Shown here: positions 1-64,000 of the stretch, in pieces
Numbering within the stretch: position 1 is the stretch's first letter
Layout: the number at the start of each line of letters is the position of its first letter
Assembly: GCA_036172245.1 (NCBI GenBank)
Contig: JAYWIR010000022.1
Span: 248,001 to 312,000, forward strand
DNA from: Raillietiella orientalis
Lineage: Eukaryota
Length of the DNA: 64,000 nt
Direction of reading: 5' to 3'
Position numbers and translations under genes: made by a program
Notes under the pieces: generated by a model
Seen by the model: only the letters and a program-made list of their open reading frames with translations
Database searches by the model: none
Told to the model about the DNA's origin: nothing

Positions 1-76
1 CCGCGGGAAGCGCCTCTTCCTCTTCCGCCTTCCCCCGCGAGTCCCCTCCTGCTGCTGACCCCGTCTCTCCGACTAG

Positions 77-119
77 TCGATGCCCGCGGAGGCGCTGCAG
101 GGAGCATGAACGAGCGCAG
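77..119 (+). CDS. Internal coding exon of the + strand adhesion-gene cytoplasmic tail (DARGGAAGSMNER)
   Basis: Pyrimidine-rich tract + ctAG acceptor (75-76), AG|GTAAGG donor (120). Its phase-2 end joins the 297-451 exon in frame. Gene start lies upstream of the window. Confidence 0.6.
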
Positions 120-296
120 GTAAGGCCGGGCCACAGCACTCCCATCCACCACCGGTGGGCGGAGACCCCGCACCGAGCGAGACTCCCTCGCCCTCCCCCG
201 CACGCGCACGCGCACCTCCTCGGGCGGCACATCCTCCCGGGAACTTCCGGCCTGCCACCCGGTGTCTTCCACATCTCCCCTGGAGAGGTTTTCCAG

Positions 297-451
297 CTCT
301 GAGGAGGCGGACTGGCCGGCCCAGGAAAAGACTCCGCCCGCCCGACCCCCGCCCCCCAGACCGCGGGCGCTCGACCAGAGGGAGTTGCGCGCGTCCCCGC
401 GACGCGACCGCCACCGGCGCCGCCGCCGAACCGGCAGCAGCGGAAGGGACG
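297..451 (+). CDS. Internal coding exon (SEEADWPAQEKTPPARPPPPRP...RTGSSGRD)
   Basis: ttttccAG acceptor, G|GTGAGT donor; phases consistent with both neighbours; proline-rich cytoplasmic-type sequence. Confidence 0.7.
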
Positions 452-716
452 GTGAGTACCCCTGGGCCCCCCGGAAAGAAGGCTACCATCCCCGCCCGTC
501 CGCCCGAGCGGGGGCGTCCTGGGGGAGCCAGACGCGCGCAGATCGCATGGGAGTCGCGGCGCGTGCGCGCGGCTCTCGCGCCTCGGGGGAAAGGGGGGTC
601 GCGAGGGACGTCCGGAACGCAGTATCCGCTCTCCTGCTACTCCGCGGAGGGCACGAGCGCCCTTCGCCTCCCCGGAGGCGCCGCCGCTGTCGCCTCTGCT
701 AACGCGTCCCTTCCAG

Positions 717-808
717 ATCCTTCGCGGACGAACCGACTGGATGGCCAGGAGGACCGACTCTTCTATGAGAACCTACCCTTCCATGGGCTGCAGGCCCCAC
801 CCAACAAG
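717..808 (+). CDS. Coding exon with DRLFYENLPFHGLQAPPNK motif; probable echinoid/friend-of-echinoid (fred)-like IgSF cytoplasmic tail
   Basis: cccttccAG acceptor, AAG|GT donor, in frame. YENLPFHG...PPNK recalled as a conserved arthropod fred-like tail motif (from memory, not searched). Confidence 0.75.
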
Positions 809-947
809 GTCCGTGAGTTCCCGCGCGCGCGCACACGGCCCTCTCACCCCTTTTTCCGCCCTTCTTCCTCGCACCTCTGCCCTTCTGCCCCTCCCCGCCC
901 AGAGGACCTCCTCCCGTGGGTGCTTAGCTGTCTTTGCACGGGAGCAG

Positions 948-1262
948 GTGGGCGCGGACGGCCCGCGGCCCCCGAGCCGGCTCAGCCAGAACGGGTCCAG
1001 CGGGTACGGCTCCACGCACAGCCAGCTGGACGCGCCACCGGAGCGCAGGGACACCGCCCTGGCGAGGGGCGTCCTGGAGACACGCGCCGCCCGGCTGCGG
1101 CTGGCGACCTTCCGGCAGCCCAGCTTTCGCAGCGCGGCGCTGGCGCCAGGGGACACCCACGCAGGCGGCGCCGCATCCACGCAGCAGCTGCGCCAGAGGA
1201 GCGCGCCCGCTCGCGCCGGCTCCGCGGGCATCGGCGCGCAGTGGTGGTCGTCGCAGGAAGAG
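948..1262 (+). CDS. Coding exon (VGADGPRPPSRLSQNGSSGYGSTHS...WWSSQEE), phase 0-0, possibly alternative
   Basis: gcAG acceptor, GAG|GTCAGT donor, 315 nt open in frame with the preceding exon. Confidence 0.65.
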
Positions 1263-1531
1263 GTCAGTAGCGAACAGCGCGCCGTGGTCCCGCGCCGTCG
1301 CCGTTGCCCCGCCGGTCCGACAGTGGGTGGTTGGGCGCAGCAGAACCGCGGGAAAGGGGAGGGAGGGCAAGGGGAGGGCAGCAGCGTCATCGTTGTCCTG
1401 CCTCGCCCCTTTTTGGACAATCGAGGCGGAGGGAACGGTTCGCCGGTTGGCGCGGAGCTGAACGGCGCGGGACCAGAGAGCCGACTAACCGCATGCATCC
1501 CTCCCCACCCGCCTGCTTTGTGTTTGCCTAG

Positions 1532-1774
1532 GCGCCAGCAACCCCGAGGACGGGCACGGCTGTCGCCGCAGCCGCCGCTTGCAGCCGCGAGGAGCCCCCG
1601 GGACGCTTCCCGGGCCTCGCAGTCCCTCACGCCTGCTGCCGGATGCTTCCGCCTCCCCTCCCTCCGGCGCCCTCCCGCGTGGTCACTTCTGCCCCGGGGC
1701 AGCCGCTCTTGCTCTTGCCCTACACCCACGACTCCCTGCAGCTCGTCAGGGTGAGCGCCGAGGTGGACGTGTAG
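1532..1774 (+). CDS. Alternative exon ending ...LQLVRVSAEVDV-stop, or spliced at internal donor 1750
   Basis: tgtttgcctAG acceptor; 81 codons ending TAG at 1772-1774, directly followed by GTAAGG; internal phase-0 donor AGG|GTGAGC at 1750/1751. Confidence 0.5.
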   Translation, partial: APATPRTGTAVAAAAACSREEPPGRFPGLAVPHACCRMLPPPLPPAPSRVVTSAPGQPLLLLPYTHDSLQLVRVSAEVDV

Positions 1775-1945
1775 GTAAGGAGGGGAAAACCCCGATCCAC
1801 CCCACCCCCACGCCCCGCAGTGAGCGCTCGGCTTGGCCGAGCCGCAAGCTGCGGCGGCGCTGTCGTCTCCTTCTCCTCCTCCTCCTCTCCCCCTGCCTTT
1901 CCTGCGCCGGGGAGCGCGTGTCCGCTCACCCCGGCCCCCTTACAG

Positions 1946-2125
1946 CCCCTGAAGACCCTATTCTCCGACCTGGAGTACGCGGACGTGGACTACCGGGCTT
2001 ACGAGCCCGTCAACTACAAGCGCCTGTCCAGGGAGCTGGCCGAGGAGCGCCGGCAGAGGGCGGCCCCGAGGGGCAGCCTGCCACCCCGCCCGCCACGCAG
2101 GAAGGCGTCGGGCAAGCAGGAGTGA
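1946..2125 (+). CDS. Terminal coding exon (PLKTLFSDLEYADVDYRAYEPVNYK...GKQE-stop)
   Basis: ctcacc branch-like site, cccccttacAG acceptor, phase 0, strongly GC3-biased codons, Tyr motifs YADVDY and PVNYK, TGA at 2123-2125. Confidence 0.75.
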   Translation, partial: PLKTLFSDLEYADVDYRAYEPVNYKRLSRELAEERRQRAAPRGSLPPRPPRRKASGKQE

Positions 2126-5100
2126 CCGGGACGCCGCCACCAGGTGCCTTTCTCCCGGCGACCACCGCGAACGGAGTCCCGGGAATACAGAAAGCGTTAG
2201 TTTTGCAGCCTGCGTGGGGCCCTCGGGCGCCATGCGGAGGCCGGTCTGGGGAGGGGTAGGAGGAAGGGAAGGCCTGATGGGTGGGACAAGCGCGTGCCGC
2301 TCCCGGACCCGCACCGAAGGGGTCTCCCTTCCGGAAAAGAGCGTTTGGTACCCTGGGAGACGGGAAGAAGCCGGAGGAACCTGGACGACGGATTCCCGTC
2401 GAAGGGTCTGCGAAATCTTCCCTCTCTTCCCTCCTCACGGGCAGCGACGGCTGCTCAGGGGCGCGGCAGCGATGGCAGCTAGGAGCGCTAGTCTTACATC
2501 CCCGTCACAGGCCTCGGGTCCGCCCAGGTCGGACCTAGGAGAGTTGAGGGGAGGCACCGGCGGAAGCGCCGCTCGCAACCCATCCGTCGCGGCCCCTCCC
2601 AGTTGCGGAGTGCTGGAGGCAGGGACTTCCCCCCGCCTCCCCTTTCAGGCGGGGTGAGCGGCCAGGGGAACCATCTCGGCTTTCACCTCCCTTCCCCTCC
2701 GTGGGAAGGATCCCGGGAGCTGACGGTGGGGTCCCCTTGCTCCTCGGACCAGGATCGGCTTCCAGCGGCAGCCCTTTCCATCCTCCCCCACGTCTCGAGG
2801 ATGGGGCGGGGCGGAGCCGGCTACGCCATCCCCCCTGACAACCGGTGGGAGGGGACCCGCATATCTTCGCCGCGGGCGCGGAAGCAGGGATCGGGCAGCT
2901 GCAGCTCCGGGGAGGGCGACGCCTCGTCATTCGGCAGGGACCTGTCCCCGAAGATCCTTCCTGGGACGGGGACTTCCCCTTGGGACGGCCCTCGACTTCC
3001 TCTCCGCGCATACGGGAGGTCAGATGCGGATCCGGGACTCCAGGGGATGGGGCGGGCGAAACGACGACCCGCGACAGGGGGAGGGGCATCCTTCCAGGAC
3101 TTGGTCGCCGCGGCGAAGGAGAGCACTCGGGAAGACCCAGAGGGCGCAGCCCTGCCATCGACGGAGATCCCGAGGGCCACGACGTCTGAACCGGGAGGAC
3201 GGTCGCCACGACGACCGCCCGCGTTCGTCAGCGTCCGGCGCGCCGGGAAGGTTCAGTCGCTCACTCTGGGGTGCGGAGACCCCTCCGAGGAGCACCCCCC
3301 GGAGCGAACCCCTTTCCTTCTTTGCTCCCGCATGGCGGTATTTGCGCCTCCGCTCCGGGCAAGAGGACAGGGGGTTTCCATCCGGCGGAGGGAAATGAGG
3401 GGGAGGAACCGGAAGTCTTGCCCTGCGGTGGCGAAGAGCAGCCTCGTGCCTTCTCCCGGGCGGGAGGGCCCCTGCCGTCCTCCTCGCGCGCCAGGAATCT
3501 CCTGCGCGCCCGTCGTCTCCCCCGTCGTTCCCACTCGCGCTGCTGCGTGGAGCCTCCCGTCCATCTTTCTGGACCAGTTGCAGCTGACCTTCTCGTTGAA
3601 TTACTGCCCGCCATTGTTTTGTTTTGCATTCGGGGGGACTGCGGCCATCGCGGGCGGCCCCTCTTCCTTTGTTTCAATCTGCAAAAAAAAAAAGTTTCTG
3701 TGCATCCGAAGTTTACGAGAGCCATCACGGGGGAATGGCGTTTCCCCGATCGACGTATAAAAGTGGCGATCCTCTTTTTTTTTTTCTTCTTTTTTTTCTT
3801 CCCTGTTTGTTTTCTCCGAATGGGGGGGGGGAGACAGAAAGTAAGGAGGAAGGGAAGAGCCATGGGGGAGGGGGAGAAAAAAATAGGGTGAGAAAGACGA
3901 AGAGGGACAGTTAGGGCGGTCGGGAAGCGGACCACAGCGACCGTATCCGTATCCCCCCCCCCTTCAGCGCTGCCATCTCGCGGGCAAACTGCGAACCTCT
4001 CGAGTTCGCGTCCCGAAGTCGGCCAGCATCGCAAAGCCGCCGCTGGCCGACCGGCTCTTCTTATCAAAGAAAAGCACAGAAATTCAAAACATCAATAATT
4101 TACGGCACGCGCATCCTTGCATGCCGATGCATTATCGCCTGGAAATTTCCGCGGTTTCCACTTTTAACGATATCAACTCTTTTATCTTCACTTGTAACGC
4201 GGGAGCCGCGCGCATCACTGGGGATTTCATTATGCTCCACTGATACCGGGGAACCTACGGGATTTGACATTCAGATTTGTTTCCCAGAATTTTGCGACAC
4301 AATGTCCGGGAAGTGCGTATGAGTTGCAGCCCAATGAGCCATCGGGCAATGCATAAATCCCGCGCCGTTTTTTCCGATGCCTGCAATTAACTTTTCCAAG
4401 CGGCCCGCCGTAATTGCCGGCTGCGATCGGGTCCGCATCAAAAGCTGGAATGCATTCCCGTGCCTTCCAGAAAGTGATGTTTCATTTCGCACTCCACGGC
4501 GCTTGCGCTGCACCTCCTGCAAGCTTCTTCCCCTCTCTCGCTTTTTTTTTTTTCTTCTTCTTCCCTTCTTTTTCCCCCAGGGGAAGGGGGGAGAGGGCAG
4601 GGAAGGCTGCACCGAAACGATGATGCCACGGGATTTGATTCGATCGGTTTCTGCATGCGCTTCCGTAATGATGATGACGTGGGCATCGGATTACTCCATC
4701 GCATCCATTTCTTTCACGCACCCCTGTCATCTTCCAGCGCTTCTGCAGCACGCGGAGAATGCGGCGACCCTCGGTGATTGCGGTGCGCGTTTCTCCTCCA
4801 CCGCCGGCGGCGGCTGAGAAATCCGTCTTTCGATGCCGTTTGAATTCACCTCCCCATCCCATCCAAAGAGCTCTCGGCTGCGCTGCATATCTGAGCCGCC
4901 GAAGAGATTAGCCCGGTTGCTCAGGAGACGGGAAGCGGGTCGTTCGCTTTCGGACTGCCCGTCCGGCGTTCCCCTCCGCACGGACGGCGCCGTCGGGATC
5001 GCACGGACGGGTTTCGCTTCCGTACCGGGATGTGCTGCAGCTGCTCTTCGGGAGGATGGCGACTTGGCTGGCGGCAACTGGGCAACTTCGCAGGGCACCC

Positions 5101-6329
5101 CGCGAGTAGCAAGTAAAACGACAAGAGCGCGCGCGCACCGGGGAGTCGCCCGTGAAGAGCAGCCGCCCCTGGTGAGATCATCGGAGACTGCGACTCGGAT
5201 CGTCCGAGCAGTGAGCACGCGATGCTCCAGAAAGGCAGAGGAACGATGGTCGCATTTTCGAGCCGAGGAAAAGAGCAGCCTTCCCGCGCGGGAGAGAGAC
5301 CTCCCGGTTCACTTCCCCGGGTTTCCCCCCGGCGCAGCCGGCCAGCGTGCAGAAGCGCTTCCTCCGTACCGGGCGGGCCGCAGCGAACCGCGCGAAGTGG
5401 AACCGGGAAGTAAGCCAGCCAGTCCCAGCCAGCCATCCTCCCGGAAGGAAAGAGGACACGCGCCCCCGGGATCTCCTGCTCTCCTAGTGGAGAGACTCCC
5501 GAAAAAAATCTCCCGAGCCGTCGAAGGGACACCTTGGAGTTGATTTGCACGGGATCAGCTGACGCGAAGGAAGGAGGATGCCAGTCGGAGGGCAAGAGGA
5601 AGAGCGCGGGAGGGTCGTTCGTCTCCATCGTGCGATCTGTTTTGCCGAGGGCCGCGGCTGCGGACTAAGGAAACCCATCCGGACGTGGTCCCGCACCCCA
5701 GAGTCCGGAGCAAGCGCTCTCCCGAGAAAGCGCGGGCCACAAGTCCGCCGACCTGGTACCGGCGGAAGCGACGAGCGGCTCCCGGAGAAGACGACGGACT
5801 GCCTCCCGGGACGGCTGCCACCGCTCCCCACGGGCGTTCGAGCCGGTTTCGCCTGCCTTCCCCCCCGCGTGCACCACGGTCCGGGCGGAGCGCGCGCAGA
5901 GCAGCGGTGCACCCTGACCTCTCGCGTCAGACTGTGGAGCCCCCGGCGACGACTGAGCGCAGCCGGGCGTGCTAAGCTCGACCGCGCCTTCAGGAGGAGG
6001 GTATGCGCCGACATCTTCGGGAAGGAGCTCGTGAGCCCTTCTTGCAGTCTGCTTGCAAAATCGCGGGGATAAAAACGCATGGGTAGGCGTCGCCTTTCGG
6101 GACCACGTAGAGCGTCATCTTACGGGGGAAACTCGAACTTACGGCACATACCCGTTTCTCCGAAGTCGATCCTTCACGGGTGCGTAGAGCGGGGATGGGG
6201 TCCAGCGTGTTTGGGTGGCAAGAAGTGGGTCAGTTGGTGCACCTGCGATTCGATCTTCTGCAAGTTGGTCCGCACCGAGTCGTGGGACGCCATTCCTCTC
6301 CCCAGATTGGTTAAGGGATCCCACCACAG

Positions 6330-6855
6330 AAGGCTAGCGACGGCTGTTCCGGAAACGGGGGATACTGCTTGCCCTCGGGATCCAGCACCGGAAGGGTTGA
6401 AACGGAAGATTCCGTGGGGACAGGGAAGAGAGGTGCATCCAAAGCACCAATCAGCCGGTTCACGGAAGAGTGCGGCGGGCTAATACGGCCCTCGACCCCA
6501 CGCTCTGATAAGAGTTGCGTCAATTCCCACCAGCCAGGGAGAGACAGCTGAACCTTCTTCATCCCGTTGACCGGAAAACAACGCAGGTCTCGGCGAGATT
6601 GAGAAAGAAAATCAACCAACCCTATGGTACGCGAGGGACGGCCCCATTTTCATGCCCCCGAGGCTCCTCGATTCCTGGAAGGAACCTGGAGGGCCCACTT
6701 CCACTCCCAGTCAACGGAGGCATCCAGCTTTCACCAGTGCCGTACTCGAAACCAACCGTGGCCACCCAGCATCATCCTCCACGCGGGGGGAGGGTTCGAA
6801 CCCGGACGCTTGGTGCCACGCGCACAGGCCGGAGCCACATGGCCGCCAACGCAGC
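6330..6855 (-). mobile_element. Family-C element (tRNA-like head), single-B-box variant
   Basis: Minus strand begins GCGTTGGCGGCCATGTGGCT...GGCACCAAGCGTCCGGGTTCGAACCC; body is homologous to 53780-54200. Left boundary approximate. Confidence 0.65.
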
Positions 6856-7966
6856 GCTTGGCAGCATCAGAAAGAAAAGACATGCATTGAAGTGGTGCTT
6901 TGGAGCAGCTTTCACATGTTTTTCAATGCGGAGAGCGATGACGGATGAGCGAGGCAACGCAGTGACCCCAACGCGGCCGGAGTTCACCGAGCCGCGCACC
7001 TCCGCAACAACAAATGCCGAACCTCCAGAAAACGATCGGAGCACCCTCTGGTACCGAGGGCAGCGTGCACGCAGAAAAAAGCCGTCGAAAACTCCTCCTC
7101 CCTGGAACAGAACGGTGAGACCGGAGCAAATCTGGGAGAAAAAAGACCAAAAAAAAAAAATAGTCCCTTGTCGAAAACGTGCGCGCACGTGACAACGCAC
7201 CGCGGACACGCCGAAGCGGAAAAGGCGGCCGAAGAAAAGCGAGCTCAAAAAACAGCCTCTCGCCGACTCACCAAACGCAACAGGTGGGACGAGCGCGCGC
7301 GACAAGAAGGCAGCCACGGCGTGTGGCAACTGGAGTGGACGAGGAGCAAGCGAAGAGGACGGCCAAGACCAGGCGGGACGCGAAACCGACATCGCCCGGA
7401 AACGTGTACGGCGAGGCATAAACATTTTTCCTCCACAAAATAAACGGGGAACGCAAGAACGACTCTGCATGAGTGAGCACTTCAAATCGGGAACCGGAAG
7501 AAAAGCGGGGGGGGGGGGGGAGGACAAAAGAACGCCCACGTTCGAAAGGAGAAACACGGAAATCTCTTGCTGCGCGAGAGAAGAAGAAAAACTTCCGCCG
7601 ACATTGAGGTTTTGCGCATCCTGCTCGACCACCAGCCGCCGCAGCTCACTCGATTCTCACCCGGGTGCGCCGGGGCGTTTATTTCAGAAACATAGCGAGA
7701 ACTGTGGTTGGACCCGTGGTCCAACCACGCACAATTTAATGGAGGCCTGTCGGGTCACCGGTTCGCGGTCTACTACGGCAGCTCTCTAGAAGATGGGGGG
7801 GGGGGGGGAGAGCGGCTAGGCGACGTCACCCTTGCTGGGTCGGTCGAACGGCCGCATGTGCTCCGACTGCCATGGTTGCCACGGTCAAGTGGAAATGCTG
7901 GCGAAATTTGGGAGAGAAAAAAACAAAAACAAAAGGAAAACACCATTGCACAGCATGGGACGCTTT

Positions 7967-7994
7967 CTACACTTTGATCTTAGCCAAAAGGCCG
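7967..7994 (-). pseudogene. U2: U2 snRNA 5' fragment (nt 10-37), tailless retrocopy
   Basis: Minus strand CGGCCTTTTGGCTAAGATCAAAGTGTAG, 28/28 match to invertebrate-type U2; 13-bp direct repeat GGGACGCTTTCTA at 7957-7969 and 7994-8006. Confidence 0.9.
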
Positions 7995-10184
7995 GGACGC
8001 TTTCTAAAACGTTTGGTTGCAAATTTCGAACTAGGAAATATTCGCAGCCTGGATTTCCGTGAAATATTCAGCGTGAGTATCGCAGTACTTCTTCGTATAT
8101 GTTGATTAGTAAGTTGGAGCAGTGGGTAAACATAGAGCGCAATTTATGGGTCGCGCTGCTCTACTGCTAACTTGCTTCTTTACTGTCTTGAATGATGGTT
8201 AAACTATGGAGACACTTCGAAAATTCATAACACCTTCATTTCCACTGGGTGTTCATTAGTAATTGCCATTGCACTTTTATTAAGCTTGGAGATGGTGATA
8301 AAATGCTCTCAGCGGAATGCCCCCGCGAGAGCAAATGAAAACAAGTTGCGAAAATTCTGTTTTCTAACTTTCATAGAAGACTCATCCGTTTTCTGTTCCC
8401 TTCTTTAAAACCTCTTTGAATTCTCAGTGAGACGGATACGCTTTTCGGATCCGCTTATCTGACGAAACAGAGGAACTTCGTCATGGCATCCGGATCCAAA
8501 ATCCGCATCCTTCCCATCCGCCCACCTCTTTCCATAGAAACCCAACTAATCCACAATTGTTCGAACTTTATCGGTTAATTTTGTTGCTGCAGAAACCGCG
8601 GACCATTCCTCATGCAATCCTGTGCTTGTTTCCTCCTTGGAAAGAACTTTGAGGCACTTCGATCCGCAAACGGCTTTGCACACCGCTGGCACGTTTCAGC
8701 TGCTGTCCAGCGGTGATTCCGTGTGTCTACCGATGGGTCGGGATTTCTGGATGACCTTCCGCGCTTCCGTCGTGTCGGATTGACTCGCGGGCTGAATGGG
8801 CAGGATGATGCAACCTTCCTGGCGAGGTCATCTTGGAGTCGGCAAGAGCATCACGAGAATTCGCCGACTCGGAATCTGAGACGAACCGGCAGCCATCATT
8901 CGCTCTGGCCTTAGGGAGAGCGGCGCTGCAGCGAAGTCCTCCTCATACTGCAAGGACGGGTCGGGAGTCGAGGCAAGGAAGAGAAACACGAGCCCTTCAG
9001 CGTGGAGTGGAACGCGGCTCGACCATCCCACGCTGAAAGGCATCTTGGCATCTCGGGATCAAAGCGACCAGAGTCATCTGGAAGCGCGAAAGAGCCTTCA
9101 GACGATCTGGAGAAACCTGCCTCTGGGGCACGGGCAGCTTTCGCTGCGGATGGTTTCGGGTCACTCGATGGACCCCTAAAGAGCGACAGCCGGTCCTCCA
9201 TCTTTCTGCTGCGAAAGGCACGCAAGGAGGAAGCGAAGCCCTGGAAACGTGACTGATCTTCGCGGGCATCAGATCAAGGAGGCGCCAGGGAACGGGACAG
9301 TTCGCTGCAAATTCCACCTGGGAGTTCCGGCTGCGGGACATGGCCCTTCAGGTGCGGAGCTGAGACCTCCGTCTATAGCAATCAAAGTAGCCGCTGACTT
9401 GGGCTGCTGGCTCTCCCTCCCACTCTCGAGAACTCAGGTGCCGATTCGAGGGAACTGCCGCCCGGTCATTGGGATCGCTGGAAACCCCAAGAACAGTTGG
9501 CGCCGGACGTTCCGAGAACTTGCCCGAGGGAAGCTCTGCAAAGCAGTCACTCAGCATTCAGAAGAGGAGGAGCTCCTGCTGAGCGCACTGGATGGGCCAC
9601 TCTGCCAGCGGGCGGGTGCAGAACGGCGCCTCCGAGTCGCGAGCGGGCCGGGAAAAAACGACCGCGGGTGAAGCATGTCGGTGGGGTTTGGCAAGGGAGG
9701 GTGCAGCACAGCAAGAATGGAGGAGGGTGGGGACTCCCTGAGCTACCTGGGGGGGGGGGGGGCTTGCGCGAGATCAGCTGTGCTCACTGGGCGTGGGTGG
9801 CACGAGCATCCTTGTAGTCCCCATCTCGTTCGGATCACCCGCTTCACCTCTCTGTCTCTAAGTTGCACCCGGTCGCTCCGTTTGAAAAAAAAATGAACCC
9901 AAGTCGGAGGAGGAGGAGTCCTCTGAGTGCAAGTGATGCCAAAAGAAAAAAGGAACGAAAGTTCATTGAGAATGACCAACGGCACGCAGGCTGACTTCTA
10001 AGAAAAGTAGGAAACGGAGAGAGGGGACAATAAATAAATAAAAAAAAAAGACAGGAGGGTAGGGACCGGGCTCATTGGTTTCATTCGTTCCTTTCTTCCT
10101 AGAAGCGGATGTGCACGGTGTCGATTTCACTGATGGCCTCTTATAGCAGGTGAGGCCACCTTGCAGCAGTCCTCCTCAAGGCGG

Positions 10185-11385
10185 TCAACATGCTGGTGTC
10201 TTCCGCTGCTGAGAATGAGACTCAACCACGGGGCGGGCTACGACGACGATGGCGAGAAGACGCAGCAGATCGTTGCGATTGCGGCGACTGCAGTCAGCCT
10301 TGCGTAAAAGAGCGCCGTTGCAGCGAGTCCTTGGCGGTGTCCTCCGGCTGGAGGATCGCCGAAGGGAGTCTCTGCCATGCGCCCTCCAGGGCACTGTGGT
10401 CTACAAGAGAGGTCCCTTCTCGCACCTTCAACGGTTCGGGGAGACAGCTCCCCCAGAAATCAGGTGCCTGCGCTGGTTGCACTGGCATCTTCCCAGTGCA
10501 GAAACAGAAAAGCGTTTCCACCGGAACGGGAACACTGGGGTGTCCACACAGGGATGGGACCGCGAGTACTTCAGGGGGCACACCGAGCAGGTCATTTGAC
10601 CGAAGGAGTTCCTTCTCCCGGAAACGACGAATGGCGCCATCCACCAACGCGCTCGTCTTGCAGCCCTCGAGGATTTCCTCGACTCCTCCCATTTTGCAGG
10701 ACAACTCCCACCCCGGCGAGGGAAGACAGTGCTGTGGCAAGTAGTGTGACGGCTGTCCGAGACCACTGCGTCCAGTCCTACAGAAGATCTACCGGCAGTT
10801 CGCTTAGGAGTTTCGGCAGCGGACGAGGTTCTTCCGGGAGAACTTCCAGAGTGGCCGGAGTGCCTCCTGCCGCAGGTGCTCCAGTTTTAGGGCAGCAGGA
10901 GATCTTCGGGAGAGCTATCAGGAGTGTGGACAGATGCCTCGGGGGGTATCCAGATGCAATCCCCCTCTGTGGTTGCGGGGCAGCAACAGCCGAAAGGAGT
11001 CCTGAGGACTGCGTGCGGTCGCCATGAAACGCTGCCTGAGCGAGCAGGCGCGAACCCACCGGAATTTCCTGACCCCAACCTGGGAGACGGCGGCCGTCCT
11101 CTCCCTACGCTATCGACGCCCATCTCCACCCGGCTCCTGGGGCGAGGAGCTTCGGGATGGCCCCATCCGTGAAGGCAGGAGGAGGAGCTCGTCTGCAACC
11201 GCCACCACCTTTAAAAAGTTCTTTCTGCTTCCTCTCCTCCCCATCCCCTTCTGTGCCAACCGGGGGCTTCGTCTGCGCCCCATAAGGATTGTTGAGCTGG
11301 GGAGGGGCGTCACTCCGGCTCCAGGACGCCTATTTATTTATTTATTTTTCTATACCGAAACATCCCGTCGCAACCGGATAACCCG
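10185..11385 (+). mobile_element. Degenerate L1/Tx1-like LINE 3' portion (divergent subfamily)
   Basis: Homologous to 14600-15800(-); pyrimidine-rich 3'UTR, then family-type terminus AAACATCCCGTCGCAACCGGATAA at ~11358-11381. 5' boundary approximate. Confidence 0.55.
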
Positions 11386-12419
11386 CAGGCGTGGGCGGTG
11401 CTGCTGCGGTGGTCCTCCCGGAGTTGCGCCCTGAAGTGCGCCTCTTCCCACTCGATCTGCGTGGGAAAAGTTCCTGTGACTCCGCATCCGTCTTCGATCC
11501 CTAGGGCGGCCCTCCGCATTGCCAGGGCTCTCGGAGAGGGTGCTGCCGACGAGGTCCTTCTGGGTGCCCGCCCTCTCCGCGCGAGGAGGCGTCCCCGGAC
11601 CTTCCCCCCGAACTCGTCCGAGATCCTCGCTCGCTCCGGCACTCCCTGGCACTCATTCCTCGCGTCCTGGGAACGCGAGAGCGTGCGGAAGGGAAAGAGC
11701 GGCTGACTGCCGGATGGCCCGCAAGGAACGAACGCGAACCCCGGGTCTCTGCAGAGGATATCCCTCTCACCAACCTCTTTCGTCTCGGCGCATGGGAAGA
11801 CGCCCTTTGTGGTCACATCCCGCTTTCGGTATCCGCTCCGATGCCGGTGAGAGAGGGCGCGCTCGCCTCCGTCCGTCTCCGCAGGGAAGCGCATCCGGAT
11901 GGCCCTTCCAAGGTCACAACTCCCGAAGAGGGAAGTCACTGCAGGCGTTCGAGGGAGCCAACGGCCACCGGCCTACACCAACCAGGGCCCTTCCGAGGAG
12001 TGACCCGCGCCGGGTCAGTTTCCTTCCTCGGTTCATCCCAAGTTGAGCAGCTGTCCCTTCGCGGGTCGCCCTGCCACCTGAAGGCCACCCGGCAGCGGAA
12101 TGTTCATCCTGTTCCGGTAGAAGCCGGCCCTTCCTGAAGCACCATCTGGGCGGCGCTCCGGCTGCCCTTTCGCGGAACCGAACCTCCCGGCGAAGAAGAC
12201 CCCGTCGGCCCAAAAGGCAGGACTGCCTTTCGTGGCGGACGGGAGGACAAAACAACGAGGAAGCTTCGATCCATCAATGGACAGATTTTTTTGGATTTTT
12301 TGCCCCCTCCCCAGTTATGGGAGGTACACAGCAAGGAAGGAGTCCTGCGAAAAAATTCCGCTTTTCTTTTTCTTCATTTTGCCGTATCCGTTTATTATCT
12401 TGGTCTCATGGGGAAACGC

Positions 12420-14215
12420 ACTGCGGAGCGCTCACAGAACGGAATGACCATCTCCGGATTCCAGTCATCCTAGCGGAGCCCGCCCGACACCAACGAAATC
12501 CGGGCGGGACTCAGTTCCGCGGAATCCCGTGAGATGCCAACCTTGGGACGAAATGAGACCGCTGCGCTCACACGTTGTGCGAAGAGCCGGCAGCTGCGAG
12601 CGGTCCGTGAGGATGTGGCGTTCGGGAACCGCGAACAAAAGGAAGGAAGGCCGCCAGCGCGTGGTCCTCACAGGGGGGGAAGGAGTCGCAGGCGAGCAGG
12701 GCATGGTGGGACTGCCCTAGGAAGAATACGAGGAGCACAACAAGGGTGTGCGGACATGCATCGCAAGCCACAGTACATCAGACGGTTCCCTCCCACTCGG
12801 CGAATCGACTCCGCTTCCGACGGCTGCCATCGGCCTGCTGGGATCCATCGGGAGCGGAGTGCTCTCAGAATCTAAAGCTCAAAGTGCAGTTTCCTGCAAG
12901 TCCCTTGCAAGTGATCTCTTTGAGGCGGAGTAGCTTGCTGAGGTCATTCCCGAGAAAGCATGATGCGGCCTCTTGTCACAAGATCCCCGACCCGGTGTCG
13001 TCAAGCTCCTGTCCGAGAACCCGAGGGATGTGGGAACCTTTCGGACGCGTTTACCGGCCCTTGAATGCCGCTTCGTCTCCTATGTGCAGTCTCTCTGGAG
13101 CCAGGAAAGGCCACCCCTTCTTCGCGGCTGCGAGAGCCTTTCTGCTATCTCTCAGGGTCCTGCAGGAAAGTCTGGAACAGGAACGAGCCGGCGCGCTGCG
13201 CGAGTCACTCGGGAGTAGCCCTCACGAGTTTCTTCTCTTTTAGTTCCTGGGAACCCTGGTAGATGGCACCACCTCGCTCATCGCGCGCGTCCCACGCGCC
13301 TTTCCAAATGCGGAAGCACGCGGGACGATGGAGGGTGGAGGCAGTGGTCAGTGGACCAAGTGGATTAGCCTGCCCTACGGCCATACCCTTCTCCGCAGAG
13401 ATGCCTTACGAGATCCACGGCACCGGCCCAATGACAAGACATCTTGAAGGATTTCCAGATGCAGGAAGTCCCTCGGTGGCTGAACGGCGAGTCCTGCACC
13501 CCTCCCGAAGGACTCCCCCTTTTCCCCTGGTCCGGAAGACCTGGAGATGCCTGCAGCGGTGGGAACCCGCTTGCTACATCCCTTGAAGCAGTGGCAGGCG
13601 GCGCTGCACCGGAGACTCCTCCGCATCAGCGCCTTTAGGCAGCGCTGGACCCGGGGGCGCGTTGGCAGTTTTGGGGAAATCGAGCACCGCCTGGTGGACC
13701 TCCGGGAAGCGCTTCCCCTCCGTGGAGCTTCCAATCCCGTAGGAGGGGGAGGGGGTGGAGAATTCAAGAAACTCCCCTTTGCGCGGAGTGCCACGCCGCC
13801 CGCAGCAGCAGCGCCTTGCCGGTGTTATGGCTGCCAGAGACGTGTGCCGAGGGTGCACGGGATGACCGGGGAGCCACGTGGTCCTCTATCCGCTCTCCGA
13901 GGGGAGTGGCGCGACATCCCCACCCAGGACGTCGCGCCTTCCCTTTCGAGAAGGGGTAAGGAAGAACCCGACGGCACCCTGCGGAAGGCGCGCGGAGGAC
14001 CAGAGGTCGTGGACGGTGACCTCTTCCCTTCCCCCCTTGCATAAAAACAGCCACTCCGGGATTTGGTTGGTTCCGCTCTCTCCGCCCCCGGGCAGGAAGT
14101 CGGCGTCCCCATCATCTCGTCATGACACCCCCTTCCTTCCTCCCTCCCCTCCCACCGCCTCCGCGTGCTCCTTGTTGACCTTTTTCTGTGGGCAACCGGC
14201 GTGATCAGGCGACGG
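12420..14215 (+). mobile_element. Degenerate L1/Tx1-like LINE (RT remnant to 3' end)
   Basis: IRGAQQGC (RGVRQGC-like RT motif) in ORF 12534; LLHPLKQWQAALH..RQRWT segment matching the region before the zinc finger in other copies; degenerate terminal hairpin ~14195-14210. Confidence 0.6.
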
Positions 14216-14599
14216 CGCGCCATAGTCTCCCTCCGTGGACCAGCGGGCCGTACGACAAGGCCCCTGGGCACAGGAGTGAGTGGGGGGGTGGCGTTTTACG
14301 AAGATGCGAGCGGGATTGAAAGCTCCTCGCCCTCCCGGACCCCCGTGCCCTGCCTCGAGCAGCTCGTGGAGTGGGGCGCTGCCGCTCTGCAGGTTGTTCC
14401 TAGGGTCGGTCCGGGGGACTCTTGGTCAGATCTAGAAGGCGTTGCTACAGGAGAACGCCCCCCCCCTTCCCCCTTCCGTCCCTCTTGGCGCGATCCGTTT
14501 CCGCCGCCGTCGCCAGAAGACGGTGGAGACTTCTCCAGGACACCCCGAAGGTCTCGGATTCGTCTGCATTGGGTGACGCGGGGTAGCCATGTAGGCGGC

Positions 14600-15800
14600 A
14601 GGAGAAGCTCGTGCTCAGGGGTGGCTGCAGGGTAGCACCCGAAATGAGGGTCTCTGAAGGGCTGGAACGCCAGGGGCGTCCAGCGGGAGTCTCCTGGACT
14701 CCTGGACAGGCCGCCTGAGGCAGACCCCGGATGGGTTCCCCAGGTCAGCTGCCGGCGCAGTGGTGCACACGACGGAGCAGGCAGCCAACCGGTCCGCAGG
14801 CAGTGCAGGGGTCTCCATGGGCACGCAGAAAGGGCACGTCCTGCCTGAGCATGCCGGAGGGGCAAGAGCTTGGCTCCCCTGCGAGTGGCCAGCCTTCGCC
14901 GCGATCCCCCGAGGGTGCGAGTACCGACACCCAAGGACGTGGAAGTTCGTCCCTCCCTAATCCTCCGTCCGGGGCTGTTTCCGGGGGCTTAAAGAGGCCT
15001 TCCACTCCTGTCGTTGAGACGCAGTGTCCCGTCCGGGGGGAGGCGCTCCCGGTGGACGCCAACTACGGGAGCATGCAATTTCCGCTGCCGCCGGGGCGGG
15101 AATTTCGCCGATACTGGCAGGATCGGGAGGCAGTCGGGAAGCCCCGCTGCCGAGGGCTGGAGCGCGTCCCGGCCATTTCCGCCTCCTCCTCCCGCGTGCA
15201 CTCCTGCCGGAGTCCCGGGGAAGCGGAACGCATGGGGAGGGAGGGGGGAAACTTGGGTCTCCGAGGCGGTTGTCCTGGGGACGCGCCGCCCGGGGCTTTC
15301 TGCGTCCCCAGGTGCCGCGTCCTCGGAAACCTTGCTCCAGCTCGTTTCTGGAGAAGACCCGCCCGCGCTCCGGAGGAGCGACGCCGCGAAATTGGAGTCC
15401 TTCCCCAGGAAACGTTCTTCCCAGAATCGGGAGATGCGTGAATTTCCTTTCCCGGTTCGTTCCCGCGCAGACCTCGCCACAGGGAGGGTCGCTTCGGCGC
15501 AATTCATCCTTCAACGCGTGCGTCGCAGCCGCCACCTGCCGCAGGAAGAAGGTGCAGCAAGTGTCTCTTTCTCTTTCCCTTCTCCAGCCAATAGGCTCCA
15601 CAACACACGCTGCGGGCATCCCGTGAGCCGCTCCTGGAGGTAGAGAGCAGGCCGCAACCACTTCGGATCGCCTCCCAGGACATCGCGGTTCTCCTTGGGC
15701 TCTCTTTTCCTCTTCTGCCAAGCTGGGTCGCGGTCCGCTTTCCCCCGTGGACCGTCGAGGTGAAGAGCGCGTGACGCGGAGGGGTGAGCGACGAGATCCA
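14600..15800 (-). mobile_element. Degenerate L1/Tx1-like LINE fragment
   Basis: CPFCVPMETPA zinc-finger remnant near 14800-14840; nucleotide similarity to 10400-11000(+). Confidence 0.5.
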
Positions 15801-16429
15801 CGACGAGAAGCAGCCCGCTGGGCACTGCGGCGGCGGATGCCGTGGGAGACCGGCAAGCGCGGTAGCAATGGAAGTGACGTCACCCGTCACCCGGGGAAAA
15901 CGCGCCATTCGCGTGAGGCTTCCTCGCCAGGCTCGCAGAGGACCGTGAGATTCCCCACACGGCTTGGGTCGCGCTCTCCCCTCCCCCCTCCTGCTCCCCG
16001 GTCTTCCCACCCGAAACGGGAGGGCCCGGATCTCGAAAGCTCCCTGCGTTCCGGCCTTCGAGGACCTTCGAAGCAGCTGCGTAAGCGCGGCTTGCAGGCA
16101 TCGATCCTGCTCCCTGTCATGCTGCACGCAGGGACATCGGTAGACGGGGAGCAGAGACCCACGCGACAAAGCTGATGTGACGATTCGGGATGGGCCGCCG
16201 GCCCGCGCATGAGAGCTGCCCGTATCGCGCGAGAAGCAGACGACGAGGAAGCATCCGGAGGTGCGTCTTGTGCGACCCTGGGCAGCAGGGAAGAGGGGGG
16301 TGCAGCTCGCGCTTGACTCGCGGAGCGGGCGGGCTGGACACCGTGCGGGCAGAATCGCCGGCGGTGAACGCAGGACCCCCGCATGTCTCCTTCCGCAGAG
16401 GATGGCGCGGCACACAGCCGACCACCTGG

Positions 16430-16760
16430 AAAGCTCCATGAGGACGACAAGTAGATGGCCCTACCTGGGGCATACTCGGATGGAACTTGCTGGCATCCTG
16501 GAAAGGATGCAGAGGACGCCCTCCAGCACCCGGTGATTCCTTCCCAAACCCTCCAATTTTTTTGTATATAGTGGGTTTTGGTTTTGGTTTTCCTTTTGTT
16601 TGCCCCTCCCCCCACTCCGCTGCTGAGGCGAACCTCGTCGGACAGCGGGACGGTTACTAGGCAGGTTCCGAGCATTCTTGGACGTTGCAGGGTTGATGGC
16701 CCCACGCAAGATTGTTTATTATGTTTATAATAAACATCCCGGCGTGAGTGGGTGATAAAC
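16430..16760 (+). mobile_element. Short 3' end of L1/Tx1-like LINE
   Basis: MRTTSRWPYLGHTRMELAGILERMQRTPSSTR-stop C-terminus shared with other copies; T-rich tract; terminus AAACATCCCGGCGTGAGTGGGTGATAA. Confidence 0.75.
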
Positions 16761-17099
16761 CACCCACCCACTGCTGCCTTTTCCTCTTCGGCCATCCGAA
16801 TGGCGACGTTGTCGGCGTCGGCTTCTGCGCACCGCTCGTGACGTCATCGTTGGTTAAACGGGAGGCATCCTGGAAACCGGGAAGCAGCGAGACCGAGCAG
16901 CTCGTTTGCCGCGCGTCATTCCCACGCTCCGAGGGCGCCCGCCATCGTTCGGTTAGGAGGGCTCCGGCCCACCTCCGCGAGCGGGACGCCTCCCGTTCGG
17001 AATCCCCTCGTGACTGTGCCCAGCCCGACGTCGCTCCTGGACCTCTGGGGACGCGCGTACACGCAGGTCTCTGCGGTGGTGGCGTCTTCCGGAGAGCAA

Positions 17100-18212
17100 A
17101 GAGATGGCCGTCCGGCTTAGCTCTAAGGCGCCAGAAGCGGGAGAGACATGGTGCCAGTTCCCAGCATGGCCGAGAGTAAAATCAACGGGACGAGCGAGGA
17201 GGCAGAGTGAAATCTGCCTGCGGAACAGCAGATACGCCCTTCAGTCGCTGAGGGAGATCCTGGGTAACACCAGGAACCTGTCTTGGACGTCGTTCGCCCC
17301 CTCGCTCCAGTGCTACCCTCCCTACGGGAAGCAAAGGGCAGCGACCTTCCGGCCAAGTGAGAGGTGACGTGCTCCATCAGCAACAGGAAAGAAGCATTAA
17401 AGTATGTGGACGAGCGGGAGCTTGCGGACGCTGCCACACCGAGTGTCCCATCCAAAGGACCGCTACGCTGGGGAGAGCTGCTACAAATTCTTCCGCACAA
17501 AGTGAAGTGGTCCCCAGAGTGCTGGAACAGTGCAACCCTCCTTTTAGAATGGCAGGAGTCGGCGAGCCTGCTGTTGCATTGGGGCCTCCCATGCAATGTC
17601 CGCCGACGTCGTTGGACCGGGGAGTGTCAACCCGAACCGCAGCAGGTGCGTAGAAAGAGAATCCCTCCCGCACCTCTTTATGCATTGTGCTGCCCTCTGC
17701 CCCTGTGGAAACGCTTTGCCGCGTCCCTGCGGATCCCCGAGGGCAACTCCATAGACGTTTGAAAGAGTCTCTACCTGCGCTACGCCCACCAGCCGCATCC
17801 CTAGCAGCACTTTGCTGCCTTCGCGGGATCGTAGCTGCTCGGAGAAACGCCAGAGGAGTGCAGGACGACAGGGGCACCATCTATTTTGCTGTCCTCTTCA
17901 TGAGGACAGAGTCAAGATGGCCCCATCTGGGAGTCCTGAAACAGGATTGCGGCATCATTAAAGGGTGCAGAGGACACCTTCCAGCACACAGTGATCCCTT
18001 CCCGAATCTTTTTACGTATTTTTTTGTTTTATTTTTTTTCTTTCCGTTTGTTTCTCCTCCTTTTGTGTTGCCGAGGCGATCCTCGCCGGCCTGCGCGCCG
18101 GTTCTCGGCAGGTTCCCATGGCTATGTTTGTAGGGTGGCAGGACCAATCGCCCTGCCGCTGACTTCGAAGTTTATTTTATGGAAACAAACGCCCCGGCGC
18201 AGCCGGGCGTCG
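17100..18212 (+). mobile_element. 5'-truncated L1/Tx1-like LINE (frameshifted zf-RVT-type C-terminus + 3'UTR)
   Basis: LEWQESASLLLHWGLPCN..RRW, frameshifted ESLPHLFMHC, YFAVLFMRTESRWPHLG; T tract; terminal hairpin CGCCCCGG-CGCAG-CCGGGCG. Confidence 0.8.
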
Positions 18213-18899
18213 AGCCGAGGTCTCAGTCCGCGCGCAGGCACGGCTCGCCGCCCGCTGCAGCACCTGCTCGCGGCGGGAGGGAGGCGGTGGCTAGTGGCAC
18301 CGACGCCAGCGCGCTGGGAAGGCAAGCGGGCTAAATCCGAAGCTGCAACGCAACTGCGGACTTGGCTCCCGGCGGTTTATCGCGGTCTCATCGTATTGTG
18401 CGCGCACTCGGAAGGGAGAATGGTAAGGAGGCGGAAGAGCTAAGCCATGCCCTCGCGTGGAATCGAGCGGTAATCCCGGAGACTGCGATTCGTGAAGTCT
18501 GAGGGGCGCGGAGGACAGATCTTCCTTTCGTCCCCGAATTCCAGGAGTCCGCACATCGGCCCGGAGCAGGAAAACAGGAGTCGGTCTTCGCTCCTGTTCC
18601 GGAACGCGTGTCGGTCGTCTCAGCGAGCCAGGGAAGAGCCCCCGTAGACAACGCGCGCGCCGGACTAGCGAACTGCCGCCGCGAGCGGTGGGCGGTTTTA
18701 AGGGCGGCCCCCAAGCCAAGGAAACGCCCGAATTTCGCAGGTGCTGGGCCGGGTCATCGAGTCACCTAGGACAGCCTCCGCCCCTCGGAATTCGGTTTGC
18801 TGAGATCCCTCGGCGCTCCAGTCCGAGGAGCATCGTCGGGAGGCGGTCGCTGGCGCCGGCCCCAGCGCCCATGGAAGGCGGGTATGGGGGGCACCCTCG

Positions 18900-19740
18900 A
18901 GCGCCCGCAAAGACAGGCTGGCGGAGTTCTTTGGTCGCAAAATGCGGTCGCTGCAAAGAGCCGCCGCCTTCAACCCTCGGGGTAGGCCAAACCTCTCGAG
19001 CGGAAGGCAGCTCGACTCGCTTCTCTCGTGCGTTGTCTGGCGGCAAGCAGCTCTGGCCAGATGTCTGATCCGCCTTCGGGGATCTGCGGAGCCGGAGGTG
19101 CGGCAGCGATGAAGGATCCCTTGACCGGTATCCTTCGCTCACCTGCAGCAGCTGCACCCAAAGATATGCAAAAACGCACACTCCTGGTCCACCTTGGTCT
19201 GGCCTCAGCAAACGGAGCCGAAGAGGAAGAGGGGGACCTTGCGCCTTCACCTGCAGCTCCCATGGGGCCGAAGAATCTCCCCAGCCTCGTCTTCAGATCT
19301 AGTAGTGAGTGGAGGCTCAACCAGGCGCCACGCGAGGTCAAGGGAAGGACACCTTCGAGGCATTGCTGCGGGAGAAGCTCCATGCTGCGAGACCCTAGGG
19401 GTCTTGCAGCATGGAGCCTCCCACTAGGGAGAGGAGGGACAGCCCCATTTTCACAACTGGAGGGTGTAGCCCCGAAAGGCTCCCCGGTGTCTTGGAAGAA
19501 CCTCGGGGTTCAACTTCCAATCCTGGCCAACTGACGGGGGCATCCGGCTTCCACTGCTGCCGAACCGCACCCGGATGGATCAACCAGTGTCATCTTGCTG
19601 GGGAAGGGGAAGAGGGGAGGGGGACTTCACTCCTCCCCTCCATTCCTCTGGCGTCGATCCTTACCCCGGTGAGATTCGACTCGAACCCGCGACGCTTTGG
19701 TGTCGCGCGCTGAGGCTCGCAGCCAAATATCCGCCAATGC
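18900..19740 (-). mobile_element. Family-C element (tRNA-like head + MELL... ORF remnant)
   Basis: Head GCATTGGCGG...CCAAAGCGTCGCGGGTTCGAGTC; body similar to 53780-54110; CATGGAGCT with ATG at 19383. Confidence 0.6.
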
Positions 19741-20219
19741 AGGCCCCCCATCCACGAACTCCCATCCTCTTCCTGAAGATCGGAAGAAAAGATTCTGACA
19801 TGGTGGATCGGGGCGTTCTTGGAGACGGTCTCCACGGACCCTCTTTTCGGAACCGGCAGGTCACTGACTGCTTCGCGGTCAGGTCCCGCGGCCGATGCCT
19901 GCTCGCAAGAGGTCCCAGGGGTGGCCAGGGTTCCCGCTGCCGGAAGGCGAGGTCTGGTCCAGTCCACGGAAGTGGTCGGTCGTCCGAGGGCAAATATCCG
20001 TCCCTTCTGAACTTTTTGGTAGCTGCAGAGCATGCGAGCAGGTCTGTTTCTCCGCGACTCCACCCCCTTCCAGTTTGAAACGTGACTTCTTCGGGTCGCA
20101 CCGAGAGCAAGGAGGCCATTGGACGCTGCCCGGCATCGCCACCATCGCTCGCTCTGTCCATCCAGGGACGCAGAGAAGCAAATCGAGCCGGAAAATGAAC
20201 TCGTGCATTGTTGACTCTT

Positions 20220-20850
20220 AGATTCCCCTCCGGCCATGGAAACGGATCTGTCCCTTCCCCCCTTCCCCTAGGGGTAGGGCCCTTCTCCGTCTCGCATCAT
20301 GGAGCTTCCCCTGCAGCGATGCCCCGAAGGCGTCCTTCCCGCCTCGACCTCGCGTGACGCGCGGTTGAGTCTCCGCCCGCGATGGATCTGAAGATGAATG
20401 CCGGAGTGATTCTTCGGCAGCGGAAGATTCCGTCGGACCCTGCGGCCGAATGGACTTGGAGGTCCTCGAGAGGTCGCGAGCAGACTGCTTTCTTAGACGC
20501 AGGGTTGAAGGAAGCGGATCGGCGCGCTTCCCGAAAGACGAGCTTGGAACTGTGCAAGAGAATTCCTCCTCCCGCCGGAAATGAAAAAAAGGAAATTCCT
20601 GGATTCGGCAGGTTGCCACAACACCAGGACGCTGCTGTCCTGCGGTGGCGGGAAGGAAGCGACTGTCCACCAACAGTGTCCACTGCGGTTCAGCTGCGTG
20701 CCTCCCCGTGGAAAGGGACTGCGTTAGCATCCGTGGTCTTGGAGGCTTCATCTTGTCGATCGCCCAGGCCATGCAGCTCGCCAGCGGTGATTTCTGACCA
20801 TCCGACGAGGATGAAACCTGAAGGTTTGGGTCCTTCAGGCTAGAGATTCT
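20220..20850 (+). mobile_element. Headless family-C copy, inverted relative to 18900-19740
   Basis: 20260-20420 is the reverse complement of 19260-19440 at roughly 75-80% identity by eye. Confidence 0.55.
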
Positions 20851-20859
20851 CCCCGAGAC

Positions 20860-21240
20860 CTTCCCCTACTACTGTTCTGAAACAGGGTTTCCTGCCCAGA
20901 CGATTCTGGAAGCTCCTCAACGTCCAACAGACACCATCCCTGGAGGAAGGCACTGTTGGAGAAACACGCGCTGCTGAGTTTTCTTGCAGAAGTCGGTGAA
21001 GAATCCAGGGGTCAGATGCCTTCTTCAGCAAGCATTCGGCCACGCAGCAACCCTTTGAGAGCGTTGAGTCCACTGGTTTTCATCTCCACCGTCCGCAAGA
21101 GGTTCCACCTTTTTCGGATTTCTCTGCCTCACCAGAGGAGTGACGGAAAGCCGAGCTTCTTGTGTCGGGCATCCGCCTCTGTGCTTTCCTTGCGCGCGGG
21201 CGTGTGGTTTCCTGCAACCCTAGCCCTACAATGCATGCAG
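20860..21240 (-). mobile_element. LINE ORF2 fragment
   Basis: Shares GGTTTCCTGCAACC and flanking similarity with 62560-62750. Confidence 0.4.
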
Positions 21241-24200
21241 GAGGTCTCACTGAGAGGGAAAGGACTTTGTCGGGCGCTGTTTCGAGTGGGATGACACACC
21301 TGAGATGTCGTAGCAGCCCTCCATAAAAGGGAAGAGGAGAGTCGGCGGTTCTGGGCGAAGCGATGTTCCTAGGAACGGAACCCGCTTGTTCTCTCATTAA
21401 TCTTCATTTATTCCCGTGGGTTATTTATGAGGAACAAAGTCGAACGCATTGGGCAATCCTGCGTTTGCGGGCCTGTGAAAATGGCATGACAAATTCGCGG
21501 TCACTCATCGGAGACCCTCTTTGTGACCGGTGGACTGCTCGGAGCCTGCAGAAAAAATGAGCATTTTTCGTTTTCATTTCTTATGACGAAAGGAAACGGA
21601 AATCGGCTTAGGAAGAACCCATACTGCAACGTGTGGAATATCAATGTAGTAATAAAGCATTAATATGTAATAAACAGCTTAACGCTGCAGCTCCTCGAAA
21701 CGTAGGAATCCATCTTGATGCGTTCTTTCTTATTCCTCTCTAAGTAGGCACGTATTCATAAATTACCAATGGTGGCCAATTCTTTTAGATTACACAAAGG
21801 AGGGGGGAAAGGACGAAGAAAGGTAAGTCCTCTTCTGAACTGCAGTCTTCTTTCGTTCTGCAAATCACCTAAATTCAGATTACATTACTCATTTGATTCC
21901 GAGTGTGCCTCTCTTAGCGTCGGACACAACCCCTACACAAGCAAACGGCGCGCAGTGTTACCCTCCCCCTCCCCCCCGCGTTTTTCCGTTTCGCCGGTGA
22001 CCGCACGCCTCGACGTGCATTTTTCGCTCCGCGATGATGGTGATGAATTTCATCACGCTGCGCTCCGTCCATCAAGGCATTAGGCCTTTTCTGCTGCGCT
22101 CCGTCCATCAAGAGACCTACAGTTCAAGAGCGCTGGTTCCTTTTAACCGTTCCCACCCCTCCTCCCAATCGAGCAAAAGGAAGAACATTGGGAAGGTGTT
22201 TCAGGTCCCCTGTGCAGCAGCAGGTGAAATCCCAATCACAAAGAATCCTTCTTTAAATCTTTGATTAAAGGGACTGCAGACAAAAGCAGCACGGTTTCGC
22301 ATGCGAGCTGCATCGTTTTGCGACGTCTTCGGCACACATACATTAGCGTGGCATCACGCATTCATTTGCCTTTTATTGAGATCAGACAATCCCGATCAAC
22401 CAAGGAGAATCATCCCCTGCAGTCATCCAAGTAAGAGGATAGCAGCGCCACTTCATGTGCCACCCATGTCGTGTCTGCATTCTTCGCCCGGACGATTCCA
22501 TAGGGGGTCGGAGTTTCCCTCAGGTGAATACGTCGACCCTCTGCTCCCGGAGAAACGAAGCGAAGCTCCGTACTCCATGAAATATGAGAGGTCGATCCCG
22601 AGGCCTCGGAGAGGGAATTCCCCCTCCTTTTTCTCATTTGTCCTCCTGCACGCAGAGGTCAGTTCCCTCTGCTCCGGTCCACGGGTGGAGCGTTCGCGCC
22701 CATTCGCCCATCCGTCCCTGACGCGACTCAGGGCATCCAGGAATGGAAGCCACCCGAGGTGAAGCAGCGGCCTCTTCCCGTGCCAGGAGAAATTTCGTAT
22801 TCCACTTGGCCTCTTTTGAGCCAGCGGTCCCGTTCTCTTCGCAGGTTGCGGATCGCCTTCAAGAGACTGTCCAGAGTGCGCTACTGAAGCCAGAGCGCCG
22901 TCTTGGACGTATCTCCGATGCCATCTTTTCGTTCCGTTCTTGTTTTTGTCGCTTTTTTTTTTGTCGCTGTTCGGACCAAGCGAACCATTCTTTTCGGCTT
23001 CATTGCCTCTCAGGGATTCTGTTGCGCGGAGTTGAGTCCTGTTTGCGTGATGGAAGCGGATCCGTCGGGCTGCTTGAAAAGAATCGGGGAGACGCGTGGC
23101 GTGCGCGCTTCCGCGAAGAGGTTCACCCCCCCCCCCTTCCCCCCCCCCGCGGGATCCCCGGGAAGAACTCGAAGCAGCCAATCCTGCGTCTGGGCGAGCT
23201 GCAGAGCGAGCAGATGATCCTAAGAGCGCGGTCGTCCCCTGGCCACAAGACATGGACCTGGGGGCACTTCGGATGCTGCGACCTTGCCGCTGATGCAGCT
23301 TGCCCCCCCCCTCCCGAAGGTGAACTTCAAGAGATGCAGGTGGAAGTGTTCTCCGCGGTCACTCCATTCATTTCACGAAAACACCGAGATGCGGATTGAT
23401 TCGAGGCAGGATGTGGCGCATCCGCGACGAGGCAGAGCCATCTCATGGGTTCCCGATCTCACCCCTCTGCAGCTGCTGCTGCAGCGGCGGCCGTTCCCCA
23501 AGTCGCTGGCTTCGCTTCGCAACGCATGAAACGGTGTTCCATTATGAAACGTCCGGGGAGACTGTCTGGACCGTGAGGAGGAGGATGGCACGAAAGTGCG
23601 AGATGCCACGGTGAATGCGGAGGACGGCGACTGGAAGCTGCCCCTTGCTCTTGTAGTTAACTCTGGGCTCAGTATGCTGACAGAGAAGAGAACACCACTC
23701 GCCGCATCTCAGGACGAACCTGCGAGAGTGGTCTTTCCCGTCTGGAAGCGCCTCAAGGAAGGGAGAGAATGGGACGACGACGAAAGAGAGCTGTCCGGAA
23801 GAAGCGGGTCGGCGTCGCTCTTGGTCGGCGTCGGTCGAACGGGAACCAGGGAACCCTGGCTCTCCTCGGGGGAAGCCTCTCTTTCGAGACCGTCTCATCA
23901 GCGGAGCCTGGTGGCATCCTCCAGGCTCCGGGAATTTTTCCGGCTCCGGGAAGATGTCGATAAGATCGGAGAAGGAAATTTTTGTTGGCGAGCGGGGAAG
24001 ACAAAAGAAGGAAAAGGAAAAGAAGAGGCGAGAAGATGCTTGGAGATCCGGCGGATCAGCCGAAGTCTCCCGGACGGCGGAGCAAACGCGGATCATCTGC
24101 TCTTCCGATCGGGGGAAATTCGTCGTCTCCCTCCTTCCCGCTCCTGGATCTTTTCCGAGCGGACGGAGATGGAAATTGAATCAGGGAGCTGCTGGCGATA

Positions 24201-24578
24201 AACCCGAAGGATCCGCTCCCGGTACCCGAACGATCGTTTGGCCGCAGCGAACGCCGCGGCACCCATTAAGGGGATCAGGGTCGTTTCTTCGCTGGATTAA
24301 CTTTGCTGATGGCTGCGAGGCCGAGGAGGAGCAGCGGCACATCCGCTCATAAATTTCGGGGATCCTCGGCGTCCACCCTCTCTCGGGCAGGAAGTGGGGC
24401 TCGCACGAGGATGGAGGCGAGATGGCTCGCCTCCTGGAAGGAGCGTCTCTTCCGCTGCCGGGGCGGGCGGGCAGAGACGCCCGGCGTCCTCGCTGCCGGG
24501 AGGCGCACCGCTGAGCGCGCGGGTGCTCCGAGAGGAGGAAGAAGCCTCCCCCGCCGCTTCCTCTCTTCCCACATCTTC

Positions 24579-24613
24579 AACGCTTCTCGGCCTTTTGGCT
24601 AAGCTCAAAGTGT
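24579..24613 (+). pseudogene. U2: U2 snRNA 5' fragment (nt 1-35), tailless retrocopy
   Basis: AACGCTTCTCGGCCTTTTGGCTAAGCTCAAAGTGT, 33/35 match to U2; flanking TTCCCACATC (24566-24575) / TTCCCGCATC (24613-24622) is a 10-bp TSD with one mismatch. Confidence 0.85.
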
Positions 24614-25679
24614 TCCCGCATCCAGGAGAGGAGGGACTTGGACGAACCCCCCCTGCCGGCCAGGCATCGGTCGACCGTCCTTTCCGGACACTTGGAACGA
24701 GCAAAGAGGACGCTCCGGGCACCCTCCCTGTAGGACGAAGCGGTCCGGAGGCGGGGGTCTGCAGGGCTGCCCGAAAAGGATCACCCCCTTCCGTTCCTCC
24801 CTTTCCCCCCTTGACTGCGGCGGCCCTTAGTGAGGAGGGGGAGGCGATGCACTGCCGGAGGGTACGGCAGGCCAGTTCAGAGAAGGGTCCGGACGGATTC
24901 CAAGATGGCCGTTGGCAGCACAGAAGAAGATGCGGGCATCCTCAGGGCGTAGAAGTGCCCGAAGAGGCTTCATCTCTCTTCTGGCCACAGTCAGGTTCCA
25001 GGGGATCCGAAACGGACGCAGCTGCTTCCCCGAGCTTCGCGCTCTCCATTCTCTTCTCACCCTTTATCCGAGGGGACCGGTTCGCCCAGGAGGACTCACG
25101 CCCCATTCTGTCCGCCTCCCCTGGAAGCGGCCACCCTCGCCAATCGGACCTGCGCGCTGCTGCCGCCTCTTTCGAGAGGCACAGCTCCTGCATCCGAGGT
25201 TGCGCTCGCGTTGCCTCCTACTGGAAGTTCGCATTAGGATCCGCTTCCATGGAAGCTGGCGAGAGAAAGGGGAGAGATGTGTTCCCGAGTGCCGCTCGTC
25301 CTAACCCTCCTCGGAAGTGACGCGGGACAAGCGGTGCGCTGCCCCCGGGAACGGCCTCCGGATTCGCACTCCGTCTCTCCACTCCCGGACGCCTGTCGGC
25401 ACTGCTCGGTTCCCGTCCCCGATGTCCAGCATCGCTGGAGTCCATCCTCGGGGTCTCTCCGGGTTCCTCGGCTCCAGAAAAGAGCCGGCTCGGTGCCCTT
25501 CGGGGGAGGTCTGCATCCTCCCCTCCCCTTTCCCCCATCCTTATCCACAAACGTCCCCTCGAGGCTTCTGGAGGACCCCCTCTCGTCCACATCCTCGGGG
25601 TGAGGCGTTTGTTCTTTCCCTCCGTTTCCTTCCGGGTCTCCCTCCGCGACGCAGCGCCCGAGGAAGACCCGTCGGCGGG

Positions 25680-25838
25680 TCACAGCAGGATGCCCATCGC
25701 GTGGCCGAGGTGGCGTCCGTCGTCCCGATGGCGCGGGGCGAAGGCGATCGCCCCGCGGATCCCGGCGGCGTCCAGCACGCCGTTGGGGGGACCTCGGACG
25801 TCCGGAAAGGGACGGCCTTCCTCGAAGGGGGCGTCTCC
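25680..25838 (-). CDS. kirre-like putative terminal exon (GDAPFEEG...HAMGILL-stop)
   Basis: catcttccAG acceptor, phase 0, TGA at 25682-25680; no motif support. Confidence 0.5.
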   Translation of the reverse strand, partial: GDAPFEEGRPFPDVRGPPNGVLDAAGIRGAIAFAPRHRDDGRHLGHAMGILL

Positions 25839-28800
25839 CTGGAAGATGCACAAGCTGATTGGATAGGGTGCCCTGCTCCCCCAACTTCCCACTCCCGGCA
25901 GGAAGACGCGTCCGGAGCCTCCAGAGCAGCGTTGGGCCCACCAGGTATGAGGTCGCTTTCGTATCCCCCTCCTCCCTTCCTTGCCCGTCGCACTTGGAGG
26001 CATCCGGGCGAGCCGAGTCCAGCGCCACCGAACACCGCCGACGCTACCTTCACCACGTTCGGAGGGCGGGCGGGAATCCCCCTTACCGCAAGGCAGGGGT
26101 CCAATTCTTCGCCGTTCCCTCTGTCTGGTCCTCTCCGGGAAGATCCATTGGCACATCCCGAGCCTCGTGCTCCTCCTACTTTCCTGGCGCTGGAGGGCAG
26201 CTCCTTCTTCTGGTGCTTCAGGGAGCCCGCACAGCTCACGGTGCCCTTCCCTGGAAGATAGAGACAGACGTTCATCCCCCTCTCCTTCATTACTGGAGAC
26301 TGAGAGCTAGACCTCCGGCCGGTAAAGACGGCGGTCCACCCACGGGAGGGCAGGCGCCATTGCCGCCCCGCCATCTTCCCGCCTCCCCCGCTCCCTCCTG
26401 AGGTCCTCTCCGTACCCGCGCGCGCACCCCCCTTCTTTCCAGGAAAGGGAAGCGCGCGTGGGTCCAGGGAAGGATGGTCCCCTTTCTTCCCCTTTCTCCC
26501 CCCTGGGAGCGCCGCCGCGAGGGATCCTCTCCCTACGGCTCCGCACCCGGGCGGCCAGCGTCGTCCCGCTGCCAGAGACCACCTGGCACTTTTTCGGAAG
26601 AAAAGTCTGCCCCACCCCCTCCCACGACTCTCCCCGGACCTACCGGCTGCTGCTGCTCCCCCTCACCTTTTTCCCCCAAGCACCTCCTGGCCACGGTGAC
26701 CAGGACTACGCAGAGGAGCAGCACGGCCACCGACGCCACCCCGCTGGCGATGACGACCAGAGCTGAAACGTTTTCTGGAGGCGGCGGCGCGTGCCCCCCC
26801 GTGTCCGGGAGGCGAGGGCGTCACCTCGGAGCCGCAGCTCGACGGCCGCTTCCCTCCTTCCGTGTGCGTTCTCCGCTGTGCAGATGTAAGGGCCGGCGTC
26901 CTCCCAGGCGGCGTTCTTGACGACCAGGGTGCTCCGCAGGTGATCGCCCGACCGGCTGCTCTCGAAGGCGTATTTGGTGCCCGCTGGTGAGGGGCCAGCT
27001 CACGCGAAAGCGGGCGGGCAGCGCAGGCCACACCCACCTTCCAGAACTTCCCCGAACCGCGTCCAGTTGGCCGGCCTCTGGTCCGGAACGGAGTGGAAGA
27101 CGCAGTCCACATACGCCTGGCCCCCGATGAAGGAGTGCTGGACGGTGGGACTGCTCAGGGTCGGCGGCTCCTGCAGGAACACTCGCACCTGCGCGGAGAT
27201 CTCCGGGAAGCCGCGCGAAGAAGCCCGGCAGCTGTACCACCCGGCGTGCTCCGCGGTCAGGTTGTCGATCCTCAGCGTGCCCTCGAAGCTGACCACCTGC
27301 GGGGGCGCGAGTGGTTGGATGGCGGCGGCGACCGCGGGGAGGGCGCGCGCGTGTGCCTGCGACCGATGGGTTGGAGCGCGACCTCCGATGCCCACGGGGA
27401 GAGCGGGACTGGCTCCAGAGCCAGGACCTCCGCCGCTGCGCGCTCCGGGCCTCTCGGAGCTCTGCCGGGTTCGGGGAGGGGAGGGGCCAGAGATTCCTTC
27501 CCCGACCTTCCGCTGGCGGACAGCTCGCCTCCCTAGTTTCTCTCTCATTGGCCCAAGGGAAGAGAGAGGAGCCGTGAGGGAGGCCCGCTCCACGGCAGCC
27601 CCAAGCGGAAGGGGCTCATGCCTCGTTACCCCGGAACTCTGCTCTCCCGCCGCCCCCTCGCGCACTGGCCTGGTCGGATCTCCCGCTCCTGCGACTTTCG
27701 TCCCATCCGCGGGGCGGGGCGGTAACGGAGTTCCCGACCTTGCAGCGTCCCCGCAGAAGCACTGCAGCGGAAGGCCGCATGCGGGGAGCTGCGGCTGGCG
27801 CCCTGCTGGCCTGCGCGTCGCGGGGGATCGGAGCGTGGTTCGCCTCGCTCTCCCTCCTTGCCTCCCCTCCTGCTGCCTGCTTCGCACCTGAAGGGAGTGT
27901 GGTCACCTTTCGTCAGGCTCGTGCCGGGGGGGAGGAAAAGAGGGAGGGACAAAGGGAGGAAGAGGAAGAGGAAGGGGAAGGAGGAAGAGGGGAGGAAGGG
28001 AGGAGGGAAGGAAGAGAATAAGAAGAAGGTAAGAGGAGGAGGAAGAGAAGGGGAAAGGGAAGAGGAGGAGGGAAGGGGGGATGAAGGCAATCTCCCTGAG
28101 ATCAAGGGATGAGGATACGGATCCGGTTTAATTTGCTCGGATTCATCCCACGCTTCATCTGAAGCAGGACCTGCAGCTGGACCGAAAAGCCTGCAGGACA
28201 AAATCCACGGGTCGGAAGCTCTCGGGAGCACCCACGAGGGAGGAGGCCTCGCCCAAGTAGCCGCCCGCGCTCAGCAGACTGGGAAAGGCAGGGGGGAAGG
28301 AAAGAGGAGAGAGCGCCGCCTCCTGGGGAGTAGCAGCGTTGGCGCCAGCCAAGCAACGCCGAGAGCAGGGTTGGTTAGGGGAGGGAAGCGGAAAAGTGCT
28401 GGACTTTTTCCCGGATGCCCGAAAGGGAGGCACCGGGAGGACGTATCGCTCCCGGTGGGAGGAACCGGGAACGAGACGGAAAGCGATCCGATCCCGGACG
28501 GGCGGCAGCTGCTCGCGCCTCACCTCCGAGAGATCGGAAGAAAGGGAGGCGGGAAGGAGCGGGAATGCCGCCGGGCAAAGTGAGTGGCCTTGAAGTTTGC
28601 TCAGGAAATCTGAGGAACGCGCGCGCAAGCGGCTCGTTCGGCAGCAGCCGCAGCAGCAGCCAGCGGGCGGGCGGCCCCCGTCGCCCTCAAGAAACATCGT
28701 TGGGGGCGACCGGCGAATCGTCTGAGGATCCCCGTCGGCGGCGGGGGAGGCGTCGCCTCCCTGGGAGCCTCGCAGAGAACCGCGCGGACGGAAAGGAACA

Positions 28801-31800
28801 CAAGAAAACTTCATTTGTCCCCCCCCCTCTCCTTCCGCGCCCTTTCCCTCCCCCTCCTGGAAACCGTTCTGACGGATAAACTCCATCTGAAGAATCAAAA
28901 AGCGTGATCCAAAATCGATGAGGAGGAATCTCGCCAAAGGATGGCATTAGCAGACGAAAAGAAAGCCCCGAGTGTTCCGAGGGAGGAAAAAAAAAACAAA
29001 AAAAAAACAAAAAAAAAAAAACTTATCAGAGACCCCGGCTCGAAAAAACGCCGGGAAGCCCAGCTACCTCGGGATCTCCCGTCCAGCGCGTATTCCCTAT
29101 CAAGCAAGCGCTTGATATGAGTTATTCCTGGAAGGTTTACAGAAACCTTATCATTTATCAGGGATGCCGGGAGAGGAAAAAAAAAGCTCCGTAATAACAG
29201 ATGCTCATAGGCGAATTGATTCGACACCGACCGTTGCCAATCAATTACGGAATCAATTGTTGAAGAAAGATTGCCAAGTTCATCGCGCGCGTCTTCCCCC
29301 CCCCCCCCCCCCGTTTGGTTTCGCTTGCTTTTCATTTTCATTTCATTTTATTTTATTTTCAAAAAAGAGAGACAGGTGAAAGAATTGTTGAGGATGTTCC
29401 GTGGGATGCTGAGGACAGTTTAGGCAGCTCGGGAGGATCACCAGGAACCCCCTCCCCCCCCACTTGAGAGGAAGAGCACGAAAACGAGGAGTTCCGCAGA
29501 CGGAAAGGCACGTGTCGCGACCAGAAGCGAGCAGTACCTGCAGCGCTGGCGGCGTGCACTCGTGCGAGCTCGGCCGGCTCCGCTTGGCGGCGACAAGTAT
29601 GTCGGCGCGCCTCGCTGCAGCCGGATGGACGAGGTCGGCTCCCGCACGATCCTCTCCGCCGGGAAGGGGGGACGGAGGGAGCCGATCCTCCCCCTCTTCC
29701 CCCCCCCCCTCCTTTTCCGCCACCTCCAAGGCAGGCGACCGGATTTCGCGTCGCTACCGCCGTGGGCGCGCGTGGATGGGGTCGGAGGTCCCGCCCAGGG
29801 CGACAGACACGGGGGGGAGGGAATGGGCGTCTCCTACTGGCCTGTCGGGTGTCCATGCGCACCCACACGATTTCCGGCTTCGGGTTGCCGTCGACCTCGC
29901 AGCTGACCTTGATCGCGCCACCCGGCTTCTCGCTTGTGTTCTTCGAGACGCTCTTGAACTCGGGAGGAACTGCAATGGAGAGAACAGGAGGGAGGGAAGA
30001 GGGGGAACAAGTTCGGCGGGATCCCGGAGGCCGCCTACTCACAGCTGACGCTCAGCTCGAACGTCTCCTCGGACGTTCCCACGAGGTTCGTGACCTGGCA
30101 TGCGATCCTCGCCTTGTCGTAGGTGCGGTTGATCCGGGGCACTACGTATTCGGCTCGGGAGGAGTCCCCCGGGACCCTGTCCCCGTCCCGGAACCACTTG
30201 TAGGAGAGGACGGGCGGGTTGGCCTCTGCTGGGCACGCGAAGGTGACCGTGTCCCACTCCACGATCCGGCGCGGCAGCACGTCCTTGTGGATCGAAGGGG
30301 GGAACTTCACCTGCAGGAGGACACTCGCCGACAAGGGGTGCGCCAGGGCGCCGTTGTGGGCGAGGCAGGTGAACGTCCTGTTGTGGTGGGCGCGCACCAC
30401 CACCAGCTTCAGGAAGCACCGGCGGTTGGCTCTCTTCCCGTCGCTCTGGTAGATGGTCACGCACTCCGCGTCCCGGATTTTTCCGCCGTCGTCGATCCAG
30501 GACACCTGGAAGAACAGGGTTCCCCTTGGCAACGGCTTCCCTCTTGAAGAGGGGGAGGAGGGGAAGCGGCGGGCGACGCGCCTTAGCCACTCCTCCGCGC
30601 TTCTCTCCGGAAGGGGGGGCTGGCGCTACCCTACCTTCTGCCCAGCCCGGTTCGGCGGTCCACGCGGGCGCATTCCGTGCCGGGGTGGCCACGAAAAAAC
30701 CTACTCTCGGCGGAGACGCCAGAGCTCGCGCAACTCCAAGATGCTCCCCGAGAAGGCGATTCGGGCCGTTTCCTCCCGCCCCAACTCCTGCGTCCCCTCC
30801 TTCCTCCCAGCCTAGCCTGCTGTCGCCGCGAGCTCTCCTCTGATCCTCTTGCGGTTGGGGAGCGCACCCAGCAGACCTCTCCCGCGTGCGGGCACAGCCA
30901 GGCGTGCGTTCTCCCTGCCGCAGGAGATTTCCCTCGGGCAAGGGTGGATGTCGGGTTCGAAGCCGTGGGACGCCTGGCACTCCCCGTCGCTTCGCGCCGC
31001 CACTACCCAGGACGCGCGGGGAGGGCGCGCTCCGTCGGACGGGAAGAGGAAGGGAAGGAGTTGAGGAGGGCTTCTCCTCCCCCCCGTGCGGCGCCCGTCC
31101 CGCCCGCCTCGGGACGCCTCCTTCATTTGGGCGTTCCACGTGACCGTCTCCCCGGTAACGAGGCAGCAGCCGTCCTCGCGCACGGAGGGACTCGCCCTAA
31201 TGAATGGCTGCGTCCGCAAACAAACCGGCCCGGCGGCGGAAGGGCGCATCTCGGGGCTCGCCGCGGGTTCTCCCGAAGTTCTGGGAAGCTGCGGATGCTG
31301 CGGTGGTCGTCTGGGGGCAGGTAGCGTCCACCGAGCAACCGGGGTTCGCAGGATCGGAAGCGGGCGACGGGAGGGGGGGTGCATCCGGGGCATCTCTGAT
31401 TGCCAGACGGCCGCTGCGTGTGCTGCAACCCTTCCCGACGCGTGCTCTTCTGGAACGGGAGGAGGGGAGCCCTCGAAGTCATCCCAGAAAACCATCTGCT
31501 GCCTCGAGGCGTTCTTTGCGAAAGGAAGGAACGGGGAAAGGAGGAACACGCTCCCCCATGCGCGTGCGTGAGTGCGAGCGAGAGAGCAGGGGGGCCAACG
31601 TAGAAGACCGCAGGGGAACGCGCGCTTTCGCGAAGACAGGGTCGTCGTCTTTTCGCCAAGCACCGGCGTTGCCAGGAAGTGGGAGAGCTGCGGTCGGCCG
31701 GGAAGCAGCAACGCCCGCGCGGAGCCGCAGGTGCCGCGTCGCTTCCGGGGCGTCGCGCTGCTGGCGTCGTGGGTGCGGGTAGGCCGCGTGCGCGCCCACG

Positions 31801-33366
31801 GTCGCCCGGAGAGACACGAAACGCCCTGCGATCCGAGATTGCCACTCCCGGCGGGAGAGGGGAGGGGGGAAGGGCAGCTGGAAGCCACCGCCACGACCGG
31901 TAACGGCGGAACCTCATCAGTAGGTTCGGTCGCCTCAGTGGCAGAGTACTATCCGCCCCAAGCACCCCATGACGACCTCGCAAAGCTCCTACGATCTCTG
32001 CCCGACGGGACCATTACGCGATGTAATCTTCCCGCCCTCGAGGCAACCGATAGTGACCGTGATCCCAGCACCTTTGGTGCCGATGACGAGGATGAACAGA
32101 GCGGGTGGCAGCGGGTGGTTGTAGGCGCTGAAGGGGGCGTGCGATGTGACCTCGGTGAGGACCTCAGTCCCGCACGGGTCGTCCGAAGCGCCGCAGGAGG
32201 GACCTCTCGCGAGCTCCCTCCGCCTTCCTTTGGCTCCCTCGTTGCCCCTCCGAGCGTGCCCCGGCATCCGCCCGTTTCGCCCGCTGCATCCGGGATGCAA
32301 GTCTGCGAGCCTTCGGGAAGTTCGTTCCCCCGGGATGTTAATCCTCGCAAGGCTGTGCGTCCCGGAGGGGGACTCGCGTGGGCGTAAATCGGGGGCAGGA
32401 CCGCGGGTTTTCTGCAAGTGACCTCCAGGGCATCCCCTCGGGCAAGTGGCGGGTCCCCTGTGTCTCTATCAGGTGCAGCCCGGGCAACCCCTCCCTCCCC
32501 CGTCTCTTACGAGGCGCGCCTGTCGCACGTGGGCAGGCGCGTCCGCCTCTACGAGGCTGGAGGCGCCTCCGGGAAACGCCCAGTCTGCCTGCTCGCCGCC
32601 ACCGTCCGGTCAGGACCCGTTCCCTGGCCCCGCATGACGCCCCTCCCCCTTGCCACACCCATGGCAGCGCGGATGCCCCCAACCCCAGCGACCTTTACCT
32701 CGGCAGCCGGCTTCCCGGACCTCGCCTCACACTCCAGCGCGACCTCTTTCCCCTCCGTGGTCACCAGGAGCGGTCCCTGGACGATCTCCGGCCGCTCCGG
32801 GGGATACAGGACGGTCACTTTTGCGAGGCGTGACCTCAGCTGGGGCTGCCCGGGAGTCTGGCTGACCTGGCACTGGTACGTCGCGTCGTCCTCCAGGGTC
32901 ACGGGGTTGATGATGAGCGAGAAGTCATCTGGAAGGAGCAGGCGGTGGGGAGAGCACAGTGCGCAGCTTCCCCTCTCCCCCCCCTTCCTGAAGCTAGCCG
33001 AGCGGGGCGGGGAGGGGTGGAGGCAGGGTGGGCGGGGGCGCACGTACTTTCGTCGTCGCTTCCCTCCATGCGGTACCTCGCGTACCCGTCCAGCGACCGG
33101 ACGACCCCCAGGCCGAAGTCGTCCTTGGTCCACTGCAGGACGCCCTTCCTGTTGGTCACCCGACAGGGCAGTGTCACCTTGGTGCCGGCCACCGCGGTCT
33201 GGTCCATGGGCTCCCTGTCGAACGTCTGCGTGCCCCCCACCTCAGGGGATGAGGGGGCGCCGGCGTCGGCCGCGGCCGCGGCGCAGCGCGCACAGGCGGC
33301 CGCCAGGGTGGCCAGGATGCCCAGGACCCCGCGCCACCCCGGGACGGCGACGGCACCCGCGAACAT
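25680..33366 (-). CDS. kirre: kirre/roughest (IrreC-rst; Neph/KIRREL family) Ig adhesion protein, ~662 aa: signal peptide, 5 Ig domains, TM, cytoplasmic tail; 9 predicted coding exons
   Basis: Ig1 QTFDREPMDQTAVAGTKVTLPCRVTNRKGVLQWTKDDFGLG...DDATYQCQV and GKPAAEVSWID closely match Drosophila Rst/Kirre. All exon phases join into a 1989-nt CDS. Exact orthology (kirre vs rst vs paralog) not resolved; last two exons less certain. Confidence 0.9.
26087..26250 (-). CDS. kirre-like coding exon 8 (cytoplasmic)
   Basis: tctctatcttccAG acceptor, GCG|GTAAGG donor, phase-compatible; no recognisable motif. Confidence 0.6.
26667..26774 (-). CDS. kirre-like coding exon 7 (transmembrane helix)
   Basis: gcctccAG acceptor; ALVVIASGVASVAVLLLCVVLVTVA followed by RR; donor G|GTGAGG. 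Confidence 0.85.
26825..26983 (-). CDS. kirre-like coding exon 6 (Ig5 end); not in the ORF track
   Basis: ctcaccAG acceptor; GTKYAFE...LRSTLVVKNAAWEDAGPYICTAENAHG; donor G|GTGACG. Confidence 0.9.
27038..27296 (-). CDS. kirre-like coding exon 5 (Ig4 end, Ig5 start)
   Basis: ccgcAG acceptor; VVSFEG...AGWYSCRA..GFPEISA..DCVFHSVP..WT; donor G|GTGGGT. Confidence 0.9.
27926..28080 (+). repeat. Polypurine (GGA/GAA-rich) low-complexity tract in kirre-like intron 4
   Basis: ~155 nt almost entirely A/G. Confidence 0.9.
29842..29969 (-). CDS. kirre-like coding exon 4 (Ig4 first half), followed by a GC donor
   Basis: ttgcAG acceptor; PPEF...SCEVDGNPKPEIVW...DTRQ; the phase-0 join to exon 5 requires CAG|GCCAGT. 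Confidence 0.85.
30043..30505 (-). CDS. kirre-like coding exon 3 (Ig2-Ig3)
   Basis: ttcttccAG acceptor; VSWIDD...HHNRTFTCLAHN...ANPP...YKWF...IACQVTNLVG; donor T|GTGAGT. Confidence 0.93.
32699..32928 (-). CDS. kirre-like coding exon 2 (end of Ig1, start of Ig2)
   Basis: ccttccAG acceptor; DFSLIINPVTLEDDATYQCQV...GKPAAE; donor GAG|GTAAAG. Confidence 0.93.
33048..33366 (-). CDS. kirre-like coding exon 1 (ATG, signal peptide, first half of Ig1)
   Basis: ATG at 33366, hydrophobic leader, LQWTKDDFGLG; donor A|GTACGT. Confidence 0.9.
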
Positions 33367-34131
33367 CGCGCGGCGGCGCTCCCGTCGGGCCCTTCCGATC
33401 GGCTCCAGGCGCGCGGCGCGACTGGCGTGCCGGGCACGCCCGCCGCCGCAACGGAGGCGTCTCCCGGGAGCCGGGAGCAGCGGCGCGACGCGAGTTCGGG
33501 AGACCGGCAGGATTTTCGGGAAGGAGCGGAAGAGCCTGAGGGAAACCGGGAGCGGGGTACCTGCGCGGACCGAACCGGGGAAAGGGCAGCAGCGGCGCCG
33601 GAGAGAGGGGGAGAGGAAGGTGCGCGGACGCCCCGCTCGACCACCCCCTTCACGCGCAGGCGCGAGGCGACGCTCGAGCGGAGGCGGCGGGTCACGCCCA
33701 CCCGAGGCCCGCCCTCAGTCGCTGTAGGTGGCGAGGGGCACGTCCAGCGGCAGCCTTGGGATCGATCCCGATTCTCTCCTCCTCCCCCCTCGGGAGGAGG
33801 GAGACAACTCCACGGGAGCAGGTGCACAGCGAGTGGCCGGCCCCAGGCAGGAGACGCGGATCAGAGAGGGAGGGAAGTATGGAGGAGGCTCTTCCGTCCG
33901 CCACGCGAACCCGAAGGCCCTTTCCTTTCCTTTCCTTGCCCCGATGTCGACTCCATTCGGGGACCCTCCGGAAGTGCAGCAGCAGGGGGTGTCCGTCTCG
34001 CCCCGCACCCCGAGCAAGCAGGAAACAAAAGGACGGCCGCATCCGGGATCCGTGAAGAAGGACGGGGCCTACCGGGCTGCGGGTTTTCCGCGAGTGATCT
34101 CGAGGGAACCGGAGACGCCCTCAGGCGAGCG

Positions 34132-34312
34132 GCGAGTCCCCTGCGCCTCTCGCGGGCGCAGTCCGGGAGACTTCTCCTTCCCCTGTCCCTTCAGAGGACC
34201 CCCGTCCTTCTTCGCAGGGCCTCGTCGCCACCTGCAGGGAGCCATCCGCTCCTCCTCGCTCGAGGCGACCGTCTTCGGGCGCCTCCGCGCACGCCCCGGC
34301 TGTCGGCAGACC
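34132..34312 (+). repeat. Probable source copy of a ~180-bp local duplication
   Basis: Roughly 88-90% identical by eye to 35077-35260. Confidence 0.85.
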
Positions 34313-35043
34313 CGCTTGGCGACCGGTGGGGACGCGCGCGCCTCCGCGTGCTGAGCCAGGCGGCGAGAGGAGAGATCGAGACGCCTCTGGAGGGAACCCC
34401 GGTCACGAAAGGTCCCTTCCCGTGGAAAAGGTGCCGGCTACCTGCAGCTGTCCCGGGAGCAGGCGGTGACTCGGGACTCACCGGCAAAGCAAACGCGAGG
34501 CCTTCCCCTCTTGGAGAGGGGGAGCAGGTGATTGGGGGAGGAAGGAGTGCTCCAGAACTTGGGAGCGGGGATGGAGGAAGAGGTGGTGGCTCCCCGGAGG
34601 TCGTTCCCGGACGGGGGAGGAGGGAAGGGAACTGGGAAGGAAGAAAAGGGGAAGAGGAAAAAGGGAAAATCCCGTTCGCTCCCGGAGTCCCGTTCCACAG
34701 GAGGCTAATCTCTCCATAATGGGATCGCCGCGGCCCCGTTCGCCTGAGCAAGGGGGCGAGGGAGAGTGAGGGTGAAGGGGAGCGCGCAGCGTCCCGTGGG
34801 AGGGGGTCCTGGAAGAGGGCACGCGTCGTGCCGTTCTTGGGGCTCTCTCTCAGCCCAATGCGTGACGGATGGCGCTAATTCTGCGGAGGGGAAGAAGCGG
34901 GAGGGGGGATAATCCGGGCCATCCGTCTCGTCTCCCCCTCGCCGCCGCTGCGGCGGGACCAACGGAGGAGGGGCGTCCGCCATCCTCCAAAGCCTCGCGC
35001 GCGATCCGCCGGGGGACAGGCGAGCGAGAGCATCCAGTGGGAA

Positions 35044-35080
35044 ACTACACTTTGATCTTAGCCAAAAGGCCGAGAAGCGA
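35044..35080 (-). pseudogene. U2: U2 snRNA 5' fragment (nt 2-38), part of a chimeric insertion
   Basis: Minus strand TCGCTTCTCGGCCTTTTGGCTAAGATCAAAGTGTAGT, 37/37 match; 12-bp TSD ATCCAGTGGGAA at 35032-35043 and 35276-35287. Confidence 0.92.
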
Positions 35081-36302
35081 GTCCCCTGCGCCTCTCGTGG
35101 GAGCAGCGGCCCAGGGGACCTTTCCTTCCCTTGTCCCTTCAGAGAACCCCCGTCCTTCTTCGCAGGGCCTCGTCGCCACCTGCAGGGCGCTATTCGCTCC
35201 TTCTCGTTCGAGAGGACCGTCCCCGGGCGCCTCCGCGCACGCCCCGGCTGTCGGCAGACCGGCAGCCGGGGCGTGATCCAGTGGGAAGGGTGGAGGAAGG
35301 GAGTCTCCCTGCATCTTCCCTGGGGAGCGCAAGACCAGTCCGTAAGGGACCACCGTCTCCCTCTTCGTCCCCGAGGAGTTTCTCTGGGACGTGGCTCCAC
35401 AGGGAGCGTCGAAAGGTGCGCCCGGCGCATGACGAGGTGGGCCGGATGAGTAGGACCGCTGCCATGGGGCCAGGGGTGGCAGAGGACGTGCCTCCTTCCA
35501 GGCGCCAGACCCCAGCAGTAGTGGCTTCTCTCGTGCTCTCCCGAAATCCTCGGCGCAGTGCTTACTGTCGCGAGAGGAGACTCCTTGGAGTCTCCTTACG
35601 TCTAACTGCCGCCCTTGGAGGCCGTCTCTCGCACAAGTGGAATGATAAAGACGGATGAGGAGGGAATCTGCCTCTGTGATGCCGCAAGTCCATCCTATCC
35701 TTTTCTCTTTTCCTTTTGCATTTGCTTCTTCAAGTATTTCTTTCGTTTGCACAGATATGGATAAATATATATATACAAATATGTATGCACCCGTCTCTCT
35801 CTGTATATGTGACTTTCCGTAAGCGAACGGAATGGAATTTCATCCGGTAATTGAATTTTCAGTTATATCAGTAGAAGGACCGAACATTTGATTTACCGTA
35901 CAAAATATCATTCGCATGCCAAGGGAAAGTAAATCGAGCGGATGGAATTATTTTCGGATCATACGATTGTTAAGCGAACGGTAATGACTCACTGAGAATT
36001 AAAAATCGATTCCTCAGGGTTTTCCCGAAAAATGAAATCTAAATCCTCGGGACGTCGCACACACACACACACACAAAAAGGAACGCACACACAAAAAAAT
36101 GGAGTGTCTTTTGGAGTCTTGATGTTCTCACGTTCCTCGTTTTTTCTTGCGTGCGGGCCGACGGAGCCGCACAGGTGTCGTTGTTGCCCTCGTTGCCTTC
36201 GCGACGGGCGGTGGCCGGGTGGGCCGGTCTAGCTTTGTTGCGCCGCGCGTCACGTGATCGCCCCGCCGCTGCGGCGCGGCGGCTGCAGGCCGGACCCGCG
36301 TG

Positions 36303-36990
36303 CACATTCCCACCCGGGCAGGCCGGGCCGCTTGTTTTAAAGCAAACTTTCCACAAAAGGAAACTGTGGTTGCGCCGGTGGTCCAACCACGCCCGATTCA
36401 AAGGAGACCTGCCGGGTTGCAGACCGGCGCGGTCCGCCACGGCAGCAGAAGGGAGGGGGGGGGGGGAAACAAGCAGAAAAAAATAAACGAAAAATAAATA
36501 AAGATAGATACACTTTGGGGGACAGTGATCCCTGTCTGCTGGGGGCGGTCCTGTGCATCCTCTGGAGGATGTCGGCAAGGTCTTGCTGCATGTTGACTTC
36601 CAGGTGGGGCCATCGCGTTGCTATCCTGATGAAATGGACGGCGAAGTGCATGGCATCCCTGTCTCTGGGTCCTCGCGTTGCTTTGCTTCAGGCAGCGACG
36701 ATCCCGCGCAGGCAGCGCAGGGCTGCCAGCGAGGCCACTGGCCGAAGAGGGGTTTCAAAGCCTCCCTGGAGTTGCTTCCGGGGGGGTTCCCGGAGCCGCA
36801 ACAAAACGTTCCCAGAGTGTCCGGAGGGCAACACAGTCCACTGACGGGTGGGGGAGGAATTCCCGCTCCACGCACCCGACACGGTTGGGGTCCACAGCCC
36901 CCCGGGCCCAGTGATGACGACGGGAGCTGCCCGGGAGACCCCGGTGCAACGGAAGAAGCGCCGACTGCTGCCACTTCAGGGGGAGGGGAC
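36303..36990 (-). mobile_element. 5'-truncated L1/Tx1-like LINE
   Basis: PLKWQQSALLPLHRGLP..HHW; HFAVHFIRIATRWPHL..DLADILQRMHRT; terminal hairpin CCCGG-CCTGC-CCGGG; likely TSD CGGAC(C)CGCGTG at 36291-36302 / 36991-37001. Confidence 0.8.
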
Positions 36991-37038
36991 CGGACCGCGT
37001 GGAGAGGCGCGCGGGCCTGGGCCGTTGTCGTCGTCGAC

Positions 37039-37062
37039 GGTGGTGGTGGTGGTGGTGGTGGT
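37039..37062 (+). repeat. (GGT)8 microsatellite
   Basis: Direct reading. Confidence 0.9.
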
Positions 37063-40000
37063 CGATGTTTCCAGCGCCCCGTGCGCGTGCGGGAGGAGCT
37101 GCTTCCAGAACGCCCGGTTGCCAGGTCGTGGTGGCGTTTCCCTCATCGCGTGCCCGCGGATCTTTGGCATATCGGCACCTTCTGATGAATTTTGCAGCTG
37201 CCGGCTCCTCTTCCTGTGGTTCGCCGTGCTCGCGTTTTCCATGCTCACAAAAAGTTTGCTTGATGGCCATTCATCCCCTTATTTTCTTCATTGTGAGTGT
37301 CACAACTCTCAATAGCACTCCGAACGTTCCCCGTTAATAATTTAAAATGCAAACCTTTGCAGAGCATGTGATTACGCACTAGAAAGAAGTGCCTAGGCGT
37401 TTAGAGAGGAACTGTTTTATAAGTAATCTCGAGCTCTGAATAATTCTATGCTAACGGAATGAGCATTTGAGCCCTCGAAAGCTGCAAAAAAGTCAGACGC
37501 GGATTCGTTAGCTTCGCAGCTTTCTGATTATGTCGCTCATAAGCATTTCCTTTCAATCCGACGGTCGTCATATTTCTCCCACTCTAGCGGATCCTCGGCA
37601 ATACTTTTCTCGGCAGAGCGAGCAACATTTTGCCTAATGGGGAGATCTCTGGAAGAATTTTCCATGTTGCACATCCTCCTGATACCCTTGGTCAATTACG
37701 CCGAGATGAAACAGGAAAACTCATAAAAATCTCCGGCAAACATGCGTCGGGGTGAAAAAGCGTCTCAACGCGCACCGACGAATCAAGGAAGGAATCAAAA
37801 GTAAAAACTCTGCGGAACGGGTTCTTGGACGTTTATTGCGACATCGGTCTTTCCAGCATCGGTCCCATTTGCCTGTGCGCGACCTGCCCCTCGAAGCCGC
37901 TTCCCCTCGGTACCTAATTTGTCTTTGAGGATTGCGGAATTGCGCTCCATAAAAAGGCGCAGCGATGGCTCGCAGATTGCTGCGCCGCGGAAGAGAAGCG
38001 AAGGGGTTGCCTTCCGCGGTTCCCAGCCGCAATCCCCATGCTGGAAGGCCACTGCGACCGCCTGTGAAATTAATTTGGGGGGGATCGGCTCCGGCGGCGC
38101 TCGCGGGGCCTGCGAGCACCGTGACAGAAGCAGGACGCCATCCTGGATGGGGGGAGGAGGGGGAGCAAGACGACGCCTCGTGCTCGCCCAGCTTCCAGGC
38201 GGCCGGATGCGTGGGGCTGCTGCTGTTCCTCCGAAGCCGGCGCGCGGCCGGAAGGGGAGGGGCGGCGGAAGTCACTCGAATCGATAAAGTGGGACTGCTG
38301 CTTGAACCTTCGCAAAGCCGCACGAAGTCCCGGCGACGAGTGCCACGAGCAGAAACGGCGCGAGGGAGGGAGGGGAGGCGCAGATCCTCGAAAACCCAGG
38401 AGACCCAGAGGGAGGCAAAGAGCGAGGAAAAGGACGATCGCACGATCTTCCTCGAAAGCGGAGCGAAGGGTGTGCTGCCCTCTTGCCCCTGCTCCCAAGG
38501 AAGCCACCGCGAGGGGCAGCGCGGCCCACCGCGGCCAGCCCGGGTCGTCGTCGTCGCCTCCACTTCGGTCTTCTCGAACAATCGAACGTAGAGTCGCCCG
38601 GCGCGAGCGGCCGGAAGCTCTTTCGAGCGTACCCTTGAGATCTCGCGGCGCCCTCGCCATCGGAAAGGGGTGCCGAGAGGTGGTCCACCAGACGCTCCGC
38701 GAAGCACCCGGCCAGCCAGGGTGACGGCGGGCGGAGCAGGTCCGTCGCTGCCTGAAGGGCGCCCTTCAGAGGGGCGTCTCCGGGAAAGAGAAGAGTCGAC
38801 ACCAAGGAGGTAAGGAGAGGGGCCTAGAGCGACGGCTGCTCGGGACGGGGTCGTCAGGAAGGGACTGCCTCGCCCCTGAGTCCTCGAGGATGATTCCTCC
38901 TGGAGCGCCTCCGTCGACTGCAGGAGGTTAGGGGCGTGGCGCGGAGGGCGCGAGACCGCCGAGCCGAAGGAGCGCAACGTCGCTCGAAGGGTCGCGCCGA
39001 GTTGGAGGCTGCCGAGGGTAACACGTCGTCGTCCCGCCCGGCGGGCAGCTGCACACGCGTTCTTCTCCATCCTTCCGGCAGCGCTGCAGGGGAGGGGGGG
39101 GGGAGGGAGGCTGTGGATGGTGGGACACAGCCGAGCGTTCGCGGCGGCTGCTCAGCAGGCGCGTCCGGCGAGGGGGGCCGCGAGCATCGAGACTCCCAGG
39201 TGGTGCCCCTCTTTCCTCGAGACCCTACTTCCGTGGGTGTCTCTCGCAGGCATCGGACTTGCCACTGGCGAAGCGACCCGCTTGTGCCCTCCCTCCTCTT
39301 CCTGATCCCCGGCGAGGGCGTTGTCGTGAGGGGTAGGAGGGATCATTCGAATCAATAAAGTCAGGAAGAGAAGGAAGCGGGTGTCCTCAGGACTCCCGGA
39401 TGCTTCCACGCCGACTCCACCGACGCCCTTCCATGCTGACCCGGAGCTCCAGAGCTGCCACGTGCAACCAGGAGCACTGTGCCTCGATCCGCAGTGTCCC
39501 TGAGGCTGCGAAAAGAGTGGGGGAAAGAACGTCTGCATCGGCGTCGCGCTGACTTTGGCTGCGCCGCTGCATCCATCTGCCCTCTGGTCGTCCCAGGGGC
39601 TGAGCCGGGGGCGTCGAGGGCGACATGGCACCGGTAGGTCTCCGTTTGTCCTTCCCTCGGTGAGCCCAGACGATCATTCTCGCCTGGGTTCCTCCCGATG
39701 AGCATGGAAACCAGGCGGTCTTCCTCTGACCCGGCCGGCGTTGTGGTGCCAGGCGGGTCGGGGTCGCCGAGTGCGTTGCGGAACCCCCGGAAATCAAGGA
39801 GTCGCTGCTGTCTGATGACCGTGGTGGAGGAGGGGGGGCTCTCGGGTGGTCCGGAATCTCCTGCGTCTTCTCCCTCTTCCCCTGCTTGGGCAGCCAACAT
39901 CCCCTTCGGAAGTGCCTCGGGGCATGGGGCTGGCGCTTGGTGAAGACTACGCTTGGTGACGGTAGGGTTGCCTTTGACTGCCGAGAGAGGATGCGCCGCT

Positions 40001-42899
40001 CACGTCAAATCAGGTCGCTGCGCAACGCCCTGCGCGTCGGGGTTGCGCGGTTCGAGCCGCTGGCAACGGCCCCTCCACGAGCGCTCTCTCCGGAGTCGGT
40101 GGTGCCGTCTCGCCAGGGGAGGGGCAGGAGATGTAACCGGAGCCTCCCCTCCCGGTGGACGGCCCACAGGAAGGAGGGGGAGTGAGGAACTGCCCGACTC
40201 CTTGGAGAAGTGGCCACTGGGGAGGACGGGGACGCCCTTCCTTGCCCCTGGCTCGAGAGAGCGGCATCCGGGAAGTTCCGGACGCTCCACCTCCTCCGCG
40301 AGAAGGTCGCCTTCGGGCCCGTGACGGAACGCGGCCAGGAGCTCTCGGAGTCAAGCTGACCTCTGTTCCTCGACGACGGGTGCTGCTGGCGCGCCTCCCA
40401 CGCGCTGGAGGGACGTGGAGGATGAGAAGACTCCTGCGCGCGCGCTGGAGGGACGTGGAGGAAGCTCAGCCCGAGCGTTTCCGCAGCTTCGCGTCCCTTG
40501 AGAGCAGACCAAGAGCGCGCATGCTCCCGACGGATCCAGAGCTCCGGGCGCTAGATCCTCCTGAACGGGCAACTCAATGAAAGACAGGAAAACTTCGGGG
40601 ATGGGGGGAGGGGCAGAAGAGAAGCGGAACTATCCCCCGGATCTCCTAAACTCGAGGCCAGCCTGCCCCGTGAACCGGCACCGGGAGGGGCAGGTGGGTG
40701 GCGAGCTGCTACTGCTGAAGATACCAACCGCCGGGGGTAAATTGTGGTCCAGATCCGTAGCATCCATTTTCTCTTCTCTCAGGAGGTCCAGGCTCGGCAT
40801 CCTCGAGATCCGGATTAACTCTTCCCCGCATGAGGAACTCCGAGAGATGTCCATCACTCTCGTGGTGCCATGGTGGACATCCACCCGCGGGCGCCTCTCC
40901 ACCCCAACCGGCAGGAGCCGGAGAGCGTCGAGGGAGGCGTGGGTCGTTAGCTGAGCGAAGACGGGACCGCGAAACCAGGCCCCCCATCGCGGAGGACTGC
41001 AAGGAAGCGAAGCGTCCGAATCCCACCCAGTTGGACATGGGAGAGAAGCAGCAGCGCCAGCCGATGGAGCGAGCTACCTGGTTGAAGTGCCAGAGCGTCC
41101 CCTTCCGCTACGTCCCCCCTCTCCCCCTTCCGTCTGGTGCGTCGCGCCTCGTGGCGCCGCGGATCGTCATCCCGGCTGGTGTGGGAGCAGCTGATGGCGA
41201 GGCATCACGGGCGGAGAGATTATGCATCATCGCGAGGAAGAGATGCGTCGCGCTGCGCGGCTTCCTCGGGATTTCTCTGGATTCCTCGCCGCCGCCGCCG
41301 GTGCGGCATTAGGGACGGAGCAAGATTTGGGGATGAAACGTGGGTAATCGCGCCCGAGATTGACTGGAGATTTAGAAGGCCATCATTCTGCTTCCGTTCA
41401 TCTTCTTGACTTCGATTCCGGTTATTAGCGCCCGTTACGAGAACTGGCGAATTGCGTTCGGCTGGCAACACCCGGCCGGAAACGAAAACGGGGCGGGAAG
41501 GAGAAAGAGGAGGAGGTGGAAGAGAGGGGCCAAGAAAAAGCCAGTAAGATAAGAAATATTTAGCATCGATTTCGAATATTTCATCCCCCGATTCCCTGTT
41601 TTGGTGCGGCGGATAGTCCGCGTGCCATAGATCTGGGATGCGGAGAACACGGAATTAGGTATGGCATGTAACATCCCCATTGGGAACGCACACGTATTCG
41701 GGACTTTCCTGCATCTCAGGCGACTCCGAGATGCAGACGACGGTTCCCTCGCAAAAATCCGCAGCTTCGATGCTGGGTATCCCTCTGTGGAGGCGGTGGT
41801 GGCGAACCGAACCCTGGCGGTCGTGCCGCTACCCCCTTCGTGACTCCTTCCTTGCTAGAAACGGACTGGAAGCCACCAGGTTTTCGTTTCTTTTTCCTCT
41901 CGGAGGAAAGGACCACCACAGAGAGACGGTCCGGATGGGCACCCCGCTCTTGAACTTGAGAAGCAGTAAATCGCTTCAGGCGTGCACGTGCGTGCGGCCT
42001 CTCTGCAAGCGCTTAAGGAAAAACGTTCTGTTTGGAGCAGTTGAATGCTTTTCGGGTGATCATTAGAATATTGAGGACGTTCGATTGTTGGTCTATAATG
42101 ATTCAGAGTTTTTTTAATCATCCCGTCACGAAAGAAGATACCTTACTCTCTCGGTCTGTACTTTACTCTGAAACACTTTATCTCTAGCTGTTATAGTTGG
42201 TGCTTCCCGGATGTCCGAAAATACGGAATCTCCACAACTACTACTGTCTGCAGATAGTTCTAGTTATTGATGACATTCTCAGGACTCTATATACCCATGG
42301 CACGCAAGTGTTTGAGCTTAATTTATGATTGGCTTCTTTCCATAGCAAATTTTAGCTTCCCCATATCTGGTGGTCTCCGGTAGGAGAATCGCAAAACGCG
42401 CCCTATGCACGTACCTTCCCAAGTAGGTTGGGTGAGTAGGTCGCCGACGCCCTCGTCGTCCTCCTGTGCTGAATTCATGCACGCGCAGTGTTTCTATCTT
42501 GGTACTCATTCTCGGACACACTCAGGTATCAACCGTGTCCCTCAGGCAGCTGACCCTTGAACACTTCCGAAGAAGGCTCACCCCTCACAAATGAGGGTGT
42601 CTACCACGAGGGAAGGCGTATCGCACCAAGCAAATGAGGTGGCTCTTCGAAAACGAATTTTGTGTGCCTTTTTTTTTTTTTTTTTCCCCCTTTTTTAATG
42701 TGGGAGGCTTCGCAAGTGCGAGCTACAACTGGGGACAAGCACACGAGGGGTGAGTTCTTGGTCACTCCCTTGCCTCTGGAGCAGGCAGAAGCGTGAACTG
42801 CAGATGGATCACGGCTGCGAGATACAGCTCTGGGCCTGACTGAAGACCGTGAAGAGAATTTTCAGAAACATCCAAAGGACATTCGCAACGTGATCTCAC

Positions 42900-44450
42900 G
42901 GAGAATGAAGATGCGTGCCCTAACAAGTGCTGGGTGCTCGTTTTCTGACTGTCTGTTCTCGTTCCCTTGGAAGATTTCCCATTAAGCATCGTTAGGAGAT
43001 TGGATATTTCCGGGGAAATCTCACTTTTGCATGTAAAGTGGCCTACATTAATTACACATTTATTCTGTCAAGTGCTCTGTATTTTATTTTTCTTTAATTT
43101 TAAAAAGCACTCGAGCTTTCCGATTATGCATATCACGTAACGGGGGATTCATTTTCAGGAACTGGCAATCGGCTCGAAGAAGTGAAAACAATAGTCGAAG
43201 AATTCCTTTGCTTCATGATATGGAATCGTCCTCAGGTACAGAAGAGGGCTTCTGAAGAACTGATCTTTTCTCATGAATGCTTTTATGCCTTGAGAATTTT
43301 GGTTTTCTTGTGTTTTCTCACCGTCAGTTTTTAACATGTTTAACCCACGGCAGCAGGAGCTCTTGGAGCATTTTAATTTACCCATTGCTTGGTCTCTTCG
43401 TGGATCCCATAACACCGCTCATGCTCATAACACCGCGTTCCCACCACCTCAACATCCATTTGATACATGCGCCTCCCTTTTTTTCCAGTCTAACGTAATT
43501 TGGATGCTTAATTACTTTTGATGCTTAATTACTTACTTTTGATGCCTTCATCTCTACCAAATTGAATTATTTTCCATGTAATGCCAATTCTTCTGGTCTG
43601 CATATTTTCATTACGTACACACTGTGAAACTCTTGTATCCAGCTGCCGCATTCTTTGACTTCCAGCAGACTTTTCCATTTTCGGCAGAATCTTAGATGTT
43701 TACGTGAAATCTTCTTGCTCAAACTTTGTGTTGTGTCCCTATCACCAAGATCGTATGTGCTATCTACACTCACACACACGCCAGAATCCATCCTGATTTT
43801 CTGTGTGCAAGCTCCTATTTTCTCTTCACATGTACAAATAAAAGAAATGAATAGGTGGTTCTGTATGAGGATTTCGAAGAGCATTCTTCACAATGCTCTG
43901 CAAGTTGCAGTCACTTTGATTGTTTTATTAATCAGTAAGGCTTCCACTTTCATAACAAGAGCGGCATTTTCTCTTTGCTTCTCTCCCTCCACACACACAC
44001 ACCCATGCCCTTGCATCTCCTTTACTTTACTTTCATTAACTTCAGTTACTCTTCTGAGGACATGATATATTTTGTTATATGCAAGTAATATGCAGAAACG
44101 ATAAGAAAAAGTTGCAGAAGCATTTTTGAGGTTGTCCACCCAACGAGTCTCAAGAATGGAACACCAATTTCCTACTCCGTTTATACTTTGAGTAAACACC
44201 GTTTACCTTTGAAGACCTTTATGAATTAAGAAATAAAATGTTTTATTTGAGGCCATTGCAAGCTTAAAATGGGATGTAGCGATTGGTAAGTAATCACAAC
44301 CACATGAATGTTTGTGATGGCAATCATTCATGATAATGCATTCTTGAAGGAATGCCCTACCGATTCTGGTCCTCAGAACCCCTGAAGGGATTGTTCTTCT
44401 AGTGTGCAAACATAAGCTTTTCCATTTCTTACCACACAAGACATTATGTT
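42900..44450 (-). mobile_element. Possible decayed Mutator-like (MULE) DDE transposase remnant in an AT-rich island
   Basis: Fragments VSVDSTYDLGD, SPLLYLRTIPYHEAKEFFDY and TDGEK/TDSQK loosely resemble MULE motifs; heavily broken. Confidence 0.3.
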
Positions 44451-45699
44451 ACAAACCCTGGGTAATGTTTGGGTGATTTCATGTTTCGCTTTCGCTGAAT
44501 TATTTCAAATTTCGTAAAAACAAAAACAACTTTCCACGTTTATTGTTTCAGCATATCCACAGAGGTCATGAAAGCATACATTCTCTACCTATGATTAATC
44601 CTCGTGTCTACCATATGATTTGGACGTCTAAACACCATTCTCATGACTTCCTCCCACCGTGAGGGTCGCAGGGAGTCTGCAAAAAGTGATCACGATCACA
44701 TTACGAATGTCGCCTTCTTGCTCTTCTGCGGGGGAGGAACAGTTCGCCATGAACTTCTGGTCCATGTCCTCCGATGCAATCAACTCTTGCCGGAATGAAA
44801 TCTAACGGAATGCCTTTTCCGACCGCCTCTGAAGCAAATTCCCTACCTGCTTCATCGCGTTCCATCAACTTTTTTTCCCGATGTATAATTTGTTTCGCTG
44901 CAGAAGCATGAGATTTGTCACAAGAGGCCACGGAACTGGAGCTCCTGCCATGCAAATTCCAGAACCCGCTCTGTAAACAACCAGAAGTGAAATCACGTCA
45001 GCTCACTGCAACAACGTGCTCACGCACAGAACGCACGGAGATTTTTCACATGGAGAAAAATCAATGCCTCGCCATCTTGCAAATTATCGGTCTGCGCTCT
45101 CCACTCTTCCCTCCCGCGGAACCAGCGCTCTTGATCCCGAAATCTTCCCACGCTTCCTGCCGACCTGCCTGGGCTCCCGTCTCACTTTCTCGTCAGGGTT
45201 GCAGTGCGGTGGAAGGAGTGCAAGGAGAGCAACAAAGGTGCCCGATTCACATTTCGCTGTGTTTCCTGCTCAGCAGGAACCTGCAGGCCAAATGACGACA
45301 GGTGCCTTCTGTTTGTTTTCACATGGACGAATTACATCCCTGAAATCCAGTGACGATTACTATGGGGTCGTTTTGCTTGCTGAAGAGTCTTCACCGCTCA
45401 GTTGAAAGACACGTGGAAGTTCAGTATACCAATCCCCAGCGGATTACCCGATATCTAACATTTGTCAACTCCACATCCCCGACTCTGCTAATCCACACTC
45501 TTCAACTTTCGACTTTCTGGGAATTTATTTTAAGAGCAATTTCCACTCACCTCACTGGTTTTCCAGAGGATTTGGCAAACTCTGAAGCAATGGACCGCTC
45601 TCTCATCTTCCTCCCTTCTTTCTTCCCGCCATTCCCTTCAGTGTTGACTTTCGAGAACACCCGATGTCACTGCGTCTCAAAGTACTCCCCTGCTGTTAT

Positions 45700-46400
45700 G
45701 CAGCTGTGGAAAGTCATGGGCCTCCCCTCACTCGAAATCGGTGGGGACGACCTGAGAAGCCAAAGGTCGGTGGAGAGTGAACGGCGTTTCGTGGTGGGTG
45801 CATCTGCAACAGCATGGTTTCTGATGACCAACAGTTCGAATAGAGGCAGCCATCCTTTGGGCGAGGTCCGTGCTTTTCCAGGGAGTATGCTGACGTATGT
45901 TCCCGAGCAATGCCGCGCGGAGATTTCGCGGCATGCACGTACGCAGGGTCTGCATCGGGGAACCTGCTGGCGACAACGAACGCCACCTAACTCCCTCCGC
46001 AGTACGCTGCCTCCCCCGGAGGAGCGAAGGCCGCCTTTTCGGCCCGCCCTTCCTTGCCCGGCTGGTAGACAGGACTCGTCTCCTGGCTCATCGAGGACTC
46101 CGCCGATCCACCCGCGGGGAAACAACACCGACCACAGCAACGGTGTTCGAATTTACAGAGGGCGCCGGTCTTCTGCTCCCATGGCGACCAGAGATCCGAC
46201 GGCCCCTGCTCCTGCCATTCGCTGACCTATGCCATGAACCGGAAAGGACAGAAATGACCAAATGTCGAGCGCTATGGGTCCGCCGCCTGATAACTTTCGG
46301 CAGATGGAGCTGCCCTTCTCGAAAGTCCACAGAGGTCGGATGCCGCGCCTTGGCGCAGTCACACGCAGCCCCGGACAGCGCGGCCTGACGGAGTGGGGCC
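45700..46400 (+). mobile_element. Degenerate LINE ORF2 fragment
   Basis: Weak similarity to the reverse complement of 62500-62750. Confidence 0.3.
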
Positions 46401-48599
46401 AGGCCTCCTCGCGGAACCGGGAAGGACGAAGGGGAGTCGCCGCGACTGGCCACTACACCTGCGGATGGCTTCCGTGGGGGGCTGCCACCCCAAAGGTATG
46501 GATATCCGGAGCCGCAGGCCAGAGCGTACCATTGACTTGCCAGCTGTCTTCTTAGGAGGGTCAGGTCGGCGAGCTATTCCCTGGGATGCTGTCCCTCCTG
46601 CGGGGACTCCTCAGCCGGTATAAACGATCAGCAGGCTCTTCGTTGAGGCCGAGTCCTCCCAAGAGAGCAAAAGAGAGCCAATCTGGGGAGCAGTGGCGTC
46701 ACCACAAACCGGCCTCCTACAGAGCTGCTCACCACGCCTCACTAGGAAGAAGACCTCTCGGGAATTCCCTCTGGGACATGGGCTACTGAAGGGGTGACCC
46801 ATGAAAATTGCCAAGCAGCGAACACCTCTGCTCCTCTTCCGGGGTAGGGGGGGTAGGGTGGATAGAGGGAGGGAGAGAAAGGAGTGAAACCCTCACAGGT
46901 AGAAGAAGAAGAGAAAATGAGGGTGAGGATTGGGGAAGGGGAAGAAAAATGGGGGAATGGAAGAAAGCTGCTCTCCTCCCACCGCACCCTCGGTTCCTCA
47001 ATCCCGTCCTCCAGGCGCCCATCCTCTCGAGAGTCTCGTGAACACGTGTTCCGCATCCTTCTCGTTCACTTCTCTTTGTCCTCGCTGGGGGTAAATTCTC
47101 CTAAAAGAGAGGGTTCCTTCGTAGCATCCCGCCACCGTGGCGAGCCTTCTGTGGCTGCGGACGGACTCTCCCTAGTCCCGCCCTTTCCAGAATCCGCGTT
47201 CGTTGCACCACCCACCCCTTCAGGCAGGTTTCTCCTCGAGAGTTGGCGCAGGGACCTCCGAGGGCGAGTCCTGAAGAACGCTCCTCTCAAAGAAGGGGAG
47301 GATCGCGCCACTGGCCCTCCTTCTATTCTCTCTGGAACTCTCCCGGCCTTTCCACCAGCCTTCCGGAACGAGATTAGGGGAAGCGGAACTTCTCTTCCTG
47401 AATATCCTCTCCCCCGTCCGTCGAAGCAGAGGGGCGGAGCCAGCAGGTCCAACACCCTTCCGAATTGGAGGAGCGGAAATGAAGGTCTGTCGAGGGACAG
47501 AGGGAAATTCTTGCAGCCTTCCCTCCTTCCGACAGGCGCTACCGGTCCAGCAGCATTCGTCTGTCACATCCTACTCATGGAGCTCCTGTTATGACGGATC
47601 GCTAGAAGGGGGGCACGGTCGATGACGAATTTTTCCCTTCCCCTCCCCTCCCGTTTCTATCCTCTCCGATCTGTGGAACCCGAATTGAGACTCGGGACGA
47701 ACGCAAAAGTGGCTCCCGCTTATTCCTCACCTTTTTTCATCCTCGCCAGGCCAATGTTTTTCGAGGGTGCTCTCGGGACATAGTGGCCCCAGGAAAGGAA
47801 AGCATGTTGGAGGGGGGTTCATGAACCAGGCTCCATGGGATCGAATGCTGGCTTCCTAGCTGGGTACCCATGTGCCCGGGATGATCCCGAAGAGGGATTC
47901 AGCCGCTGAGCTGCTGCGCTCCTCGATGCACTCCTAGAGAGCGTAATCAGCACCTTCCCTGGCAGAGAATACGAAGAGGAATCGTGTCCCAGAAAGCAGA
48001 ATAGGATGGAGATGTTCGGGCTGTCTCTCCGTGTCTCTCTCAGCAGCTGCGTCATGGTTGGTCGTACCTTGAGGACCATCCTTCTTGGCTCTGGAGTTTT
48101 CGCGCCTCATTATCGGCACCGACAAGAACAAACCAGAACAGTCATTGCGTCGCGTTTCTGTTGCTTGCGGGAGGCCTTCGTGCTCAACACTTTTTATGAA
48201 AATTATTTATTTTGTCCTGTTTGGGGCAACGAACGCAGTTTCCCTCTCCCCGGTTTGCTTTCTGGCAGGCAGTTATCCTACCGGGTCAAAATATGGTCCG
48301 GAATTCAGACTCGTCTGAGGGGCGGAAGAGAAGAGTACACGCCTACGTCAGTTAGCCTGTAAATGTGTCTATTGTCCAGCACCGAATCATTTGCAGCGGG
48401 TGTCTGCAATCCACGGTTCACGAAACCAGGATGCGATCCATAGTCGCATGAGGTCGCGAGTGCAAGAATCATCGACAAGCCGTTTAGATTTCCTGGCTTT
48501 CCTTCCTTTTCTTCTTTTCACCTAGACTTGCCGATCCGGTTGCAAAAAACGATCCATCAGGTTAGCCAGGAAGGAATGAAAACAGAAAGAGAGTTTCCG

Positions 48600-48950
48600 A
48601 TGAGTGTGTTTCTCCAAGACTCATCTGGTGATCCACTAAAACTACAGCAGATTCATGTTCTATGGAACTAGCGTTCAAGCTACTCTTTCCTCACCCAAAT
48701 TCGACAGTTCATTGTTCATCCTTCCAAACAGCTGTCCCGTACACTTTATTGTATTGTGAATTATGTACCCTTTGTGAAGAGAACTGCTCATTCCCTAACA
48801 CTCAAAACAACGATATGCAAGCACGGAAGAAACAACTTTCTCGAGGACTAGCACCTACCACAAAAACACCGCTAACACCCCTCACAGCCAAATCGTCGAA
48901 GTCGTGCTCACCATTCGTCACTAATCCATTATATAAGCAATAATTCATTC
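48600..48950 (-). pseudogene. Possible OTU-like cysteine-protease remnant (transposon cargo?)
   Basis: SCFFRACISLF*VLGNEQ resembles the OTU DGNCFFRAxS...GxE motif; contains an in-frame stop. Confidence 0.3.
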
Positions 48951-51599
48951 TGTTTTTTTCCACTCGTAACTTATTTTCATGAAAGTTTCTTATCAAAGTC
49001 TATATTTCAATGCGGAAAATGCAATCATATTACTTCAGCTGCCATGCTATGTCATGACCGCGGGCACAGACTCGGCCAACCTCCACAGCAATTGGCAATT
49101 CAAATTTTCATTACACTCAAAGTTAAATACCAGTTCATGTGCTCTCTAAAACCTGTCTGCGATGCCATGTACATTACCAATTGAATCGATTTAGAAACCA
49201 AGCTGAAACCAATCTGAGAAATCGAACGGCTAAACCCAATTAAATCTAAATCGAGCGCGCGCTGCCATGCTGGTTACAATTCCTCCAACAATGGTCAAAA
49301 AGTTTCTCTCCTTTGTTTAAAATGAGACACACCATGGAAACCAGTTGTTGATTTTCCTACACTCTCCCCTCTCCCTCCTCCGCTTTCCTTCTTTCTCTCC
49401 TCCCTCAAAGCCTAAAAGAACATCTCATTCACCAAAGGAGTGACCAAAAGTGATCGTCAGCTTCCAATTCGCTTACCCAGGTAACTGAATATGTTGTCTA
49501 TTTTTTTTTCCTAACGCATTTTTTGGGATTCATGAGAACAGACAGTAGAACAGCTCACGTGTGGGGGGTAGTCTGTGCGGTGCTCTTAAAATAAAGCCTT
49601 GCTCTCCGAGTCTCCAAAGAACGAGAGCAGGGGACGTGAGCATCTGTTGCTGAGTCACCTGTGGAAGCCGGCAGCAGAAAGAGACCGCCAACTCTGCCGT
49701 ACTCCGAGACTCACAGTCTTCCGCGGGGAACGCTCGTGCTGTTTCCTTCCCCCTCGAAGACCGCCGGTCCGTTTTCCGGAGGAGAAGCACCCGATTCCCG
49801 CGAGAGGCCGTCTACCGACTCCTTGAACCCTGTCATGCGCGCGTCGTCCCTCTCCCGCGATCTTCCGTGCCGCAAGGGGTCACAACAGTCTTTAATGGTG
49901 ACGGATGGCTTTCGCGGCAAGCGGTGAATTATAATCTCATTAGGGCTTGATCCTCAGAGTCTACAGGAAGCTCTGGGTCGGCACGGAATCGACCTATTAG
50001 AGGAAAGGCAGCGCTCCCGGAGAGTGGCTCACGTAGGGGGGAGGGGAAGGAGGCTGGAGAGGCTAACGCTGTAATTAGACCTTGGCTTGCTCCTTGCGTG
50101 CAAGAGGTTTCTTGCAAGGCCGGTGCGACCCCGCACCGCCACGGAGGCGGAGAGCAGGAAGAGGCGGTCGAAGGGAGCGCCGAAGCAGAGCTCGAAGCTC
50201 GCCGTTTATGTCCACCGGCGTCAACCGCCGCTTCGCTGCGCGGGAGGGCACACGGGTTCCACGTACGACTCCGAGGAAGGGGGGGGGAGGGGGGAATCGA
50301 CACGGGCAGGGTTAAGGGAACTGCGAGGGTGTCATGAGCCCGCCTCAGGGGAGCCCCGCAGTGGCCTGCGGCCGCTCGCGCCGAGCCCGGTCAGTTGCGT
50401 CCGTCCACTGGCCTGTCCCTCCTGCAGTGTGCGAGAAGGCGGGCACGCCACTTGTCGCGAGACCTCGAGCTGGAGGGCAGGTGACCACGAGTGTGAAGGA
50501 TCGTTGGAACGGGAGTTGTCTCCGATGGAGCATGTTTGCCGTTTTTATGGAGGCTGGTCTCCAAGACTCCGGGACCAATGAGAGGGAGGCAAAGGTTCGA
50601 ACCCCCAGCACTGGTGCTCCTTCCCTTGTTCTGGGGAGGAGGGCAGTCCCTTACCCTTCATTTCTTTCGGCTAATTGGGGGGGAAGAAAGGGGCGCCGCA
50701 GGTTCAGAGGTGAGCTGGGCCCTCGAAGGAAGCCTCCCTCTTACGGAAGAGGGTGACGCCTTCGCAGAATAGCTCTCTGCCGCCCTCTGAGATCAAGGAG
50801 CCGGAGCCGCGCCAATGTTCTTGTTCGTGAATGGCCTCCTTCTGAGCGTGACTTCCCGGGTTTTACTTGACCTTTTGAAACTTGAGATTCCTCCTTCGAG
50901 GTGGCGCGCCCCAGCGCTGGAAGAGGCAAAAAGTCCCCAAGGCAGGCCGGTTGACTACCGATTCCTTGGACTTAGTGCAGAAGTCCTCTTTCCGGCGTAG
51001 ATGGGGGGGGCCCTGAGAGAGTCCCTCGGTCACACCTCTCAGGTCGTCTGGAGGGAAGGGGAGGCAAGCGCTCTTGGAGGTTCCCAGCAACTACCGGGAC
51101 AGCGAGGTGAGCTTCCCCGTCTCAGGGAGGAAGGGGAGCTCTCTGTTTCTTACGACCTTAAGGCACTGTTCGCGACGGCTTCTACCGGAACTAGGTCCTC
51201 CCGGCTTGCGTTTCCGCAGCACAATCCCGCTCATGCTCGAATGGATTTGTGACGTCAGTGATGGCTACAGGAGTTGGGGATGAGGTTGCCCTCGGGGGTC
51301 GTCTGGCTTTCTTGTACCGAGGATCGGAGGTTTCATGAAAGCGCCACCGCGGACCTTGCTGGGTGTTGGCTCCCTAGGTCTGGGTGAAGTGCAGAAGCAA
51401 ATTGAACTCCCTTGCTGGACTTCCCGACCGCAAGGAGTGACGAGGTGCTCACCAGACTCTGAGGAGACTCCCAAAGTGCTCTTGAGATGAACGGCTCCAT
51501 CTCTCCGCGTTCTGACTCGACGAATGGCTTTCTTATCCCCTCCCCTCCTCCCTTCCTTCCCTTTTGGGCCGTCCTATGCAGAAATTCCAGCGAAATTCA

Positions 51600-53490
51600 T
51601 TCGGCGAAAATAAGCTGCGCGTGCAGGACCATGGAGGTTACCTTCAGTTGACATGTCACCCCCAGGCTCACGTTTGTTGGATCCCAGAAAGACGAACGAT
51701 TTGCTTTAGGTGTCGAGCAAGCTGAGCGGCCTCCGAGCTAAGCAGGCCATCACCAAGAGTGGTCCTCCGGCATCCCAAAGAGCCTCCTTCTCAGTCCCCT
51801 CCCGTCATGTGAGGATGCCTGCCCGTCCACCCGCCTCTACTCCTGCACCAGCCACGGCTGACCCCTGGTGACAGCCTGAGCTCCCTGCTCTTCCGCATTT
51901 ACTTCAAGTTGGTGCTGGGAGCATACAGGGATACTCTGGCAACCCTGCCGAGCTCGTGTCCGGCACGCCTGCCGTGACGGCTTACGCGGAGGGTCTTCTG
52001 CTGCTGCTTCCCGGTGTCAGCAATCGACCGTTTCAAGCTGCTTAGCCGCTGGACGGGACTTGTGGTGAAGAGGGCGAAGTCGTCCATAGAGTCGGTCGGT
52101 GCGATGTGAGCGGACGGTCAACTGAAACCGCTTGAGAATCCCCACCGGCAAGTACATCAAGTACCTTCAAGGGCCCCCTTTTGCTAGAGAGAATGGAGCG
52201 TCAGCTCCAATTCTGTAGACTCTCCCTTGCGTCCAAGCTGTGGACCATACCTTTATGCGCTCTGGCACGAACCCTTGACAAACAGGCAATCGACTGCAAA
52301 GGACTGAATTCGGTCGTCGTGGTCACCGAGCGAAGTTTGAGCCATCTTGGTTCTCAGCTCCGACAAATGGTTCCCTTGGTGCAAAGGAATCCCTGGATCT
52401 CCATCTCCCTGCGAACTGGACTGCCTGGCTGCCGGAGTCAGTATTCTCATGGGGTAAGATGAACGACACGAACGAGGCAGAGTACATCTGCCTATAGAAC
52501 AGCAGATGCGCTCGCCTCAGTCGCTGAGGGAGATCCTGGGTAACACCAGGAACCTGTCTTGGACGTCGTTCGCCCCCCTCGCTCCAGTGCTGCCCTCCCT
52601 ACGGGAAGCAAAGGGCAGCGACCTTCCGGCCAAGTGAGAGGTGACGTGCTCCATCAGCAACAGGAAAGAAGCATTAAAGTATGTGGACGAGCGGGAGCTT
52701 GCGGACGCTGCCACACCGAGTGTCCCATCCAAAGGACCGCTACGCTGGGGAGAGCTGCTACAAATTCTTCCGCACAAAGTGAAGTGGTCCCCAGAGTGCT
52801 GGAACAGTGCAACCCTCCTTTTAGAATGGCAGGAGTCGGCGAGCCTGCTGTTGCATTGGGGCCTCCCGTGCAATGTCCGCCGACGTCGTTGGACCGGGGA
52901 GTGTCAACCCGAACCGCAGCAGGTGCGTAGAAAGAGAATCCCTCCCGCACCTCTTTATGCATTGTGCTGCCCTCTGCCCCTGTGGAAACGCTTTGCCGCG
53001 TCCCTGCGGATCCCCGAGGGCAACTCCATAGACGTTTGAAAGAGTCTCTACCTGCGCTACGCCCACCAGCCGCATCCCTAGCAGCACTTTGCTGCCTTCG
53101 CGGGATCGTAGCTGCTCGGAGAAACGCCAGAGGAGTACAGGACGACAGGGGCACCATCTATTTTGCTGTCCTCTTCATGAGGACAGAGTCAAGATGGCCC
53201 CATCTGGGAGTCCTGAAACAGGATTGCGGCATCATTAAAGGGTGCAGAGGACACCTTCCAGCACACAGTGATCCCTTCCCGAATCTTTTTACGTATTTTT
53301 TTGTTTTATTTTTTTTCTTTCCGTTTGTTTCTCCTCCTTTTGTGTTGCCGAGGCGATCCTCGCCGGCCTGCGCGCCGGTTCTCGGCAGGTTCCCATGGCT
53401 ATGTTTGTAGGGTGGCAGGACCAATCGCCCTGCCGCTGACTTCGAAGTTTATTTTATGGAAACAAACGCCCCTGTGCAACCGGATGTCAA
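51600..53490 (+). mobile_element. 5'-truncated L1/Tx1-like LINE; its 3' ~1 kb is near-identical to 17241-18195
   Basis: Same C-terminal peptides as 17100-18212; terminus AAACGCCCCTGTGCAACCGGATGTCAA. 5' boundary approximate. Confidence 0.8.
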
Positions 53491-53779
53491 GTCATGGCTG
53501 ATCCTCGTCGCCGCATCCTTCGAAGCCTGTTGAGGAGGGCCTCTCGCCGGAGCTCCTGCCCAATGTGGCCCACCAGAACTCAGCACAGCGCGAAGCTTCC
53601 TCGGAATAGGGGCGCCCCTCGTGGTTCCGGTTCCACCGCTTTAGCTGGGTTTCCAGGAGTCGAAGTGTGCAGCGCACGCAGCCTCACTGGAGAAGAAGGG
53701 AAGGAATAGTTTTCTGCTCACTCCCACATCAGGCGACAGCGAATTGCCACCGTCGCCATTTTCCTTTCAGGACTTGCAC

Positions 53780-54535
53780 GCGTTGGCGGCCGTGTGGCTA
53801 CCACCTGCGCGCGTGGCACCAAGCGTCGCGGTTTCGGATGCCACCCGGGGAAGGATTTACGCAGCGAAACGCGGGGTGAGTCATGGGTTACGAGCTCTCG
53901 CCCTCTGTAGGATGATGCTGGTTGGCTTACAGGCTTCAGGTGCGGTACTGGTGAAATCCAATGCTCCCGTTGATTGACTAGGATTGGAAGTTGATCTTCC
54001 CGGAATCAAGGAGCCGACTGCCTTTAGGTTCCTCTCCGACCGTGAAAATGAAGCCGTCCTCCCCCTCCCTCCCCCTAGGGATGGGACCCTCCATCGAATA
54101 ACATGGAGCTGGTTGATTAATGCCTATCCACAGTGTCAAGAAGTGCACTGCTCTTTTCGGAAAACGCCTTCAGAGAAATCTGAAAGCGTTCCTTCGGGAT
54201 TCTCTTCAGAGGAGCACCAACAAGGAGCAGTTCCCTTGCGGGTTCCCTTCGGAGGAGAAATTCCAGGAACGGATGCTTTCCGGATTCCCTCTGGAGAAGA
54301 AACAATGGAGAGGCTCCCTCTGGGAAATCCCTCCAGAGAGAATAAGGAGGAGGTGGTTTCCTTCGGGATCCTTCAGAAACAGCCAGAGCAAGGATTTTTT
54401 TCAGGGTTGCCTCCCAAGCGTAAGGAAGGAAAAGACTTAGGACTTCCTTCGGAACCTTCCTGGATTCATAGGGTAGTTCCTTCTCCGGGTACCTCCTAAC
54501 TTGAAGAGTTGACACGCACCCTTGGGTGTGGTGGG
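53780..54535 (+). mobile_element. Family-C element, most complete copy (tRNA-like head, two B-box-like motifs, hairpin-rich body)
   Basis: Starts GCGTTGGCGGCCGTGTGGCT; collinear with copies at 6330-6855, 19400-19740, 58920-60493 and 61456-63470. Confidence 0.7.
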
Positions 54536-55099
54536 ATAGAGTTAAAGAGCTTCTTGGGTCCCTAGGCGAAAAGTGCAGTCCTAGGTCCTAGTCCTAGTCC
54601 GTGCAGTCCTTCTCCTGGCTGCTCCTTGGAAAAGAAAACCCACGGAAGCCTCTGCTATAACCAAGAGCCGCGCACAGTGGGCCCTGCGAACACCCCTCCC
54701 CTCGTCATGATCGTTGGCTACCGACCGATAGCATGCGAAGATCAAAAGCTTGAAAGCAACACGAATCGGAAAGTGGAGCAATTCCCTCAGGCATTATTCT
54801 CGAGCCCACGAGGGAGCTTTGTCTCCGGCTGCCTCTCACGCATCTGCCGCCTCGATCCATCGGACCTGCCAAAGATGGCGACCTAATGGCGCCGTTGCTC
54901 TACCACCTACCGACACTCCGGCCTGTGCCGCCCAAGGGTGAGGCGAATGGAGGTCCTTCTCCGGTTGCTCCGCCGTCCAAACACCAACCGCCGCGCGATG
55001 GCCACCTCCAAAGTCACTATACACCCGTATCCATAGGAACACAATCTTGATATGCTCTCGTCACTGACAGGACTGCGACGCCGTGATCATTGCAGGCCA

Positions 55100-55880
55100 C
55101 ATCCCACCACGCCTGCTTATTGGCGAGGTGGGAGGTTCCCTACGAGACCTTAGGAAGCAGGGAAATTCTTGGACTGCGCATCAGCTCGCTGAAGAGCTGC
55201 AGGTGGTGATGGTTAAGAACATGTGTCTCCCGCCGGCAACACTTCGGTGCTGCTGATGCTGCTCTGGGCGCCCCGTGGAGCGCGCGCCGCCACCAATGGA
55301 CGAAGGGGGGTCTCACTCCCAACTGCGCCGGATGCGGGTGGGAAGAGACCCTCCCCCACCTGCTCGTGACGCGTGTTGCCCTGAGGGCATTGTGGGAACG
55401 TCTCTTCACATCCCTCCCTGTTCCAGTGAATAGTCCAACCAGCATACCGAGGGACCTCCCTGAACAGAGTGCCTGGTCACCATCTGCCGCTGTCGCAGCG
55501 TCGTGCTGTCCGCACGGAGCTTTCCTTTCCAGGAACGAAGCCGAAAGAGGAAGGCATGGCAGGGAGACACCACCCTCTTCACCGTCCGGTTCCTCCTGGA
55601 CAGCATATCAAGATGGTCCTGCCTGAGCTGCCATTGGAAGAGCTCATCGACATCCTTCGAAGTTTGCACAGGACTTCACATCGCGGGGCGTGGTTCCTTC
55701 CTTTCCCCTCTCCATTTTTCCACAGTGCTTTTTTTCTGTTTTATTTATGTATTTATCCTCATTTTCGCTGCCCCTCTGTGATGCTGTGGACCTCGTCGGT
55801 GCCCCACGGGTTGTCAAAGACTCGATAGGGCATAAAGCCTCACCGACTTCTGCTTGAACGCCCGAAACATCTGACTGTGA
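55100..55880 (+). mobile_element. Degenerate L1/Tx1-like LINE 3' end
   Basis: WTKGGLTPNCAGCGWEETLPHLLV..VALRALWERL zinc finger; T-rich 3'UTR. Confidence 0.7.
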
Positions 55881-56199
55881 TTCCTATGAAGGGTGAACAA
55901 GCAAGAAGGCACTCTCCTTGGTCCATCCTATCCCGTCCCAGGCTGCCACCCTTCAAGCGAGCGAGACGAGCCCGTAGACATGCCACCACCGCAGGCCAGC
56001 TACCGTTGTATCCTCATGATCGAAATCAAGCGCGCACTGTTCCTCTTCAGCTCGCAGCCTCTGTATCACTCCTCCGCCCTCATTCCCCACCTCCTTTCCT
56101 ACATTCACTCTCCTCACTCGTCAACACGAGGACACTGCAAGCCGAGAGAAGGATGTCCGCTTGAAATCCCCGTCCGTTAGCTATCCCTCCCTTTAACAA

Positions 56200-57000
56200 A
56201 CCAACGAATACTAGATGAGTCACTGCGCCCACTGACCTCCGTCCCACTGAGGAAGTCTACTCTGTCGGCCGAGACTCCAGGGTCTCTCAACTTCCTCTAC
56301 CCTACCCGCACGGGACGATCTACTTACCGGAAGCCGACCAACTTCCCGCCATGCTCTCCCTACCCCCAGTTCTCCCTGCATCCTTCTGCTCCTCTTGACA
56401 GGTAGAGCCAGCCTCCTGACCCGCCTGGCCAGGTAACTGCTCGGGCTCCTGTCGCAACTTTTGCCAACCTAGAGCGGAATCCCCCTCCCCGGAGCTTAGG
56501 CCCGGAGCTGCCTTCCCACAAGGGGAATTGGTCTCGGAGCTCATCCTCCGTCCGTTCGCCTCCTTGCACTTTATCCTCTCTCACGAGGTATCCTTTTTAT
56601 CTTCATCCACTGTTCGGTTGGACCCTCACAGCGAGGCCTTTCTCCCCCGCTTCTTAAGCCATTCCCCTCCCTCCCTCCCACCGTTTTCCCCAACCTGTTC
56701 ATTCCAGAAGAATTTTTTTTTTTTTCCCCTCATAACCTCATCGTGGCAGCAACCTACCGACCAGAAAAGTCCTTGATCTCTGCCTTCCGCCTTCTTCCAT
56801 GCATCCCTAGAGAAATAGGAAGCTTCTAAGAGTTGTAATCCTCACCATCCTTCTTGTATTCAACCCTTCTTCTCCCCTATCTTCTTTCCAGTACAACTCT
56901 CTCGAAAAATACCGTACCTCTTATCGTCTTCACCTAATTAGGTCCTAACCAATCACCTCTGTTCCTTCACTCATGAGGCAGACCATTACCTTCGCCCTTC
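56200..57000 (+). mobile_element. Possible APE-endonuclease remnant of a LINE
   Basis: PTDQKS/LDLCL (frameshifted) resembles the APE PT...SxLDL motif; weak. Confidence 0.25.
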
Positions 57001-58919
57001 CCATCCTTTCTTCTCCGACTCCCTCGTCGTCGACCTTAATTGCCTTCCATGATTTAAATGGAAGAGGATCGGTCCTGAGAGCCCCGCTTCCAGTGTTGCA
57101 GCATGTTCTCTTTGCCAAATGGGACACCTCTGCGTCCCTCGACTTCCAGACACGATCCACCTCACGCGAGATGCCGGAAAAGATCCCGACCTCCGTGCCG
57201 TGCCTTCGCCGTTGTGCCCGAAGGACGCAACCCGGACTTGCGTCTTTCTTCGCCGCGCCCGTTGCTCGATGAGCGTAGGGGCCATCAGCAGGAGGTTTGC
57301 GGCGAGCCCGGAGTCGGGCGGCAAGTTTGTCTTGTCCTCTGTCTCTCTGGGTTCCAGCAGCATCACTTGCTTTGCTCATCTCGTGACGTCCTCTCTCACT
57401 CACTGGGAGGTGGCGCGCCGCGAGGAGACGCTTCTCCGCCAAAAAGAGGAAAACATGCGGTGGGATCCTTGCAGGACAAATTGCGTTCCCCCGTGGGATG
57501 ACGAATTCGCCGACCGGAAGAGACTTCCGGGGTCGGACCAGAGGGAACGAACTGCAGCCACCGAACGTGGGACCGCGGGAAGTGGTTCCGGAAACGGATA
57601 GCTTGACGACCTGGGTTGCCGCAGGATCTCATCCTTGACCTCGATGCAAGAGCCAGTTTCAGTTGGTAGAGGAGTTTTTCGTCTTCCGGATGCTGCAAGA
57701 GAAACTTTCCGGTGAGGCAGAACTCGCTCCGTCCGTCCCAAGCGAAAGAACGATTTCTCTGCTAGGACTATTTGCCGTTTTTCTTGTCACGGGCGCAGAT
57801 CGCTTTTCTCCTGTTGCAGCAGCTGGAGCACACACTCGGAAAAACGATGCTGAAGTCGCCACGTGCTATAAACAAAACATGAACATTCCGGGTGTGGTCC
57901 CGCATTTGCTGGCTTAAAGCATGCGAAGCAAAATTCGAGTCGAGTTCAGATAGCACAAACGCTCCTCCTCCACCAGACTTCAGTCGGCAGCGAGCCTTCG
58001 AAGAATTTTCCCAGATCGACAGTCCCCATGGTCCTCGTTTCGCAAACTGAACAGGTGCAGACCCTCCCATTTTTCCTCCGAGGCTAACAAGACACGCAGC
58101 AAGCAGAGTGGTTCTCCAGCAAGCCCTCAGGGGGCCTTCTTCAGAAGAAACTCCACCTGAGAAGCAGCTCTGGATCGCGTTTCGGTGCAGCGACTTTGCC
58201 TCTCCCAGTTGGCGCTGGAGATCACTCATTCCGATCCTCTCCCGGTACTATCCATGATTGAAAGGGAGTCCACGTGGAGGCGGAGAACGCTCGCCGCTCA
58301 ATGAGGACTGCTCGAAGCCGCTGGCAGCCAACCAGCCGTGGGTGACCCCAACTCGGACGACCCGAAAAAAGTAGATCCGCTCTGGGCTTCTTTCATTTTC
58401 GAGGGGGCAAATTTTCTCTCCGGCACGCCCACGCCGAAACTTCCGCGAAGTCACGCCCCCACACCACTTCACAGGCGAACGGGAAATCACAGGCGATTCG
58501 ATTCCCTGCACGCTGGTTGCGTTGCGTGACTCTGCTAAGCCATCTGTGAAAGAGTTTCGCCACTTCCTTGTATCCCAACCCTCTCGGCGTTGAACACCTT
58601 CAAGGGGCGGAGCCGTCGAAGGTCCTGGAACGAGATCTCTCCTAGAATCTGGAAGCGTCCGAGGAACCTGTGAGGCATCTAGCGACTCCTCCACCCATCA
58701 GGCTCCTCCCCTACAGAAGCACCCTTGAACTTTTTTCATGAGGCGAGCCTGTGATGCTCACTGCTTCAGCAAGATGGAAATCATAGCAATGGAAATCCTT
58801 TGGAGGTTCTTTTCTGTCTTCCATCCTTTCCTTCAAGCTTTTTTTTCTTTTTTTGGTTCGCTGAGTACCCCATGAACCATCGCGCACCTGGCGGACCACG
58901 CAGCCCTTTGACACTGTTC

Positions 58920-60493
58920 CACGCGCCACCAGTGGGTGCATGTGATTCTTCAACATAGGAGACACCCCGGAAGGGGACCGCCCTATGAATCCAGGAAGGG
59001 CACAGAGTCCGTTCCTCTCACTCCAGGGGAGGGATCCCCAAAGGGAACCTTCACCCTGGTTGTCTTCGAAAGGAACCCCGAAGGGGGAGGGGGCATTAGT
59101 AGGAATTTCTTCTCCGTAAGGAACTCCCTCGCTGCAGGGCTGCTTCTTTTGAGGGCACTAGGCAGCAGCCAAAGACCGCGGTGGGAAGCCTACTGCGAAA
59201 TTGTAGGCAGGAAGCGATTGATAAGCGGTTGGACCACGGGACTGCTGGCAGATGCAGCGAACCCGAGCGTCCCTCTACGAGGACAACAGCGCTGGGGCGA
59301 GCTGCTGCTCGGCATTCCAACCGAAGACCTGGAGTGGCCCCTAGTGCCGAAGGACACCAGCATCCTCCCCCTGAAGTGGCAGGACTCGGAGCTTCTGCTG
59401 CTGCACTGGACTTCCCCTGCAACGCGCGCCGAAACCACTGGACGCTGAGGAGGGCGAGCCCGGACTGTCTCAGCTGCTGGGAACAGGAATCCCTCCTGCA
59501 CCTGCTAGCAGTCCGGATGCCGGTTGGCAGCCCTCCAGGGACGTTTTACGGCCTCCAGGGCCTTCTTTTCGTGCGGGACGTCCTGCAGCCAGCCGCAGCC
59601 CCAGAAGCACTTTGCTGCATCCGCGGTATTGTGGTAGCATGGAGCGAAGCCGACAGAATAAGAACAAAGGAAAGGGCCACTACCCAGTTCGCAGCTCGCT
59701 TCCTGCGGATAGCGGCAAGATGACTCCACCTGGGAATTATCCGGACGGACCTTACCGGCATCCTGGAACGGGTCCTGGACTCCCTTTAGCGGGTAGTGAT
59801 CCCTTCCCGCCCCTTCCAACTGTTCTTATTTATTTTTATTTATTCTTTTTTTTTTCATTTTCGTTTTCTCCCATCCCCCTCCACTGCCGAGGTGACCCCC
59901 GAGGTCTGCGTATCGGCGACCGGAAAGGTCCACTGTTGGGTTGGCCGTAGTGTGGCCTCGTATCACGAAAATGGCAAGTTCATTGAAATCAATAAACACC
60001 CCGGCATGACCGGGTGATAACTTCGGAGGGAACCCGCAAGGGAACCGCTCCTGTTTCCTCCTCTGAAGAGAATCCCGAAGGGACGCTTCTGAGTGAAATA
60101 CACGAAGGGCGCTCCCCGAAGAGAGCAGCACTCTTCTCTGCACTCTCTGGAGAGATGGCAACACACCTACTCCATGGGACGACACGGAGGGTCCCCCCCC
60201 GAAGGAGGAGGGATGGCTCCTTTGCACAACCGAAGGGGAAATTCCACTCCTTGATTCCTGGAAGGATCCCGTGGGACCGACTCCCAATCTCGGCCACTCA
60301 TCAGGGGCATCCGGTTTGAATCGCTACCACTGCCGCACCCTAATGAATGGAGGCCAACCAGCGTCATCTTGCGGGGGAAACTCGAACCCGTAACGCGCCC
60401 TCCATCTCTCGATGTAGATTCTTTCCGAGTATGAGAACCAGCAACGCTTGGTGGTGACACGCGCGGAAACCTCAACCACGTGGCCTCCAACGC
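58920..60493 (-). mobile_element. Family-C element interrupted by a LINE at ~59130-60020
   Basis: 60021-60493 matches the head to the CCCTTCGG region; 58920-59130 matches the distal part of 53780-54535. Confidence 0.7.
59131..60020 (+). mobile_element. 5'-truncated L1/Tx1-like LINE nested in a family-C element
   Basis: LPLKWQDSELLLLHW; DCLSCWEQESLLHLL; FAARFLRIAAR; terminus AATAAACACCCCGGCATGACCGGGTGATAA. Confidence 0.85.
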
Positions 60494-60509
60494 GAGCCAC
60501 TGCTTGAGC

Positions 60510-61330
60510 CTGTGATGCGCAGTGCTTCATCAATGCTTGAGCGTTTGGTTCCTACTGCGGTGAAGCAGAACAGAAATTGGACGCCGTTCTCTCCGAATCC
60601 GACTGATTGCAGAACCATCCCAGCATCCTGCACCTTTCCGACGATCTCTTTCCGCAGATCAAGCCACGTTGCGATCAGCGATCGAAGAGACATCTTACGA
60701 ACACTCACGAAAGCAAAAGTCTGCGACGCATGAAGGGAACCATCCGCTTCAAAAGTCAGTTCCCGTTGTGAAGCTGACAGCCATGTCCTCACATAAACAC
60801 AGGAAGGCGAGTTCCGATGGTTCCATCCTTCCTGCACCTCTCCCTGAAGTGCCTCTGTGCGGAAGCAGACGGAACCCAAGTTACCGGCAAGAAAAGTGTT
60901 CTCAGTGCTTCCCGTTGTCACCCAAGGCTCCGACAATGTCCACTGTCCTTCGTTCGAGTCCCGGTCCCGTCTTCACACCGAACCCAAGAGCAGTGCACAC
61001 CGTCCGAGCAGTTCATCCGCAGACAGCTAGAAGAACGTGACGCAGGCGGTTCCGTTGTGGGACATTCAGGGATGCGGTGGCTGCCACGATCCTCTACGCG
61101 AGAGCTCCCTTCGGGAGAAGAGCGGTTCCTCCCCCCCCTCCCCCCCCTATGTAAGCACCGTGACAACTCCTGTTCAACCAATCAGTCAGAAACCCGTAGC
61201 GACAGGTGGAACTGCGGTGGTGGCGCTGCCTGGCGAAAGCCGCGCGAAAAGTCGCGATTTTTTCAACGGAGCTACACGTGAGCACGGCGACGGCTTTCCA
61301 TTGCTTCTGCCATCGGCGTCCTCAACGTGT
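60510..61330 (-). mobile_element. L1-type reverse transcriptase N-terminal remnant
   Basis: KTGPG (KSPGPDG-like), HASQTFAFVSVR, WLDLRKE..V and VLQSVGFGENGVQFL, in the order expected for L1/Tx1 RT. Confidence 0.55.
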
Positions 61331-61455
61331 CCTCAAGCACACGAACTGGCATGATCCCTTAGGCCGCGAAGAATGAGGTACGTAGCAGCGCTCCAGAGAA
61401 ACCATAAAACTCTTGGCCCTCGTCCGCACGATGGTGACCCAGCACCAATTGCCCC

Positions 61456-63470
61456 GCGTTGGCGGCCGTGTGGCTGCGGTCTCTCTGCGAGGGGCACCAA
61501 GCGTTGGTAGGTTCGAGTCCCGCCCGGGGAAGGATCGGTGCCGAGAAATGCGGGGTGCGTCCTGGGTTTCGAGCCCCCCCCGCGAGATGACGCTGGTTGG
61601 CCTCTATTCGGGTGAGCACCTATTGACACCCGGTCACGCTGGGGGGTTTATTTACAAAAAATAAACCGTCATGTCTGTGGCGGGACGTTTGATTCTGCCA
61701 CGTCACTTATGGATACTAAAAGGAACCTGCCGGCATCTGGCACGCAGGCCGTGCTTGGCTCCTGGATCCGCGTCCACGTGCGAACGGAGAGGATCACCTC
61801 GTCAGCACAGGAGGGGAAACAAACGAAAAGAAAAAAAATAAAGCAAAAAAATATGCACAAAAAAAATTGGGAAGCTTCGGGTAGGGATCATTGTGTGCTG
61901 GAGGGTGTCCTCTGCATCCTTGTAAGGATGCCGGCAAGTTCTGTTTCCAGACTCCCAGATAGGGCCATCTTGACTCTGTCCTCATGAAGAGGACAGCAAA
62001 ATAGATGGCGTCCCTGTCGTGCTGGCCTCTGGCGTTGCTCCATGCAGCCATGGTCCTGCCGCGTAGGCAACAGAGTGCTGCTAGGGATGCGGAGGGCGTG
62101 AGGACGTCACTCAGGAAGAGGCGCTTTAAAACGTCTCTGACATTGCCGCCGGGGGTTCCAAGGTTCGCGGCAAAGAGTTCCCCCAGGGACTGGAGAGCAA
62201 CACAGTCTGCTAGGAGGTGCAGGAGGGATTCCTGCTCCCCGCATCTTGCACAGTTTGGGTCCCTCCCTCCTTCCTGTGTCCAGTGATGCCGGGGGGCATT
62301 GCACGGGAGGCTCCAGTGCAGCAGCATCAATACCGACTCCTGCCACTTTAAGGGGAGAGTGAGGATGTTGATGAGCACCGGGGGTTACTGCAGGTCTTTC
62401 TCCGGAATACCCAGTAGCACCTTCCAGCGCAAAAGTCCACGAGGTCGAGCACTCGGGGTCGCAGCTCACAGCTGCGACCCCGAGTCCCCTCTCCCAGTCC
62501 TTCTCTTCTTACGGAGATTTGTACAGTAACCTCCCATCTAGTCGTAAGGCTGCTGTCCATGTGCTCCTTAAGGGGGGGTAGAGAGGCGGTGAGGGAAGTT
62601 CTGCTTGCCCATGCACTCTTCGCGGGATCTTCCAGGATCTCCCGGAGCGTGCAGCAGTTGTTGCGCGCGTACAGGAAACGTCGCTCTGTTCCGCGCTTGG
62701 CTCCTGGATCCTCGTTCACGTGCGAACGGTTTCCTGCAACCAGACACTACCACTCGCGGGTGCAGCACTGGTGGAAGCCGGGTGTCCCCGTTGAGTGGCT
62801 GGAATTGGAAGTTGATCTTCCAGGAATCAAGGAGCCGGTTCCACTTCCGGGTTCCTCCTCTGTCGTGAAAATGAAGCCGCATCCCCCCTCCCTTAGGGGT
62901 GTAACCCGCTATCTCGTACCATGGAACCGGTTGATTGATGCCGCCTCCTCAGAGTGTAAAAAGAGCGCCCCTCAGGAAAATTTGAGAGCGCCCCGCCGGA
63001 GTTTCCTCAAGAGGAGAAATTCCAGGAACGCACCCTTTCCTGGGATGGGTTAACCCTCTCTGAGTTGAACACCTGCGAGGGAGAGGAAACCGTCGGAAGG
63101 TCTCTCCGAGAGTCTGGAGGCGTCCGAGGAACCTGTGCGGCACCTGACCTCCACTCAGCAGGCTCCTTCCCCCCCCCCCCCTTCCTTCACGGAAGCACCC
63201 TCGAACTTTTTTCAGAGTGGATACTAAATACCCTCGAAATGCGCACGTCTTCAGCAGCGCGCCTCTCTGGTTCGGAGATGAAACGAAGAGCAGCACTTAC
63301 AAACCTAGGAAGGTGGGAGGCTGTCAGGAGAGAACGAGGAAGTGGGGAACCTCTTCGGTGTTTACTTTCGGGAGTCAGAGGAACCACCAGAACCTTCATG
63401 GATCCACGGGGTGGTCCCTTCGTGGTTCCCTCCCCCTCTAGCTTGAAGAGTCACATGCCCCCTCGGGTGC
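61456..63470 (+). mobile_element. Family-C element interrupted by a LINE at 61620-62756
   Basis: Head GCGTTGGCGGCCGTGTGGCT...GGTTCGAGTCC at 61456-61520; body resumes at 62757 where it broke off. Confidence 0.75.
61620..62756 (-). mobile_element. 5'-truncated L1/Tx1-like LINE with best-preserved zinc finger (CARCGEQESLLHLLADC)
   Basis: ORF 61794-62378 has CX2C-X7-H-X4-C; terminus AAATAAACCCCCCAGCGTGACCGGGTGTCAATA; TSD CGGGTG(C)AGCAC at 61609-61619 / 62757-62768. Confidence 0.88.
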
Positions 63471-64000
63471 TGCCGAGGAGCTCCGTGATCCTTACAGATC
63501 ACGAAGCTCCCTGACGACCTATGAGTGGCGGGCGGCTCTTCAGCACTCCTTGAGGACCGAAGAAGAAGAAAACCCAGCGCAACTCTTTCGGCCAACGCAC
63601 GTTGCTTCTTTTTCTGGCCGAAGTCCATTCGTGAAGCGGCTAGCCTCTGCGGGGTTTCCCCCCTGCGCGAGGGCGAAACTCCCGCTCCGGGGCGAGGATC
63701 CACGAAGCGGAAAGGTCATCACTGCGGACCCGGATCCGTTAAAGAAGAGAGAGAGAGCGACGTCACCGGAGGTTCCAGGACTCATCCTCTGTGCGCTCCC
63801 GTCGTTCTTCCCCCGACGACGTCTCCGGAGCGAAACTGGATGGTGCTTTCCCTTGAAATGCCCTCGAAATGCCAGTGGGGCAGCCTCAAGGAAGAGTCGC
63901 TTTCGCGAGGAGGTTCCCGGCTTGCAGGCCTTGCGAGGCCATTGGGATGGATCCGGAACCGCTCGGGAGCGAGGAAGACTCGCCGAGTGCTGAGCTTTGG

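Follow-up and report, generated by a model that had tools for sequence, protein, structure and literature searches.

The stretch of DNA analysed here, 64 kb in length and referred to as the window, contains three short pieces of the U2 small nuclear RNA (snRNA) that all stop at nearly the same nucleotide. The question raised by this locus is how the pieces arose, and whether they form a family mobilised by a LINE resident in the window, as a preliminary description had suggested, or belong to a kind of genomic fossil that is already known.

Identification of three U2 5′ fragments

A 25-nt U2 pattern had exactly three matches in the window (7969–7993, minus strand; 24589–24613, plus strand; 35047–35071, minus strand) and 0 matches in 100 shuffles of the sequence. 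Against a U2 consensus built from unrelated eukaryotic contigs, copy 3 was identical at 37/37 positions (U2 nt 2–38, 35080→35044), copy 2 at 32/33 (U2 nt 3–35, 24581–24613) and copy 1 at 28/28 (U2 nt 10–37, 7994→7967). The three U2 5′ fragments of the preliminary description are thus real. No further match of more than 12 nt to the consensus was present in the window, and U2 nt 39–68 gave no match of more than 10 nt outside the three 5′ pieces. Rfam placed all three copies on positions 1–37 of its U2 model, with scores of 34.9 (copy 3), 31.7 (copy 1) and 21.0 bits (copy 2, E = 5.3), none of which reaches the gathering score of 46 bits. The 23 Rfam matches at E ≤ 10 included no other snRNA family and no 5S or 7SL family. 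The features of copies 1 and 2 are as follows:

7967–7994, minus strand: copy 1, U2 nt 10–37, truncated at the 5′ and 3′ ends, no A-tail (28/28; Rfam 31.7 bits)
7994 and 7967–7968, minus strand: bases of copy 1 that belong either to U2 or to the target-site duplication (TSD)
7994–8005, minus strand: upstream TSD of copy 1, AGAAAGCGTCCC, 13 nt with T8006
7957–7968, minus strand: downstream TSD of copy 1, AGAAAGCGTCCC
24566–24575, plus strand: upstream TSD of copy 2, TTCCCACATC, with one G-to-A change at a CpG relative to the downstream TSD
24576–24580, plus strand: five bases, ttcaa, that separate the TSD from U2 nt 3 and may be filler or mutated U2 nt 1–2
24581–24613, plus strand: copy 2, U2 nt 3–35, one mismatch (A to C), with T24613 common to U2 and the TSD (32/33; Rfam 21.0 bits)
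24613–24622, plus strand: downstream TSD of copy 2, TTCCCGCATC

The 5′ ends of the copies vary (nt 10 in copy 1, nt 3 in copy 2 and nt 2 in copy 3) and the 3′ ends are constant at about nt 35–38 (nt 35–37, nt 34–35 and nt 38, respectively, in a numbering that includes an extra A), a pattern typical of retro-copies. An A-tail was absent from all three copies. The extra A that they have in common (AUCAAAGUGUAG) was considered as the mark of a master copy and rejected, as it is normal for the U2 of many eukaryotes. Self-BLAST identified no sequence common to the three loci beyond 28–33 bp of U2. Neither result supports the micro-SINE-like U2 family that had been proposed.

Target-site duplications and junctions

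All three copies are flanked by a TSD that abuts the U2 3′ end (3/3). The duplication measures 12–13 bp at copy 1 (a perfect 12 nt, AGAAAGCGTCCC, at 8005–7994 and 7968–7957, or 13 nt if the ambiguous T at 8006 is counted), 10 bp at copy 2 (TTCCC[A/G]CATC, 24566–24575 and 24613–24622, 9/10) and a perfect 12 bp at copy 3 (TTCCCACTGGAT, 35287–35276 and 35043–35032). As a control, 20,000 positions drawn at random from the window gave 14 flush direct repeats of at least 10 nt and 3 of at least 12 nt. The earlier statement that each fragment has its own TSD held as to three separate duplications of 10–13 bp, but not as to what they surround, since the TSD of copy 3 encloses 232 nt rather than bare U2.

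The target site of copy 1 (gtttt/AGAAAG) is L1-like, and target and U2 overlap by 2–3 nt at the 3′ junction, so that this copy fits the published class on both points. The sites of copy 2 (ctc/TTCCCG) and copy 3 (ccc/TTCCCA) are not L1-like, with 1 nt and 0 nt of target–U2 complementarity at the 3′ junction, respectively. In this comparison of three sites, two are pyrimidine-rich, in contrast to the TT/AAAA-like targets of published tailless copies and the published L1-type site, TT/WAAAAWW. The complementarity of 0–3 nt is likewise unlike that of the published tailless class, for which 2–18 nt between target and RNA is quoted in mammals. With only 2–3, 1 and 0 nt at their junctions, the copies argue only weakly for internal priming guided by annealing.

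Structure of the chimeric copy

In copy 3, one 12-bp TSD pair encloses 232 nt, made up of a 195-nt non-U2 segment, R (35275–35081), and 37 nt of U2. Its features are the following:

35276–35287, minus strand: upstream TSD, TTCCCACTGGAT
35081–35275, minus strand: segment R, the 5′ part, 195 nt unrelated to U2, most likely derived from a transcript like that at 34123–34330 (87.6% over 194 bp)
35044–35080, minus strand: 3′ part, U2 nt 2–38, joined to R via the common letters (C)TCGC (37/37; Rfam 34.9 bits)
35032–35043, minus strand: downstream TSD, TTCCCACTGGAT
34123–34330, minus strand: paralog of R and likely source locus, reading ..GGGGACTCGCCGCTCGCCTG.. past the junction point (self-comparison)

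Segment R and its paralog are on the same strand, 945 bp apart, and their homology begins at the TSD and ends at the U2 junction. Shortly downstream of the paralog, on the same strand, is the first Ig exon of a nephrin-like gene. No similarity between R and the LINE copies in the window was found.

Two RNA-derived parts in the same orientation, a microhomology joint and one TSD pair are what characterises a template-switch chimera. Copy 3 is like the known chimeric retrocopies (Buzdin et al. 2002; Garcia-Perez et al. 2007; both cited in Kojima 2015; Group IV in the available text of Doucet et al. 2015), which combine two unrelated RNA-derived segments in one orientation with short microhomology and a single TSD pair. 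In the chimeras described in those sources, however, the first template is the 3′ end of a LINE, Alu or mRNA, and the snRNA follows as second template and 5′ part. Copy 3 has the reverse order, with the truncated U2 at the 3′ side and, as its 5′ part, a stretch from inside a non-LINE sequence. As U2 is the 3′ part and is joined to R via UCGC microhomology inside one TSD, U2 is the first template and the template switch came afterwards.

Comparison with published tailless U2 copies

We interpret the fragments as tailless, 3′-truncated U2 retropseudogenes (Group III processed snRNA pseudogenes). In this reading, to which we give a probability of about 0.8, a non-LTR retrotransposon supplied its reverse transcriptase (RT) and endonuclease in trans, and the copies arose by target-primed reverse transcription. 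All three are snRNA-derived and collinear with U2 from at or near nt 1, and they end at a defined point in a single-stranded region, where the TSD follows directly and oligo(A) is absent. The published class (tailless retropseudogenes, Schmitz et al. 2004, as cited, and Noll et al. 2015; Group III, the old Class IV, Doucet et al. 2015) also starts at or near U2 nt 1, has TSDs and no oligo(A), is truncated within the single-stranded stretch at nt 31–39, favours U2 as a source and is dead on arrival. In Table S6 of Noll et al. (2015), the computed lengths of 45/64 U2 copies in the anole and 26/34 in the Tasmanian devil fall at 31–39 nt. The ends at nt 35–38 thus fall on the known hotspot of tailless U2 retropseudogenes, so the U2-targeting (Keno/Tx1) ancestry proposed earlier is unnecessary. 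U2 is among the most prolific sources of tailless copies in mammals (Noll et al. 2015); among perfect tailless human copies (file S1 of the same paper), U2 (666) ties with the tRNAs (666) as the largest single entry, with U6 at 144, U5 at 115 and U1 at 13.

Copies of snRNAs that are 3′-truncated and carry TSDs cluster at single-stranded, purine-rich segments, according to the available part of Doucet (2015). Priming in the single-stranded branch-point-recognition region, which the preliminary description had offered as one route, is the explanation already published for the class in the consulted parts of Doucet (2015) and Noll (2015). The anatomy of the copies points to an RNA-mediated origin through a LINE enzyme, and internal initiation appears preferable to the copying of pre-cut RNA. 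The three events are independent. Also in favour of this reading, copy 1 was inserted within the 3′ UTR of an older LINE copy.

The copies belong to a well-described kind of genomic fossil, and are unusual in local density, in host and in the one chimeric copy. Three copies in 64 kb compare with 0.02 expected per 64 kb at the published maximum of 338 per Gb; the impression of a high local density was therefore correct, and the value exceeds the genome averages in the literature by a factor of about 100 or more. Because the density is so far above published values, the process may differ from the published one in rate or enzyme. The accessible text of Noll (2015) reports tailless copies only from therian mammals, the anole and, with 8 copies, maize; the present host, by contrast, is probably a non-vertebrate animal.

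The resident LINE family

A hairpin-tailed LINE with no poly(A) is represented in the window by at least eight truncated 3′ ends, including the following:

17177–18215, plus strand: LINE-tail copy A, about 1,040 bp, with a CCHC-like ORF2 C-terminus, T-rich 3′ UTR and terminal GC hairpin, no poly(A), and a 6-bp flush repeat, GCCGAG
52455–53490, plus strand: LINE-tail copy B, 5′ end the same as in A, 6-bp flush repeat TCATGG
7640–8110, minus strand: older copy of the LINE 3′ end, host of the copy 1 insertion (alignment with four other copies), with the terminal hairpin motif at 7658–7680

Copies A and B are 98.4% identical over 1,011 bp, which indicates that the family was recently active. Their target sites have no common motif. 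TSDs of about 11–12 bp had been ascribed to these LINEs; in the two copies with both ends defined, A and B, each repeat was instead 6 bp. A 13-bp repeat, GGCATCCTGGAAA (16492/16864), surrounds a third copy, but is ambiguous, its upstream member lying inside LINE-homologous sequence. No autonomous LINE with matching 10–13 bp TSDs was found in the window, no L1 with poly(A) was visible there, and the 455 ORF pieces of the window contained no RT or endonuclease domain. The C-terminal ORFs of the LINE had 0, 0 and 1 database relatives, none of them usable.

Alternative origins of the fragments

The resident poly(A)-less, hairpin-tailed LINE could itself mobilise U2, either through descent from a U2-targeting Keno/Tx1 element or through an enzyme that confuses U2 stem-loop I with the 3′ hairpin of the LINE, with U2 as a SINE-like, high-copy passenger. 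The abundance and recent activity of the family and the high density of U2 copies favour this explanation, as does the LINE terminus, where a GC hairpin followed by TGTCAA or TGATAA and no poly(A) resembles U2 nt 8–25, a GC hairpin followed by GAUCAA. The nick that Keno and Utopia make in U2 genes falls, in the available descriptions, between nt 38 and 39, where the copies end. The U2 copies, however, end 7–10 nt past the UCAA equivalent to the LINE terminus, and the window holds neither U2 nt 39 onwards, nor a LINE inside a U2 gene, nor an RT. The TSD profile, as far as two LINE copies allow it to be compared, also goes against the resident LINE as the source of the enzyme (6 bp against 10–13 bp for U2, with no common target motif). 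The same U2 end point dominates in the anole and the Tasmanian devil, and Keno is not known from marsupials; the hotspot would therefore be a property of the U2 RNA. On balance, mobilisation of U2 by the resident LINE seems improbable.

A template that was already cut is a somewhat better candidate, although still an unlikely one. A U2 5′ fragment already present as RNA, and ending where the branch-point-interacting loop had been cut at about nt 34–38, would have been copied from its true 3′ end with no pairing to the target. Non-LTR reverse transcriptases can initiate at RNA 3′ ends, the copies are ragged over 4 nt at their ends, and with 0–3 nt of microhomology at the 3′ junction, annealing does not obviously fix the site. 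Against this, Noll (2015), in the part available, found no truncated U2 or 5S RNAs in human small-RNA libraries or as A-tailed genomic copies, and favoured internal priming.

The fragments might also be parts of something larger, as heads of a U2-derived SINE or as 5′ remnants of U2 genes split by Keno or Utopia. In metagenome contigs that carry this type of U2, 30 entries end before nt 60; 22 of them break at nt 35–41, and none of the latter has an adjacent TSD, except the tandem array L024. Three of the 30 (L058, L095 and L105) run into common sequence, so U2-headed chimeras that break in or just after nt 35–41 exist elsewhere; only L105 breaks at nt 35–41 itself. In the window, this explanation is already contradicted by the flush TSD at the U2 3′ end of 3/3 copies; furthermore, the downstream sequence is not common to the copies, the U2 3′ half is nowhere in the window, and copy 1 lies within a LINE 3′ UTR. 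We regard it as scarcely credible.

The known systems of these two kinds were compared individually. Keno (Tx1 clade; Kojima & Fujiwara 2004, as cited) and Utopia (NeSL clade; Kojima & Jurka 2015) have the same break, U2 nt 38/39, as the copies here and are autonomous non-LTR elements inside U2 genes, followed by the U2 3′ part. According to Kojima & Jurka (2015), the U2 sequence that follows Utopia begins with nt 39, the same site as for Keno, and the preliminary description was correct in placing both insertions at about nt 37–38. The copies here differ in consisting of the U2 5′ piece alone, each at an unrelated site and flanked by its own TSD, with no element, U2 gene or 3′ part. Insertion of such an element into a U2 gene was rejected on the lack of matches to U2 nt 39–68 above 10 nt, the TSD abutting U2 and the lack of RT and endonuclease domains in the window. 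The crocodilian SINEU elements, with U1- or U2-derived heads, similarly use a 3′-truncated U2 5′ segment as a building block of retroposition, SINEU-3 carrying the first 32 bp of U2 (Kojima 2015). SINEU copies, in contrast, form families with master copies, a common body and a poly(A) tail; a U2-headed SINE of this type was rejected for the window, where only 28–33 bp of U2 are common to the copies and the TSD follows directly.

Proposed mechanism and significance

For tailless retroposition by a LINE enzyme in trans, the reading preferred here, the following steps may be proposed. A staggered DNA nick would later give the 10–13 bp duplication. The RT would start inside the U2 RNA, in the single-stranded branch-point-recognition loop (nt 34–38) rather than at the RNA 3′ end, and proceed along U2 toward the cap. 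Copying would have reached about nt 1–3 in copy 2, and in copy 1 the cDNA would have been joined early, at nt 10–11. In copy 3, the RT would have run to nt 2 and then switched, via the 4-nt microhomology UCGC, onto an internal site of a second RNA for 195 nt more, the second RNA most likely being a transcript from the same strand, 945 bp away. Having no U2 promoter, the resulting copies are dead on arrival.

As they stand, the copies form a clean, textbook case of a side product that LINE activity is known to leave, with a common end point explained by the U2 hotspot. If confirmed genome-wide, they would show tailless retroposition outside therian mammals and the anole, in an animal with visible LINEs that have no poly(A), and would bear on the claim that tailless retroposition marks a ‘relaxed’ L1 lineage. 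In that case, the near-zero target complementarity and the U2-first chimera would also argue that the start in U2 is set by RNA or RNP structure and not by primer annealing. As a speculation to which we give little weight, the U2 5′ domain may be retroposed orders of magnitude faster here than in mammals, the enzyme being that of a poly(A)-independent LINE and requiring no target complementarity to enter U2 at the branch-point loop. Copy 3 may then record U2 on or near a nascent transcript of the adjacent nephrin-like gene, the enzyme having run off the cap onto an RNA from the same strand, 945 bp away. If this were true, the proximity of U2 to pre-mRNA would be naturally recorded in chimeras of this kind.

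U2 Fragments in the Window

The search of the window with a 25-nt U2 pattern gave exactly three places, and none in 100 dinucleotide-preserving shuffles. The three U2 5′ fragments noted in the preliminary description are thus borne out; they are real and well above chance. Identities were calculated against a U2 consensus made from unrelated eukaryotic contigs.

U2 5′ fragments (c1 to c3) and their identity to the U2 consensus
7994->7967, minus strand: c1, U2 nt 10-37, 28/28
24581-24613, plus strand: c2, U2 nt 3-35, 32/33
35080->35044, minus strand: U2 part of c3, U2 nt 2-38, 37/37

Beyond these copies, no match to the U2 consensus longer than 12 nt was present in the window. Rfam gave no hits in the window at the gathering score; at E<=10, U2 was called at the same three places (34.9, 31.7 and 21.0 bits, relative to a gathering score of 46), and the copies aligned to U2 model positions 1-37. 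There were no other snRNA, 5S or 7SL families among the 23 Rfam matches at E<=10, and an ARAGORN scan of the window identified no tRNA genes.

Target-Site Duplications and Junctions

Each copy lies between direct repeats with the features of a target-site duplication (TSD). The layout of c1 is ..gtttt, AGAAAGCGTCCC, GGCC..AAAGTGT, AGAAAGCGTCCC, atg.., with a perfect 12-bp repeat (13 bp counting an ambiguous T) that is flush on both sides. The layout of c2 is TTCCCACATC, ttcaa-CGCTTCTCGG..AAAGTG, TTCCCGCATC; its 10-bp TSD has a single difference, of the CpG type, and the 5′ junction includes five bases (ttcaa) of unassigned origin. The TSD of c3 is a perfect 12-bp repeat (TTCCCACTGGAT, 35287-35276 and 35043-35032), and the insert between its two members is 232 nt rather than a bare U2 piece.

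At 20,000 random window positions, flush direct repeats of at least 10 nt were found at 14 and of at least 12 nt at 3, and shifted controls around the three loci gave repeats of at most 7 nt. Exact direct repeats of at least 11 nt with a spacing of up to 450 bp numbered 19 pairs in the window, including those of c1 and c3, which is about the number expected from chance and LINE-internal repeats. No short insert within the remaining pairs was attributable to a known RNA. Three 12-bp exact repeat pairs on the plus strand, at 25443-25601, 25836-26259 and 45043-45327, surround 135, 400 and 261 nt, respectively; their length is like that of the U2 TSDs, their count is near chance, and their inserts showed no match to known RNA.

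The 3′ ends of the copies fall at U2 nt 35-37 (c1), 34-35 (c2) and 38 (c3), the ranges reflecting letters common to the TSD. An A-tail was absent from all three. The target site of c1 (tttt/AGAAAG) is L1-like; those of c2 (ctc/TTCCCG) and c3 (ccc/TTCCCA) are alike and not L1-like. The 3′-junction complementarity to U2 is 2-3 nt in c1, 1 nt in c2 and 0 nt in c3, and annealing therefore hardly accounts for a fixed start on U2. No empty-site paralogs of c1 or c2 were identified within the window, and there were no poly(A) retroposons with long TSDs around its 9 A-rich runs.

Chimeric Structure of c3

Between the upstream TSD and the U2 part, c3 carries a 195-nt non-U2 segment (segment R, 35275-35081). 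Over 194 bp, segment R has 87.6% identity to 34123-34312, which lies 945 bp away on the same strand; the homology starts at the TSD and stops at the U2 junction. Past the junction point, the paralog reads ..GGGGACTCGCCGCTCGCCTG.. and c3 reads ..GGGGACTCGCTTCTCGGCC... From these limits, segment R and U2 were inserted as one unit, joined at the common letters (C)TCGC. The reverse transcriptase would have copied U2 from nt 38 to nt 2 before it switched to an internal position on another RNA. In contrast to classical snRNA chimeras, the order of the parts is reversed in c3.

A nephrin-like gene is encoded on the strand of segment R and its paralog, and the paralog sits a short way 5′ of the earliest Ig exon that can be recognised in it. 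Segment R could plausibly derive from a local transcript. However, it is 12% divergent from the paralog, whereas c3 is perfect in its U2 part and its TSDs; another copy may thus have been the actual source, or the CpG-rich segment R may decay faster.

The nephrin-like gene encodes multiple Ig domains, with exons placed by tblastn from 33240 down to 26823 on the minus strand; of the 130 ORFs scanned in this third of the window, 4 have Ig domains. Identity to the nearest proteins is only 23-32%, and the best matches, to amphioxus nephrin-like proteins, reach only 23-26%; the host would thus be an animal remote from all well-sampled lineages. A non-vertebrate is probable, without close relatives in protein databases and with U2 of the AAAG type.

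Other features of the window include small tandem duplications on the plus strand at 22057-22112 (20-nt repeat, 36-bp period) and 40401-40462 (22-nt repeat, 40-bp period). Inverted repeats of about 130 bp, 80% identical and about 0.9 kb apart (19267-19393 / 20289-20418), are candidate DNA transposon or MITE termini.

U2 Pieces in Metagenome Contigs

All three copies read AUCAAAGUGUAG, with one A more than the Rfam consensus. The AAAG form of U2 probably also occurs in Drosophila. Metagenome contigs were scanned with a 21-nt word carrying the extra A, which gave at least 122 matches at no fewer than 121 loci; of the 122 matches listed, 86 run on as ordinary U2 past nt 60. The extra A is thus a normal U2 type in many eukaryotes, with no master-pseudogene signature, and its candidacy as the mark of a master copy was rejected, these 86 being full-length-type U2.

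Among the matches listed, 36 end by nt 60, 6 of them at contig ends. The other 30 rows include 22 with a break at nt 35-41, a count that covers one locus entered twice, two near-identical contigs and three indel- or rearrangement-like cases, and for which the 21-nt word itself imposes a minimum end point of nt 35. Among the matches listed, no TSD adjoined the U2 piece in those 22 rows, except in the tandem array L024, and a flush 12-nt repeat was present only at locus L012, where U2 ends at nt 55. The same U2 break point is thus used elsewhere, mostly in U2-headed chimeras rather than in free-standing copies.

At three loci from other organisms (L058, L095 and L105), the U2 5′ piece stops at nt 45, 49 and 35, respectively, and is followed by the common sequence ..atggcgggaagtaggatgtcggaagta.., which points to a repeat family whose head derives from U2. 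The unit of the L024 array is itself a U2 5′ fragment (about nt 5-36), a satellite of the same U2 piece.

The Resident LINE Family

A single LINE family accounts for at least eight truncated 3′ ends in the window, and c1 is inserted within one of these copies.

LINE 3′ ends in the window
16434-16790, plus strand
17177-18215, plus strand (copy A)
52455-53490, plus strand (copy B)
55244-55800, plus strand
59205-60020, plus strand
61625-62649, minus strand
36350-36987, minus strand
7640-8110, minus strand

The ORF2 C-terminus is CCHC-like (..C..CG..E.L.HL...C..) with no Pfam match, and presumably resembles L1/Tx1-type C-termini. The tail comprises a T-rich 3′ UTR, an AU hairpin and a GC hairpin (CCCGG-N5-CCGGG), and terminates in TGTCAA or TGATAA without poly(A). 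Pfam analysis covered 455 ORF pieces, comprising 19 ORFs of at least 250 aa, all 345 stop-to-stop ORFs of at least 100 aa and, upstream of LINE tails, 91 ORFs of 45-99 aa. The only domains detected in these pieces were Ig domains, in 4 ORFs; there was no RT, endonuclease or zf-RVT domain. Relatives of the C-terminal ORF were sought among 1.8 billion representative proteins, where two queries gave none and one gave a single 87-aa hit.

Copies A and B (about 1,040 bp each) are 98.4% identical over 1,011 bp, with the same 5′ end and unrelated flanks, and look like a defined non-autonomous, 5′-deleted sub-element rather than the outcome of random 5′ truncation. The six older 3′ ends showed 58-77% identity. 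A 13-bp direct repeat (GGCATCCTGGAAA, 16492-16504 and 16864-16876, plus strand) surrounds a LINE 3′ end and about 100 nt extra; its upstream member is LINE sequence itself, and the arrangement could represent LINE into LINE by homology, 3′ transduction, or chance.

Relation to Tailless Retropseudogenes

According to Doucet et al. 2015, 3′-truncated copies make up 65% of characterised human snRNA copies, 70% to 100% of the truncated copies carry TSDs, and the truncation points are concentrated in short, single-stranded stretches rich in purines. The cause given there is internal initiation of reverse transcription by L1 ("template choice"), and the class is termed Group III; Noll et al. 2015 name such copies tailless retropseudogenes. 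In file S1 of the latter, perfect U2 copies number 666 in human (233 per Gb), equal to the tRNA total (666) and far above U1 (13), U5 (115) and U6 (144); the densities in dog, mouse and anole are 338, 241 and 61 per Gb, and chicken and platypus have none. Lengths were computed from Table S6 (parts 7 and 8 for anole) of Noll et al. 2015 as end minus start plus 1, with the coordinates taken as the RNA-derived part only. On this basis, 45/64 anole U2 copies are 31-39 nt, as are 26/34 in Tasmanian devil, where 32/34 are 30-43 nt. The end shared by the copies, at nt 35-38, is thus that of the canonical U2 hotspot. In the literature retrieved by our search, such copies were reported only from therians, anole and maize.

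The preliminary description had proposed a U2-mobilising system. Its statement on Keno and Utopia is right, as the U2 sequence 3′ of Utopia begins at nt 39 and Keno has the same 3′ junction (Kojima & Jurka 2015). A U2-targeting (Keno) ancestry is nevertheless unneeded, given that the same end point dominates in the published anole and marsupial copies; the window contains no U2 3′ half, U2 gene, or element within a U2 gene. The resident LINE was not supported as the mobiliser: copies A and B have flush repeats of just 6 bp (GCCGAG and TCATGG), compared to 10-13 bp for the U2 copies, and the target sites have no common motif, although the TSD contrast is suggestive rather than decisive because the comparison involves just two copies of the LINE and three of U2. 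Mimicry of the LINE terminus by the U2 stem-loop I hairpin has a low probability, as the two folds are only generically similar and neither the end points nor the TSD lengths fit. Nor is a SINE-like family supported, the three loci having nothing in common beyond U2. What stands of the proposed mechanism is retroposition starting in the single-stranded branch-point region.

Tailless retropseudogenes, a class already known, account for both the preference for U2 and the shared end point. At the top published density (338 per Gb), 0.02 copies would be expected per 64 kb, compared to the 3 seen in the window; only c2 would count under the stringent published criteria, and the density contrast is thus softer than it looks. 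The copies are unusual for their density, target sites, low complementarity and host, and for the reversed order of c3.
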